64,000 bases of DNA from a virus (IMGVR_UViG_3300031952_002809:57554-121553), one strand, 5' to 3'. Positions 1 through 64,000 are shown, counted from the first letter of the stretch. Numbers and translations: made by a program. The notes: generated by a model not told the origin, from the sequence alone.

Positions 1-2127
1 CGAGTGGTTAATGTTCTCCTTCAAAACGATGGGGGTCTTATTGAAGTAAGCCCAGGCGGAGGTAAGACCATAAGTATGCTCGGTTTGATATCCATACTCA
101 AACAGCCCACACTTATTGTTACACATGAACATCGCTTGAGTGCTCAATGGATGACTGAGATACGTAATCGGTTGGGTGGTACTTATACTCTTGGGAAGTA
201 CGATGGTGATGTCAAAGAGGATGGGGATATCGTTGTTGGAATCATAAATAGTTTATACAATCTCTATCAAGAAAACCCAGGTTTCTTTGACAAATTTGGT
301 ACTATAATAGTGGATGAGTGTCTTGATCCAGATACTGTTATAACTGTTCCTACAGGAATAAAGAAGCTTCGTGATATTAAAGTTGGAGATACTGTTATAA
401 CCCCAACCGGAGCAGCTTTGGTAAAAAGAATTTGGACTACAACAAAAGAAGCTTTTAAATATAAAATGACTAATGGTAATTATTTAATAACATCTAAAGA
501 ACACATAGTGCATACTTATAGAGATTTTAATACTGGGTACGCAAGGGGTACTGAGAACAAACAAATACAAAATTGTAGCGGTCTCTTGTTTTTAAAAGAT
601 ATTCCCAAAGAGCGAATAATATCTGAATTTGATCTTATTAACTATTTGTACGGTTGGTTTATTGGGGATGGTACATGTGATAATAGCTATATAAACTTTT
701 CTTTTAGAAAGAAAGAAAAAATAGAATGCTTTGAAAATGCTTTTTCTGGCTATGATATGTTTAATAAATTTGGTAATTCACGGGGGGACTCTGTTTATCG
801 TCTAAAATCTGTTTATGAGGAGCAATTACACGACCGGTTTGATATTTACCACGGAAGAAAATCTGTGGATATGCGGCTTCCTGACTTTATTTATGCTACA
901 ACAGATATTTCTTTTATTCGTGGTTTATTTGAAGCTGATGGCTGTCGGCATGCTGATACTGGTACACAAAAACAAAATTCTATAGAACTCTCTCTTATAT
1001 TAAAAAATGTAATTTATCAAGTTGCAGATATGCTAAGGGGGATGGGTATCTATAATACAGTTACAGGGCTCACACACAGTAACTCCCAAGCAAGTTTAGT
1101 GTACAGAGTATCTATTCCTTCTTTCTATATAAATACCTTTAATGAAAAAATAGGATGGTTTGGTTATAAAAATATAATTATGAATCCTCGAAAAATAAAT
1201 AGAACTCCTTTCACTGCTCTTTCTATAAAATCAGTAGAACCTATGGGTAATCGTGATCTAATAGATATTGAATTAGAGGATGAAAATAAGCTATTTATAG
1301 CAAATGGTATAATTGTGCATAATTGCCATCATTTACCTGCTGAAATGTTTTTATCTGTTTTGAACAACATGCCAGCCAAATATAGAATTGGGGTAACAGG
1401 AACGGTTAAACGAAAGGATCAGAAGGAATTACTTACTTTTGATGTTTTGGGAAAAATACTTATAAAATTTGATGCTTCTGATTTGAAACATCGAATAACA
1501 ACCTTTGATTATCGTATAGTAAACACCAATATTCGTATGGAAATACCAACTATTTTTCGTTGGACCGGACAAAAAAGAGAAGATGTCCTTAATATGACAG
1601 AATTGCTAACTAAACTTGTCGAAAATAATGATAGGAACGCTATTATACTCAAGGAGGCGATTGACCTTATTCAGACTGGATACTTCCCATTGATACTGAG
1701 TGATCGAGTGCAGCATAATGAATATTTGCATGAACAACTTACTGCTTTGGGTATTAAAACTGTTCTGATGATTGGTAAAACTCGAAAGAAAACAAACTGG
1801 GATGTGACTAGAAATGATCAAACAATTCAATGTATTGTAGCCAATTCCAAAATAGCATCTGAAGGATTGGATCTTCCCAGATTATCTGCGTTAATATTAA
1901 CATGCCCATCTACAAATGTGCATAAGTTGAAACAGCAGATAGGAAGGATTCGAAGAGTTTGTGAGGGTAAACCTCTGCCAATGGTCGTAGATATCTGTGA
2001 TAATTTAGCGTGTACTCGTTCTGAGGATGATCCTAATTATTTATTACGGCATACCGCTAGAACGAGAATAAGATTTTATGAGAAATTAAAAAATGAATAT
2101 GACGATGTTGAGGATACCGATTCGTAA
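1..2127 (+). CDS. SF2 (DExH-box) helicase, 5'-truncated by window edge, intein-containing
   Basis: Walker A SPGGGKT; DE|CH motif split by intein; GVTGT; EGLDLPRL; QQIGRIRR motif VI; frame open from base 1. Confidence 0.9.
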   Translation, partial: RVVNVLLQNDGGLIEVSPGGGKTISMLGLISILKQPTLIVTHEHRLSAQWMTEIRNRLGGTYTLGKYDGDVKEDGDIVVGIINSLYNLYQENPGFFDKFGTIIVDECLDPDTVITVPTGIKKLRDIKVGDTVITPTGAALVKRIWTTTKEAFKYKMTNGNYLITSKEHIVHTYRDFNTGYARGTENKQIQNCSGLLFLKDIPKERIISEFDLINYLYGWFIGDGTCDNSYINFSFRKKEKIECFENAFSGYDMFNKFGNSRGDSVYRLKSVYEEQLHDRFDIYHGRKSVDMRLPDFIYATTDISFIRGLFEADGCRHADTGTQKQNSIELSLILKNVIYQVADMLRGMGIYNTVTGLTHSNSQASLVYRVSIPSFYINTFNEKIGWFGYKNIIMNPRKINRTPFTALSIKSVEPMGNRDLIDIELEDENKLFIANGIIVHNCHHLPAEMFLSVLNNMPAKYRIGVTGTVKRKDQKELLTFDVLGKILIKFDASDLKHRITTFDYRIVNTNIRMEIPTIFRWTGQKREDVLNMTELLTKLVENNDRNAIILKEAIDLIQTGYFPLILSDRVQHNEYLHEQLTALGIKTVLMIGKTRKKTNWDVTRNDQTIQCIVANSKIASEGLDLPRLSALILTCPSTNVHKLKQQIGRIRRVCEGKPLPMVVDICDNLACTRSEDDPNYLLRHTARTRIRFYEKLKNEYDDVEDTDS
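319..1323 (+). mobile_element. Intein with LAGLIDADG homing endonuclease (335 aa)
   Basis: Begins CLDPDT, ends IVHN followed by C; motifs YLYGWFIGDG and FIRGLFEADG; removal restores IVDECHH. Confidence 0.93.
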
Positions 2128-2150
2128 AATACAGTTCTCCAAACCTTCGT

Positions 2151-2930
2151 ATGAGGGGATTTGCAAAATATGGAATCCCTATGGAAGAGCAAGCGTGCTA
2201 CAAAGAAGGAATGAGTATAAGCCGTAATTTCGAACATCGGGAAGAAAAAGAAACACGGAAATTATACGATATTATTAAAAGAGCCATTGTTCTCATTCAG
2301 GAGGGATCTCCCTATGAACGAGAGAAGGCTACTTATTTTTTAACTGAATTATTTGAACCATACATACGAAAGATTTCTAACAAATTATATAGAAATCTAC
2401 ATGGGGCTCAGGATTACGCAGATATATTGCAGGAAACATATACGATGTTTCTTACATTATTAAATAAATATAATCCAAAAGTATCTGCTTTCAGTTATTA
2501 TATAGGAATTATGTTGCCTCAGCACATGAATAGATGGGCTGAAAAGGAAATAGTATATACTAGTGTTAATACTCCCATTGACATTGAAGAATATTCCTTA
2601 GTAGATCCATCATTTAAAAATGCTAATGTTGTATCTGATTATTTGAATGCATACGTTCTTACTCGAGAATACCAGGAATTTATAAAAAAAAGAGCTGAGC
2701 GTCAATCTCGTAGTGGAACAGTGAGTCAGGTTTGTTATAGATACTTTTTGGGTAGCGATACGTGCTCGGAGATTGCTCGAGACTTAGGAATCTCATACCA
2801 CGCAGTCTATGAAATTATTGGAAAGATAAAAAAGGAATTGCAGCAATTCTTCTATACTAGTGCTTTTTCTGGATGTGTTATTTCAAGTACAGGAATAGTT
2901 CAGAAGGATGTAACGTATGGACAGTATTAA
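2151..2930 (+). CDS. Phage sigma70-family RNA polymerase sigma factor
   Basis: Region 2-like ADILQETYTMFLTLLNKYNPKVSAFSYYI; region 4 HTH TCSEIARDLGISYHAVYEII; start uncertain. Confidence 0.8.
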   Translation: MRGFAKYGIPMEEQACYKEGMSISRNFEHREEKETRKLYDIIKRAIVLIQEGSPYEREKATYFLTELFEPYIRKISNKLYRNLHGAQDYADILQETYTMFLTLLNKYNPKVSAFSYYIGIMLPQHMNRWAEKEIVYTSVNTPIDIEEYSLVDPSFKNANVVSDYLNAYVLTREYQEFIKKRAERQSRSGTVSQVCYRYFLGSDTCSEIARDLGISYHAVYEIIGKIKKELQQFFYTSAFSGCVISSTGIVQKDVTYGQY

Positions 2931-3132
2931 ACATATACATGTTGCAATACCAGAGCATGTGTATTTTCATTTTAAACATAAATGTTCTTTTTTTGAATTG
3001 TCTCGCTCGGATGTTTTAGTAACATTGATTGAGAAATTTATTGATGGCGATTTTGATACAGATTTCGGCTTAGAGGTGTTTTTACATGCGGGACATCGGG
3101 ATACTGACGCATCCAATAGACAAAGAAAATGA
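2917..3132 (+). CDS. Small ribbon-helix-helix-like protein
   Basis: IHVAIPEHVY..FKHKC....LSRSDVLVTLIEKFI pattern; overlaps neighbours. Confidence 0.45.
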   Translation: MDSIKHIHVAIPEHVYFHFKHKCSFFELSRSDVLVTLIEKFIDGDFDTDFGLEVFLHAGHRDTDASNRQRK

Positions 3133-4558
3133 ATGTCTTGTTATTGCCAATGCTTTAAAAAATGCTGAAAACAGGGAAATCTTTGTTCGAAGAGTTGCGT
3201 ATAATCTATTCAGACTAAAGGAATACCAAACACTCGCCTGGGGAATTCTTGAAGTAAGCAAATCTGGAATAGAATTTAATCCTGACGCAGTTCGACTTAA
3301 ATCACAGGCATGCCCAGTTCGCTATACGGTTGATCTTCCATTTATTCAGAATCTGATAACTAACTATCCTGATATTCCTGTATCAAACTTCATCGAACAT
3401 GTTGAAAAGCTGACTGTTGACAGTGTTAAGCAAAGCATGATCGATTACATGACAACAACTATATTTCCTGCATGCACCAATCCAACAATAACTTTGGCTG
3501 AATTAGATCAAAGATTTCTATATGGTAAAACTATTATTGAGCGAGGCTACTCATCTTCAAAGATGGGATTTAAAACACTTTCTGAGGTTGCTGCAGAATA
3601 CGATATAATGAAAGCTACCGGTACAAGTAAGCGTCCAACCGGATTTATCCAACTCGATCGTTATCTTACTGAAGGATTTAAAGATGGTCAAATAACTACT
3701 GTCGCAGCCCTCGCATCTCACGGAAAATCTAGTTTATGTCTCTCCATGATGAAGAATCTTAGTCAATTGGAACAACCTGTTCCTGTAGCACAATTTGCTT
3801 TGGAGATGAATAACACATCTCTATTCACAAAACTTCTTGCATTTCGAACACATTTACCTATATCTACTATTGTAAAAAAACCGGAAGATTTATCCTCTGA
3901 CGAATTAAGTATATATGAGCATGAAAAGCAACAGCTCGCATTGAACAGGCATATTTTTTTGAATGATAAGCCTTCTCAAAATATAGCCAGCGTTCGAGAA
4001 CAGATTCTTCTATTACAGGATCATATTAAACAACAATATATGGTTGTTGTTATAGATCTTTTTGGTAAACTCAGCGACCTGCAATCAAGTGATAATTTTG
4101 CTCGAGATTATGAAAAGAAATTAAATGAGATTCAAGTTATGGTGAGAGAGCTTGGTGTACACATGATTCTTGTTGCACAGCTTAATAGAGAGGTTGGAAA
4201 GAAGAACAGACGACCTACTATGAATGATCTTAAAAACTCCCATGCTCTTACTGAAGTGAGTGATATAATATTTGGGATACATCGTCCTTATTATGATCCA
4301 GAAAAAACATTCAAACAATATCTTACCTATGGCATGCCTCAAGATACAGACGATGAATATGAAGATGATAGTAAGATAATAGAGACAGATCCTAACCAGA
4401 ACGTTGCTGAGGTTATTATTCTTAAACAACGAATGGGTCCAAAGGATGTTCTCATAAATTTTACATTTGATCCTGTAACTACTTGTTTTTCTCCTGTTAC
4501 TGAAATGTACCAGCAACAACTAAATATTCGTAAAATTGAAGAAGAAGACGAAGAATAG
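3086..4558 (+). CDS. dnaB: DnaB-like replicative helicase
   Basis: PTGFIQLD, AALASHGKS, ALEM, VVIDL, LVAQLNRE, RPTMNDLKNS, AEVIILKQRMG. Confidence 0.9.
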   Translation: MRDIGILTHPIDKENECLVIANALKNAENREIFVRRVAYNLFRLKEYQTLAWGILEVSKSGIEFNPDAVRLKSQACPVRYTVDLPFIQNLITNYPDIPVSNFIEHVEKLTVDSVKQSMIDYMTTTIFPACTNPTITLAELDQRFLYGKTIIERGYSSSKMGFKTLSEVAAEYDIMKATGTSKRPTGFIQLDRYLTEGFKDGQITTVAALASHGKSSLCLSMMKNLSQLEQPVPVAQFALEMNNTSLFTKLLAFRTHLPISTIVKKPEDLSSDELSIYEHEKQQLALNRHIFLNDKPSQNIASVREQILLLQDHIKQQYMVVVIDLFGKLSDLQSSDNFARDYEKKLNEIQVMVRELGVHMILVAQLNREVGKKNRRPTMNDLKNSHALTEVSDIIFGIHRPYYDPEKTFKQYLTYGMPQDTDDEYEDDSKIIETDPNQNVAEVIILKQRMGPKDVLINFTFDPVTTCFSPVTEMYQQQLNIRKIEEEDEE

Positions 4559-4663
4559 ACTTAAAAAAGTCCCAAAAATATACTTAAAAAATAACTCTTT
4601 CCACCTATATTTCCCCATTAGATAACACTCTTCACCCATCTGTATACACTGTACCTACTATGC

Positions 4664-5344
4664 TTGGAGGAATCAATGAGCATTATAAGCAATATTAAGA
4701 ATATATATAGTAAGAAATCCATTCAAATAGAGCCTCCCGAAACAATAAGTGTCCAGCCTTTAGTAGAAAGAAAAACCGTAGATATCATCATTGATCGCCA
4801 AATAAGAACTAAATATCAAGCTGGGTGGATAGACAAAATAAGAACTAATCCGATAACTGAAATTGTTTTGCATGGAACAGCAGGCGGTACAACTGCCGAA
4901 GGACTTCTTTTGTGGATGCTTAGTGGGGAACGAGCAAAGGAGTATTACAAAGGAATAGCGTTATTTCATTATGCAATAGATCGAGATGAGCCACATATTG
5001 TGGAAATAATCGACCCTTCATATTGGGTATACCATTCAAGTTCGGGAAGTCATGACAAAGAAACTATTGGTATTGAACTAGTAAATCCCTCTAAAACAAA
5101 TAGAGCCGAGTATACAGATAATCAATATGAAATGGTTTTTAATTTAGTGTTCAAACATCTTCTTCCAACATACCCTTCTATAAATAAAATAGTTTCTCAC
5201 GATTACAATATGAAAACATTTTCTGGATTACCTCCGAAGGGATGCCCTGGAACTGGTTTTGATTGGACTCTCCTTGAAAAAAAATTAACTAGCAATAACA
5301 AGAAATTTACTAAGATCGAAACTGGTTCATACCAGTTAGCTTAG
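4664..5344 (+). CDS. N-acetylmuramoyl-L-alanine amidase (Amidase_2 type), probable endolysin
   Basis: IVLHGTAG, HYAID, IGIELVN, VSHD, KGCPG zinc-amidase motifs. Confidence 0.85.
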   Translation: MEESMSIISNIKNIYSKKSIQIEPPETISVQPLVERKTVDIIIDRQIRTKYQAGWIDKIRTNPITEIVLHGTAGGTTAEGLLLWMLSGERAKEYYKGIALFHYAIDRDEPHIVEIIDPSYWVYHSSSGSHDKETIGIELVNPSKTNRAEYTDNQYEMVFNLVFKHLLPTYPSINKIVSHDYNMKTFSGLPPKGCPGTGFDWTLLEKKLTSNNKKFTKIETGSYQLA

Positions 5345-5397
5345 TATATTCTGGTAGGATTTTTTGAAAAAGAAGTTATCACACAATAGGATACGTA

Positions 5398-6813
5398 ATG
5401 GCTACTAGTGGTTATATGGTAGGACCCGTAGGGCCGGTAGGACCAAAAGGAGTTCCCGGCCCCCAAGGACCCGTTGGGCCAGGAGGTCCTCCTGGATCTC
5501 GAGGACTCCAAGGACCATCTGGAGGACCTCCTGGTCCGCAAGGACTCCAAGGCATAAAGGGTGCCACTGGATCTCAAGGACCATCTGGACCTCAAGGTCC
5601 TCGTGGATTAGTAGGATATTCTGGAGCTCCTGGGCCTCCAGGAGTACCAGGTCCTGCTGGTCTGCAGGGTGTTCAGGGAGAAAAAGGAGACACTGGTCCA
5701 GCAGGAGCTGATGGTGCCCCTCTTATATGGAAAGGATCTTTTTCGACAGCGCCTCTTTCTCCACAATTAAACTGGGCATATTATAACACAACTGATAAGA
5801 AATCCTATGTTTGGAATGGGACTAGTTGGAATATTGTTGCTCAGGATGGTCAAACGGGTGCTGAAGGTCCACAGGGGGATGCTGGTATATCTTTGCTGTG
5901 GCAAGGTTCTTTTGATACCCCTCCACCTGATCCTTTGCTTAACTGGGCTTATTATAATACTATCGATAAGAAATCGTATATTTGGAACTCTTCTGTCTGG
6001 ACTCTCGTTGCACAAGATGGCGATACAGGCCCACAAGGTGTTCAAGGTCCTCCTGGGGTAGATGGTATTTCTATATTTTGGAAAGGTTCTCTTTCGGCAC
6101 CGCCATCTGATCCTTTGCTTAACTGGGCTTATTACAGTATACCAGATAAAAAATCATACATATGGGATTCTGTAAGTTGGACTATGCTTGTTCAAGACGG
6201 TGCGCAGGGGTCGCAGGGAGAACAAGGTATTCAGGGTATTCCAGGCCCCCCTGGGCATGGAAATGTAGATGGCCCTGGTTCAGCCATCGTAGGTCATATA
6301 GCAACTTTTGCTACTAGCAGCGGTGAATACTTAGCAGATAGCGGTTTTTTTGCACAGGATGCCACAACCTTCGATAAAGGCTTTGTTCAACTTTCTAATA
6401 ACTATCTGGGAACTTCAGAAAGCCTTGCTGTGACTGAGCTTGCTCTGTCTGGCGGTATGGCATCAAAACAAACTGCTAGTCCTAATTTAACTGCCATCGC
6501 CGCTTGTTTTTCAGCGGGTGAAATTACTGCCACATCAACCGGTACGTATCTATTAGATACGGTACCTCTTTTAGCTGGAGGGCACTCTGTTAAATGGTTA
6601 TTAGGATATGCTGATTCTTCTAGATATAAAGCAGAGGAAGTATTGGCTGTAGAAATGAATGGATCGGTTACATATAACCGATATGCTAGTGTAGGGTATG
6701 ATTTTAACGTATCCATTGACCTAATTTCAGATACAGTTAATATATATTTATATATAACCTATGATGAGATGAACACTATGAAATTTTCGTTTAAACGATT
6801 TATCATTCAATAA
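5398..6813 (+). CDS. Collagen-like virion protein with three WxGS..P.LNWAYY repeats
   Basis: Long G-X-Y tract, three ~58-aa repeats, C-terminal beta domain. Confidence 0.8.
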
Positions 6814-6828
6814 GAGAGAGGTGCTATT

Positions 6829-7707
6829 ATGGCTAAAGATTATTTTAGAATTAGTAAGGGGCTGAGTATTGATAACATTACTGATATCCTGTACGGGTCG
6901 GCTGACCCCTCGGCTGGCGGTGGTGTCGTTGCTCCGATAAGTTCTATTTATTGCAGGACTACTGATGGGTCAACCTGGCATAAAACCGGTGCTTTGGCTA
7001 CAGACTGGGTTAAGTTTTTAGATGCGCAGGGAGCTAGTGTAGAAGATACCGATCAGAACTCATTCATGGGTAAAACCTCTACAGGTGCTATTCTGCCCAT
7101 TTACACAGAGCAAAATCATGTGTTAACCAATGATTCTCTGATGCTTGCTGTTGACAAGTTGGATATGTATTTAGGTGCAGGTCCGTCAGTCAATGTCAGA
7201 ACAAACTATCCAATAACAAGTACAGGTGATGTTAATGCTAACATCCAAGCATTAGATGATGCTATCGGTACAGATGCGCAGATGACATCTTTGAACTACA
7301 TTGCTGTAGCTAATAGCATTGATAGTAACTTGTCTGCATTGGATGCTGCGATTAAAGCTAAGAATCCTTTTGCAATTGCAGCTACAAATCAACCTACTTC
7401 TACTGGTCTTGCAGCAGATACTCTTGCATTTGCTACATACTCCAGTGCTGAGTGGTTGGTTACTGTTCAGTCTACTAATTCAAGGCAAAACAGGGCTGTC
7501 TACAAAGTTGTTGCATTGAACGATAGTGTTTCAGCCATTGATTATACTTTGTTTTCTATTCTTTATGTTGGTTCTGCTATCACCGGTCTGGCTATATCTG
7601 TGGATCTTAGCGAGGGTGACATGAGACTTCTCATTGCATGTGGTGAGAATATTGATTACGACATACAGAGAATAGCTCAAGCATCTCTGCCGGGAGCGAT
7701 TACATAG
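6829..7707 (+). CDS. Putative virion structural protein
   Basis: N-terminus similar to 7770 ORF, C-terminus similar to 5398 ORF; strong RBS. Confidence 0.65.
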   Translation: MAKDYFRISKGLSIDNITDILYGSADPSAGGGVVAPISSIYCRTTDGSTWHKTGALATDWVKFLDAQGASVEDTDQNSFMGKTSTGAILPIYTEQNHVLTNDSLMLAVDKLDMYLGAGPSVNVRTNYPITSTGDVNANIQALDDAIGTDAQMTSLNYIAVANSIDSNLSALDAAIKAKNPFAIAATNQPTSTGLAADTLAFATYSSAEWLVTVQSTNSRQNRAVYKVVALNDSVSAIDYTLFSILYVGSAITGLAISVDLSEGDMRLLIACGENIDYDIQRIAQASLPGAIT

Positions 7708-7769
7708 GTATAGTATCGCTGGTAATGCATATGTCCACAGAATCTATATATTTAGATAAGGTTAGATGA

Positions 7770-10700
7770 ATGGCACTAATTGATCGAGCATTTGATGTAC
7801 TGAATGGAATATCCCTCGGTGATACGGTAGGGATATTCTATTCGGATGCGTCACCTAATACAAGTGGTTTAGATTCCCCTGAGGGGTCTATTGCTTTGCA
7901 AGTACCTCCTTCAGGAGAACCTCAGCTTTGGAAAAAGTTTGGATCAAGTTCTACAGCATGGAAAAAACTTCAAACTAAGACGTACACATCTACGGGAATT
8001 CCTACTACGAACAATGACGGTGTAGACACGGCTGGTATTGGTATTACTTTTGAACCAGGTGATCTTTGGATAAATACCGATACCAGTACGGGTTTTTATG
8101 TTTGTTTTCAGAATACGACCGGTTCTGCTCTTTGGGGTCAGGCTGGCGGGGCTGCTAGCTTTGAGTCAAGCACAGCTAATATTAAGATGGATGGGACTGC
8201 TTCAGTTGGTGAACTGAACACAGTTCCAAGAGCCGATCACGTCCACCCTTCAGATACTTCAAAGCAGAATGCACACGCTATTGGAAATCTTACTACTTCA
8301 ACTGGCTTACTTGTTTCTGGGGGAACCGGGGCGGTTATAGGAAGTGGAACAGTCTTATCTCTTCCACAACTACTTGGTCCTAGTGATTCTCCTACTTTTG
8401 TTGATGTAACTCTTTCAAGCATGCACAGAACTGTAAGTGCTCTTGGAACTGATACTAAAATGGCAACAGGTGTTCCTTTTGGAGAAAGAGGAAAGTTTAA
8501 AGTTGCCTTTACATACAGCGCTCCAAACATTGTAGCTACCATTTCCTTTGTTGGAGCAAATACATCGTTTTCGTATTATATCAGTGGAAAGAAATTTACA
8601 GTAACCTCAACCGGACTTTCTGCATACACAAAATCAGCAACGGCAGCAGAAGGAACATGGTACTTTTATATAAACCAATCAACGACTGATGTTAATGCTC
8701 CCGACGTGTCTTTGTCTCAGATTCCCTGGACTATCTACGATCCAGATGTTCTTTTATGGAATGCATACTACAACGCAACTGCTACTGATATAACCTGGGT
8801 TGGTGAAGAGCGTCATACCGCCGGTAGAGATATTTATAATCATGCAAGAAATCATGCTCAAGGTGCTATATATAAATCTGGATTGCTGTTTAGTCAATAC
8901 AATGGGCTAACCGCTTTCTCATCAAATACTGACAACAATTTTGGAAGAGCGCAGGCTATAGTGAGCAGTGGCTCATTCTATGATGAAGACATCCAAAATA
9001 CTATATCGCATACAGATGCTTCAATTACTTCCACTACTAGCTCACCCGCAACGGGTTGGAATTTAACAGTAAATCAATTTCTTGGATTCACTGCATTGGC
9101 TACCACTGGAACCAATGCAACAACGATAGTATTTACAACAACTCGAACACTGGCTACCGGTCAAGCTGTTACAGTTATGACAGGAAATACAACGACTGTT
9201 CGTGGAACAACTACGATAACAACAGGTGGAACGAGTACATCGTTTACTGTATCCTCAGTAACTGGATTAGCATCAGGTGACGCTATCGTAATTGGAGCAC
9301 GAATTCCTATTTATTATATATCTGCCGTTGCTGGTGGAGTTTATACCTGGAGAAAGCTTACATCAACTGATTTTCTTGGTGTATCCGGTGGAGTGGCAAT
9401 AACTGCTGCTACTATTGCGTCAGCAACATGTCAGTACAATAATGCTACTGCTGGTGGCTTTGCAACAATAACTGCAAATAGATATTATCCAATGTATCTA
9501 ATTGCAACGAATATGACTAGTGAACCTGTTATTGCTGTACTTGGGCAGGGACAATCAACAAATGCAACTCTAGCTACGGCGCTAGGAGAGGCTCCATTTC
9601 AATTTGCAAACGTAGCAGGATTATCTGGGTTAGGTATACAAGAAGCCGTACCATTTTATCGATTAACATATCATTACAATACGGGTGGGGCTTTTACCAA
9701 TACTCGCATAAAAGTAGTTGATGTTACTTTTCTTAATTTACGTGTATCAACTGTGTCTGGAACTGTTATAGGTTCTTCTCCGTCTACAATGGCAGCATCT
9801 CAGGTTACAACAGATACTACTAATTTCAGTAATGTACTTTCAACAAGTGATACCACTGTTCAGAACGCACTTGATACTATTGATGATCACGTTCACAATA
9901 CGTATTGGGGCGGTACAGATTCAGGAAGCACAAACGCTTTTGTTGTTACTCCTTCTCCAGCGGCTACAGCATATACTGCAGGAATGGTTGTTCGATTCAA
10001 AGCCAACTCAACAAATACCGGAGCAAGTACAATAAACGTAAATGCTCTTGGTACCAAAACAATAAAGAAAAATGGACTGAGTGATCTTGTCAGCAATGAT
10101 ATTGTTTCAGGTCAGATAGTAACATTAGTATATGATGGAACATATTTTCAACTTCAGGTTGTTGAAGGAATAGTTTCGTACGCTCTTGTATCTGATGCAG
10201 AAGCAGCAACTGGATTTGGAAACAATCTGTGCTATGTAGTTGCTACTGATACTTTATATCGATATATCGCTGCTGGTTCAGCATATACCGACGATAACAA
10301 ATATGTTTTAAGCACAGGTTCTGGTGGAAACACAAGATGGGTTGGTGTTGCTGGTAGATATATTTATACGTCAACGAATGTATTCTATGGATTTGAATCT
10401 TCATTCTCCACAAGTTCTGGAATGTACAATACATCTTTTGGAACGAATAGTCTATACACTAATTCGGCTGGTGGAGCAAACGTTGCTGTTGGGCATAATG
10501 CTTTATATTCTTCTAATGCCGACTCAAATACAGCTGTAGGCAAAAGCGCTGGTTCTTCTACTACAGGCGGATACAATACTTATATTGGAAATAGTAGTGG
10601 TACTAATGCCACGTCAGGGACAGGCAACACAGCGGTAGGCTTTTCAGCTTATTCTGGTGCAAGCGGACCAACATATGCAACAGGTTCCAGCAACGTTGCA

Positions 10701-13700
10701 ATCGGCTACCAGGCGGCGCAAGCGGCATCGTCCGTTGCTAATAGCGTATTTATTGGTTATCGTGCTGCATACAGTGTTACGAATTCTCCCGGACTACTTA
10801 CTATAATTGGTTATCAAGCTGGCTACTCCACAACGTCTGGAAATAGCACAACACTTATTGGTGGTAACGCTGGGTATTATCTTACTACAGAAAATTTTAA
10901 TACATTCATTGGAGCTGCTGCTGGTTTTTATGTTACTGCTGCTAACAATATTTTAATTGGGTATCGTTCTGGCTATGGAGCTTCTGGTCAGAGCACGGGT
11001 ATTCAGAATGTTGCTATTGGAAATTATACTCTTGAAGATATAACTACTGCTACTGAGAATGTTGTTGTTGGAAATAACGCAGGGCATGATATAACAACAG
11101 GAAGTTATAATGTTTTATTGGGCGGAACTGCCGGTAATGCATTAACTACGCAAAGTTATAACATAGCAATCGGATTGTCTGCTCTTTATACTAATGCTGC
11201 TGATTATAATATTGCAATAGGATATAAAGCTGGTGAATTAAATGTTAGTGGAACTTCGTTAGTATATATAGGATATACCGCAGGAAGATATGCTACAGGA
11301 GCATCTAACCTTTATATAGGAGATTGCGCTGGAAGAGGGGTGTCCGGTCAAAGTACTGGTATAGCAAATATTGCTATCGGAGCAACAGCCTTATACGTGT
11401 ATACAACAGGCCACGATAACACAGCAATAGGACTTCAGTCTTTACAATCCCTCACGACAGGGAATTACAATACAGCTATTGGGGCTAATGCTGGATATGG
11501 TATAACTACAACTAATGGTAATATGCTACTGGGAACATACGCAGGACAATATGTTGATGGAAACTATAATACTTATATTGGATATCAAACTGGTCTTGGG
11601 TCAAGTGGTGCTTCAACGGGTATTGGGAATGTTGGTATTGGATTCAGTGCCGCTGCTGCAACTACTATTGGAAGTTATAATATTTCTATAGGATATCTAG
11701 CCGCTTCAGCTCTTCAAAACATGACTGATACAATAATGATAGGAAGATATGCTGGTGGTAAATCATTTGGAAATGATACCGGAAGTATTTATATGGGTGC
11801 ATATTCCGGCCAATACTGTGTTGGCAATGCTGCTAATGTACTTATAGGATACAATATATTGACTGCTGGAGTAACAAATAGCAGTGTTATTATTGGATAC
11901 AATGCATATAGAGGAAGTCAGGGAACTTCTGAAGTAACTAATATAACGGTTAATAGTGCCACAATTGCAAATTATGTTGGTGATTGGTATCGCTTCTATA
12001 GTGCATATGATCCAGCAGCATTTACCTTTGATTTCTGGTTCGACACAACTGGATCAGATTCGAAACCCGCCGGAGCAAATGGAACTGTTCAAACTAAAAT
12101 AAATATTACGGGTTTAACAACTGTCCATCAAATTGCCACTGCGATTGCAACAGCAATGAATGGAATGACCTATTGTGGATTGCAAATATTTTCCAGCAGT
12201 AGCACAACGTCTCCAGCTATAATTACAGCTGTGCGACCTGGTACGGTTACTGATCCAGTCATGACTAATGCCAGCGAATTGTCTGCTACCGTTACAACAC
12301 AAGGGGCTTCTGCTGCATACGGTGTTGCGAATGTGTATATTGGATACCAAGCTGGATATTCTACAAGCTACGGTTATCATAATGTATATCTTGGATACCA
12401 AGCTGGGTATTCGGGGACATCTGCAGATTCTGGAATAGCAATTGGATATAATGCTGGATATGCAAATTCTACTCAAACGGGTTCTGTTTTTATCGGGCAT
12501 TCTGCTGGGCAATATGCTACCGGTGTTTCTGTAACATTTGTTGGTTATCATGCCGGTATGGGAGTAACTGGTCAAAGCTCGGGACAAGCTAATACTTTTA
12601 TTGGATATAATAGTGGTCAGGCATTTACAACAGCTGCTCACAATACATGTATTGGCGCTAATGCTGGATCAAATATTACTACAGGGCAAGGCAATGTTTT
12701 AGTTGGGACAGGAACTAGTCTTTACAGTGCGTCAGGAAGCTATAATACAATTTTAGGAGGTTATGCAAACACAGGATACCCATACTTAGCAAATACTGTA
12801 GCTAGTAATGTAATGATTGGATATAATGCAGGATATTATTCCGTATCATCATTATTGAATGTATTTATTGGAAATGAGTCTGGGTATAATGCTTTAGCAA
12901 CTAGTTATAATGTATTTGTTGGTAATTACTCTGGAAGGAATGTTACAACTAGTCGTAATATTGCAATAGGCTATCAAACATACGGCGGCACTTCAATAAC
13001 AGTAGCGTATGAGAGTACCCGAGTATCGTGTGTAGCTGACGTAAGTGGGTCTTTAGCTGGAAAATATTTTTCATTTTCATCAACTACAACGACATATTGG
13101 TTATGGTATCAAGTATCGGGATCTGGTACTGCCCCAACTCCAGATGCTGGTCAGACATTAGTACAATGTAACCTCACAACTAACGATACTGCTATATCAG
13201 TAGCGACTAAAACTATTACAGCAATACAAGGAATTAGTGGTACTCCAGTCTATGCGTATCCTCTAACCGGTTCCGTGTATGTATATATTGTAAATAAATT
13301 AGCAGGCAATGTTACTGATGCTGCTAATGGTGCTGGCGGACTTTCTCCGGGATTTTCTTTTACATACACGCAAGGATCTGGTACTTCCACTACAGCTACA
13401 GAAGGAGTAGCATTAGGGCATCAAGCATTGACTGCAGTAACATCAGGTTCATCCAATACAGCACTTGGATACAGGGCAGGGTATACATTAACAACAGGAA
13501 CAAATAACATTTTTGTTGGGCATACAGCAGACACAACGTCCACAGGGTTAGTAAATTCTATTGTTATTGGTTATGGGGCTACTACAGCTACAAGCAATCA
13601 AATATATGTCGGTAATGCTTCAACAACATCTGCAATCGTAAAAGGTATTTATGGAAATACCAATGGAGCAAATTCCTTCGTACGTATAGGATCAGACGGT

Positions 13701-13943
13701 ACTTTATATCAAGATAATAATCCTCCTACTGGTGGTGGAACATACGCTGAAGAGATATTCACCGCAACACCTGCACAGACAAATTTTTCATTATCCAATG
13801 CCCCGCTTGCTGAAGCATCAACATGGGTATTTATAGATGCAGCTTATTCTGCAACAGACCAATATACAATATCGACTACGACATTAATACTGGGAACTGG
13901 ATTGGCTGGTGGAGAGAAAGTAGTAATTAAGTACATTTATTAG
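7770..13943 (+). CDS. Long tail-fibre/adhesin-like protein (2057 aa)
   Basis: Thr/Ser/Gly-rich; many ~14-aa N-x-x-I-G-Y-x-A-G beta-roll repeats; fibre motif YTAGMVVRFKANSTNTGASTINVN. Confidence 0.8.
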   Translation: MALIDRAFDVLNGISLGDTVGIFYSDASPNTSGLDSPEGSIALQVPPSGEPQLWKKFGSSSTAWKKLQTKTYTSTGIPTTNNDGVDTAGIGITFEPGDLWINTDTSTGFYVCFQNTTGSALWGQAGGAASFESSTANIKMDGTASVGELNTVPRADHVHPSDTSKQNAHAIGNLTTSTGLLVSGGTGAVIGSGTVLSLPQLLGPSDSPTFVDVTLSSMHRTVSALGTDTKMATGVPFGERGKFKVAFTYSAPNIVATISFVGANTSFSYYISGKKFTVTSTGLSAYTKSATAAEGTWYFYINQSTTDVNAPDVSLSQIPWTIYDPDVLLWNAYYNATATDITWVGEERHTAGRDIYNHARNHAQGAIYKSGLLFSQYNGLTAFSSNTDNNFGRAQAIVSSGSFYDEDIQNTISHTDASITSTTSSPATGWNLTVNQFLGFTALATTGTNATTIVFTTTRTLATGQAVTVMTGNTTTVRGTTTITTGGTSTSFTVSSVTGLASGDAIVIGARIPIYYISAVAGGVYTWRKLTSTDFLGVSGGVAITAATIASATCQYNNATAGGFATITANRYYPMYLIATNMTSEPVIAVLGQGQSTNATLATALGEAPFQFANVAGLSGLGIQEAVPFYRLTYHYNTGGAFTNTRIKVVDVTFLNLRVSTVSGTVIGSSPSTMAASQVTTDTTNFSNVLSTSDTTVQNALDTIDDHVHNTYWGGTDSGSTNAFVVTPSPAATAYTAGMVVRFKANSTNTGASTINVNALGTKTIKKNGLSDLVSNDIVSGQIVTLVYDGTYFQLQVVEGIVSYALVSDAEAATGFGNNLCYVVATDTLYRYIAAGSAYTDDNKYVLSTGSGGNTRWVGVAGRYIYTSTNVFYGFESSFSTSSGMYNTSFGTNSLYTNSAGGANVAVGHNALYSSNADSNTAVGKSAGSSTTGGYNTYIGNSSGTNATSGTGNTAVGFSAYSGASGPTYATGSSNVAIGYQAAQAASSVANSVFIGYRAAYSVTNSPGLLTIIGYQAGYSTTSGNSTTLIGGNAGYYLTTENFNTFIGAAAGFYVTAANNILIGYRSGYGASGQSTGIQNVAIGNYTLEDITTATENVVVGNNAGHDITTGSYNVLLGGTAGNALTTQSYNIAIGLSALYTNAADYNIAIGYKAGELNVSGTSLVYIGYTAGRYATGASNLYIGDCAGRGVSGQSTGIANIAIGATALYVYTTGHDNTAIGLQSLQSLTTGNYNTAIGANAGYGITTTNGNMLLGTYAGQYVDGNYNTYIGYQTGLGSSGASTGIGNVGIGFSAAAATTIGSYNISIGYLAASALQNMTDTIMIGRYAGGKSFGNDTGSIYMGAYSGQYCVGNAANVLIGYNILTAGVTNSSVIIGYNAYRGSQGTSEVTNITVNSATIANYVGDWYRFYSAYDPAAFTFDFWFDTTGSDSKPAGANGTVQTKINITGLTTVHQIATAIATAMNGMTYCGLQIFSSSSTTSPAIITAVRPGTVTDPVMTNASELSATVTTQGASAAYGVANVYIGYQAGYSTSYGYHNVYLGYQAGYSGTSADSGIAIGYNAGYANSTQTGSVFIGHSAGQYATGVSVTFVGYHAGMGVTGQSSGQANTFIGYNSGQAFTTAAHNTCIGANAGSNITTGQGNVLVGTGTSLYSASGSYNTILGGYANTGYPYLANTVASNVMIGYNAGYYSVSSLLNVFIGNESGYNALATSYNVFVGNYSGRNVTTSRNIAIGYQTYGGTSITVAYESTRVSCVADVSGSLAGKYFSFSSTTTTYWLWYQVSGSGTAPTPDAGQTLVQCNLTTNDTAISVATKTITAIQGISGTPVYAYPLTGSVYVYIVNKLAGNVTDAANGAGGLSPGFSFTYTQGSGTSTTATEGVALGHQALTAVTSGSSNTALGYRAGYTLTTGTNNIFVGHTADTTSTGLVNSIVIGYGATTATSNQIYVGNASTTSAIVKGIYGNTNGANSFVRIGSDGTLYQDNNPPTGGGTYAEEIFTATPAQTNFSLSNAPLAEASTWVFIDAAYSATDQYTISTTTLILGTGLAGGEKVVIKYIY

Positions 13944-13951
13944 GAAATGCT

Positions 13952-16852
13952 ATGGACAAAATAACAACAAAGTCCGTTGACTTTTTAAGCGACGATATAA
14001 CTCTAGCTGCGGATAGTAGTACTTTAGTATCTACTCAGCATGCTACTAAACAATTCGTTGCGAATTACATTACATCAACAGGTATTCGAACTTTTACTAC
14101 GGTATCTGCTGCGGAAACATCAACGGGAACTGATAATAACCTATGTTATGTTGTAGAGACAGATACATTCTATAGATACACCTCAACAGGCTCTGCATAT
14201 ACTGACGATAATAAATGGATACTAAGTACTGGAGATGGTGGAGATACTAGATGGATTGGTGTTAGTGGAAAGTATATTTATACAAATAATTATTATGCGG
14301 CAGATAATTTATTTTATGGATTTGGTGCTTTACCAAAATTAAATAATCTTTATCAAGAAAATAATTTTGCTATGGGGCATAGTGCAGCAGCATTAATGGA
14401 ATATGGAGCTAGTAATACAATTATTGGAAATCATGCACTTGAACATACAGATGAAGGCTATGCTAGTATAATCATTGGTTATCAAGCTGGATATAATATT
14501 GATTATATAGAATATAGTATATTAATTGGGGAAACTACGGGGGAGAATATTTCTAATTGTAATAGTAATATTGCAATTGGACATCAATGCTTGCGTGGCC
14601 TGACTGATAGTTCTGCTAATCATTCTATTGCTATAGGTAACGATGCTTTGGTTGGAGTAACAACAGCACAATATAATATTGCTATTGGTCATGCTGCAGG
14701 TTACATCTCCTCAGGTTCTAACAATGTACTATTAGGTTATGATGCTGATGTCGCAACAGATACTAATTCCAACTCAATAGTAATTGGTTCAGGGGCAGTA
14801 TCTATAGCAAATAATCAAACCTTTATAGGTAACGCTTCTACAACTTCCACAATTATAAAAGGAATTTATGGAAATACAGATGGTTCTAATCCTTATGTAA
14901 GGGTTGGCTCTAACGGCACACTATACGAAGATAATAATGCTCCTGTATCTGGAGTTACAACATACACTACTGTTTCTGCTGCGGAAACATCAACGGGAAC
15001 TGATAATAACCTATGTTATGTTGTAGAGACAGATACATTCTATAGATACACCTCAACAGGCTCTGCATATACTGATGATAATAAATGGATACTAAGTACT
15101 GGAGATGGTGGAGATACTAGATGGATCGGGGTTAGTGGAAAATACATATACACAACAGATAATTTATTTTATGGATTTGGTGCCTTATATAACATATTAT
15201 ATGGGGGAAATAATGTTGCAATAGGAAATAATGCATTATTCACTAATGTTTATGGGGCAGCGAATATTGCAATTGGTAATAATGCTTTATTATACAATGA
15301 TGGGGATGATGTTATTTCCATTGGATATAACTCTTTAGGTAATATTACTGAGGGTTATACTTCGGTTGTAATTGGATCTAATGCTGGGTATAATGCTACA
15401 AGTGTTAATGGTAGTGTGCTTATTGGTTTCGAGGCCGGTTATAACTATTCAGGTCCTGATGATGTGATTGCTATAGGCCGAGGAGCTGCATATGGGAACG
15501 CTAGTACTGCAAGTTATATAATTGCCTTAGGAGGTGATTCATTATATTCTATTACTTCTGGATATTATAATACAGCTGTTGGGTTCAGTGCAGGATACGC
15601 ACTTCAAACCGGAGAATCTAACGTAATGTTAGGAAATAATTCTAATTCTTCTAATATTAGTGGAAGTTATAATGTTGCTGTTGGTCGAGGAGCTTTACAG
15701 TACAATACTACAGATAATAATGTAGCAGTAGGCTATCTAGCAGGAGATTTATTAACAACAGGAACAAATAATGTTATACTAGGTTATGATGCTGATGTCG
15801 CAACAGATACTAATTCCAACTCAATAGTAATTGGTTCAGGGGCAGTATCTATAGCAAATAATCAAACCTTTATAGGTAATTCTTCTACCGGTTCTGCAAT
15901 CGTAAAAGGTATTTATGGAAATACCAATGGAGCAAATTCCTTCGTACGTATAGGATCTGATGGTACCCTCTATCAAGATAACAACCCACCTGCCACCGTA
16001 ACTTTTGAAACATCAACTGGAAATATTAAACAAGATGGTGCTGTTTCTGTTGGAGTGCTATCAACAGTACCAAGGGCAGATCATATACATCCGACTGATA
16101 CTTCTCGTCAAGCAGTGCTTACACCAGGTTCCATATCTGAAACCACAAGCTCTGTTCTGACTATAACTAATGGATCTAATTCTACTGTTGGTCCGAATGT
16201 TACAATACAAGTTGCACAAGCGAATACCAGCACTGGAGGATACCTTTCAGCAGCTGATTGGAATGCCTTTAATAATTCAGGTATTGTAAAATATAGCACA
16301 GTATCCGTTGCAGAAACTTCGACTGGAATAGACAACGATATATGCTACGTAGTAGAAACAGAATCCTGGTATCGATATGAATCTTCGGGTTCTGCTTATA
16401 CTGTTGATCATTTGTATGTACTTTCTACTGGTGATGCCGGAAACACTCGTCGGTTAGCTGTTTCAGGTAAATACACTAACGCTTCATCAGTTTATTTTAA
16501 TGGTATTTATGCCAATACGAGTGCTTCTGAACCATATGTTCGGGTAGGGACTGATGGAAAACTCTATCGAGATAATTCATCCCTACGCTATAAAAAGAAT
16601 ATAACTGATATAGAAATTGATACTGCTAAAATATACAGCCTACGACCTGTATCGTACAATTCAATATCTGCTGAAGATACTAAACGTCATATTGGTTTGA
16701 TAGCTGAAGAAGTGGCAGAGATACTTCCTGAAGTTGTTGGATATGCTGACGGAAAGCCGGATCATATTAATTACGATAGATTGGTTGTTCCATTAATATC
16801 TGAGATTAAGAAACTCAAACAAGAAATTGAAGAATTAAAAAAGAGAGTATAA
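13952..16852 (+). CDS. Tail fibre with C-terminal intramolecular chaperone (peptidase S74) domain
   Basis: NSSLRYKKNITDI, LRPVSY, HIGLIAEEV, terminal coiled coil; beta-roll repeats. Confidence 0.85.
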   Translation: MDKITTKSVDFLSDDITLAADSSTLVSTQHATKQFVANYITSTGIRTFTTVSAAETSTGTDNNLCYVVETDTFYRYTSTGSAYTDDNKWILSTGDGGDTRWIGVSGKYIYTNNYYAADNLFYGFGALPKLNNLYQENNFAMGHSAAALMEYGASNTIIGNHALEHTDEGYASIIIGYQAGYNIDYIEYSILIGETTGENISNCNSNIAIGHQCLRGLTDSSANHSIAIGNDALVGVTTAQYNIAIGHAAGYISSGSNNVLLGYDADVATDTNSNSIVIGSGAVSIANNQTFIGNASTTSTIIKGIYGNTDGSNPYVRVGSNGTLYEDNNAPVSGVTTYTTVSAAETSTGTDNNLCYVVETDTFYRYTSTGSAYTDDNKWILSTGDGGDTRWIGVSGKYIYTTDNLFYGFGALYNILYGGNNVAIGNNALFTNVYGAANIAIGNNALLYNDGDDVISIGYNSLGNITEGYTSVVIGSNAGYNATSVNGSVLIGFEAGYNYSGPDDVIAIGRGAAYGNASTASYIIALGGDSLYSITSGYYNTAVGFSAGYALQTGESNVMLGNNSNSSNISGSYNVAVGRGALQYNTTDNNVAVGYLAGDLLTTGTNNVILGYDADVATDTNSNSIVIGSGAVSIANNQTFIGNSSTGSAIVKGIYGNTNGANSFVRIGSDGTLYQDNNPPATVTFETSTGNIKQDGAVSVGVLSTVPRADHIHPTDTSRQAVLTPGSISETTSSVLTITNGSNSTVGPNVTIQVAQANTSTGGYLSAADWNAFNNSGIVKYSTVSVAETSTGIDNDICYVVETESWYRYESSGSAYTVDHLYVLSTGDAGNTRRLAVSGKYTNASSVYFNGIYANTSASEPYVRVGTDGKLYRDNSSLRYKKNITDIEIDTAKIYSLRPVSYNSISAEDTKRHIGLIAEEVAEILPEVVGYADGKPDHINYDRLVVPLISEIKKLKQEIEELKKRV
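14105..15126. repeat. 152-bp near-identical direct repeat (14105-14256 and 14975-15126)
   Basis: One C/T mismatch by eye; offset 870 bp, in frame. Confidence 0.9.
14733..15879. repeat. 100-bp identical direct repeat (14733-14832 and 15780-15879)
   Basis: taggttatgatgctgatgtcgca...tttataggtaa in both copies. Confidence 0.9.
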
Positions 16853-16853
16853 T

Positions 16854-19800
16854 ATGGCCAAACGACATACCATCTTAAATGCATTAAAAGATAGCAATGG
16901 TTATAATAATGCATTACAAAAAATCTTTGGGGATACTGTTGGTTTGGTTGCTGATACAGAAAATCCTTACGCTCTATCAATAGCGGGGGGCTTTAATAAA
17001 TACAATGAAGTAAATTATTTTTATGAATATAGAGATGAAGATTCTTTTCAAAAATGGGATTTACACGATTATCCTATTGGAGTATATCAATTATTATTTG
17101 ATCCTGAAAATAACGCTGAAGATTTTAATACTTTTTATAATTATTCTGAACGTTCTTCGTCTGGGTTTGATGGTGCTACAAACACCATTGCCATTCAATC
17201 TGATGGAAAAATATTAGTAGGAGGTTATTTTATTACATACGATGATGGAATAATAGCCCCCTACGACTGTCCTGATTATCTATGTCGATTAAACTCTGAT
17301 GGTACTTTGGATCAGACTTTTAATTATAGTGTTGGTAATGCAAGAGGTTTTGATAATATAGTTAAGGCTATAGCTATTCAATCTGATGGAAAAATATTAG
17401 TTGGGGGTAGTTTTACTACATATGCCGATGGAATTATCACAAATACTGACTGTCCTGATTATCTATGTCGATTAAACTCTGATGGTACTTTGGATCAGAC
17501 TTTTAATTATAGTGTTGGTAATGCAAGAGGTTTTAATTTGAATGTTAATACTATTGTTGTGCTATCGAATGGTAAAATATTAGTAGGTGGTTATTTTACT
17601 ACATACGATGATGGAATTATCACAAACACTGACTGTCCTAAGTATTTATGTCGTCTTAATGCAGATGGTACATTAGATCAAACATTTAATTATTCTGCTG
17701 GCAACACACGAGGGGGGGATGAGGAGGTCACATCCATTGTTGTTCAATCAGATGGTAAAATAATAGTGGGGGGGTGGTGGACCGCATATTCTGATGGAAT
17801 TATAACTCCAGCAGACTGTCCTAAGTATTTATGTCGTCTTAATGCAGATGGTACTTTGGATCAGACTTTTAATTATTCTGCTGGCAACACGAGAGGTTTT
17901 AATGATGGTGCTTATTCTGTTGCTCTTCAATCAGATGGTAAGATAATAGTATGTGGTAATTTTACATCTTATACTGATGAAATTATAACTCCAGCAGACT
18001 GTCCAGATAAATTATGTCGTCTTAATGCAGATGGTACTTTGGATCAGACTTTTAATTATAGTGTTGGTAATGCAAGAGGATTTTCATCTCTTATGCATGC
18101 AGTTGCTATTCAATCAGATGGTAAGATACTAGTAGGTGGGACTGTCTCTGCAACCTATACCGACGGACTTATAACCCCAGGAGACTGTCCTCGTGGTATA
18201 AGTCGTATTAATACCAATGGAACATTAGATCAAACGTTTAATTATAAGGCTGGTATTACTGATAGAGGGCTTAATGGTGCTACAAACACCATTGCCATTC
18301 AATCTGATGGAAAAATATTAGTAGGGGGCAGTTTTACTTCATATACAGATGGAACTATCATGAATACATCATGTCCTGCTTTTTTATGTCGATTGAATAC
18401 AACTGGAACGTTAGATCAAACATTTAATTATTTTCCTTTGAGAGGTTTTTTCGGTATTAATGGTACAGTTAGTGCTATAGCTGTTCAATCTGATGGTAAA
18501 ATATTAGTAGGAGGTTTTTCTATTAAATATGCCGATGAAATTATAACTCCAGCAGACTGTCCAGATAGATTATGTCGTCTTAATGCAGATGGTACTTTGG
18601 ATCAGACTTTTAATTATAGTGTTGGTAATGCAAGAGGTTTTGATAATACTGTATTTTCCATTGCCATTCAATCTGATGGTAAAATATTAGTTGGGGGTAG
18701 TTTTTCTACATACGATGATGGAATTATAACCGCTACTCATGCTCCAGATAGATTATGTCGTCTTAATGCAGATGGTACATTAGATCAAACATTTAATTAT
18801 ACCGCTTCTACAGGAAGAGGGTTTAATGGTGTAGTTTATGCTATAGCTATTCAATCGGATGGAAAAATATTAGTTGGGGGTAATTTTTCATCTTATACTG
18901 ATGGAGTAATTACAGCTACCCACTGTCCCGATTATGTATGTCGTCTTAATACCAATGGGACTCTAGACCAGACTTTTAATTATACTACTGCTACGGGAAG
19001 AGGGTTTAGTAGTACAGTTAGTGCTATAGCTATTCAATCGGATGGTAAAATATTAGTAGGGGGAGCATTTGTTTCATATGCCGATGGAATTATAACCGCT
19101 ACTCATGCTCCAGATAGATTATGTCGTCTTAATGCAGCTGGTACATTAGATCAAACATTTAATTATACTACTGCTACGGGAAGAGGGTTTGGTGGTACAG
19201 TTTATGCTATAGTTATTCAATCAGATGGTAAGATACTAGTGGGAGGGACTTCTGTATCTTATACTGATGGAATTATAACTCCAGCAGATTGTCCAGATAG
19301 ATTATGCCGAGTAAGCGCAGATGGAACATTAGATACTTCGTTTAATTATAGTGTGGGAGTCACCACAAGAGGGTTTTCTGCTGGTACCGTGCAGTCAGTA
19401 GTAAGATTAAGTGACGATACATTTGTAGTTGGAGGATTCGGTTTAGTTGCTTATACTGATGCAACAGGAAGCTCTCTAACTATTTGTGATAATTTGTGTA
19501 GTATAGATACAGATGGAACATTAATACAATCCAGAAATTATAATGGAATATGTAGCACTGCAGTAAATGCTATAGCTGTTGTACCTTATACTAATGAAAT
19601 TTATTGTGGTGTAGCAAATACGGGTACTTCTCATTATTATACTCATAGTGAGACAACATATTATCGTATTAATAAGGGTCTTTTAAAACTTAAATATGAT
19701 TTATCTCTTGATACTACATTTAATGGTTTAAGAGGGTTTACTTTTACTGATGATATACTATATAAAACTATACTTCAATCTGATGGTAAAGTATTAGCTG

Positions 19801-22091
19801 GAGGGTCGCTGAGTTCTTATACCGATGGAGTTATAATTCCAGCAGATTGCCCCAATTATTTATGTAGGTTAAATGCAGATGGAACCTTAGATACTACTTT
19901 CAATTATTCTGCTGGTAATACAAGAGGATTTGATAATACTTTACGCGCTATTGCTATTCAATCTGATAGTAAGATATTAGTTGGAGGAGCATTTACACAA
20001 TACATTGATTCAACAGGAACATTAACCTCTTGTCCTGATAGATTTTGTAGAGTAAATTCAGATGGTACATTAGATCAGACTTTTAATTACGGTAGTGGTA
20101 GAGGTTTTAACGGAACAGTATATGCAGTTACAGCTAAATCAGATGGCAAAATATTAGTTGGGGGTAGTTTTTCTACATATGCCGATGGACTTATAACAGC
20201 AGCAGACTGTCCAGATAAATTATGTCGTCTTAACTCTGACGGTACTTTAGATCAAACTTTTAATTATGCAGAAAGTAGAGGTTTTGATGATTGGGTGTTA
20301 TGTTTAGCAATTCAATCTGATAGCAAAATAATTGTGGGGGGCGGGTTTGCAGAATATGCTGATGGAGTCACAACGGCTTCTTACTGTCCTGATTCTCTAT
20401 GTCGTCTTAACTCTGATGGTACATTAGATACTTCGTTTAATTATGCAGCCAGTAGAGGGTTTAATGATCAAGTACGTGCTATAGCTATTCAATCTGATGG
20501 AAAAATATTAGTTGGGGGTAGTTTTACTACATATGCCGATGGAATTATAACTCCAGCAGATTGTCCAGATAGATTATGCCGAGTAAGCGCAGATGGTACG
20601 TTAGATAAAACTTTCAATTATTCTGCTGGAATTACTACAAGAGGTTTTGATGGTGCTGTATATTCCATTGTTATTCAATCAGATGGTATGATAGTGGTTG
20701 GGGGAGGTTTTACCTCGTATACTGATGAAAATGGAGCATTGACAAGCTGCCCCAATTATTTATGTAGATTAACCTCTACGGGAGCATTAGATCAAACATT
20801 TAATTCTGAGTTTGATAGCTCTGTTTATGATATACAAATTGATGCTGATGATACTATATTTTGCGGAGGCTCTTTTACCCAATTAAATAATTTATCATGT
20901 AACAATAGATTAGTAAAACTAACTAAAGATGGGTATATAAAACCAATAATATCAAATCAACCAATACAATATGGTATTACTCCTGTTTTAACAAATAATT
21001 GTATCTACCATTTAGACAATACATATACTGATGAGTATGGAAATACTTCATGGGCTGCTACTAATACTACATTTTCAAATACTGTTTCTAAGTTTGGAAC
21101 ATATTCATTATATTTTAATGGTACTACTGCGTATGCAACAAACTCTGGAATAACTTTAGGATCAAAACCGTTCACATATGAATGTTGGGTGTATTTTACT
21201 TCATCTGGAACTCATACTGTTATTTGTTCTGCGGCAGAATATGGAATTTTAATACAAATTAATACTTCTGGTAAATTATTACATTATGCTAGTTCTGATG
21301 GGTCAACCTGGGATGTATGGAACGCTCTAGCTTCTGGTGCAACAACTATGCAAATTAATAAATGGTATCATATTGTAATTGAATGGGATGGTTCATATAT
21401 TAGTTCCTATATTAATGGAGTTCAACAATACAAAACAGCAACTATTAGAATATTTGAACAAACTTCTGGAATAAGAATTGGAGCACAATACACAACCCCT
21501 TCAGCATATTTTGTAGGTTATTTGAGTGAAATAAGAATTTCTCAAGGGTTTACAAGATATGGTGGGAATAACAGAACGGTATTTTCACCTCCATTATCAT
21601 CATTCAATATTGAGCTATTATATTTCTTTAATATTCAAGAGATGCAAATGTATAGATATAGGGCAACAGCATACTTACCATGCAAAGCGATTGGGATTGC
21701 TACAGTAGATAAAACTGCTGCTGGTACATATACGATTTATAATTATGCTATTCATAATGAATATATTGCTCCTCCTACTTTATTAAGTGTAAATACTACA
21801 TATAGTTTTAATCACAATTTGGGAGTACCAATGGAATATATTAAAATTGGTGGCTCATTAAAAAATTTAGCTACAGCAGAAACTTTAAATTTTACCCCAC
21901 AAAGTAATTTTGATGCTTCTGTTAACTATAATAATTATGCAGGAACAAATCAATATTTAAATAATGTTAAAATGTGGGTGCGTACAGGAACAACTACTAC
22001 AATGAATTATGTAAACTCTGGTGGTACTACAACTGCATTAATTACAGCTAGTAGAGCAAAATTAAACTTAATTTTAGAAAGATCTTTTTAA
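16854..22091 (+). CDS. Delta-60-repeat beta-propeller protein with C-terminal LamG/concanavalin-like domain; probable receptor-binding protein
   Basis: About 21 repeats AIQSDGKILVGG...RLNxDGTLDQTFN; LamG motifs SLYFNG, FTYECWV, NKWYHIV, YING, GYLSEIRIS. Confidence 0.85.
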   Translation: MAKRHTILNALKDSNGYNNALQKIFGDTVGLVADTENPYALSIAGGFNKYNEVNYFYEYRDEDSFQKWDLHDYPIGVYQLLFDPENNAEDFNTFYNYSERSSSGFDGATNTIAIQSDGKILVGGYFITYDDGIIAPYDCPDYLCRLNSDGTLDQTFNYSVGNARGFDNIVKAIAIQSDGKILVGGSFTTYADGIITNTDCPDYLCRLNSDGTLDQTFNYSVGNARGFNLNVNTIVVLSNGKILVGGYFTTYDDGIITNTDCPKYLCRLNADGTLDQTFNYSAGNTRGGDEEVTSIVVQSDGKIIVGGWWTAYSDGIITPADCPKYLCRLNADGTLDQTFNYSAGNTRGFNDGAYSVALQSDGKIIVCGNFTSYTDEIITPADCPDKLCRLNADGTLDQTFNYSVGNARGFSSLMHAVAIQSDGKILVGGTVSATYTDGLITPGDCPRGISRINTNGTLDQTFNYKAGITDRGLNGATNTIAIQSDGKILVGGSFTSYTDGTIMNTSCPAFLCRLNTTGTLDQTFNYFPLRGFFGINGTVSAIAVQSDGKILVGGFSIKYADEIITPADCPDRLCRLNADGTLDQTFNYSVGNARGFDNTVFSIAIQSDGKILVGGSFSTYDDGIITATHAPDRLCRLNADGTLDQTFNYTASTGRGFNGVVYAIAIQSDGKILVGGNFSSYTDGVITATHCPDYVCRLNTNGTLDQTFNYTTATGRGFSSTVSAIAIQSDGKILVGGAFVSYADGIITATHAPDRLCRLNAAGTLDQTFNYTTATGRGFGGTVYAIVIQSDGKILVGGTSVSYTDGIITPADCPDRLCRVSADGTLDTSFNYSVGVTTRGFSAGTVQSVVRLSDDTFVVGGFGLVAYTDATGSSLTICDNLCSIDTDGTLIQSRNYNGICSTAVNAIAVVPYTNEIYCGVANTGTSHYYTHSETTYYRINKGLLKLKYDLSLDTTFNGLRGFTFTDDILYKTILQSDGKVLAGGSLSSYTDGVIIPADCPNYLCRLNADGTLDTTFNYSAGNTRGFDNTLRAIAIQSDSKILVGGAFTQYIDSTGTLTSCPDRFCRVNSDGTLDQTFNYGSGRGFNGTVYAVTAKSDGKILVGGSFSTYADGLITAADCPDKLCRLNSDGTLDQTFNYAESRGFDDWVLCLAIQSDSKIIVGGGFAEYADGVTTASYCPDSLCRLNSDGTLDTSFNYAASRGFNDQVRAIAIQSDGKILVGGSFTTYADGIITPADCPDRLCRVSADGTLDKTFNYSAGITTRGFDGAVYSIVIQSDGMIVVGGGFTSYTDENGALTSCPNYLCRLTSTGALDQTFNSEFDSSVYDIQIDADDTIFCGGSFTQLNNLSCNNRLVKLTKDGYIKPIISNQPIQYGITPVLTNNCIYHLDNTYTDEYGNTSWAATNTTFSNTVSKFGTYSLYFNGTTAYATNSGITLGSKPFTYECWVYFTSSGTHTVICSAAEYGILIQINTSGKLLHYASSDGSTWDVWNALASGATTMQINKWYHIVIEWDGSYISSYINGVQQYKTATIRIFEQTSGIRIGAQYTTPSAYFVGYLSEIRISQGFTRYGGNNRTVFSPPLSSFNIELLYFFNIQEMQMYRYRATAYLPCKAIGIATVDKTAAGTYTIYNYAIHNEYIAPPTLLSVNTTYSFNHNLGVPMEYIKIGGSLKNLATAETLNFTPQSNFDASVNYNNYAGTNQYLNNVKMWVRTGTTTTMNYVNSGGTTTALITASRAKLNLILERSF

Positions 22092-22101
22092 TGGGGGTAA
22101 T

Positions 22102-22416
22102 ATGAAATATTATATTACTGTAGAAAATAATTATTATGAAGGAGATCGAGTGCATCCTTCTGATATGGAAGTAACTCAGCGCCCATCATACTTATATAAA
22201 TATAATCGAGAAACATCACAATGGGAAATCGATCTTGTTCAAGAAAATGAAGATTTAAAAAGACAAATTGATAACTCAGATAAGGATGTAATTCGCATTA
22301 TTGATGATTTATTTACAGTTTTAAAAACTAAAAACATTATTGTAGATGAAGATTTTGATGCATCTGTAATTACGAAACTAACTAATAGAAAAAATATTAG
22401 GGATACACTACTATAG
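22102..22416 (+). CDS. Putative tail-fibre assembly/accessory protein
   Basis: Follows fibre genes; RPSYLYKYN..W plus coiled coil. Confidence 0.5.
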   Translation: MKYYITVENNYYEGDRVHPSDMEVTQRPSYLYKYNRETSQWEIDLVQENEDLKRQIDNSDKDVIRIIDDLFTVLKTKNIIVDEDFDASVITKLTNRKNIRDTLL

Positions 22417-22590
22417 GGGGGACATTTATGTCACACACCCTGGTACGTCAAATGTAACTGTAATGGCACCTACTGTTGGATGACTAAATTAATTTTAATT
22501 ATACTTAAAAAAAGCTGCCGATACTATACTAGCTACGAAGCATTCTAGTGTATACATTAGATATAACATTAAAAAACAGAGGTACTTCTT

Positions 22591-22824
22591 ATGGCAAAAA
22601 CATATCAGTTTAGATTGTCGGATGAAGTCGACGAGGAAAAAAACAAAGTAAAAAGACAAATTATTGTGACAGAACCAATTACTACAACTGCTATTGTAGC
22701 AATAGAGGGGCTGCGTGAGGAGAAGGAAAGATTAAATAATCAGATAGACACTCTTCAACTTCGCAAGGATGCAATAAAGGATGAAATAGATGCAATAAAA
22801 GCTGCTTTGTCTATAGTAGAATAA
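22591..22824 (+). CDS. Coiled-coil hypothetical protein
   Basis: RBS GAGGT; heptad pattern. Confidence 0.6.
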   Translation: MAKTYQFRLSDEVDEEKNKVKRQIIVTEPITTTAIVAIEGLREEKERLNNQIDTLQLRKDAIKDEIDAIKAALSIVE

Positions 22825-22853
22825 CTTATTTAAAATATAAGAGGAAAGATAAT

Positions 22854-23327
22854 ATGAAGAATAAAGATTTGTTAGATTTGTTTTCTGCTTTGGAATCTGT
22901 TAATTCTGATACCTGCAGCGCTAAGTTCAAGTATGGTATAGCTCGTAACAAGAAGATTATTGAAAATCAAATAAAGATATTGCAGGATTTGATAAAACCA
23001 TCTGACGCATACATACAAATTGAGAATGAGCGGTTAGCTATTTGTCATAAGTATTGCGAAAGGGATGAAAATAATAATCCACGAATGATAAACAATATGT
23101 TTGTCATGAAAGAAGACACGCGAGCAGAGAGTGACACAGAGATTACAGAGTTTATGGCTAAAAATAAAGATATATTCGATGCAGCTGTAAAGAGATCTCA
23201 AGAACTAACTGCTCTTCTTGAAGAAGAAATAGATATTCCACTATATAGTATTCCAATAGATGCTATACCGGATACGATAAAACAATCAGAAATGGATGTC
23301 TTTGCCAGGTTGGACATGATTGTTTAA
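22854..23327 (+). CDS. Hypothetical phage protein
   Basis: RBS GAGG; KFKYGIARN...ICHKYCERDENN. Confidence 0.65.
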   Translation: MKNKDLLDLFSALESVNSDTCSAKFKYGIARNKKIIENQIKILQDLIKPSDAYIQIENERLAICHKYCERDENNNPRMINNMFVMKEDTRAESDTEITEFMAKNKDIFDAAVKRSQELTALLEEEIDIPLYSIPIDAIPDTIKQSEMDVFARLDMIV

Positions 23328-23793
23328 AAAGGGCACTGTGAAAAAGAAAAAAAATATGGCTTCTAAAAAGAGTTCCACTTCTAAAAAAGCAGATGCCCCT
23401 ATTGCTAAACCAGAAGAGCGAAAGAGTAGGGTTTTATGGGTTGGCCATTTTTTTCAATGGCTTGATGATAACATCCTCAGCAAGACAACAAGACTTCTAA
23501 TGTACGTACTGGAGTTTTCGGGGGTCTTTGCTATCTGTATAATCATATACGAGTTTAGACATGGGATAGCTTTAATTGAAATAGCTACTGACGATTTCTC
23601 TTTGAAAAAGGCGGAGTCAATTGTTGGCTCAGTTAAGGATTTTGCCAGTCCTCTTGCTATCATGGTTACAACTATTTGTGGTGCCGTTCCTACAGTAATG
23701 GGTGTATTTAGATCACTGAAAAAGAAATGGGGAGTGGATAAAGATTCGATAGCAGCTGCTGCTCAGGCAGCTATGAAAAATGCAACTCCGTGA
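23320..23793 (+). CDS. Two-TM membrane protein, holin candidate
   Basis: Basic N-terminus, two hydrophobic segments. Confidence 0.45.
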   Translation: MFKKGTVKKKKNMASKKSSTSKKADAPIAKPEERKSRVLWVGHFFQWLDDNILSKTTRLLMYVLEFSGVFAICIIIYEFRHGIALIEIATDDFSLKKAESIVGSVKDFASPLAIMVTTICGAVPTVMGVFRSLKKKWGVDKDSIAAAAQAAMKNATP

Positions 23794-23808
23794 TGAGGGA
23801 GCATTGCC

Positions 23809-24183
23809 ATGAATTTTAAAGAAAAGTTTTCAGCGTTCATAGCAAGAATTACATCTATCATTGATACTAAAGATGGGTGGTTCCCTTTTATAAATAACCA
23901 ACTCAAATGGGCAGTTGGTTTTTTAATTAAAACCATAACACTTCTCTTAACATTGTACTTGGTTATCCTTCTAGTGAAGGGGCTCCAGATGGCATCGCTG
24001 CTACGCTCAGTTGTTGTCAAGGACGCTCTTGGTATAGTTCCTCAAGGGTCTACGGTAACATCATCCCCTGACATAAATTATACTGGGGATCTTAAGAGTA
24101 TTGATGGGGTTGTTAAGATGCTGGAATCAAAAAAGAAAGGAACTCAGAAAGATGAAAAAGCTAATAAGAAGGTTGGTAAGTAG
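23809..24183 (+). CDS. Single-TM membrane protein
   Basis: Hydrophobic AVGFLIKTITLLLTLYLVILLV; RBS GGAG. Confidence 0.55.
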   Translation: MNFKEKFSAFIARITSIIDTKDGWFPFINNQLKWAVGFLIKTITLLLTLYLVILLVKGLQMASLLRSVVVKDALGIVPQGSTVTSSPDINYTGDLKSIDGVVKMLESKKKGTQKDEKANKKVGK

Positions 24184-24751
24184 CCTTACTTTTTTACTAT
24201 TGGGGATTCCTCTGTATGCAAATGTTGTTCTCACTGATTCAGAATACGATGCCTTGCTTCAGAGATTGAAGAGTGACAAATATTTATTGGGCATTGAGAA
24301 CATTCGGTGGGAGGAATTAAAGAAGAGTAAGCCAAAAATAACATACGAGATAATAGATGACACAGTTGTAATTCAAACTATTGAAATACCCATCTACAAT
24401 AGCAAGCCTCTTATTTATGAAGTTAAGTTTGCTATAGAAAAGAAAGATACTCTTAAATGGGTTCCCTGGACATTTCAACTGTGCGGAATGTTTGAAACGA
24501 ATTATTCAGTTGGAACCAAGTTCAATATATATCCAGATGCAAAGCTCGGCGTACGATTCTTTAGCACGGCTCCGGCGGGAATAAAGTTTCTTACTCTCGG
24601 GTTTAATGTTTTTGTTGGTATACGCTCGACAGGATTATCATTGAGTTATTCATTACCAAAGCCACTGAAGAATACATCTATTCACTTTTATGTTGGTGTT
24701 GCTTATACAGCAAAGGTAGCATATGGCTTTGGAATAAGTTTAAACTTTTAA
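24152..24751 (+). CDS. Exported protein with C-terminal amphipathic beta strands
   Basis: Start revised to 24152 (MKKLIRRLVSSLTFLLLGIPLYA signal peptide); ends YGFGISLNF. Confidence 0.55.
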   Translation: MKKLIRRLVSSLTFLLLGIPLYANVVLTDSEYDALLQRLKSDKYLLGIENIRWEELKKSKPKITYEIIDDTVVIQTIEIPIYNSKPLIYEVKFAIEKKDTLKWVPWTFQLCGMFETNYSVGTKFNIYPDAKLGVRFFSTAPAGIKFLTLGFNVFVGIRSTGLSLSYSLPKPLKNTSIHFYVGVAYTAKVAYGFGISLNF

Positions 24752-24754
24752 AGG

Positions 24755-27700
24755 ATGCATATGGGTATAGGTGATAGATTAGCCGATTCAAATTATATAC
24801 CGAGTACAGCTTCTAACGTAAATCAATTTGATTATGTACAAGTAGTAAAGTGCCCCGTCACATTTACAAATGATCCTCTTGAATATGCTGAGGGATTTCT
24901 TCAATACAAACTAAAGCCTGTGCAGAGACAAGTTCTTGAGGATTTATTTACTATCGGCGCTGATGGAATGCCTGTGTATAATCATGCTGTGTTCATAAGC
25001 GGAATGCGCTGCCTCGGTCTAGGAACAGAAGTTCTTATGTATGATGGCACTCTTAAAAAAGTTGAGGATGTTGCTACAGGTGATCTTCTCATGGGTCCAG
25101 ATTCAAAACCGAGAACTGTCTTATCAACAACATCAGGAGAGTCAGAATTGTACAAAATAGGGCAATCCTGTGCTATGGAATATGTTGTAAATGAAAGTCA
25201 TGTATTATCCCTTAAAAAGGCTCAGTCAGCAAAAGGAGCAGCCTCTAATGCATATGGAAATGCATTCGATAGATTTACTGATTACCCTGATATAGTAAAT
25301 ATATCTATAAAAGACTACTTAAGTAAATCAAATAAATGGAAATACTTTTTTAGAGGATACACAGCAGGATGTGTTGGGTTTGATTACCAAACAGTTCCAA
25401 TTGATCCATACTTACTTGGTGTTTGGTTAGGAGACGGAGTCAGCAGATGTTTACAGATATGCAGTGCTGATACAGAGATAGTAGACTGGCTAAAGAACTA
25501 TGCAGTAGAACAAAATTTACTGGTTAACGCATATGAAAAGAAGGACAACTTAGCTGTCGATTATACTCTTTCTAAAGAAAGAAAAGAATTTAGACATTCA
25601 AATCCAGTTTGGGAAGAATTTAGAAAACTAAAACTTGAACAAAATAAACATATACCTGATTGTTATATAGCAAATAGTAAAGATATTCGTCTTAAGGTTT
25701 TGGCAGGTATTGTGGACACAGATGGTACCTATGTAAAGCACGGTTATGAGATAACGTTAGCAAATGAAAAGCTGATTAAAGATGTTAAAAGATTAGCGGA
25801 CTCCCTAGGATACCGAACTAATTTAAGAAAAAAGATAACAACATGTCAAGTTAAGAGTTTTGTTGGAGTTGCTTGGAGACTTTCCATACATGGTTCTGTA
25901 TGGGAGATACCTTGTTTAATTGAGAGAAAGAAATATAAACATACTGGAAAATATTCTAATAAAGAAAATGGATTATCTTCTTTAAAAGTTGAGTCAATTG
26001 GTAAAGGGAAGTACGCCGGATTTACTGTGGATGGTGACAATTTATTTTGTTTGTCTGATGGGACAGCCACCCACAATAGTGGTAAGAGCGTAACTGGGGG
26101 TATAATAGGATCATTTCTTCTTCAAAAACTTCTTGCTATGGATAATCCTGGTGAACATCTCGGGCAAGTTCCTGGCCAAAAGTTTGTTGCAGAATACATC
26201 GCTACATCAGAACAACAATCGAAGCAGACCGCGTACGCATCGTTCGTAAATATTATTTCCAACACAGACTGGTGGAGAAAATATATTGGATATCTTCGAG
26301 AGCGAGAGCTCAAGGAAGGAAAAGAAACTCTTGTACGAATATTGGACAAGAGTATTATATTTCCATCAAAGAATCTTGAGGCGCATAGCCTTCATAGTAA
26401 TAGTGCATCCATAGCTGGCTTTACGGCATTCTTTGTGTGCTTTGATGAGATGTCTCGATTTGATGTGAGTGATACTGATGTGCAACAGCAGAGTGAAAAA
26501 CGATCCGCTCAGGCAGTTTATTACACTGCCGCTCGAGCAGCAAAGACACTTAATGGATTCAGTAAAATATTAACGATCACTTCTCCTATGTATGAGACTG
26601 ACTTTGGTATGCAGTTGCTGTATATGTCCAAAGAAGTCAAAGCAGGACCATCCACAAAAAAGATAATTGATGCGTTACGAACTAGATATACAACCCGTGT
26701 TGATGATATAATAGGATACCATTATTGTACATATGAGGCTAACCCAAAAACAGATGCTGATAAGTTTGGATATACTTCAAAATCATTTGATGCTGAGAAG
26801 GCCGCTAACTACTCAGCTTTCATGCGTGACTATATGGCTATTCCTCCTGCTGCCATTAGTCCTTTCTTTGAACTTCCTGAGCGTATAGATAGGTCTGTAT
26901 ACACTGGAAGAGATCCTCTTGTTATATTTACTGATGAGTTTATTCACAAGCAAGTAGGTTCTGAATTAAGGAAATATATAGGGAAGAGAATACAGGTAAT
27001 CAATTCAAATAAAATTCAGAAGTACTTTATCTGCTGTGACCAGGGTGCTGTGAAAGACAGCTTCGTTGTTGCTATGGGGCATGGAGAAACTTCCGTTGTT
27101 AAGATACCCGATGCTCGTGGAAATATGGCTGAAACAACACGTCACAAAGTAATAATAGATTTCGTTGAAGCGTGGAAACCTAATAAGGAAGAACGTATTA
27201 CAGTATCGTTTGAGAATGTTGAGGATGTCATTAAGGTTCTTAACAGTTGCTATTATATAGACCGCGTAGTATTCGACCAATGGAGTTCAATTGAGAGTAT
27301 TGAACGTCTTTTCTCTGAAGGAATTATGACAAAGAAGTTAGGAGCTGATCTTGAGATGTATGAAACGTTCAAAATACTTCTTTACAGCGGAATGATTGAT
27401 CTTCCTGACAATGATAAGTTGCTGACAGAATTACGACAACTTAGTATAATTAAAAACAAGAAGATAGACCACCCTCCAGAAGGTTGTTTCTCTCAAGAAA
27501 CACGAATTCGATTGCTTAATGGAACAGCACCAACTATTGGAGAACTGGCTGCCTTAGGACCTGAAAATGAATTTTGGGTATATTCTTGTTTGCCAGATGG
27601 AACAATTGTTCCAGCACGCGCTTATAATGCACATAAGACAAAAGATGTTACAGAGCTAATTCTTGTAAAATTAGATAACGGAGAAACAATTCGTTGTACG

Positions 27701-28855
27701 CCTAATCATTTATTTATGATACGTGATGGTACATATGTACAAGCTATGGATTTAAAGAAAAATTATTCTCTTATGCCGTTGTATACAAAATATAAAAAAG
27801 TATCAAAGAGCAAGAAGCTATATGAATTAGTTAAGATAAAATCAGATTGGCGGTACACACATAGGGTTGTTTTTAAATTTCTTAATGGTTGGGCAAAAAG
27901 AAGTGGTCATGCTATACACCATGCTGATTTAAACCCATTGAATAATTCTCCAGATAACTTAAAAGCAATGCTTGTGAAGGAGCATGCTCTACTGCATGCA
28001 AAATTAGTAGAATCAACAAATTCTCCAGAGAGAAATAGGAAACGATCAGAAACTCTTAAAAATATGTATAAAAATAATCCAGAATTTAAAAAGTTGAAAA
28101 AGAAAAATCTCATTGATGCTGCAAAAAATTATTGGGATTCACCTGAAGGTAAGGCACGAAGGAAAGAACTATCTAAAACTCAACTAAAAGAAGCTCAGAA
28201 AAAGAGATGTTCTACTATATATAAAAAAAGGATAGAAGCTCTTGGAGATAGTTTTAATTACATAATTTCATATAAACAATTAAAGGCTGTTGGGGGAGAC
28301 TTACTATACTGGAAAAAACGTTTTTCAAAGGAAGATTTTATAAAAAATTCTAAAAAGTTGGAAAATTTGAATATTGAAGATATTGAAAGTAAGACACGAC
28401 TTCAGTTTACTTCTGTTAAAAGAATCATAAAAAGATTAAATTATCCTGAAAAGAATAATCATAAAGTTGTTTCTATTAAAAAAATAAAATTAAAGTCTCC
28501 TATACCTGTTTATGATATAACAGTTCCTGTTTACAATAACTTTGCATTGGATTCAGGTATTTTTGTACACAATAGTAAAGACTTAGCTGATGCTATTATA
28601 AGAGTAGTTTGGTGTGTCTATCTCGATTCTATCCGAGATGCTGTCCATGGTAAATTTATGCTTCCTATTGGTCAGCAGCTGTCTACAGTCAGATCGGTAG
28701 CTACGGCTTTTGAAATAATGAAAAGTGATATAAGAGATGAGATGCCAAACTATGGAATCTTTGCTCCAGCCGGTTCAAGCAAGAGTGTATTTGGAAAATC
28801 GACTATTGTTCAGGGAAATGTTATCCCCAATATAGGGGACACGTATTTAAAATAG
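24755..28855 (+). CDS. terL: Terminase large subunit with two inteins
   Basis: After intein removal: Walker A GMRSGKS, Walker B CFDEM, ITSP, CCDQG, FDQWSS, DHPPEGSKDLADA; likely start 24761. Confidence 0.88.
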   Translation: MHMGIGDRLADSNYIPSTASNVNQFDYVQVVKCPVTFTNDPLEYAEGFLQYKLKPVQRQVLEDLFTIGADGMPVYNHAVFISGMRCLGLGTEVLMYDGTLKKVEDVATGDLLMGPDSKPRTVLSTTSGESELYKIGQSCAMEYVVNESHVLSLKKAQSAKGAASNAYGNAFDRFTDYPDIVNISIKDYLSKSNKWKYFFRGYTAGCVGFDYQTVPIDPYLLGVWLGDGVSRCLQICSADTEIVDWLKNYAVEQNLLVNAYEKKDNLAVDYTLSKERKEFRHSNPVWEEFRKLKLEQNKHIPDCYIANSKDIRLKVLAGIVDTDGTYVKHGYEITLANEKLIKDVKRLADSLGYRTNLRKKITTCQVKSFVGVAWRLSIHGSVWEIPCLIERKKYKHTGKYSNKENGLSSLKVESIGKGKYAGFTVDGDNLFCLSDGTATHNSGKSVTGGIIGSFLLQKLLAMDNPGEHLGQVPGQKFVAEYIATSEQQSKQTAYASFVNIISNTDWWRKYIGYLRERELKEGKETLVRILDKSIIFPSKNLEAHSLHSNSASIAGFTAFFVCFDEMSRFDVSDTDVQQQSEKRSAQAVYYTAARAAKTLNGFSKILTITSPMYETDFGMQLLYMSKEVKAGPSTKKIIDALRTRYTTRVDDIIGYHYCTYEANPKTDADKFGYTSKSFDAEKAANYSAFMRDYMAIPPAAISPFFELPERIDRSVYTGRDPLVIFTDEFIHKQVGSELRKYIGKRIQVINSNKIQKYFICCDQGAVKDSFVVAMGHGETSVVKIPDARGNMAETTRHKVIIDFVEAWKPNKEERITVSFENVEDVIKVLNSCYYIDRVVFDQWSSIESIERLFSEGIMTKKLGADLEMYETFKILLYSGMIDLPDNDKLLTELRQLSIIKNKKIDHPPEGCFSQETRIRLLNGTAPTIGELAALGPENEFWVYSCLPDGTIVPARAYNAHKTKDVTELILVKLDNGETIRCTPNHLFMIRDGTYVQAMDLKKNYSLMPLYTKYKKVSKSKKLYELVKIKSDWRYTHRVVFKFLNGWAKRSGHAIHHADLNPLNNSPDNLKAMLVKEHALLHAKLVESTNSPERNRKRSETLKNMYKNNPEFKKLKKKNLIDAAKNYWDSPEGKARRKELSKTQLKEAQKKRCSTIYKKRIEALGDSFNYIISYKQLKAVGGDLLYWKKRFSKEDFIKNSKKLENLNIEDIESKTRLQFTSVKRIIKRLNYPEKNNHKVVSIKKIKLKSPIPVYDITVPVYNNFALDSGIFVHNSKDLADAIIRVVWCVYLDSIRDAVHGKFMLPIGQQLSTVRSVATAFEIMKSDIRDEMPNYGIFAPAGSSKSVFGKSTIVQGNVIPNIGDTYLK
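25010..26077 (+). mobile_element. Intein 1 of terminase (LAGLIDADG, 356 aa)
   Basis: CLGLGTEV...ATHN|S; LLGVWLGDG and LAGIVDTDG. Confidence 0.93.
27485..28573 (+). mobile_element. Intein 2 of terminase (HNH endonuclease, 363 aa)
   Basis: CFSQETRI...CTPNH...FVHN|S; YTHRVV...IHHADLNPLNNSPDNL. Confidence 0.92.
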
Positions 28856-28865
28856 GATATTTATT

Positions 28866-29225
28866 ATGGCAAGACAATCACCGCAGCAAGGACCTTCAGA
28901 AAAAATGCCTACCCTTGTTCTTCTGGCAACAACAGGGGCTGCAGGAACAACAAAAAACTACAACTTCATAGACGGATCAATTGTTTACTATGAAAAAATC
29001 TTGAAGAGTGCTTTCTCATATACAATGATCGACAATATCGGTGCAGGAGAGATTCGAGTAACATACAATAGGCCAGCCTTAAGTTTAGTTACATACATAA
29101 ATGGCGCTAAAACTCTAAAAGCTGGGGATTCCTTGTACGTAGAAGAAGACGTATGGCACATTAAAATATACTTTGTACAGGATTCCACTGTCGAATTGGT
29201 TTTAAAATCTGACAAAGATATTTAA
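28866..29225 (+). CDS. Hypothetical beta-rich protein
   Basis: ORF directly after terminase. Confidence 0.6.
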   Translation: MARQSPQQGPSEKMPTLVLLATTGAAGTTKNYNFIDGSIVYYEKILKSAFSYTMIDNIGAGEIRVTYNRPALSLVTYINGAKTLKAGDSLYVEEDVWHIKIYFVQDSTVELVLKSDKDI

Positions 29226-29302
29226 TTTTTACATTATTATACTGGAATTTCGACGAGTCTAGCCTTAAAAACTCCCTCAACCGCAGTATTTTTTTCTTTT
29301 AG

Positions 29303-29683
29303 GTGATTTACATGAATCAACGAAACCCTTTTATGATGCGATCTCAATTTGTACAGGAGTCATCTGACCAAGTTAGACAGCCTGTTCAACAAATTGAAGT
29401 TGCTATGAAGCCCTCGTGCCAGCCCCAGGGTAGCTCACGGGAGAATCAGCTTCTTGCTGACCTTGCATTTGAAAGAAAGCGCTACGCTGAAGTTGAATTA
29501 GCGCTACTCAATCAGAAAGTAAATGCAGTGCACTTACTTATTCAGAATTTTGAGATGAAGATTATGCAACTGAGGCGAGACGCTACAACCTATACTAATG
29601 AAATCGCGGATAAAAAAAGAGAGATTACTGCGCTATCCAAAGACTATGAGGATAGAAAAAAAATAATTACTGAGTCTGTTTAA
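29303..29683 (+). CDS. Coiled-coil hypothetical protein
   Basis: Heptad pattern; start probably 29312. Confidence 0.55.
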   Translation: MIYMNQRNPFMMRSQFVQESSDQVRQPVQQIEVAMKPSCQPQGSSRENQLLADLAFERKRYAEVELALLNQKVNAVHLLIQNFEMKIMQLRRDATTYTNEIADKKREITALSKDYEDRKKIITESV

Positions 29684-29714
29684 CAACTAATGATGTGTAA
29701 TAAAGTGGAAGGAA

Positions 29715-39065: not shown

Positions 39066-39360
39066 ATTCATAAAGATGAGCGGAGATATACATTATGGAA
39101 AGTTATACCTACATGGAAGTTACTATATGGAAAAAAAGATTGTATATCTTGTTAATGTTTTGTTCCTCCTTTTCGATAAGTATATTGGCAAGCCTGAAGC
39201 GGTTGGTGAGAGAGTGGCACATGCTATCATTGGAGCGAGACATATGCTTTATCCCAATGGTGCAGGATGCTCTAAATCAGTTATCGACTCCATCCGCAAG
39301 GCATGGATCGGAAAATTTACGGTTGGATTAATGCGAGTTTTATTGGATAAAAAGGAATAG
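39052..39360 (+). CDS. Hypothetical protein
   Basis: Overlaps upstream stop. Confidence 0.45.
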   Translation: MNASKFIKMSGDIHYGKLYLHGSYYMEKKIVYLVNVLFLLFDKYIGKPEAVGERVAHAIIGARHMLYPNGAGCSKSVIDSIRKAWIGKFTVGLMRVLLDKKE

Positions 39361-39362
39361 AC

Positions 39363-39518
39363 ATGAATGAAATCCTTCAAATTGCTGACCAGGCTATTAG
39401 GTGGATTACTCTCATTGCTGGTGGTTTTATTGCTCTTCTTATTTTTATTTATCGTAGCAAAGTGAAGGAACTAGAAAAACTTACTTATCTGCTTAATTCT
39501 GTGCGGCTCGTTTACTAG
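39363..39518 (+). CDS. Small membrane protein (51 aa, not in ORF track)
   Basis: RBS AAGGA; MNEILQIADQAIRWITLIAGGFIALLIFIY. Confidence 0.55.
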   Translation: MNEILQIADQAIRWITLIAGGFIALLIFIYRSKVKELEKLTYLLNSVRLVY

Positions 39519-39638
39519 ATAAGAATAATAAGAAATTTAAAGTTAAGGTTACTGGAGCAAACGAAAGAATAAAAAATTTATTCAAACTTATAAATTTTGA
39601 TACCTTTTTAGAAAAGTACGATGCCGATAATAAGATAA

Positions 39639-39872
39639 ATGAATAATACTATGGAGATTCATATGAAATACATCATAGATGAAAAACTGGCTAATGCTAT
39701 CCTTAATTATTTAATTAGTCGTCCTTATGTTGAAGTAGCGAATCTTGTTCAAGGTTTGCATACTATGGTTCCTTATGAAGGGCCAACCAGAGACTTAAAA
39801 ACAGGTCCAGTTATACCACCACCATCGCAGTCTGATGTAGCAGTAATGCCGTTTAGTAAACCTTTAAAATAG
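39639..39872 (+). CDS. Small phage protein
   Basis: LANAILNYLISRPYVEVANLV; start probably 39663. Confidence 0.6.
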   Translation: MNNTMEIHMKYIIDEKLANAILNYLISRPYVEVANLVQGLHTMVPYEGPTRDLKTGPVIPPPSQSDVAVMPFSKPLK

Positions 39873-40067
39873 TAACTATATATATGAGGTTTGTAAAGGT
39901 TAGATTAATCTGCCTTTTTTTGAGCATTATTATTTTATAGTAGTGAGGGTACTATGGAATACTACATTTTAGCAGGGGCATACATACTTATAATTATTTT
40001 GATTGTGCGGGTTTTATTTTCAATAAAAATAAAATCAAAGAAGTAATTACTATTAAGGGGGTGTATT

Positions 40068-40457
40068 ATGAGTTTAAACTATAGAGAATTCAATCCAAAT
40101 TTAGATCACACTCAAGTCGAAGAAGTAACTGACTTTCTTGATACTACCTACAGGAAGTATACTAACAATGAGGATCGTTTGGGTAGAGCTGGACTTAAAA
40201 GGATAGCAGAAACAATTTGTACATATCCAGATGAATTCATAGAATTCATTACCAAGCTTAACATCGAGGATGACGATGAAGTAGATGACGAGGATGAAGC
40301 AGAGGATGATGATGAGGTAGAAGGGAAAGACGAAGCAGATGACGAGGATGAAGTAGATGAGAAAGATGATGACGAGGTAGAGGATGATGACGAAGTGGAT
40401 GAAGTAGATAGTACTGACGCATTAAAAGAAGAAGGGATAAAACCAATTAATGGATGA
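40068..40457 (+). CDS. Protein with highly acidic D/E tract
   Basis: ~50-aa DDDEVDDEDEAE low-complexity tract. Confidence 0.7.
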   Translation: MSLNYREFNPNLDHTQVEEVTDFLDTTYRKYTNNEDRLGRAGLKRIAETICTYPDEFIEFITKLNIEDDDEVDDEDEAEDDDEVEGKDEADDEDEVDEKDDDEVEDDDEVDEVDSTDALKEEGIKPING

Positions 40458-40584
40458 TCCTGAATTTGAATTCAGGGTATTTACTAAAAAAATTGCGTGT
40501 TGACAAAAAAGCTCACTATATTTACATGCACCCTAAGATTTCATTTCAAATATTTATAACTAAAAAAATTCAAGAAGGAGAAAG

Positions 40585-41098
40585 ATGAAGATGAAAAATT
40601 GTTTTACAAAAAAAAGCAAAGTGTTTAGTAATGCTCATTTGCGCACTGATGGTTGCAAGTTTTATTCCAAGCAGCTACGCAAAAGATGATAAGTGTGGAC
40701 ATGCAATTTCAGTAGAAGTAAATGAAGATGTTACTATTTTGCTAACTGATCTTAAGCATGAGGCAGACAAACAGGCAAAGAGAATACAAAATAAGCTTGA
40801 TTCAGAGAAATTTGCGCAGGAAGTTGAGCAAATTTCAAAAATAGCCAAGGACATTATTAAGGAACTCAAACAAAATGGTGATATAAAAAAATGTTCTAAG
40901 TTATTAAAGGAACTTACAAAAATTGAGAAACAAATTAAAGAAGCAAGAAACGTTGCGAAAGATGAAAGCATTTCAAGACGTGATATTAGAAAATACATGC
41001 ATTCTATTGAGAATATTTTTAATGAAGTAGTAGAATATGTAGAGCTGGAATGTTGTGAATGTACTGATGACAAAGATGCTGAGTCTAATAATAATTAA
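40585..41098 (+). CDS. Exported helical protein, frameshifted in an A8 tract
   Basis: RBS AAGGAG + ATG 40585 are 1 nt out of frame with the 40631-41098 ORF; A8 at 40608-40615. Confidence 0.55.
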
Positions 41099-41246
41099 TA
41101 TAATTGGGGAGAGCCAGTTGTAATTTGCAACAATATTCTCCCAAAAATCTCATCAAAGAACAGCCCCAGACAAAGTTTCTAGGGCAGACCCGTTTTTTAA
41201 AAAGGGTGTTCGGCACAATGTATAATTTTTTTCCAGATTTTGGATA

Positions 41247-41555
41247 TTATTGTTGTGCCGACTCCCGTTTTGCCTTCAAGCGTTCCAGGTGGCGCTTTTT
41301 GGCAGCCAAACCTTTTTCTGATTTATTATATTTAGTCTGATGTTCTAAATGCAATGCGTAGTTATCTTCCTGCCATTTTTTTCTCTTGGCATCAATTCGT
41401 GTCTTGTTCTGTTTATACCACTCTCTTTTCTTTTTCTTGTCGCACTCCTTGCAATAAGAACCATATCTGTTGATAGAGGATATATAATAAAAATCTTCTA
41501 TCGGAAGATTTTTTTCATGTCCAAGACAAAACTTTTCTACTTGTTTCTTCTTCAT
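41247..41555 (-). CDS. Small basic zinc-finger protein resembling phage endonuclease N-terminal domains
   Basis: CLGH..LPIEDFY..SYCKEC. Confidence 0.55.
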   Translation of the reverse strand: MKKKQVEKFCLGHEKNLPIEDFYYISSINRYGSYCKECDKKKKREWYKQNKTRIDAKRKKWQEDNYALHLEHQTKYNKSEKGLAAKKRHLERLKAKRESAQQ

Positions 41556-41580
41556 AACAATCCCTTACTTACCATAATAA

Positions 41581-41835
41581 TTAACTGATCACTGTATAAT
41601 TACATGCTGAAATATAGCTATACGCTGTGTGAATTAATACTGGGGTTTTCTTTCGAGCATTATCAATTGTAATTTTTGTACAATCAATAAGCTTGAGACT
41701 TCGTAGATGAGGAGCATTCACTTGTACCTTTTGACCAGTAGATAAAATAAATACGAAATCATCCTCGCCAGTTTTGTATGATGTTGTTACAGGGTACGAT
41801 CCGTTTTCAATGATACTCATAACATAAATCCTCAC
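41581..41835 (-). CDS. Hypothetical protein
   Basis: ORF in operon; start probably 41820. Confidence 0.5.
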   Translation of the reverse strand: MRIYVMSIIENGSYPVTTSYKTGEDDFVFILSTGQKVQVNAPHLRSLKLIDCTKITIDNARKKTPVLIHTAYSYISACNYTVIS

Positions 41836-42014
41836 TAGAAATGTATTAGATTTTTACTAAACAGGTAGCCAATGACTCCTGCTATGAATACAACTACAAG
41901 GAGATGGTTTAGCAGACGTGACCAATCTCCTTGTACTATGCAAGTCCCTACTATCAATAGCTCCCTAGCAACGAATATCACCAGGGGTATGAATATTAAT
42001 AGTATCCAAATCAT
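41835..42014 (-). CDS. Two-TM small membrane protein (59 aa, not in ORF track)
   Basis: MIWILLIFIPLVIFVARELL...LLVVVFIAGVIGYLF; ATGA-coupled to 42011-42202. Confidence 0.6.
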   Translation of the reverse strand: MIWILLIFIPLVIFVARELLIVGTCIVQGDWSRLLNHLLVVVFIAGVIGYLFSKNLIHF

Positions 42015-42202
42015 ACAGCCTTTTTCTTTGAAGTTCTTTTGTAGTCTGCTATGTCCTGTTCAACAGCTTTTTGAAACAGAGATGAACTATGCATTTGTCG
42101 TTTAAGTCCTCTCTCATTCAACGTTTCTGCATAGGCATCGTAGATTTCTATCGGAAGAAGTACAACTACAGACACTGCTTCCTTTTCTAAATTTCTTCTC
42201 AT
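42011..42202 (-). CDS. Ribbon-helix-helix-like small protein
   Basis: VSVVVLLPIEIYDAY...LFQKAV; RBS AAGGAG. Confidence 0.5.
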   Translation of the reverse strand: MRRNLEKEAVSVVVLLPIEIYDAYAETLNERGLKRQMHSSSLFQKAVEQDIADYKRTSKKKAV

Positions 42203-42264
42203 AGCATTCTCCTTATATTATATAACTAAGTTTCGGCATGAAAAGCTCTTTTAAATTAATTTTA

Positions 42265-42600
42265 TTAATTTTTTTGAAGAGCTCTCTGCTTTTTAATCTG
42301 CTCTACTCCTAAAGCAAGAGTAAGATTGAATCCTGCCGAAGTCCTATACGTATCTTGTACTGCAGGGAGACATGTAACATTGGTCGGAGCAGACTGAGTT
42401 GTCTTTGACGAGAACTTTGGTATAATATATGTTCGTAGGAATTTCCATACGATCTTAGCAAACAGTGCTATGAGCCCTTGAATTGTGTTAGCTACCATAT
42501 CCAATAATTCGAATAGAATAAAGACTCCTGTCCCTGTCTTTGCCGATCCTTTAATACTGTCAAGTAGCGTATACTCTTTAGGAAGTTTTGAGTTATACAT
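42265..42600 (-). CDS. Putative membrane protein
   Basis: RBS TGGAGG; hydrophobic core. Confidence 0.55.
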   Translation of the reverse strand: MYNSKLPKEYTLLDSIKGSAKTGTGVFILFELLDMVANTIQGLIALFAKIVWKFLRTYIIPKFSSKTTQSAPTNVTCLPAVQDTYRTSAGFNLTLALGVEQIKKQRALQKN

Positions 42601-42641
42601 AATGTCCTCCATTATAAAATTTAATTGGCGTAATCTATTTA

Positions 42642-42788
42642 CTAGTTAAAAAATGCTTTATAGATAATCCATAATACGAAACCCGTTGTAATGATCTTGG
42701 CGACGTAGTGCCCTACGATAGACCCTGCCATCCAAGAACCCATGAAATTGACGTAACGATTAGTAAGTTTATCTCTTTGTGCTTGCAT
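42642..42788 (-). CDS. Small membrane protein (48 aa, not in ORF track)
   Basis: RBS AAGGAG; MQAQRDKLTNRY...IITTGFVLWIIYKAFFN. Confidence 0.6.
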   Translation of the reverse strand: MQAQRDKLTNRYVNFMGSWMAGSIVGHYVAKIITTGFVLWIIYKAFFN

Positions 42789-42804
42789 GTCTTTTCTCCT
42801 TTTT

Positions 42805-44037
42805 TTAAATTATGCTTTCAAACACGTCATCGGTTGTTGCTGGAGAGCCCTCTACGCTGGCAACAACTGCACAACCTGTTATTCTGCTTCTTGGTGGGCA
42901 TACCAGTGCTTTTCTAACCGGTACAGGAGAACCTGATGCATCAAGAAAAGATACCAATGCTTCACCAATCTTAAGATTACCAATTGCTTTCTCAACATCC
43001 AGACTCGATTCATTTCTGAAAGTCTGCGCTACAGTTTTAACAGACTTCTGTTCCTTCGGAGTGAATGCACGTAACGAATGCTGAACACGATTACTGAGCT
43101 GAGCAAGAACTTTATCAGGAATATCCGAAGGGCTTTGAGTAACAAAGATTACACCCACACCTTTTGAACGAATAAGTCTGACCAGTTTCTCAACATTGTC
43201 TACTAAGACTTTGGGAGCGTCATCGAAGAGAAGGTGTGCTTCATCAAAGAAGAATACCATCTTCGGCTTTTCGAGGTCACCACATTCAGGCAGTGCCTTG
43301 TATAATTCTGCAATCAACCAGAGTAAGAATGTAGAGTACACCATTGGATTCTCATACAATTTCCGAGCTTTGAAGATATTGATAACCCCACGACCATCCT
43401 CAGTCTGCATGAAGCGCGTGACATCGAAAGGATTGTCAGAGAACAGAATATCTTTTCCGTCCTGTTCAAGCATCAGCATACTTCTTTGTATTGAAGTGTA
43501 GCTTTGCTTTGAGATTTTTCCATACTTAGATTCGAGAGAATCACTATACTGGATAATTGTATTGATTACCGAAGTCATGTCCTCAATGTTTCTGATATCA
43601 ACAAGATTGCCTTCACTTGAATAGTCACGAGCAATCTTGAACAACTGAGACAGAGATTCATTTTGGACATCGGACAGATTAAGTAATCGACTGAGTAAAA
43701 GAGGGGTGAGTCTATTAATAGAAGTCTTAAGCTCATCTCCTTCTTGACCAAAGACATCCCAACACCGAGTCGGGAATCCTTCAAACGAGAAGTCAGTCAA
43801 GTTCATAGAAGAAATACGTTCTTTGATTGCAGACGTTGCTTCTCCAGGTTGGTCTAATCCATACAAGTCACCTTTGATGTCAGCCATGAATACCGGCACA
43901 CCAATATTGCTGAAATTCTCAGCCATGACTCGTAGAGTTACAGTCTTCCCCGACCCACTGCTACCGGCGATAAGACCATGACGATTGGACATTGCAGGAA
44001 GCAGATGAAGTTCTTTACCATTCTTTGCAATTAACAT
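42805..44037 (-). CDS. DUF853/YjgR-like HerA/FtsK-family ATPase
   Basis: NRHGLIAGSSGSGKTVTL, VPVFMADIKGDL, FFFDEAHLLF, RLIRSKGVG, VTQSP, QHSLRAFTP. Confidence 0.9.
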   Translation of the reverse strand: MLIAKNGKELHLLPAMSNRHGLIAGSSGSGKTVTLRVMAENFSNIGVPVFMADIKGDLYGLDQPGEATSAIKERISSMNLTDFSFEGFPTRCWDVFGQEGDELKTSINRLTPLLLSRLLNLSDVQNESLSQLFKIARDYSSEGNLVDIRNIEDMTSVINTIIQYSDSLESKYGKISKQSYTSIQRSMLMLEQDGKDILFSDNPFDVTRFMQTEDGRGVINIFKARKLYENPMVYSTFLLWLIAELYKALPECGDLEKPKMVFFFDEAHLLFDDAPKVLVDNVEKLVRLIRSKGVGVIFVTQSPSDIPDKVLAQLSNRVQHSLRAFTPKEQKSVKTVAQTFRNESSLDVEKAIGNLKIGEALVSFLDASGSPVPVRKALVCPPRSRITGCAVVASVEGSPATTDDVFESII

Positions 44038-44051
44038 AATGCTAACCTCCA

Positions 44052-44306
44052 TTAACAAAATTTAATCATCAATACTATTGCTATCAATATGATAGCTCCC
44101 ATGATAAGTGCGGGTTTAATACTACTTACGAAAGAACCTACAAAAATAGAACCCTTTTCAGCAGCACCTTCTTTTAAAGATACTTTAAGTTTATTCCATT
44201 GGGGTGTGTTGCTGTCGTGGTCAGTCTCATATCCTTGCTCAAGAATTATTCTTCTATAAGCATCTTGCTGGCCTTGTTCCATTATTACCTTTCTTGATTC
44301 TTTCAT
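44052..44306 (-). CDS. Small protein with C-terminal TM
   Basis: First gene after promoter; RBS TGGAGGT. Confidence 0.6.
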   Translation of the reverse strand: MKESRKVIMEQGQQDAYRRIILEQGYETDHDSNTPQWNKLKVSLKEGAAEKGSIFVGSFVSSIKPALIMGAIILIAIVLMIKFC

Positions 44307-44331
44307 AAGATTACCTCCATAATCTATTTGA

Positions 44332-44360
44332 AGTATACCACATTTCTTGTAGTTTGTCAA
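44332..44360 (-). promoter_or_regulatory. sigma70-type early promoter
   Basis: TTGACA-17-TATACT, TGTG extended -10, upstream AAAAGCTA. Confidence 0.85.
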
Positions 44361-44399
44361 TAGCTTTTTAAAAGAAATTAAAAAAAAGTAAAAAAAGTA

Positions 44400-44924
44400 T
44401 CATATAAGATACTCAAGCATATCTTCTTTCTTATACAGAATCTCTTGCACAGTGTGGAGCAGTGCTATTTTTGAATGATCTTCGCCTATGCAAAGGCCAA
44501 TAATATTATCTAATCCAGAGGTAATCTTTATTAAAAGAGCTTCCCCTTTTAAAGGGGAAGCTCCAAATGAACGAGCAGAAGAATACTTCACTACTGCATA
44601 TGCTGATGCAACATAGGCTTCTCCGTTTTCCTCATTGTTAAGGGAAACAACCGGCATGTATATTTCCAGGATAGCATCTTTAACTACTTTTCCGGTCAGT
44701 AGCGATTCTACTTCAGGTACGATAGAGGTTAGATCATGCTGCCTAACTTTATTAAATTTCTTTGTTGCAATGTAGATACATAAATTTGAATTGGAGGTAT
44801 CACTAATACATATCTCCGTTACTTTTCTTGAAGGGTTGATCAAACATGAGTAGTTGCGTTCCTTCATTGTAGTATACACATTCTTAAATATTTCTCTTCC
44901 TATTTCAGTCATAGTATACCTCAC
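44400..44924 (-). CDS. Hypothetical protein (tail KEDMLEYLI)
   Basis: ORF in early operon. Confidence 0.6.
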   Translation of the reverse strand: MRYTMTEIGREIFKNVYTTMKERNYSCLINPSRKVTEICISDTSNSNLCIYIATKKFNKVRQHDLTSIVPEVESLLTGKVVKDAILEIYMPVVSLNNEENGEAYVASAYAVVKYSSARSFGASPLKGEALLIKITSGLDNIIGLCIGEDHSKIALLHTVQEILYKKEDMLEYLI

Positions 44925-45370
44925 AGTAAATCGGCTACAGCCGATTCCTTTAGTGTTTTAATACAGTCTTGTATATCATTCATTTGATTCTTTATTATCT
45001 CATGTGTGACATGCTCAGTAAACTTTTCTAAGATGCATGCTATGTATACGAGATCATCCAGGTTGATATAGATATTACCATCACCAATAGATTTTCCGAG
45101 TGTCTCCTTAGTAGGAGGAATACTTTTTTCTTTTTCATCATGCACATACAGTATTGTTCCTTCATAGTTCTGACCAGGAGTTGAGAATTGTAGCCTATCA
45201 AACTTTCCTATAAAAAGTTTAGTTCTACCAAACTCTGTGAGTTCTATTGTGTTTGTATAAAGACCTGCTGTCTTACTTAATTGTGTATTTGCTTTGTGGA
45301 TGCATTCAATTAAGTAATCCACTATGCGTAAATATTTGTTTATTCCATCAAGTCTATCCTGCATTGACAT
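44921..45370 (-). CDS. Hypothetical protein (tail KESAVADLL)
   Basis: RBS GGAGG; start revised. Confidence 0.6.
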   Translation of the reverse strand: MSMQDRLDGINKYLRIVDYLIECIHKANTQLSKTAGLYTNTIELTEFGRTKLFIGKFDRLQFSTPGQNYEGTILYVHDEKEKSIPPTKETLGKSIGDGNIYINLDDLVYIACILEKFTEHVTHEIIKNQMNDIQDCIKTLKESAVADLL

Positions 45371-45478
45371 ACTATCCCTCCGTACGAAGTTTTTGTTGTA
45401 TCTCCAAAGCATGCAATAAATCGTGCTCAGTAACGAATCCAAGCTCAAAAAGTATTATACCAAAATGGTTCCCTGTTA

Positions 45479-46123
45479 CTAATTATCCTCCAATTCGGAA
45501 GGATCAATCCCAAGAAGCGCACATGCAAACTCACGAGATCCAGAATCTTCTGGAATGTATTCCTCAGAAAGATATCCATTCTCGAATACATATCTTCCGC
45601 AGTTACTGCCAATATCCTCATCTGCATATTCAACAGTAAACTGAACATCGGTAAATATTTCACTGAGTCTTTTTATAATTGGTTTGGGTGTAGACCATGC
45701 TGTCTCAAAATAAATAAATTCTTCACCCATGTGTTGAGAGTAAGCATTCCATTTAGTTCCCCAATTCTTTATGCGCCATTTGTACCAATGAATATAACCA
45801 TACTTGATATAGTTATTGATGTATTTCTTAGTGAGATCGACTTCTTCTTCTGAGAGATCGAGAAGGACTTCAAAATTTTGTTTAAGCAATCCACACAGTT
45901 CTTCCTTATTTGATTTTACTTTTCTCAATAAGTCTTCGACTGTTGTTTCAGCGCGTGTCCCTGCTGTAATATCAAGTTCCTCTGGTTGTTCTATTATCTT
46001 ATTGAAGTCAATGCAGATTTCAGACCCCTGCTCATCACGGCCACCGTAGACGAATGCTTTGACTTCTTCTATACGTTGAGTACTGCCTGACATACTAAGA
46101 TGGTTTGTTACATGGTTTGGCAT
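45479..46123 (-). CDS. DUF1281/YubB ferredoxin-like-fold protein
   Basis: MPNHVTN..., IDFNKII..P, WYKWRIKNWGTKWNA, FETAWSTP, YADED. Confidence 0.75.
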   Translation of the reverse strand: MPNHVTNHLSMSGSTQRIEEVKAFVYGGRDEQGSEICIDFNKIIEQPEELDITAGTRAETTVEDLLRKVKSNKEELCGLLKQNFEVLLDLSEEEVDLTKKYINNYIKYGYIHWYKWRIKNWGTKWNAYSQHMGEEFIYFETAWSTPKPIIKRLSEIFTDVQFTVEYADEDIGSNCGRYVFENGYLSEEYIPEDSGSREFACALLGIDPSELEDN

Positions 46124-46136
46124 AATAAGTCCTCCT

Positions 46137-46379
46137 TTATATAGTCTCAACTACCAATAGTTCTTTTGCATCGTTGTCCAATTTGAGAATGCTTGCAGCG
46201 ATCTTAAGTCGGATAGTAGTATCAACACATTCCTTATTATTATAAGTACTGCGTTTCACATCATATCCTAGTTTAAGAGGGCACTGTTCACATAGTAAGG
46301 CTGAGTTGTCACACTTACCTTGCAGTTCCACAATTGCTCTGAGGTGTGCATATTCCTGAATGGTTAGATTAACTATCAT
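46137..46379 (-). CDS. Cys4 small protein (paralogue family)
   Basis: GKC..LCEQCPL..C; tail KELLVVETI. Confidence 0.65.
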   Translation of the reverse strand: MIVNLTIQEYAHLRAIVELQGKCDNSALLCEQCPLKLGYDVKRSTYNNKECVDTTIRLKIAASILKLDNDAKELLVVETI

Positions 46380-46621
46380 GCTGTTCCTCCTTTTTGTTTA
46401 AGTTCCTTGCAAGTTGCATTGATAAGCTTCTGTAATTTCCTTCGTAAAGATATATAGATGAGCTTATCGAGAATGCTGAGATCGAGGTCACGCACTCTTG
46501 TTTTATTAATGATGTCTGCTATCTCATTCATATTCTCCATAAGTCTTTCGGTATCGTTGCATCTATTTGATACTACCATATCTAATCTCAGGGTGTGCAG
46601 TTGTTCTCGAAGTGTTTTCAT
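46376..46621 (-). CDS. Hypothetical protein
   Basis: RBS AGGAG. Confidence 0.55.
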   Translation of the reverse strand: MKTLREQLHTLRLDMVVSNRCNDTERLMENMNEIADIINKTRVRDLDLSILDKLIYISLRRKLQKLINATCKELKQKGGTA

Positions 46622-46669
46622 GAGTATCTCCTTGTAGTTATCAACATACGATCCACACTTGTGGATAAG

Positions 46670-47320
46670 TTATATAGTGTCGGCTACGAAATCTTCTTTG
46701 CTCAGATAGACTTTTTCTATCTCTGTACGAGTTATACATCTTCCGTTTTTGTATAAATCATACGCTGTTTTTTTAGAGTTCTTCTTTAAATAGAAAGTAC
46801 TTGTATCTTCTTCCTTTTTTACAGAGCCTACAAAGGATGCAGTAAACACTAATATCCTACCTCGTGCAGTTGATGCATAGTAACGAGACGAGTATGGTTT
46901 CTCAGTGGTTTCTTCTTTCATTTTAATACTTGAAAAGTTAATTGCTGTTGGGAGTGTCCATTCCTTTTCAGTCCATGGAATCCACAGATGTGAGGTAAGT
47001 TTTTCTTGTATAGAATCTTCTGTAATAAAATAGAAATTTTCGTTTAATGTACAATTGATAACTTTCCAGATAATATCTAGTTTAGTTTTGATATTATCGA
47101 GAGAAGAATATTCTAATTTTATATTTTCTCGTTTCTCATTAATGAATGCTTTGTGTGCTCCCCAGGTTTGTTGAACAAAGGAATAGTTATGAATGTATTC
47201 AAGCTCAAGCTTTTGAGCTTGATTATTAGCTTGTTTCAATTGCATATTTAAGCGAGCAGTACGTGTCCACACTTCTATGCAGTCTTCTAGTATAGTAACC
47301 TTACTACGCATTGTGATCAT
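46670..47320 (-). CDS. Hypothetical protein (tail KEDFVADTI)
   Basis: ORF in early operon. Confidence 0.6.
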   Translation of the reverse strand: MITMRSKVTILEDCIEVWTRTARLNMQLKQANNQAQKLELEYIHNYSFVQQTWGAHKAFINEKRENIKLEYSSLDNIKTKLDIIWKVINCTLNENFYFITEDSIQEKLTSHLWIPWTEKEWTLPTAINFSSIKMKEETTEKPYSSRYYASTARGRILVFTASFVGSVKKEEDTSTFYLKKNSKKTAYDLYKNGRCITRTEIEKVYLSKEDFVADTI

Positions 47321-47795
47321 CCTCTTTTATTTCTTTCAGTTCGTTCTTTAAAAATTCTTTGAAGGCTTTCATTTCTTCTTCTGTTTCTTTCTTTCCCTTT
47401 CCCATATCTTTCAGGGAGTTTATAAGCTTTTCTATTTCCTCATCGGGATCAAAGTCTTTATGAGCAGCAGCTTCTTTGATTGCATTTTTTAATTCTTTAC
47501 GCAGTGATTCAAGACTGCCGAGTGAAACGATAGTGACTTCTTTTATATGAGAGAGTGTTTTCAATTGGGGGACGCTCAGTATAAGAAGGATACGAATACT
47601 GATGCGTACACTATTTGAAACAGTATCATTTCCAATGATTTGATTTTCTGCTGTCTCAACGAATCGGCTATACTGGCATGAGTCATTAAAGATTTTCAAG
47701 AAAGCATTGACGATGCTTTCAACATAATTCTCATTATTAAATCCGCATGCTTCTTTAATATTTTGTTTGCTGTGATCAAACTCTTTGGTAAACAT
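47304..47795 (-). CDS. Hypothetical protein
   Basis: First gene after promoter; RBS GGAG. Confidence 0.6.
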   Translation of the reverse strand: MFTKEFDHSKQNIKEACGFNNENYVESIVNAFLKIFNDSCQYSRFVETAENQIIGNDTVSNSVRISIRILLILSVPQLKTLSHIKEVTIVSLGSLESLRKELKNAIKEAAAHKDFDPDEEIEKLINSLKDMGKGKKETEEEMKAFKEFLKNELKEIKEDDHNA

Positions 47796-47819
47796 TTGTA
47801 TTCTCCATATTGTAATTGA

Positions 47820-47848
47820 ATTATACTACATCTTATAAGATTTGTCAA
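47820..47848 (-). promoter_or_regulatory. sigma70-type early promoter
   Basis: TTGACA-17-TATAAT, upstream AAAAGGTA. Confidence 0.85.
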
Positions 47849-47888
47849 TACCTTTTCAAAAGAATTTTAAATTTATTTTAAAATTATT

Positions 47889-48185
47889 TTAAATAAGATA
47901 CTCTACTATGAGTTGTTTCGCTCTGTCTTTTCCCCATTCATTTACAAGGTATTGCATGCAGAGTTCCACTTTCTTTTTTTGTGTAGTTATGTTCTTCTTT
48001 TCAAATTCAGTTGCACTTTCATTGTGTCTTCGTATTATTCGGATTGAGCAATCGAAGTCAGGGAAGTTTGACAGGGGACATTTCTTACATAGATCGTGCA
48101 TGGTAAAATTAAAGCATGTGCTTTCGTTTGAGTTAGCTATCAGTTCTATAGCCATCTTGTCTGTGTAGTTCAGTTTCTTTCTCAT
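47889..48185 (-). CDS. Cys4 paralogue
   Basis: C..LCKKCPL..C; YLVNEWGKDRAKQLIVEYLI. Confidence 0.7.
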   Translation of the reverse strand: MRKKLNYTDKMAIELIANSNESTCFNFTMHDLCKKCPLSNFPDFDCSIRIIRRHNESATEFEKKNITTQKKKVELCMQYLVNEWGKDRAKQLIVEYLI

Positions 48186-48394
48186 AGCAATTCCTCCGTG
48201 AGTCGTTCTTTAGTTTCCTTTTCACCGAGTACAGATATTAGCCATTGAACAGTGAGTTCTACTTTATTATTCTTTGGTATCTTTATTGCTTTAGCACAGA
48301 TTAGTTTATGCAGTGAGCATTCTAAACAGTTTGTTTCTTTATGGCATGAACCATTGTTTTTAATGATGGCGATTGCAGACTGTATTTTATTCAT
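48182..48394 (-). CDS. Cys4 paralogue
   Basis: IIKNNGSC..NCLECSL..C; WLISVLGEKETKERLTEELL. Confidence 0.7.
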   Translation of the reverse strand: MNKIQSAIAIIKNNGSCHKETNCLECSLHKLICAKAIKIPKNNKVELTVQWLISVLGEKETKERLTEELL

Positions 48395-48455
48395 ACTGGT
48401 TTCTCCTTTCGAGAGTATGTCCTACATATTGAAAAAGCAGGACATCTCCTATCAT

Positions 48456-48668
48456 TTATACAAGCATTTCGACGAGCAGTGCTTGAGTTTCTTCTTTACC
48501 GACTGCATTTATGAGATAGTGCATAGCCTGAGCTTTTATTACTTCGGGAATGCTTGTACATACATTGGGGAGAGGGCATGTTTCTTTTATACAATGTTTG
48601 TAAGGACGATTACAATGCCCGTTTTTCTTTATGATGGTAAGACATGTATCGATATGTGATGCTTTCAT
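48456..48668 (-). CDS. Cys4 paralogue
   Basis: IIKKNGHC..C..CPL..C; YLINAVGKEETQALLVEMLV. Confidence 0.7.
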   Translation of the reverse strand: MKASHIDTCLTIIKKNGHCNRPYKHCIKETCPLPNVCTSIPEVIKAQAMHYLINAVGKEETQALLVEMLV

Positions 48669-48898
48669 ATGAGTACCTCCATAATCATTTCTTTTGTTTT
48701 ACTCTCTCCGTATTCATCTACCAAGTACTTAATAAGGAGAGGCTTTCTACTGTGCGGTGTTAATCTCCCTGTGCACACGGTACAACAATTTCCATTTAGA
48801 GGACAGAAGTGACAATCAACGTCAGCACAGCTACCTTCACTTTCTATTATATACAGTGCTGTTGTGGTGAGTATTCGTTTCGTTCTATATGTTTTCAT
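48665..48898 (-). CDS. Cys4 paralogue
   Basis: IIESEGSCADVDCHFCPLNGNC; YLVDEYGESKTKEMIMEVLI. Confidence 0.7.
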   Translation of the reverse strand: MKTYRTKRILTTTALYIIESEGSCADVDCHFCPLNGNCCTVCTGRLTPHSRKPLLIKYLVDEYGESKTKEMIMEVLI

Positions 48899-49146
48899 AT
48901 CAGTACCTCTATAAGTAGTTCTTTCGTTTCCTGTTCTCCATAGACTGCTATGAGATACTGGGCAAGGAGTGTTATTTTTGTGGAAGGTTTTTGGTTATAC
49001 AATATTTCTGCACAGAAATGTCTGTTGATGAAACAATCACTACAGTTTATATGTCCGCAATCGCCATTGTTTTTAATAGTGGTGATGGCATTCATTACCA
49101 TGTTATCTATTGGTGTGTGTTGAGTAAATACTTTAGCGTAGCTCAT
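48895..49146 (-). CDS. Cys4 paralogue
   Basis: IKNNGDCGHINCSDCFI..C; YLIAVYGEQETKELLIEVLI. Confidence 0.7.
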   Translation of the reverse strand: MSYAKVFTQHTPIDNMVMNAITTIKNNGDCGHINCSDCFINRHFCAEILYNQKPSTKITLLAQYLIAVYGEQETKELLIEVLI

Positions 49147-49625
49147 ATAAGAGCCTCCACTATTATTTCTTTAGCTTCCCTTTCACCGTATGTATTTATC
49201 AACCATTGAATAGCCATATCCTTATTGACATGTTCACATATACTGAGTAACCCCTTACCAAACTTATTCATATACCGCCTTTTATTATTACGTATTACTG
49301 TATGAATAGGACAATCAACACAATGTATACTTGAACAATCACCGTTATGACGGATAATAGACAGGACAATGCTCTTTTCAAAAGTACTACTATTCATTAC
49401 CTTATTGACATGCACAGTACTAGACTTATTAATTCCACTCACGTTGTTGCCCATAGAATTATTAATTCCAGACACAGTACTGATAGAATTATTAATTCCA
49501 CTCACGGTAGAATTATTAATTCCACTCACGTTACTGATAGAATTATTAATTCCACTCACGTTGTTGCCATTTTGGCTAATATTTGATCGAGCGAGAATTG
49601 TGTTTTTTTTATTTTTATTAACCAT
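49143..49625 (-). CDS. Cys4 paralogue with N-terminal VSGINNS repeats
   Basis: IIRHNGDCSSIHCVDCPI..C; WLINTYGEREAKEIIVEALI; start revised by RBS. Confidence 0.7.
   Translation of the reverse strand: MVNKNKKNTILARSNISQNGNNVSGINNSISNVSGINNSTVSGINNSISTVSGINNSMGNNVSGINKSSTVHVNKVMNSSTFEKSIVLSIIRHNGDCSSIHCVDCPIHTVIRNNKRRYMNKFGKGLLSICEHVNKDMAIQWLINTYGEREAKEIIVEALI
49423..49560. repeat. Five copies of GAATTATTAATTCCA(CTCACG)
   Basis: Copies at 49423 (variant), 49456, 49486, 49510, 49540; spacing 33/30/24/30. Confidence 0.9.
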
Positions 49626-49645
49626 AAGTTTCTCCATATGGATGT

Positions 49646-49674
49646 ATTATACCACACGACATAAACTTTGTCAA
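49646..49674 (-). promoter_or_regulatory. sigma70-type early promoter
   Basis: TTGACA-17-TATAAT, TGTG, upstream AAAAGCTA. Confidence 0.85.
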
Positions 49675-49741
49675 TAGCTTTTAAAAAGAATATGAAAAAA
49701 ATGCTATGTTATTCACGGCGGTCGGGGCTGCGGCAGATCCA

Positions 49742-49913
49742 CGCACAAAAGTGCGCCTCGAGGTCCCGGAGATTCCTGGTTCATACGTTGCCCAAAAGTG
49801 CGACTTTCATTAATACTATTCGTGATAATACTATCGCTGGTGGACATTAGCCCGCCCGGCGCACAAAAGTGCGACTGTTCCGAGCTGCCGCGATCAAGGC
49901 GCACAAAAGTGCG
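49742..49913. repeat. Cluster of four CGCACAAAAGTGCG boxes in GC-rich non-coding DNA
   Basis: 49742, 49789 (variant TGCCCAAAAGTGCG), 49860, 49900. Confidence 0.85.
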
Positions 49914-49956
49914 GCTTCTGATCCAGGGACCATTGTTTTTAAGATGATACAAAAGG

Positions 49957-49990
49957 AAAAACCCCGCAGGAGGTGTTTCCTGCGGGGTTT
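49957..49990 (-). terminator. Rho-independent terminator
   Basis: AAACCCCGCAGGA-loop-TCCTGCGGGGTTTTT on minus strand. Confidence 0.75.
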
Positions 49991-50182
49991 GGTTGGGAGG
50001 TAACTACTATGGGTAAGTAACATCCAACATCTGTATAGTACTTTTATAGATGCTAAGTACTCGTGGTAAGTAGAGTCCAACATCTGTATAGTACTTTGGT
50101 GGATGCCTTTGTTTTAAAATACCGTACCAAAATTTATATAGAATTTTTTCTAAAATTCATGTGCACAACCGACTCCTGACTC

Positions 50183-50683
50183 CTATGATTCAGGTAAGTC
50201 TTCGTGCCGCTTTCTATGGCACTTCTTACACAACCATACGACATCAAGATACTTTCCTTCCTCATACGATTCATGATGGCCCTCTGGCGTGCAGGGCTTC
50301 TCACACAAGGTGCAATGGTTTGGTCTGGTAAGAGTTCCCTTCTTTAGTGCAGAGTACACAGCATTACGTGCCGCCTTATGTGCAGGGTATCTCTTCCTTT
50401 GTATAGTTAAATACCGAGCATGATCTTTTGAGATGCCCCCCTTCCAGTTATTGTTGGCCTCTCCTTTCTTTGCCCGGCCACACATTTCACGTATAACAAG
50501 TTCATCCCGTTTAATATGGCACTTCTTACATATCTTACTGAGTGATTGAGGGGAAGCATTGAAGTGCTTGCAGAGTTCATCATTGGTCATTGTATTAATC
50601 AATGATTTGAGTTCAGTGATCTCTGTCTTTGTCCAGTGCTTCTGCCCCCGAGTTCGAATTCTCAATTCAATGCCCTCAAACAT
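50183..50683 (-). CDS. HNH-type endonuclease-like protein
   Basis: GEANNNWKGG; CTLC..GHHESY..LDVVWLCKKCH. Confidence 0.7.
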   Translation of the reverse strand: MFEGIELRIRTRGQKHWTKTEITELKSLINTMTNDELCKHFNASPQSLSKICKKCHIKRDELVIREMCGRAKKGEANNNWKGGISKDHARYLTIQRKRYPAHKAARNAVYSALKKGTLTRPNHCTLCEKPCTPEGHHESYEEGKYLDVVWLCKKCHRKRHEDLPES

Positions 50684-51144
50684 TTCTGGATTGGTGCAAA
50701 CCTGATGAGCTGAGCATCGTCAATCTTGATAGAGTCACCCAGAACAATCTCATCATCTTCTCGTTCAAATTGTCTGCAGAGCATAGATGCTCCCTTGCGA
50801 GTTATCTCAATAATTTGATATACTTCCACACGATCCAGCGTGTCTCTGTAACTAGCTGTCTGCATCATTCTTTTCAGTTCTTTCTCAGTTATATCTTTCG
50901 GCATAACATAACTCCATGCCTCTGATACAATGTATACTTTGTAGATTCCTTTCTCAGGTATGTATGAACAAAGAGTAGCCACCAGCCTGTCTTTCTCTTC
51001 ATCAGATCCCATGTAATCGCTGGCATCAAATACCTCCGTGCCTGCACCGGTGCACATGAATATCACAGGTACCAGGTAGCCATCATTCTTTAGATTATGT
51101 TCAATAGTGTGCTGCAATGTTTCTAGTGAGACGTCTTCTTTCAT
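50662..51144 (-). CDS. Hypothetical protein
   Basis: VSEAW..DRVEV; RBS AGGAGG. Confidence 0.6.
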   Translation of the reverse strand: MKEDVSLETLQHTIEHNLKNDGYLVPVIFMCTGAGTEVFDASDYMGSDEEKDRLVATLCSYIPEKGIYKVYIVSEAWSYVMPKDITEKELKRMMQTASYRDTLDRVEVYQIIEITRKGASMLCRQFEREDDEIVLGDSIKIDDAQLIRFAPIQKCLRALN

Positions 51145-51153
51145 AGTGCCTCC

Positions 51154-51387
51154 TTAAATGTTATACTCAACAATGAGTTCCTTGATGATAGGTACCAATT
51201 CTTCTTTATACACTTCAAAGAGTATCCCATCTGCAGTTCCTTCGTCGTGCTTAAAATCTTGATACCACTTCCATCCAGCCTTTTGAAGTTTTTCAGTCAA
51301 TCTACGAGCAACAACAATATGCATGTCTCTTGGTGCAGGGGACAATACAAAAGAAAATATAGGGATTGACCCATGCATTTCAGTCAC
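51154..51387 (-). CDS. Hypothetical protein (tail KELIVEYNI)
   Basis: GTGA-coupled to upstream ORF. Confidence 0.55.
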   Translation of the reverse strand: MTEMHGSIPIFSFVLSPAPRDMHIVVARRLTEKLQKAGWKWYQDFKHDEGTADGILFEVYKEELVPIIKELIVEYNI

Positions 51388-51533
51388 GCTGTGCTCCTTT
51401 TTTCCTGAAAGTCTCTTCCTTTGCAGACAGAGCAGACCTTCGGTTTTGTTGCATCCGTATCCGTATGCAACGTAATAATATGACTACATTTCTTACACAC
51501 GTATTTCTTTACAGTGGGCTGATACTTCACCAT
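51384..51533 (-). CDS. Zinc-ribbon protein (49 aa, not in ORF track)
   Basis: MVKYQPTVKKYVCKKCSH..KPKVCSVCKG; RBS TGGAGGAACTT. Confidence 0.7.
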   Translation of the reverse strand: MVKYQPTVKKYVCKKCSHIITLHTDTDATKPKVCSVCKGRDFQEKRSTA

Positions 51534-51550
51534 AAGTTCCTCCATTTCAG

Positions 51551-51579
51551 ATTATATCATATGATGTATATTCTGTCAA
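51551..51579 (-). promoter_or_regulatory. sigma70-type early promoter
   Basis: TTGACA-17-TATAAT with TATG extended -10. Confidence 0.8.
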
Positions 51580-51688
51580 GCATTTTATTTAAAAGCTTTT
51601 AAAAAGTTTTAATTAAAAACTTGATCACTGTAAATAAAAATACAAGCAGGGCACCAAATTTTTAGTTTGGTGCCAAGCTTCTATTCTC

Positions 51689-52552
51689 TTACTGAAATAC
51701 GAAAGTAAAGGGTAATGTAATTGTTTCTGGAAGTCCCAGGTCAGTCCGACTGATAGCTTCATACTCATATCCAGTCATCGAGCTGGGGTCGTTTGAGCAT
51801 GCACCATTCGCCCCAGAAGATTCGTAGTAGTAGCTCTGGTATGACATCGAAGCTGTTGTCGTGGACTTACGTTTGTAAAACTGATTCTTAATTTTGTTGT
51901 ACATAACCTTGCCAATCGCAGCTTCACTTAGAATCTCATGCCTCACCCGAACTGTTCCAGTGCAGCCAGTACCTGAATAAAAAATAGGTATGTCCCCTGC
52001 TAAACTGTTGTAATGAATCTCAGTAGCATCACCACTATCAACAACACTGAATCCTACAAGAAATCCTGTTGATGTAAACAGATGATCGCTTCCAAGAGCG
52101 TAGCCAAGATAGTTCGAATTCGCATCAATGATTTTAACATAGCGGCCTTGCACCAAGATCACCCACGTACTTCCATTATAAATGTAACTATTTCCAGTCA
52201 CAGTATTGAAGTATGCTTGATTGAGTGATGGGCTTGCCGGATCACTATCGAATGAACCAAGCCATTGAATTGAAACACCATTGCTTCCATTAGAACCAGC
52301 AACACCATCCTGTGCAATCAACCGCCATGCTGTGCCATCACAGAAGTATCCAGCACCATTCGTAGTATTACGATAGGCATCATACTCATGTGTCGCGTCA
52401 CAAGCATAAGGCTCTGCGCCATAGTCACCAATCCATTCGAACCGAAGGCTATCCGGTTCACCAACCACAGATGTTGTCACCCCACCAGGAACTGCTGTGT
52501 CATCACATGCTACCCATGTGAGCACCACTAAGAGAAAGAGAAGTTTCTTCAT
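51689..52552 (-). CDS. Lipoprotein with WxGS..P.LNxAY.N domain
   Basis: MKKLLFLLVVLTWVA-C lipobox-like; repeat similar to the 5398 ORF. Confidence 0.7.
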   Translation of the reverse strand: MKKLLFLLVVLTWVACDDTAVPGGVTTSVVGEPDSLRFEWIGDYGAEPYACDATHEYDAYRNTTNGAGYFCDGTAWRLIAQDGVAGSNGSNGVSIQWLGSFDSDPASPSLNQAYFNTVTGNSYIYNGSTWVILVQGRYVKIIDANSNYLGYALGSDHLFTSTGFLVGFSVVDSGDATEIHYNSLAGDIPIFYSGTGCTGTVRVRHEILSEAAIGKVMYNKIKNQFYKRKSTTTASMSYQSYYYESSGANGACSNDPSSMTGYEYEAISRTDLGLPETITLPFTFVFQ

Positions 52553-52618
52553 ACTATGTACCTCCATACATTGTAATTAGGTCACGACTGCCTTGCACGC
52601 AAAGCAGTCTAAAAGTAA

Positions 52619-52981
52619 TTACACAAGCTCCTCGAAGAGCGCATCTCTTGATATCTCTTTGCCACGTTCAAAGGGAAACACTGTTTCACCAAGAACGTAG
52701 AACCATTCTCCCCTGTTCTTCCGTACAACCACAGGAGAATACCGATTGATACGTTCGCTTGACAGCTTTGTCCACCAGCCGCCGTTATCAAGTATCCAGC
52801 GGTTACCAGGAAGCACTGACACGATGTCAGTGTTCCATAAGCGAACATGATACGACTCACCGTCGAAGTACAGGTATGTATTCTTGGCCAGCTTCTTTGC
52901 TTTGCAGCCATCAACCACTGCCCTGCCCTTCTTAATCATCTCAGAACACTTTTCATACGTTAAACAATTCTCGTTAAACAT
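52619..52981 (-). CDS. Hypothetical phage protein (tail RDALFEELV)
   Basis: KLAKNTYL..LWNTDIV..LDNGGW; RBS GGAGGTAACTT. Confidence 0.7.
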   Translation of the reverse strand: MFNENCLTYEKCSEMIKKGRAVVDGCKAKKLAKNTYLYFDGESYHVRLWNTDIVSVLPGNRWILDNGGWWTKLSSERINRYSPVVVRKNRGEWFYVLGETVFPFERGKEISRDALFEELV

Positions 52982-52984
52982 AAG

Positions 52985-53275
52985 TTACCTCCGTAGTAAA
53001 CTTGATCTGACTCGAATTGCCGAGCCATCATACCTTGAGCATAAGTCCACCAGCTCTTTAGGTATCATGGTTACAGTAATTTCTACTGATACGTTTCGAT
53101 GTGTAAATGAACCAACCAAATTGATCGATGCAGAAATTTCCCTTGACGAGATTGACAGTCCCGTGATGTTATGCACCACGTCAGCAATCAATTCCACTGT
53201 TGGATAGATTCCAATGAAAGGAGCTATCAAGGGATTGTTGTTAATATATATTCCGTACATGTATGTAACCCTCAC
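52985..53275 (-). CDS. Hypothetical protein
   Basis: Fills gap; start possibly 53260. Confidence 0.4.
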   Translation of the reverse strand: MRVTYMYGIYINNNPLIAPFIGIYPTVELIADVVHNITGLSISSREISASINLVGSFTHRNVSVEITVTMIPKELVDLCSRYDGSAIRVRSSLLRR

Positions 53276-53313
53276 TCTACAGGGCAGGGGAGTGATTCCC
53301 CTGCCCTCTGACT

Positions 53314-53961
53314 TTACTTAGGATCACCGCTATACTTGATGAGCTCATTCACACGAGCCACATCATTCTTTTCGTAGCACAGCCGACATTCATTACAACT
53401 CTTTGCACAGTTGATCTTGATGTCAGCATGTTCACGAATGAATGGCCTTGAGTAGACACTGAATGCCTTATCAAAACCCTTTGGGAGTTTCGGCTTGAGC
53501 TCATTCAATCTGAGTGTTGAGAATACATGAATGAGATTCTTAAGCCTGATCAGACCGCCGTCACGAACGACTGCAAGATGCTTTGTCCACAAGGTAAACA
53601 TTGTTCTCGGGTTCGCTTCTGCAATCTTTACAAGATTCTTGTAGTGAACCCGATTGATTAGCTCACCGTGTGCAGAATACCTGAACACTTGCTGATTGAT
53701 GATAGGAAGCTCCCTATCTTTCAGCACGTTCTCTGACAGCACATGGTAATTGTTTACCCATGCAGTATGGCAGTTGACCTGCATCTTTTCCTTGCTCTTT
53801 GTGTAGCACGACTTGCAGATCACACCAGCACATTCACGCATCTTAAGACAGAATGGATTGATGTTTGCCGATGTGTTCAGTGACCACATCCCTTCCATCT
53901 TTCCACTCATCTCGTTTGTGATTCCGAATGATTGACCATTGAGAAGCGCACAGTGAATCAT
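53314..53961 (-). CDS. GP88-like Cys-rich protein
   Basis: SGKM..SLNT..C..ICKSCY, FRYSAHGE, LWTK, C..SCNECRLCY. Confidence 0.55.
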   Translation of the reverse strand: MIHCALLNGQSFGITNEMSGKMEGMWSLNTSANINPFCLKMRECAGVICKSCYTKSKEKMQVNCHTAWVNNYHVLSENVLKDRELPIINQQVFRYSAHGELINRVHYKNLVKIAEANPRTMFTLWTKHLAVVRDGGLIRLKNLIHVFSTLRLNELKPKLPKGFDKAFSVYSRPFIREHADIKINCAKSCNECRLCYEKNDVARVNELIKYSGDPK

Positions 53962-53985
53962 AAGCTACCTCCATAACCTAGACGT

Positions 53986-54014
53986 ATTGTATCACAAAAA
54001 TTGTGATTTGTCAA
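53986..54014 (-). promoter_or_regulatory. sigma70-type early promoter
   Basis: TTGACA-17-TACAAT, upstream AAAAGCTA. Confidence 0.8.
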
Positions 54015-54060
54015 TAGCTTTTGAAAATAAAATAAAATAAAATAATGGCGAGGGGGGAAA

Positions 54061-54495
54061 TTATTCCCCCAGTAATTTGTGAGTAACAACCTCCGCTAAC
54101 TCAGCACATCCATTAGTTTCTTCCAGATAGACTTCAACCAATTCTTGAATGTCTTCTTTATTAAGTGGCAAAACTTTTGTGATGTAGAGTGTCCAGTAGT
54201 CATTGCCACTAATCATAAAAGCATCACAGAACGCAGCCTTTACTTTTTTCTTCTTTGCGAACGCTTCCATTATTTCAAGGAATACTTCTTGCTCATTGTC
54301 CCGCAAAGATTCTTCAATGAAACTTTGAAACTTCTTCTCTGCAGACATCCCTTTAAATTCTTCCTTCATGTCATCACAGAATTCTTTGAAGTCATTCTTG
54401 TAAAGGCTCTTTGCAATCTTACGAAGCTCTTGATCTTCAAGAAACTCATCGAGTCCACTAGTTGTCCATGAGCAAGCATTTTGTACTGTCAACAT
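54061..54495 (-). CDS. Acidic hypothetical protein
   Basis: Start revised (MLTVQN; RBS AAGGAGG). Confidence 0.6.
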   Translation of the reverse strand: MLTVQNACSWTTSGLDEFLEDQELRKIAKSLYKNDFKEFCDDMKEEFKGMSAEKKFQSFIEESLRDNEQEVFLEIMEAFAKKKKVKAAFCDAFMISGNDYWTLYITKVLPLNKEDIQELVEVYLEETNGCAELAEVVTHKLLGE

Positions 54496-54551
54496 AGGCC
54501 CTCCTTCCCCGGCGCCCGCGCCGCACAAAAGTGCGACACTGCACCAGGATT

Positions 54552-54875
54552 TCAAATTCTTTCTTCTACTATCTTACTCTGTATAAACTGCTGACCTTCC
54601 TCAGTCAGTCTATACAAAACTCGATACTTGTAGTAGTTGTAGTTTCTTTTACCACAACCAAGCTTGCGAACATTTCTCCAATACTGTGAACATATTGCTG
54701 GGAACGTTTCAGTTCCTTGTGTTCCACTGAATGTTACCTTGAGAAGATCACCAGTAGTAACATTGTGGGTATTTGAATAATCATATTCGGCCACAACGTA
54801 TTGCTTCTGGTTAAGCTCTTCAAGAAAGTCTCCGTCCCATTCAGGAAACGTTGCGATTCTTTTAACTCGTAGCAT
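54552..54875 (-). CDS. Hypothetical protein (tail QSKIVEERI)
   Basis: RBS TGGAGGTAAC. Confidence 0.65.
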   Translation of the reverse strand: MLRVKRIATFPEWDGDFLEELNQKQYVVAEYDYSNTHNVTTGDLLKVTFSGTQGTETFPAICSQYWRNVRKLGCGKRNYNYYKYRVLYRLTEEGQQFIQSKIVEERI

Positions 54876-54950
54876 ACGTTACCTCCATTGACCTGTCTCA
54901 TCAGTTGCAGTAGGTCATCTCTGCAAGAGCATCCCGAAGGATGCTTTCGA

Positions 54951-55103
54951 CTAGATGTCTTCTGACTTGTACGGGGAGATGTGCCTCATGCCGCAGTGAG
55001 GACAGTCATCATCACATGTACTGTCCCACTCATCCTCCCATTCAGTCTCACATTGAGGGCAGCGATAGAAGTTACGAAACCTGAGCTCCACTTCCTTTGA
55101 CAT
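54951..55103 (-). CDS. Zinc-ribbon protein (50 aa, not in ORF track)
   Basis: FYRCPQCETEWEDEWDSTCDDDCPHCG; RBS TGGAGGTAA; TGATG overlap. Confidence 0.7.
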   Translation of the reverse strand: MSKEVELRFRNFYRCPQCETEWEDEWDSTCDDDCPHCGMRHISPYKSEDI

Positions 55104-55732
55104 CACTTACCTCCATCAAGCTTGTGATCGATAACCTCTTTCAAGGGATCGTCGAGATAGTCATTAACAATGCGAGTGACTCGACCAGCATCGGCATCAT
55201 CCAGATAGAATGATACACGCCGCCTCTCACTCACGACATTGTTTACAATCTCAATCTGTCCGGCATCTTCATCATCCTCACCTTGCCATGTGACTGTACC
55301 ATTCAGTTTGTAGCCACGAGGATCGAGAACCTTTTCTATCAAGTACTTGATCCACTCAACATACTTATAGAATTTTTCACCGCCGTCCCATTCGATTGTT
55401 TGCTTGTCCTCTTGAATAGACCATTGACACCACAATCCTGGTTGAGTCTTTGGTGGTGTGTTGTAGTCGATGATGTCCTGTGTGTGACTTTGCCCACTGT
55501 CCCCAGAATCACCAATCCAAAACTCACCTTCCACACCAAATTCTTTCTCCCATTGAGCGGCAATCTCTTTCGTCACTCTCTTAACCTTGCCGACATACAC
55601 ACGACGACCGAGCTTGCGAATGTCACGTTGCATCCTCCGAGTAGATGCAAGACCATGCAATAAATTGTAGGTCTCATCATCCACTGGCTTATCCACCCTG
55701 AAATACCCATTGAACGTGGTTGAATATCCCAT
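55103..55732 (-). CDS. Conserved-looking phage hypothetical protein
   Basis: MGYSTTFNG..QPGLWCQW..WDGGEKFY..W..YLI..LNG..WQGED. Confidence 0.7.
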   Translation of the reverse strand: MGYSTTFNGYFRVDKPVDDETYNLLHGLASTRRMQRDIRKLGRRVYVGKVKRVTKEIAAQWEKEFGVEGEFWIGDSGDSGQSHTQDIIDYNTPPKTQPGLWCQWSIQEDKQTIEWDGGEKFYKYVEWIKYLIEKVLDPRGYKLNGTVTWQGEDDEDAGQIEIVNNVVSERRRVSFYLDDADAGRVTRIVNDYLDDPLKEVIDHKLDGGK

Positions 55733-55800
55733 GCTTTATTACCTCCCAGTAATTAGGATAAAAAGTTGCCCTTGAGATCAAGGGCAGTAATTTATCCCAA

Positions 55801-56013
55801 CTAAATCAGCTCTGCCATTGCATCAGCTTTGTGCGTCGGGTCATCTTGCAAAGCCAATGTTGCAAAGATTGTCAGACACTTGCCACATATAATGTAGATG
55901 TGCCTGTTCTTTACAAGGTGCAGATACTTTGTCCCACGCGGGACAGGCACTCCACAGTGGTCACATGCTCGACCAATTGTTTGTGCTGTCACCAATTCCG
56001 TATAACCTTTCAT
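55801..56013 (-). CDS. Zinc-finger protein (tail KADAMAELI)
   Basis: CDHC..VPRGTKY..ICGKC. Confidence 0.7.
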   Translation of the reverse strand: MKGYTELVTAQTIGRACDHCGVPVPRGTKYLHLVKNRHIYIICGKCLTIFATLALQDDPTHKADAMAELI

Positions 56014-56039
56014 ACTGTTACCTCCATGTCTATTAATGT

Positions 56040-56068
56040 AGTATACCGCACTTTTGTGCGTTTGTCAA
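56040..56068 (-). promoter_or_regulatory. sigma70-type promoter with CGCACAAAAGTGCG in the spacer
   Basis: TTGACA-AACGCACAAAAGTGCGG-TATACT. Confidence 0.85.
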
Positions 56069-56100
56069 TAGCTTTTTAAAAGATTTTTATAAATAATTGC

Positions 56101-56134
56101 AAAAAAAAGTAAAGCCCCCGTTTCCGAGGGCTTT
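56101..56134 (-). terminator. Rho-independent terminator
   Basis: AAAGCCCTCG-GAAA-CGGGGGCTTT followed by U tract. Confidence 0.75.
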
Positions 56135-56400
56135 TAAAGGAAGAGATCGAACACTGTCCCACGTTGTTGTGGTGTTTTGGCCAGTTCCTCAAAATCTGGT
56201 TTGTCTAAGGAAAATACTCCGAAGGCAGCCCATCCAGAAATATTGTTTCGTATTATTTCTGGAAGCTTCACTACAACTTCTCTCACTGCTGTTTTCCATC
56301 GAGTGCTTTGGCAATGTTGTATGAATGTTTCTTCATTACCTAACGAGTTTGTATAAAAGATATACACCATATAATTGTATACATCTACATACTTTTTCAT
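56134..56400 (-). CDS. Hypothetical protein
   Basis: ATGA-coupled. Confidence 0.55.
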   Translation of the reverse strand: MKKYVDVYNYMVYIFYTNSLGNEETFIQHCQSTRWKTAVREVVVKLPEIIRNNISGWAAFGVFSLDKPDFEELAKTPQQRGTVFDLFL

Positions 56401-56777
56401 ACTAGTTCCTCCAGCAGTATCTCTTTGAGTTGTGGATCACTTAAAGGAATGCCCCATGCTGCATGGATGTCTATACTAGCAGGAATTGTGTTATACTTTT
56501 CACGCCACAGCTTAATAAGTTCTTCTGCTCGCCTGATTTGTACAACTACCTGCTTGAGTACCGAAGTTCCCTCTCCTTCATGTGTTGTATTTCCGCATAA
56601 AGGGCAGACATACGCATCAAAGTTTTCCTCACTGAACTCATCACTGAACTCCTCACTTACGTACACCCCATACTTATCCAGATTTGTACTGGCGTACAAG
56701 TAGTACCTCTTGTCAGGTTTCATCAGCAGTATCTTGCAATCGGGACAGATGTACAGATACATTGTTTTTTCTTTCAT
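56397..56777 (-). CDS. Zinc-ribbon protein (tail KEILLEELV)
   Basis: ICPDC..VCPLCG. Confidence 0.65.
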   Translation of the reverse strand: MKEKTMYLYICPDCKILLMKPDKRYYLYASTNLDKYGVYVSEEFSDEFSEENFDAYVCPLCGNTTHEGEGTSVLKQVVVQIRRAEELIKLWREKYNTIPASIDIHAAWGIPLSDPQLKEILLEELV

Positions 56778-56867
56778 CGTTACCTCCTTATTTTAAAATA
56801 ATGAAAAAGAAATTGTGTGAAGTTTTTTCACACAATTCAGTGTTAATGTTGTGCCGACTCCCTTCCC

Positions 56868-57575
56868 CTACACAAGCTCTTCAACCAGCATACTAATAAC
56901 TTCTTTGTCATCTTTTGTTACAGGGCGTAAGTTCTTCACTATCCACTGACAATGAAATCTACCCCTCTTGAAACTCTTACCATACATATAATGCTGACCT
57001 CCTCTAACCGCACTTCTTCCAGATGTTCTTCTTTTTATCATGAGCCCACGATCAGGAGAACAGTTAAGAAGATTTGTATCATACTCAAATGTGTAATACT
57101 TCCCCTTCGCATCTTTAATGAAATACAAAGAGGTACGATCGTCCTCTTTTATAACTTTTAGTTCCTTCACCATAATCTGTGCGGGAAGGACATACACATC
57201 TTTTCTATCAGAGATAGGTTGCCATTGTTCCCGTGCAATATCCTCCTCTGAAAGATTTACCCGATACACCTCAGAGAGTAACTTTCCCTTTGAGTTGAGT
57301 GCTGTTACTGTGTACGCTACTTCAAGATCACAGTACATAGAAGTAGCACACGACCGGATGTCTGTTACCTGCCAGAGTTGCCCTTTGCTACTGAATAGTT
57401 GACCCATCTTCCATGTAGCCATATCATTAACCAGCGTGAGCATTTCTTCCCGCTTCGCCCGTATTAATTCAATGGCTTGTGCTTCAGCATCGTTAGCTCG
57501 TGCTTCAGCATCTTTAATTCTGTCGTCATACGTATCCAGTATCCGCTTAAGCTCTTCTTTGTGTTCCCTTTTCAT
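56868..57575 (-). CDS. Hypothetical protein (tail ISMLVEELV)
   Basis: First gene after promoter. Confidence 0.65.
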   Translation of the reverse strand: MKREHKEELKRILDTYDDRIKDAEARANDAEAQAIELIRAKREEMLTLVNDMATWKMGQLFSSKGQLWQVTDIRSCATSMYCDLEVAYTVTALNSKGKLLSEVYRVNLSEEDIAREQWQPISDRKDVYVLPAQIMVKELKVIKEDDRTSLYFIKDAKGKYYTFEYDTNLLNCSPDRGLMIKRRTSGRSAVRGGQHYMYGKSFKRGRFHCQWIVKNLRPVTKDDKEVISMLVEELV

Positions 57576-57599
57576 ACCGTCACCTCCATTAACTTATTT

Positions 57600-57628
57600 A
57601 TTATACCATACTTTTAAAAGATTGTCAA
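57600..57628 (-). promoter_or_regulatory. sigma70-type early promoter
   Basis: TTGACA-17-TATAAT, TATG, upstream AAAAGCTA. Confidence 0.85.
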
Positions 57629-57767
57629 TAGCTTTTGAAATATTATTTGAAATACTACTGGAGTGAATAATACAGCAGTAGGACACGCACAAAAGTGCGA
57701 CTATAGGTCCGCCAAAATCCGCCAAGATCCCTGGATCTGGGGCGCACAAAAGTGCGCCCCATGCCTG

Positions 57768-58292
57768 CTAGATGAGCTGTTCAACCTTGTCTTCTTTCGT
57801 GCCAGCATACTGAATCTTTACAGTAGTCCCTGTTGGAATGTCGTGGCATGATACTCGTGCTGTGACTGTGAGTGTCTCACAGGTAAGTACTTCGGCATAG
57901 AAGTCACTGCCGTGCATGGCAAAGGTTTCACGTATGAAACTTTGTGCCGTGCCGTTGTAGACAAACCGTCTACTTCCTCCATGCCCCTGCCATCCAATCT
58001 GACCAACCATGTAAAGCATAGGGTCACCTTCGGCGAACCCTGCCTTGTCCAGTAGCTCTTGCAAGAAGCTAACCGTGCTATCCCAATAATTCTGATACAT
58101 TCCAGTGTCGCCACTGAAGTACTGCATGATTAACTCTTCTTGCTGTTCTTTGCTTAGCTCATACTCTTCATCCTCACCAATACCTTTCTCTTCCTTGAAT
58201 TCCTTGATGAATTCGGGATAGCTATCCTCCACAAAATCAAAGTCTACAAGGTCAAGAATAGAAACGTTTGTGTCGATCCTGAGCAAGATCAT
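57768..58292 (-). CDS. Hypothetical acidic protein (tail KEDKVEQLI)
   Basis: Start revised to MILLRID by RBS; GW.GHGG, CHDIPTG. Confidence 0.65.
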   Translation of the reverse strand: MILLRIDTNVSILDLVDFDFVEDSYPEFIKEFKEEKGIGEDEEYELSKEQQEELIMQYFSGDTGMYQNYWDSTVSFLQELLDKAGFAEGDPMLYMVGQIGWQGHGGSRRFVYNGTAQSFIRETFAMHGSDFYAEVLTCETLTVTARVSCHDIPTGTTVKIQYAGTKEDKVEQLI

Positions 58293-58473
58293 ATATGTTA
58301 CCTCCAATAATTGTATTCTGTTTCCAAACCCCTTATTTGAAAAGAACCCCGAAGGAGTTACCCTTCGGGGTTTTAGTTGGAGTTTGGAAGTAACTTTAAA
58401 ACAATGCTTACATTCGGTGGCTGTAAGCGGCCTCGTGAAGCAAGACAAGTGATTGTCTTGCCCCATGAAACCG

Positions 58474-59085
58474 TTACGATGCTTGTTCAAACAGAGTGTC
58501 ATTGATAAGGAGTGCTGTGCCTATCTCCTTACCTTCAGGAAGGACAGTAGCAACAAATGTGAAAGCTTCTGTCCAATCATCCATGTCCCCATCAGAGCTG
58601 ATTGAAACATAAGGGAAGTAATGTTTGTACAGGATGAGACATGCTTGCACCATGAGATCATATGGCTTGCGAGCAGTCTTGCAAAATTGAAAGTACATGA
58701 CTTCTTCTTTTCTATGGTCACGTTGTTTCGGTACTTTTCGTGTCAGTCCAAAAGTTTCATGCCCGAGATCATTAAGACTCTCATCATGTGACTTTGCATC
58801 CAGCCATTCGATGTGCTTGCATCCTTTGTCACAAGAGATGTATCGTTTGATCCTCTTCAATCCATTGGAGCCATTAAACAAGACACGACTCATTGTGAAT
58901 TTAGGTTTTTCATACTTGAAACAACCCGATAAAAACAATGGTTCGTTGCCAGCGTAATCACCAGAGCTGTGTGAATGTTCCGGCATGTTCTTGTACAATG
59001 CTTTACAGTCGTCAATGAAACGTCTCCATGTTTCCATATCATGGTCAACCTTCACTGGTCTGTAATAATATTGTGTGTATCCCAT
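58474..59085 (-). CDS. Conserved-looking phage hypothetical protein
   Basis: MGYTQY..HETF..FCKTARKPYDL.V.ACL..SSDG..DW. Confidence 0.7.
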   Translation of the reverse strand: MGYTQYYYRPVKVDHDMETWRRFIDDCKALYKNMPEHSHSSGDYAGNEPLFLSGCFKYEKPKFTMSRVLFNGSNGLKRIKRYISCDKGCKHIEWLDAKSHDESLNDLGHETFGLTRKVPKQRDHRKEEVMYFQFCKTARKPYDLMVQACLILYKHYFPYVSISSDGDMDDWTEAFTFVATVLPEGKEIGTALLINDTLFEQAS

Positions 59086-59107
59086 AAGTTACCTCCACAT
59101 ACTTTGT

Positions 59108-59136
59108 ATTATAGCACACTTTCATGTGCTTGTCAA
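59108..59136 (-). promoter_or_regulatory. sigma70-type early promoter
   Basis: TTGACA-17-TATAAT, TGTG, upstream AAAAGCTA. Confidence 0.85.
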
Positions 59137-59198
59137 TAGCTTTTTAAAAGTTATTGTTTAAAGTATCAGAAGTGTCCCTCCGAAGAGGGGCGTATCTG

Positions 59199-60572
59199 CT
59201 AATCTAAACAGACAACCTTCCGAGACCATGCAGGCATGTTCTCTTTCGGGCAGTGACCACCAGACAGGACAAAGATTGTCTCGATGCCTGGCCTCTTGTC
59301 AGGGAACGCGCTGTATCCATCAGTGAAGGACACCAGAAGGTTTGTGTTCCACTTCCTTCTGTTCTTCTCGATGTGTTCATACAGTGGGATGTGACTCGTG
59401 CCACCTCCACCATGAATCTGTAACTGCTTGATCTTATTGACATGCCCATTGTAAATCGGGATGTCATCATGCACGTCAGTATCATGAGTGAGGACACGAA
59501 ACTCCACGTTCGAGAAAGACTTTGAGATACCAATCATTTCTGATATGTATGCTTCAAGGTCTTTCTGACTGATCGAACCCGACGTATCGATGGAGCATAT
59601 TACTCGAATCGATTCGCCATAAATACTCGGCATGTAAATGTCATGGCACGAATACTTTTTGTTCGGTCGGCGATACGTGTAGTCATACGGCAGGAAGGAT
59701 GCAATGGTCTTGCGGAGAAGTGTTCTCCAGTTGACCTTCGGTGCATGAAGTTCCTCAAAGTATCTGTCGAACCCTGCTGGACTCTTGCCAATCATCTTGG
59801 CATGGTTGAAAGCTTCCGCAACAACCTTGTCCCAATCAACATTCGGCACACCTTCTCCTTCCTTGTCACCTGCACCACCTTGCCCTTCTCCTTCTTCCTT
59901 GTCACCATCCTTGCCTTTTCCCTCGCCCTCTTCTTCACCAACACCATCCTTGATGTGCTGATCAAACGATCCAGCTTTGCCACTAGACTCATACTCATCA
60001 CCCTGATCGCCTCCACCTTGCCCCGACTGGCCTTGTCCCTGACCTCCCTGTCCCTTCACCTTCTTTGCACCATTCTTTTCCAGACCGGCCAGAAGTTCTT
60101 CGTAAATCTCCTCGGCACTTTTGATGTCCAGATTATCAATGGTAACATTGAAGACTACGACACTATTTCCTGAAGGGATGATCCCTTCCGGCGGAAGTTC
60201 TAAACCATTCTGCACCAACAAATAATTGTTGGCGATATCAATGGCTACATTCCACAATGAACCGCCGTTGACCAGAATGTTTCTATGTCCCTGCCGTTGA
60301 AAGTGTCGGAGCGCGGGATGCTGCACCTCATGGCATAGAACGCCCATGAGTTGCGCCTCAGGAAGTTTGTCCACAAAGGTTTTATTGTAGTAACAATTAC
60401 CTTTGATGTCCACGCCCATTGTTTGCACTTGAGGAGTATTAACTTCTTTAAACCTCAAGTGTTCTACGATGTACGCAAAGAATGGAAACGATTTGTTGAG
60501 CTTGATTTTCGCCTTTGACAATCTGTCTTCCGTTGTCAGTTCGGCGAAGAAGATGTTTGTTTTGTCGATCAT
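59199..60572 (-). CDS. DUF2201-type metallopeptidase + vWA domain protein
   Basis: TMGVD, CHEVQHPALRH (HExxH), WNVAIDIANN, WRTLL, IDTSGSI MIDAS, GGGGTS, FTDGY. Confidence 0.88.
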   Translation of the reverse strand: MIDKTNIFFAELTTEDRLSKAKIKLNKSFPFFAYIVEHLRFKEVNTPQVQTMGVDIKGNCYYNKTFVDKLPEAQLMGVLCHEVQHPALRHFQRQGHRNILVNGGSLWNVAIDIANNYLLVQNGLELPPEGIIPSGNSVVVFNVTIDNLDIKSAEEIYEELLAGLEKNGAKKVKGQGGQGQGQSGQGGGDQGDEYESSGKAGSFDQHIKDGVGEEEGEGKGKDGDKEEGEGQGGAGDKEGEGVPNVDWDKVVAEAFNHAKMIGKSPAGFDRYFEELHAPKVNWRTLLRKTIASFLPYDYTYRRPNKKYSCHDIYMPSIYGESIRVICSIDTSGSISQKDLEAYISEMIGISKSFSNVEFRVLTHDTDVHDDIPIYNGHVNKIKQLQIHGGGGTSHIPLYEHIEKNRRKWNTNLLVSFTDGYSAFPDKRPGIETIFVLSGGHCPKENMPAWSRKVVCLD

Positions 60573-60645
60573 AAGTTACCTCCATAACATTTTAATCGGA
60601 CATAGGAGTACACAAGTTTGATGTCCTTGTGTACTCTATCTTCGA

Positions 60646-61776
60646 TCAAATCAGAAGCGGGAAAATACTGTCAGCAAGCTTGGTAAACTTGTCAGGAGCA
60701 TTCTTCTTTACCTTTGTAAAGAAGTCTTTGTCCATGTGCTTCGCTTGGTTCAGAAGCATGCAGGTATGTTCCTTATTGAATACCAAAGACAGGTCTAACA
60801 GTCTGACTGCATTTTCAGCAGTCGATTTTTCTGAGTAGTGACCGACGAAGGCACTAATCAGGGAGTAAAGCTGGTCAACTTGTGTTGGCTTTTCAAACTT
60901 ACCGCTTGTAAATATCTTGGTGATATCATACTTCTTTGAAAGCTTGATCCAAGCTACCATTTCCTGCGCAATCCCAGTGCCCACGCCCATGCCTATGTAA
61001 CGATACAGCAAATCTTCTGCTGTATCAGGTATCCCCTTGATAAGAGTGGATACTTTGTCCCACATTCTTGGCGTGGCAATTGTCGGTTCGCACACATCCT
61101 TGGTCGGATCGTATGTAAACAAGTGCTTCTTTTGATACATGAGATAGTTGACAATCCTATGGTCAACACCAGAAGGGATTGCATAATCATTCGCCCATCC
61201 CCGTATCTTCTCACCACTCACCTCGATGTCATCGACTGGTGGAACAAGAAGTTCTGCATGTAAGAACCTGTTGTTCAAAGGCATCGCCATGTCGAACGTA
61301 TGACCACGATCATCGTCCCTGTTTCCTGCACCGAGTATCATTACTCCGTCAGGAACACGATAGAAACCAAGTCGCCGATCTTCAATCAATTGGTACGCAT
61401 TCGATTGAAGCATCGGAGGAGCAAGGTTTATTTCATCCAGAAGGACGACACCTTGTCCTTTGGTAGGCAGAAGACCGACTGGAAGATACACAGTCTGTGT
61501 GCGGTCAGCGTTCGGAAAAGGCAGTCCCTTTATTTCTGCTGGTTCGTATTGATGCAATGGCAACACTAAGAACATGAATTTCTTTTCGTTGTTTACATCA
61601 GCGAAGTCCTGAGAAAATTCGAGACCGAGTTCCTTGGCTTTACGCATCGCAAACCGTCTTACCGCTTCGGTTTTTCCGATACCAAATGTCCCTGTCAACA
61701 TGACTGCCAATTTAGTCGGCAAAGAATACATCCTGTCAAGAACCGATTGAAACTGTGCGTGATACAAACTAATCAT
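60646..61776 (-). CDS. MoxR-like AAA+ ATPase
   Basis: GTFGIGKT, EIKGLP, LLDEIN, AYQLI, GAGN, LNNRF, ATPRMW. Confidence 0.88.
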   Translation of the reverse strand: MISLYHAQFQSVLDRMYSLPTKLAVMLTGTFGIGKTEAVRRFAMRKAKELGLEFSQDFADVNNEKKFMFLVLPLHQYEPAEIKGLPFPNADRTQTVYLPVGLLPTKGQGVVLLDEINLAPPMLQSNAYQLIEDRRLGFYRVPDGVMILGAGNRDDDRGHTFDMAMPLNNRFLHAELLVPPVDDIEVSGEKIRGWANDYAIPSGVDHRIVNYLMYQKKHLFTYDPTKDVCEPTIATPRMWDKVSTLIKGIPDTAEDLLYRYIGMGVGTGIAQEMVAWIKLSKKYDITKIFTSGKFEKPTQVDQLYSLISAFVGHYSEKSTAENAVRLLDLSLVFNKEHTCMLLNQAKHMDKDFFTKVKKNAPDKFTKLADSIFPLLI

Positions 61777-61799
61777 AAGTTACCTCCAATAACTTTTGT

Positions 61800-61828
61800 A
61801 GTATAGCACATATTATTGTGCTTGTCAA
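61800..61828 (-). promoter_or_regulatory. sigma70-type early promoter
   Basis: TTGACA-17-TATACT, TGTG, upstream AAAAGGTA. Confidence 0.85.
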
Positions 61829-61900
61829 TACCTTTTGAAATATTTTTCAATATTTTTTAAAAGTATTCTTCTCCCCTCCGTGAAGGGGAGTAGAAGTCTT

Positions 61901-62212
61901 TCAAAAGCTTGCCATCATGATTTGTTCTTTGCAGTATTGTAGTCCTGCTTCGGTCAAACGATAGTGTTTGTATTGTGGTACCGATACATAATGATTAACC
62001 TTTACTCTTTTCAATTCCTTTGTTGAAACTGTGTAGAAAGTTTCATCCTTCTCATTGACCTCCCACAATACATTGTGACCTCCATTCGTTGTGACTGTGT
62101 ACCATTCTTTGACAAGTTTCCTTTCACCTTGAAAATCATTTTCAAGGTCAGAAAGAATGTCAATGTTAAGACCACACATATTCTTTACTTCGATATACTT
62201 TTTCTTTCTCAT
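61901..62212 (-). CDS. Hypothetical protein (tail KEQIMMASF)
   Basis: Duplicated RBS upstream. Confidence 0.6.
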   Translation of the reverse strand: MRKKKYIEVKNMCGLNIDILSDLENDFQGERKLVKEWYTVTTNGGHNVLWEVNEKDETFYTVSTKELKRVKVNHYVSVPQYKHYRLTEAGLQYCKEQIMMASF

Positions 62213-62242
62213 GTGTCACCTCCATAGTTACCTCCATTCCTT

Positions 62243-62271
62243 AAAAAGGACGGGCACTCTTTCGAGTGCCC
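62243..62271 (-). terminator. Terminator-like hairpin
   Basis: GGGCACTC-GAAA-GAGTGCCC then GTCCTTTTT. Confidence 0.6.
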
Positions 62272-62296
62272 CGCACGATTCACACGCCATGGATTT

Positions 62297-63262
62297 TCAT
62301 TCTGCAAGTCCGAAGTATTTTAATACCTTTTCCGCTTGCTGTCCTGCACTGACTAAACAGTTAGGATCATCCTCAATTTTTGTCAGCCAGCTATCTATGT
62401 AACTGACTGAGTTTTCTTTGACAGGTATCCTAAAATAGTGACACAAGTATGCTGCGCCCATTTCTGCAATGAGTTCCTCACGGCCATACGTTTCACCAGA
62501 TTGAAACTTCTTTTCGTCCCTGTTCAATCTGTTCTTGTGTCCGGTCCAATGGACCAGCTCATGAAACAAGTTGAGATAATAATCTTCACTTGATTCAAAC
62601 TGTTCAATCCGTGGCACCACAATCACGTCACTGAGTGACTTGTAGTGTGGTTGATTTCCTCCCTCTTCAAGTGTCAACCCTTTGACTGACTTGAGGAAAG
62701 ACTCGATAGAATCGAAACGCTTGTTGTCCTTATCGGTCTCAAACTTTTTAGGTTTGAGCCCTGGAATGTCTTTTGACCTGTACACAAAGTTTGTCACCAT
62801 GAAAGCGTGCTTCTTTGCCATTGCTGTTTTTTGTTCCGCTTCGGTCATCTTAGATTTTTCTTCCTTAGATAATCGTGGCGGTATCCATGCAACAACCAGC
62901 CTTGACTTCACACCTTCGGGAATGACACAACCATGCTTTTCTGCACTGTCTTTTGTGACATAGCAGATATCAGAGTCAAAAGACAACAACCACCTGTTTA
63001 TCCCTGTGTACTGGCGATTGGAGTCATAATTCCTTTTAGGAATAACTATCCATTCACGTTTCCACGGTACCGCTTCACCTGTTAAGCGTGCCTCAACCAA
63101 CAATTCTTTAATCTGCTGGTTGACTTCTGCTGTGTACTTGGAAGCGGTTGGCTTTTTAGGTTTGCTTAATGAAAAGCTATACCCACAAGTCGGACATTCG
63201 GCTTTACTATCAAAAATGAGTAGTTTGCCGTGACCGTTAGGACATACTTTTGGTGCGTTCAT
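62297..63262 (-). CDS. ardC: ArdC-like antirestriction protein (ssDNA-binding + metallopeptidase) with N-terminal zinc ribbon
   Basis: VPWKREW, N..SNRQYTGIN, P.IEQF, FHELVHWTGHKNRLNR, YGREELIAEMGAAYLC, SYIDSW. Confidence 0.85.
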   Translation of the reverse strand: MNAPKVCPNGHGKLLIFDSKAECPTCGYSFSLSKPKKPTASKYTAEVNQQIKELLVEARLTGEAVPWKREWIVIPKRNYDSNRQYTGINRWLLSFDSDICYVTKDSAEKHGCVIPEGVKSRLVVAWIPPRLSKEEKSKMTEAEQKTAMAKKHAFMVTNFVYRSKDIPGLKPKKFETDKDNKRFDSIESFLKSVKGLTLEEGGNQPHYKSLSDVIVVPRIEQFESSEDYYLNLFHELVHWTGHKNRLNRDEKKFQSGETYGREELIAEMGAAYLCHYFRIPVKENSVSYIDSWLTKIEDDPNCLVSAGQQAEKVLKYFGLAE

Positions 63263-63333
63263 AAGTTACCTCCATAACTTTAATTGTCTCATGTTCTGAC
63301 CGGAAATTTCTTTCCGGTCAGTCCATCAAGCAA

Positions 63334-63771
63334 TTATTTTATCTTGATCGTTTCGTCGTGCACTCTCTTCCCTTTCGGGTCAAGGTACACTTTGATATAC
63401 TGACTTTCGCCAGTCTTGACCGTGTTCAATTCGACGATTGCAGAAAGTTTCTTCTTCTCTTCCTTATCGTCGGAAAGTTTCGACTTGCTTATTGAGCAAG
63501 CGCGAAAGAACACTTCTTCAGGGAGTTCTTTAAACAGTGCTTTCACGTTTTGTTTAAATTCCCCTTTTGTTTCCATGCAGATTTTGCCGCTCTCACTTTC
63601 ATACGGCAAACTTTCAGATTTTTCCATCAAGCTATTTCTTATTAGCTGGATAGAATCTTCGATCATCTTCTTTTGCCCTTCCAGCTCAAGAAGTTGTTCG
63701 CACACATCCGCAAACTTAAAACGTCCAGTGGATGTTTTAAGCTCTCTTGAAACTTTCTCAATTTTGGTCAT
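63334..63771 (-). CDS. Hypothetical protein
   Basis: RBS TGGAGGTAACTT. Confidence 0.65.
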   Translation of the reverse strand: MTKIEKVSRELKTSTGRFKFADVCEQLLELEGQKKMIEDSIQLIRNSLMEKSESLPYESESGKICMETKGEFKQNVKALFKELPEEVFFRACSISKSKLSDDKEEKKKLSAIVELNTVKTGESQYIKVYLDPKGKRVHDETIKIK

Positions 63772-63872
63772 AAGTTACCTCCACAAAATTTAATTACTCG
63801 CTCAAGTAGACTTAACAGGATTAAATCAACTTGAGCGAACACCCCCCTATGGTGTAGGGGGGATAATTCGAC

Positions 63873-64000
63873 TTATGAAAGTATTCGACCAGAAAAACCG
63901 CACACATTGTCAATGCTCTCACCTTCCTGATAAATTTCATCCCATGAAATTTCAGGATTGTTCCGGTCAAAATTGATAGTTACTTCTTTCAAATTGAAAG
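63873..64000 (-). CDS. Partial CDS (3' end only)
   Basis: ...FNLKEVTINFDRNNPEISWDEIYQEGESIDNVCGFSGRILS*. Confidence 0.4.
   Translation of the reverse strand, partial: FNLKEVTINFDRNNPEISWDEIYQEGESIDNVCGFSGRILS

What the first reader, a model, noticed from the sequence alone, without database searches (positions are those of the whole stretch)
42805..62212. Shared 9-residue C-terminal tag on about 20 early proteins: candidate targeting/docking system
Seen, last 9 aa: KEDMLEYLI (44400), KESAVADLL (44921), KELLVVETI (46137), KEDFVADTI (46670), KQLIVEYLI (47889), KERLTEELL (48182), QALLVEMLV (48456), KEMIMEVLI (48665), KELLIEVLI (48895), KEIIVEALI (49143), KELIVEYNI (51154), RDALFEELV (52619), QSKIVEERI (54552), KADAMAELI (55801), KEILLEELV (56397), ISMLVEELV (56868), KEDKVEQLI (57768); weaker KEQIMMASF (61901), TDDVFESII (42805), RGTVFDLFL (56134). 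K is at -9 in 14 of these, position -5 is nearly always hydrophobic, an acidic residue sits at -4 or -3, and the terminus is aliphatic. Seven carriers are paralogues but the rest look unrelated, and no + strand late protein clearly ends this way. Many carriers end ATT/ATC/GTG + TAA/TAG with no coupled gene, so RBS overlap does not explain it. Known precedents for shared C-terminal docking peptides: T4 clamp-binding SLDFL motif, SSB tails, protease degrons. Inference: an amphipathic helix read by one partner (host or phage hub, AAA+ chaperone/protease, or packaging/export machinery).
Basis: partly seen in the sequence, partly recalled or inferred. Interest (0 to 1): 0.9.

Follow-up and report, generated by a model that had tools for sequence, protein, structure and literature searches.

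The report
Shared C-terminal helix on phage early proteins
Eighteen small early proteins of this uncultured 121-kb phage, from about eleven unrelated families, end in the same ten-residue helix, which selection keeps at the protein level and which probably works as a common handle for a partner that is still unknown.

Summary
A scoring matrix built only from the seven Cys-rich paralogues puts 11 of 132 other C-termini in the top 0.31% of 36,318 internal 9-mers. All 11 are minus-strand genes at 44.4-61.9 kb. The two weakest tails (42805, 56134) look like chance.

The tail is kept as a peptide, not as DNA. Non-paralogue tails share codons at chance level. Orthologue tails of uncoupled carriers show 17 synonymous against 5 non-synonymous codon changes. 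RBS overlap is a partial cause. In 5 of 7 stop/start-coupled carriers the last five codons are the phage's own ribosome-binding region read in frame. Only 1 of 11 uncoupled carriers has it.

The trait is wider than this phage. Two very distant phage contigs (G001, G002) share little with it beyond RNR, a MoxR ATPase and a metallopeptidase-VWA protein. They carry 24 and 26 genes with their own versions of the tail, always at the exact C-terminus, clustered around that gene pair.

The most likely reading is a shared docking handle. No reader was identified, and a structural-helix explanation is not excluded. The scan has noted similar shared tails in other phages. My two literature searches found no description.

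The parts
44400..44924 (-). carrier, 174 aa, tail KEDMLEYLI; no gene coupled downstream
   Evidence: top 0.017% of internal 9-mers. The L004 orthologue keeps the tail at 7/9 against 67% identity in the body.
44921..45448 (-). carrier, 175 aa, tail KESAVADLL; 4-nt overlap with the next gene
   Evidence: The L003 orthologue has tail 7/9 against 28% body identity.
46137..46379 (-). carrier, 80 aa, Cys-rich paralogue, tail KELLVVETI
   Evidence: A1; relatives P0018-P0021 keep the tail.
46670..47320 (-). carrier, 216 aa, tail KEDFVADTI; uncoupled
   Evidence: L004 orthologue: tail 7/9 against 51% body; 4 synonymous and 2 non-synonymous codon changes.
47889..48185 (-). carrier, 98 aa, Cys-rich paralogue, tail KQLIVEYLI; uncoupled
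48182..48394 (-). carrier, 70 aa, Cys-rich paralogue, tail KERLTEELL; ATGA overlap, GGAGG inside the tail
48456..48668 (-). carrier, 70 aa, Cys-rich paralogue, tail QALLVEMLV; uncoupled
48665..48898 (-). carrier, 77 aa, Cys-rich paralogue, tail KEMIMEVLI. Its last codons ATG GAG GTA CTC ATA TGA are the early translation-initiation region read in frame.
48895..49146 (-). carrier, 83 aa, Cys-rich paralogue, tail KELLIEVLI; ATGA overlap
   Evidence: AF2 model has mean pLDDT 72.8; the tail is helix 71-82, and residues 71-80 average 87.
49143..49637 (-). carrier, 164 aa, Asn/Ser-repeat N-terminus plus Cys-rich paralogue domain, tail KEIIVEALI; ATGA overlap
51154..51387 (-). carrier, 77 aa, tail KELIVEYNI; the next gene has its own SD after the stop
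   Evidence: Best non-paralogue score. L004 orthologue: tail 9/9 against 60% body, 4 synonymous and 0 non-synonymous changes.
52619..52981 (-). carrier, 120 aa, tail RDALFEELV; uncoupled
   Evidence: top 0.31%. L004 orthologue: 7 of 10 tail codons changed, all synonymous. Only close relatives were found.
54552..54875 (-). carrier, 107 aa, tail QSKIVEERI. The L004 orthologue reads KEKLVEQKI. Distant paralogue of 61901.
55801..56013 (-). carrier, 70 aa, CxxC...CxxC zinc-ribbon-like, tail KADAMAELI. Similar architecture to tailed proteins L013:7663-7896 and L011:20463-20708.
   Evidence: about 20% identity; orthology not proven.
56397..56777 (-). carrier, 126 aa, tail KEILLEELV; ATGA overlap, GGAGG in the tail
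   Evidence: L001 holds a 25%-identical relative ending KEILFESLL.
56868..57575 (-). carrier, 235 aa, tail ISMLVEELV (the K-E pair sits three residues further upstream); uncoupled
57768..58502 (-). carrier, tail KEDKVEQLI. The true start is probably at 58292 (174 aa). The conserved alpha/beta core ends before the tail.
   Evidence: Homologues align from residue 72. 0 of 10 distant homologues has this tail. AF2 mean pLDDT 86.7; the last four residues average 58.
61901..62212 (-). weak carrier, 103 aa, tail KEQIMMASF
   Evidence: Top 0.30% by the paralogue-only PSSM; related to 54552.
42805..44058 (-). HerA-like ATPase ending TDDVFESII: not a supported carrier
   Evidence: Not among the 30 best C-termini. 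Pfam HerA_C, E = 1.8e-155. The L004 orthologue lacks the 27-aa extension.
56134..56400 (-). 88-aa protein ending RGTVFDLFL: not a supported carrier
   Evidence: Not among the 30 best C-termini.
59199..60572 (-). metallopeptidase (HExxH) plus VWA (MIDAS DxSxS..TD) protein, DUF2201_N/DUF2201. Candidate reader, inferred only.
   Evidence: Pfam; catalytic and MIDAS residues invariant in 43 sequences (A6); embedded in the tailed-gene arrays of G001 and G002.
60646..61776 (-). MoxR-type AAA+ ATPase, partner of the VWA protein
   Evidence: Weak Pfam AAA_5 hit. 31-32% identical to the ATPases next to DUF2201 in G001 and G002.

Best explanation
The tail is a modular, N-capped, two-and-a-half-turn amphipathic helix with consensus [ST]-K-E-x-h-h-E-x-L-[ILV]-COOH. 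It is attached to at least 18 early proteins from about eleven sequence-unrelated groups.

Shown:
- It is enriched only at exact C-termini.
- It is kept by purifying selection on the peptide.
- It lies outside the conserved core of the one carrier family that has distant homologues.
- It occurs in an early gene block with near-consensus sigma-70 promoters.
- The same kind of tail, in lineage-specific versions, marks 24-26 genes in two very distant phage contigs, clustered around a MoxR ATPase and a metallopeptidase-VWA pair.
- In stop/start-coupled genes the last five codons also encode the next gene's Shine-Dalgarno region.

Inferred:
- The tail is a common handle by which one partner binds many fast-evolving early proteins.
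- The hydrophobic face (-6, -5, -2, -1) and the conserved charges (K-9, E-8, E-4) form the contact.
- The only phage-encoded candidate conserved across the tailed phages is the MoxR/VWA-peptidase machine. A tail Glu or the terminal carboxylate could complete the VWA MIDAS metal site, as VWA ligands do. A host protein is equally possible.
For: Enrichment.

Peptide-level rather than DNA-level conservation:
- Non-paralogue tail pairs share codons 65/154 against 64.5 expected, p = 0.46.
- Uncoupled orthologue tails show 17 synonymous against 5 non-synonymous codon changes. In 52619, 7 of 10 codons changed with no residue change.
- Tail identity exceeds body identity in diverged orthologues: 7/9 against 28%, 6/9 against 26%, 9/9 against 60%.

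Modularity:
- hhalign of the Cys-rich family against the 57768 family gives probability 0.3%.
- 0 of 10 distant 57768 homologues has the tail.
- The tail is the least confident part of that model.

Charged positions are conserved: K-9 in 14/18, E-8 in 12/18, E-4 in 13/18, while -7 and -3 vary.

Clade-wide trait with dialects:
- L013 21/61 and L011 19/59 genes match, against about 0.5 expected.
- Whole records: G001 24/232 and G002 26/254 genes, on one strand, in one 30-50 kb block.
- MVExL is at the exact C-terminus in 12 of 12 occurrences; F[LM]ExL in 9 of 11.
- Two orthologous pairs between L011 and L013 each follow their own genome's dialect.

Link to MoxR/VWA:
- By phmmer and BLASTP, RNR, MoxR and DUF2201 are the only strong matches of G000 in both G001 and G002. 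One collagen-like tail-fibre repeat also matches both, weakly.
- The five DUF2201 loci closest to the window's (34-38% identity) all fall in the top 7 of 80 for tail-like endings.

Early block: five 12/12 and four 11/12 TTGACA-17-TATAAT sites on the minus strand.

Precedent: VWA domains are proposed to capture a peptide that MoxR then remodels, and zincin peptidases act on small fast-diverging proteins with conserved C-terminal peptides (PMC7159879, passages read). A VWA MIDAS site takes its sixth ligand from the target protein (PMC13036017, passages read).
Against: - No reader was identified.
- 76 of the 80 DUF2201-bearing viral loci show no recurrent C-terminal motif within 10 kb. The pair works without tails elsewhere, and the association may be shared ancestry only.
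- In the Cys-rich paralogue model the tail helix is a confident element (pLDDT about 87) paired with the preceding helix. It may be part of the fold.
- Most carriers in G001 and G002 look by eye like one SH3-like family with a C-terminal helix (this reading was not tested).
- Carriers are coupled to the next gene more often than non-carriers in all three genomes.
- L011 tails do show DNA-level codon sharing, 335 against 249 expected.
- The one-residue difference in the Glu position between the window (-4) and G001/G002 (-3) matches, at least for G002, a difference in SD-to-start spacing. RNA-level constraints have therefore shaped the motif.
- An earlier follow-up on another phage (e1-6077303) found a similar 'tail' to be the buried core of one fold.
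Confidence: 0.45

Rival explanations
1. Structural helix frozen on a translation-signal template. Small genes in tightly coupled arrays had to end in codons that carry the next gene's SD and start, giving x-E-[VAE]-L-I. Each protein built its last helix on those residues. The helix is now kept because each fold needs it, so no common reader exists. Many carriers would be very old paralogues.
For: - The tail of coupled carriers equals the early translation-initiation region ATGGAGGTA.C..ATG read in frame; GAGG is present in 5 of 7 coupled carriers.
- Carriers are enriched for coupling: 14/21 against 10/35, 12/19 against 8/36, 8/18 against 2/23.
- The position of Glu follows SD spacing.
- The tail helix is confident in the paralogue model.
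- Seven carriers here are paralogues, and most carriers in G001 and G002 look like one SH3-like family.
Against: - K-9, E-8 and the -6 position lie upstream of the initiation region and are still conserved across unrelated bodies.
- G001 tails show no codon-level sharing (400 against 385 expected, p = 0.29), yet V-4 and E-3 are each kept in 17 of 21 carriers.
- 10 (L013), 8 (L011) and 2 (window) coupled genes lack the tail, so coupling does not force it.
- In the 57768 family the tail is an add-on to the fold.
- Genome-specific dialects on different bodies are not expected if each fold sets its own constraints.
Confidence: 0.3
2. Degron. The tail marks early proteins for timed removal by a host or phage protease that recognises a non-polar C-terminus with a free carboxylate. 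This is a special case of a common reader.
For: - The tail is strictly at the C-terminus.
- The last residue is aliphatic in 17 of 18 carriers.
- Carriers are early genes.
- A zinc peptidase fused to a VWA domain lies inside the array.
- C-terminal degrons of the ssrA and MuA kind are known (recalled from memory, not read here).
Against: Known C-terminal degrons need only 2-5 residues, whereas ten residues with conserved charges are kept here. There are no stability data.
Confidence: 0.1
3. Pure by-product of overlapping ribosome-binding sites (SD plus ATGA) with no role for the peptide.
For: DNA-level sharing in L011.
Against: - 11 of 18 carriers are uncoupled, and 10 of those 11 have no GAGG.
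- In orthologues their tails change synonymously, GAG to GAA, while the residues stay.
- The final residue uses ATT, ATC or GTG when uncoupled.
Confidence: 0.05
4. Conserved recombination junction for cassette shuffling at gene ends, spread as DNA.
For: There is a slight codon-sharing excess once the paralogues are included: 247 against 206 expected, p = 0.012.
Against: Non-paralogue pairs show no excess (p = 0.46). The direct-repeat tool was not run.
Confidence: 0.03

Closest known systems
Peptide-processing modules attached to bacterial vWA-MoxR ternary conflict systems (Kaur et al. 2020, PMC7159879; passages read)
   Same: Small, rapidly diverging proteins whose C-terminal peptide is the conserved part, encoded next to a zincin-like metallopeptidase, a vWA protein and a MoxR ATPase. 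The authors propose that the vWA domain captures a peptide and MoxR remodels the bound protein.
   Different: - Those peptides are of the FxSxx, RxD, poly-acidic or FtsH-associated kind, not K-E-x-h-h-E-x-L-I.
- Here there are 18-26 carriers per genome.
- Here the peptidase is fused to the vWA domain.
- Here the element is a phage.
- No radical-SAM partner turned up among the roughly 50 phage proteins scanned.
- Cleavage is not shown.
Phage MoxR AAA+ / metallopeptidase-vWA pair (Iyer et al. 2021, PMC7824862, passage read; Bas54 MoxR in PMC13716836, passage read)
   Same: The same two-gene module (Pfam DUF2201_N + DUF2201 with a MoxR-type ATPase) inside a large phage.
   Different: The 2021 paper predicts a role in virion assembly. 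The 2026 paper reports only that the Bas54 MoxR gene is needed to overcome a predicted defence system. Neither passage mentions tailed small proteins.
Virion-packaging signal of T4 internal proteins, and encapsulin cargo-loading peptides
   Same: A short terminal peptide shared by unrelated cargo proteins and read by one assembly. PMC13716836 mentions the N-terminal signal that directs packaging of T4 IPI-III (passage read). The encapsulin peptides are recalled from memory.
   Different: The T4 signal is N-terminal and is cleaved off. Nothing here ties the carriers to the capsid, and they sit behind host-type early promoters.
C-terminal clamp-binding tails, SSB acidic tails and ssrA/MuA-type degrons
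   Same: A few C-terminal residues with a free carboxylate act as a docking site for one hub protein.
   Different: The sequence classes differ. In those systems a handful of functionally linked proteins carry the tail, not a tenth of the genome's genes.

Membership tests
Shared C-terminal docking tag (short linear motif read by one partner) | The motif is enriched at the exact C-terminus of proteins that are otherwise unrelated. | tested here: met
Shared C-terminal docking tag (short linear motif read by one partner) | The motif is kept by selection on the peptide, independently of the protein body. | tested here: met
   the tail lies outside the conserved core in the 57768 family
Shared C-terminal docking tag (short linear motif read by one partner) | An identified partner binds the tail. 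| not testable with these tools
   No reader was found. Binding assays or a systematic co-folding screen are needed.
vWA-MoxR-linked peptide-processing system (Kaur et al. 2020) | Small fast-diverging proteins with a conserved C-terminal peptide lie next to a zincin peptidase, a vWA domain and a MoxR ATPase. | tested here: met
   HExxH and MIDAS are invariant. The arrays surround the pair in G000, G001 and G002.
vWA-MoxR-linked peptide-processing system (Kaur et al. 2020) | The C-terminal peptide is of the FxSxx, RxD, poly-acidic or FtsH-associated type. | tested here: not met
   The tail consensus is K-E-x-h-h-E-x-L-[ILV].
vWA-MoxR-linked peptide-processing system (Kaur et al. 2020) | The peptidase cleaves off the C-terminal peptide. 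| not testable with these tools
   This needs biochemistry.
Translational-coupling signal embedded in coding sequence | Stop/start overlap, with an SD at the right distance inside the tail. | tested here: inconclusive
   Met for 5 carriers (GAGG plus ATGA). Absent in 10 of 11 uncoupled carriers.
One paralogous protein family with a shared fold | Sequence or profile similarity extends beyond the tail. | tested here: not met
   This holds only within the 7 Cys-rich paralogues and the 54552/61901 pair. A3 against A4 gives probability 0.3%. Remote homology among the other ORFans cannot be excluded.

The most novel reading that the evidence does not exclude
A plug-in effector platform. A phage MoxR ATPase and its VWA-zinc-peptidase partner would recognise one C-terminal helix, with a tail Glu or the terminal carboxylate completing the MIDAS metal site. 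Through it they would load, remodel, activate or clip dozens of fast-evolving small early proteins. Any new host-takeover or anti-defence protein would then become functional simply by acquiring the ten-residue tail. The module (machine plus tailed array) would be conserved across phages that share almost nothing else.
Probability: 0.2. Interest if true: 0.85.

Novelty: new variant of a known kind. Interest (0 to 1): 0.62.

Why it matters
Most early genes of large phages are small ORFans with no handle for study. A shared, selected tail on a tenth of the genes would mean that these proteins work through one common partner. A single pull-down could then place dozens of unknown proteins in one pathway. 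The tail would also serve as a sequence signature for finding such effectors in metagenomes.

The finding gives a concrete, testable substrate candidate for the widespread but uncharacterised phage MoxR / VWA-peptidase pair.

It also shows how a peptide motif and a ribosome-binding region can be encoded in the same bases. This has to be controlled for whenever shared C-termini are reported.

Tried and rejected
Searches that found no relatives:
- GenBank phages have no relatives by megablast or tblastn.
- IMG/VR scans with carrier 57768, the MoxR gene, alignment A2 and alignment A5 confirmed nothing.
- Pfam and PHROGs give nothing significant for 10 window carriers or for 10 tailed proteins of L011 and L013.
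- Carrier 52619 has only close relatives in the 5.8-billion-protein set.

Structure searches that led nowhere:
- Neither AF2 model has a significant match in the solved structures. Foldseek gave no hit at E <= 0.001. The best VIA-align Z was 4.5.
- The ESM Atlas gave only sub-threshold leads for carrier 56868.

Candidate readers:
- HerA-like ATPase: no homologue in G001-G004 (those records are incomplete), and the L004 orthologue lacks even the weak tail. I dropped it as a candidate.
- Co-folding of the DUF2201 protein (A6) with carrier 48895 (A3) returned 'no answer' with score 0.00. This is not evidence either way.

Literature: searches for a description of shared C-terminal tails on phage early proteins found none. 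Both were full-text keyword searches of the open library only. Supplements were closed and not consulted, so annotation tables there might mention such endings.

Other limits:
- A membrane-targeting helix was considered and rejected on reasoning alone, because the tail is net acidic.
- I could not obtain model coordinates, so whether the tail is buried was not measured.
- The count of carriers called 'coupled' is 7 by the strict 4-nt overlap and 8. The larger count includes 46137, whose overlap depends on a doubtful TTG start of the next gene.

Full report
**What the window is.** The window is bases 57554-121553 of a single 121,553-bp contig held as a virus record.
- The plus strand of the window carries tail-fibre, structural and terminase genes.
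- The minus strand from about 42 to 64 kb is a block of mostly small genes.
- In 44-64 kb the promoter scan finds five perfect and four 11/12 matches to TTGACA-17-TATAAT, all on the minus strand. The total number of promoter-like sites is not above the shuffled expectation (59 against 49.4).
- I therefore accept 'early region' as the likely reading. No expression data were examined.
- Larger proteins in the block are a HerA-like ATPase, a DUF1281_C protein, a GP88-like protein, a DUF2201 metallopeptidase-VWA protein, a MoxR-type ATPase and an ArdC-like protein.

**The observation.**
- A simple regex for the motif hits 14 of 37,051 positions in 138 greedy-called proteins of the whole genome, and 10 of the 14 are exact C-termini.
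- To avoid circularity I built a scoring matrix from the seven Cys-rich paralogues alone and scored everything else.
- Eleven of the 132 other C-termini fall in the top 0.31% of 36,318 internal 9-mers, and seven in the top 0.04%. All eleven are minus-strand genes between 44400 and 61901.
- No plus-strand protein comes close.
- The tails at 42805 and 56134 are not distinguishable from chance.
- Position counts over the 18 carriers:
  - K-9 in 14, E-8 in 12, and E-4 in 13.
  - Leu or Ile at -6 in 13.
  - A hydrophobic residue at -5 in 17.
  - Leu at -2 in 13.
  - Ile, Val or Leu at -1 in 17.
  - Positions -7 and -3 are variable.
- This is the pattern of an amphipathic helix with one variable face.

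**Are the carriers related?**
- Seven form a Cys-rich family (A1). Its relatives in metagenomes all keep the tail.
- With tails removed, BLASTP links no other carriers, except 54552 with 61901 at a weak level.
- None of the 10 carriers scanned has a significant Pfam or PHROG match.
- The Cys-rich family and the 57768 family have no profile similarity (hhalign probability 0.3%).
- Their models differ: a small helical protein against an alpha/beta protein.
- I count about eleven sequence-unrelated groups. Remote homology among ORFans cannot be excluded.

**Peptide or DNA?**
- Among non-paralogue tails, positions with the same residue use the same codon 65 times in 154, against 64.5 expected from regional codon usage (p = 0.46).
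- Metagenome relatives of the phage (L001-L004) let me compare orthologues.
- Tail identity is at least as high as body identity, and far higher in the most diverged pairs (7/9 against 28%, 6/9 against 26%, 9/9 against 60%).
- In the tails of uncoupled carriers there are 17 synonymous against 5 non-synonymous codon changes.
- In 52619, seven of ten codons changed and none altered a residue.
- The tail is therefore under purifying selection as a peptide.

**The ribosome-binding-site issue.** That is only partly right.
- Early genes preceded by a spacer have a very uniform initiation region, ATGGAGGTAACTTATG. GGAGGT is present in 12 of 25 such genes.
- Seven carriers overlap the next gene by ATGA or GTGA.
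- In five of the seven the tail DNA, for example ATG GAG GTA CTC ATA TGA, is that initiation region read in frame. This accounts for Glu at -4 (GAG), a G-initial codon at -3 and a final NNA codon.
- Only one of eleven uncoupled carriers has GAGG.
- Carriers are coupled more often than non-carriers in the window (8/18 against 2/23) and in two related contigs (14/21 against 10/35; 12/19 against 8/36).
- So RNA-level constraints helped shape the last residues.
- They do not explain K-9, E-8 or the -6 position.
- They also do not explain the uncoupled carriers, whose tails drift at synonymous sites (GAG to GAA, ATA to ATT, ATC or GTG) while the residues stay.

**Is the tail part of conserved folds?**
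- A full HMMER search with carrier 57768 found 19 proteins at E <= 0.001.
- I aligned 11 of the 19: one near-orthologue and 10 distant homologues.
- The conserved core ends at ...VSCHDIPTG plus one strand.
- After it, the ten distant homologues have either nothing, a Cys-rich extension, or other extensions. Two have a short TRKEAE-type helix. None has this tail.
- In the AF2 model (mean pLDDT 86.7) the tail is a helix, and the last four residues average only 58.
- For the Cys-rich paralogue the picture differs. The tail is helix 71-82 after a Gly turn, with pLDDT about 87 over residues 71-80. There it may be part of the fold.
- Neither model has a significant match in the solved structures.

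**Beyond this phage.**
- The DUF2201 protein has thousands of relatives.
- An alignment of 43 of them keeps the HExxH and MIDAS residues invariant.
- Scanning IMG/VR with that alignment gave 482 confirmed loci, of which the best 80 were fetched.
- The window's matrix flags only two C-termini among their 2,101 genes, both in L013.
- Reading L013 and L011 showed why: each has its own version of the tail. L013 has ...[ST]-x-[DE]-E-h-M-V-E-x-L and L011 has ...E-h-F-[LM]-E-x-L, on about twenty small genes per locus.
- A broader regex is enriched only in L013 (21/61), L011 (19/59), the window's genome (15/139) and L014 (5/53), each against about 0.5 expected.
- A motif-free position-by-residue test picks out L011, L013 and G000, the same three strongest.
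- With a looser regex, all five loci whose DUF2201 is closest to the window's (34-38% identity, against 31% or less for the rest) fall in the top 7 of 80. That regex was designed after seeing the data.
- In the whole records, 24 of 232 genes (G001, 144.5 kb) and 26 of 254 genes (G002, 155 kb) carry the tail.
  - All but one of these carriers are on one strand.
  - They lie almost entirely in one 30-50 kb block that contains the MoxR and DUF2201 genes.
- MVExL occurs 12 times in G001, always at the exact C-terminus. F[LM]ExL occurs 11 times in G002, 9 of them terminal.
- These contigs are very distant from the window's phage.
  - By BLASTP and phmmer, the only strong matches in both are ribonucleotide reductase, MoxR and DUF2201.
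  - One tail-fibre repeat also matches both, weakly, and the terminase matches G001 only.
- Most carriers in G001 and G002 start like small SH3-type barrels (my reading, not tested). Others are zinc-ribbon or helical proteins.
- The dominant carrier family therefore differs between phages while the tail type is shared.
- L013 tails show no codon-level sharing (p = 0.29). L011 tails do (335 against 249), in keeping with an xTG GAG NNN TTA TGA initiation region.

**How it most likely works.**
- The data fit a modular handle: a short helix that can be placed on different bodies, must be at the free C-terminus, keeps specific charged residues, and changes in concert within a lineage.
- That is what a motif read by one partner looks like, and I rate this reading at 0.45.
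- The partner is unknown.
- If it is phage-encoded and conserved, the MoxR / VWA-peptidase pair is the only candidate visible in all tailed genomes.
- Published work supports such a mechanism in principle.
  - VWA domains are thought to capture a peptide through the MIDAS site, with the target supplying the sixth metal ligand, and MoxR then remodels the bound protein (PMC7159879; PMC13036017).
  - Bacterial vWA-MoxR systems are linked to zincin peptidases acting on small fast-diverging proteins with conserved C-terminal peptides (PMC7159879).
- Against this candidate, 76 of the 80 DUF2201 loci have no tail array nearby. The association could be ancestry alone, so I give this specific reader about 0.2.
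- The main rival, at 0.3, is that the helix is a structural element built on the translation-signal template and kept separately in each fold.

**Relation to what is known.**
- The scan has noted shared C-terminal tails on early proteins of other phages with quite different motifs. Those are unchecked AI notes, and I used them as leads only.
- Iyer et al. 2021 describe the phage MoxR / peptidase-vWA pair and predict a virion-assembly role (PMC7824862, passage).
- A 2026 transposon study reports that the MoxR gene of phage Bas54 is needed to overcome a predicted defence system (PMC13716836, passage).
- Neither passage mentions tailed proteins.
- My two keyword searches found no description of such tails.

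Noticed in passing
window 44000-63900, minus strand (e.g. 59136-59108, 57628-57600, 51579-51551, 49674-49646, 47848-47820): Five perfect and four 11/12 matches to TTGACA-17-TATAAT, most with an extended -10 TG, all on the minus strand. This is a dense set of host-type promoters in the small-gene block.
   Followed up: partly
upstream of about 10-12 minus-strand genes between 52 and 64 kb: A very uniform translation-initiation region, (T)ATGGAGGTAAC(T/G)TATG. GGAGGT lies within 20 nt of the start in 12 of 25 spaced early genes.
   Followed up: partly
window 42805-44058 (-): The HerA-like ATPase has a 27-residue C-terminal extension that its 72%-identical orthologue in L004 (12480-13652) lacks.
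   Followed up: no
window 57768-58502 (-): The longest ORF (244 aa) probably over-extends the gene. Homologues align only from residue 72, which points to a start at 58292.
   Followed up: partly
G000:C1:40181-40612 (+), outside the window (L009:2181-2612): A 143-aa protein has an internal near-perfect tail-like stretch (YAGREDLIEYLI) at residues 54-65, followed by an SH3-like-looking segment. It is one of only two strong internal matches in the genome. The other is the first helix of the ArdC-like domain at 62297-63262.
   Followed up: no
window 51689-52567 (-): A 292-aa protein starts with a lipoprotein-like signal (MKKLLFLLVVLTWVAC...) in the middle of the early block. This is my reading of the sequence only.
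   Followed up: no
window 24755-28855 (+): The terminase-like ORF is 1,366 aa long and also matches HNH-endonuclease PHROGs at residues about 1012-1113. This suggests an inserted or fused endonuclease element.
   Followed up: no
window 49143-49637 (-) and relatives P0006, P0007, P0010, P0022, P0023: The N-terminal half is a variable array of (V)SGINNS-type repeats whose copy number differs between close relatives. The C-terminal Cys-rich domain and the tail stay constant.
   Followed up: no
L017 (IMG/VR locus from a 236-kb contig): Five of 45 genes end in F-[IV]-x-x-[LI]-like residues, against 0.6 expected with a loose regex. This may be another dialect or chance.
   Followed up: no
G000:C1:151-1080 (-), outside the window (L007): A cation-efflux (CDF) transporter gene with a zinc-transporter dimerisation domain is encoded in the phage genome.
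   Followed up: no
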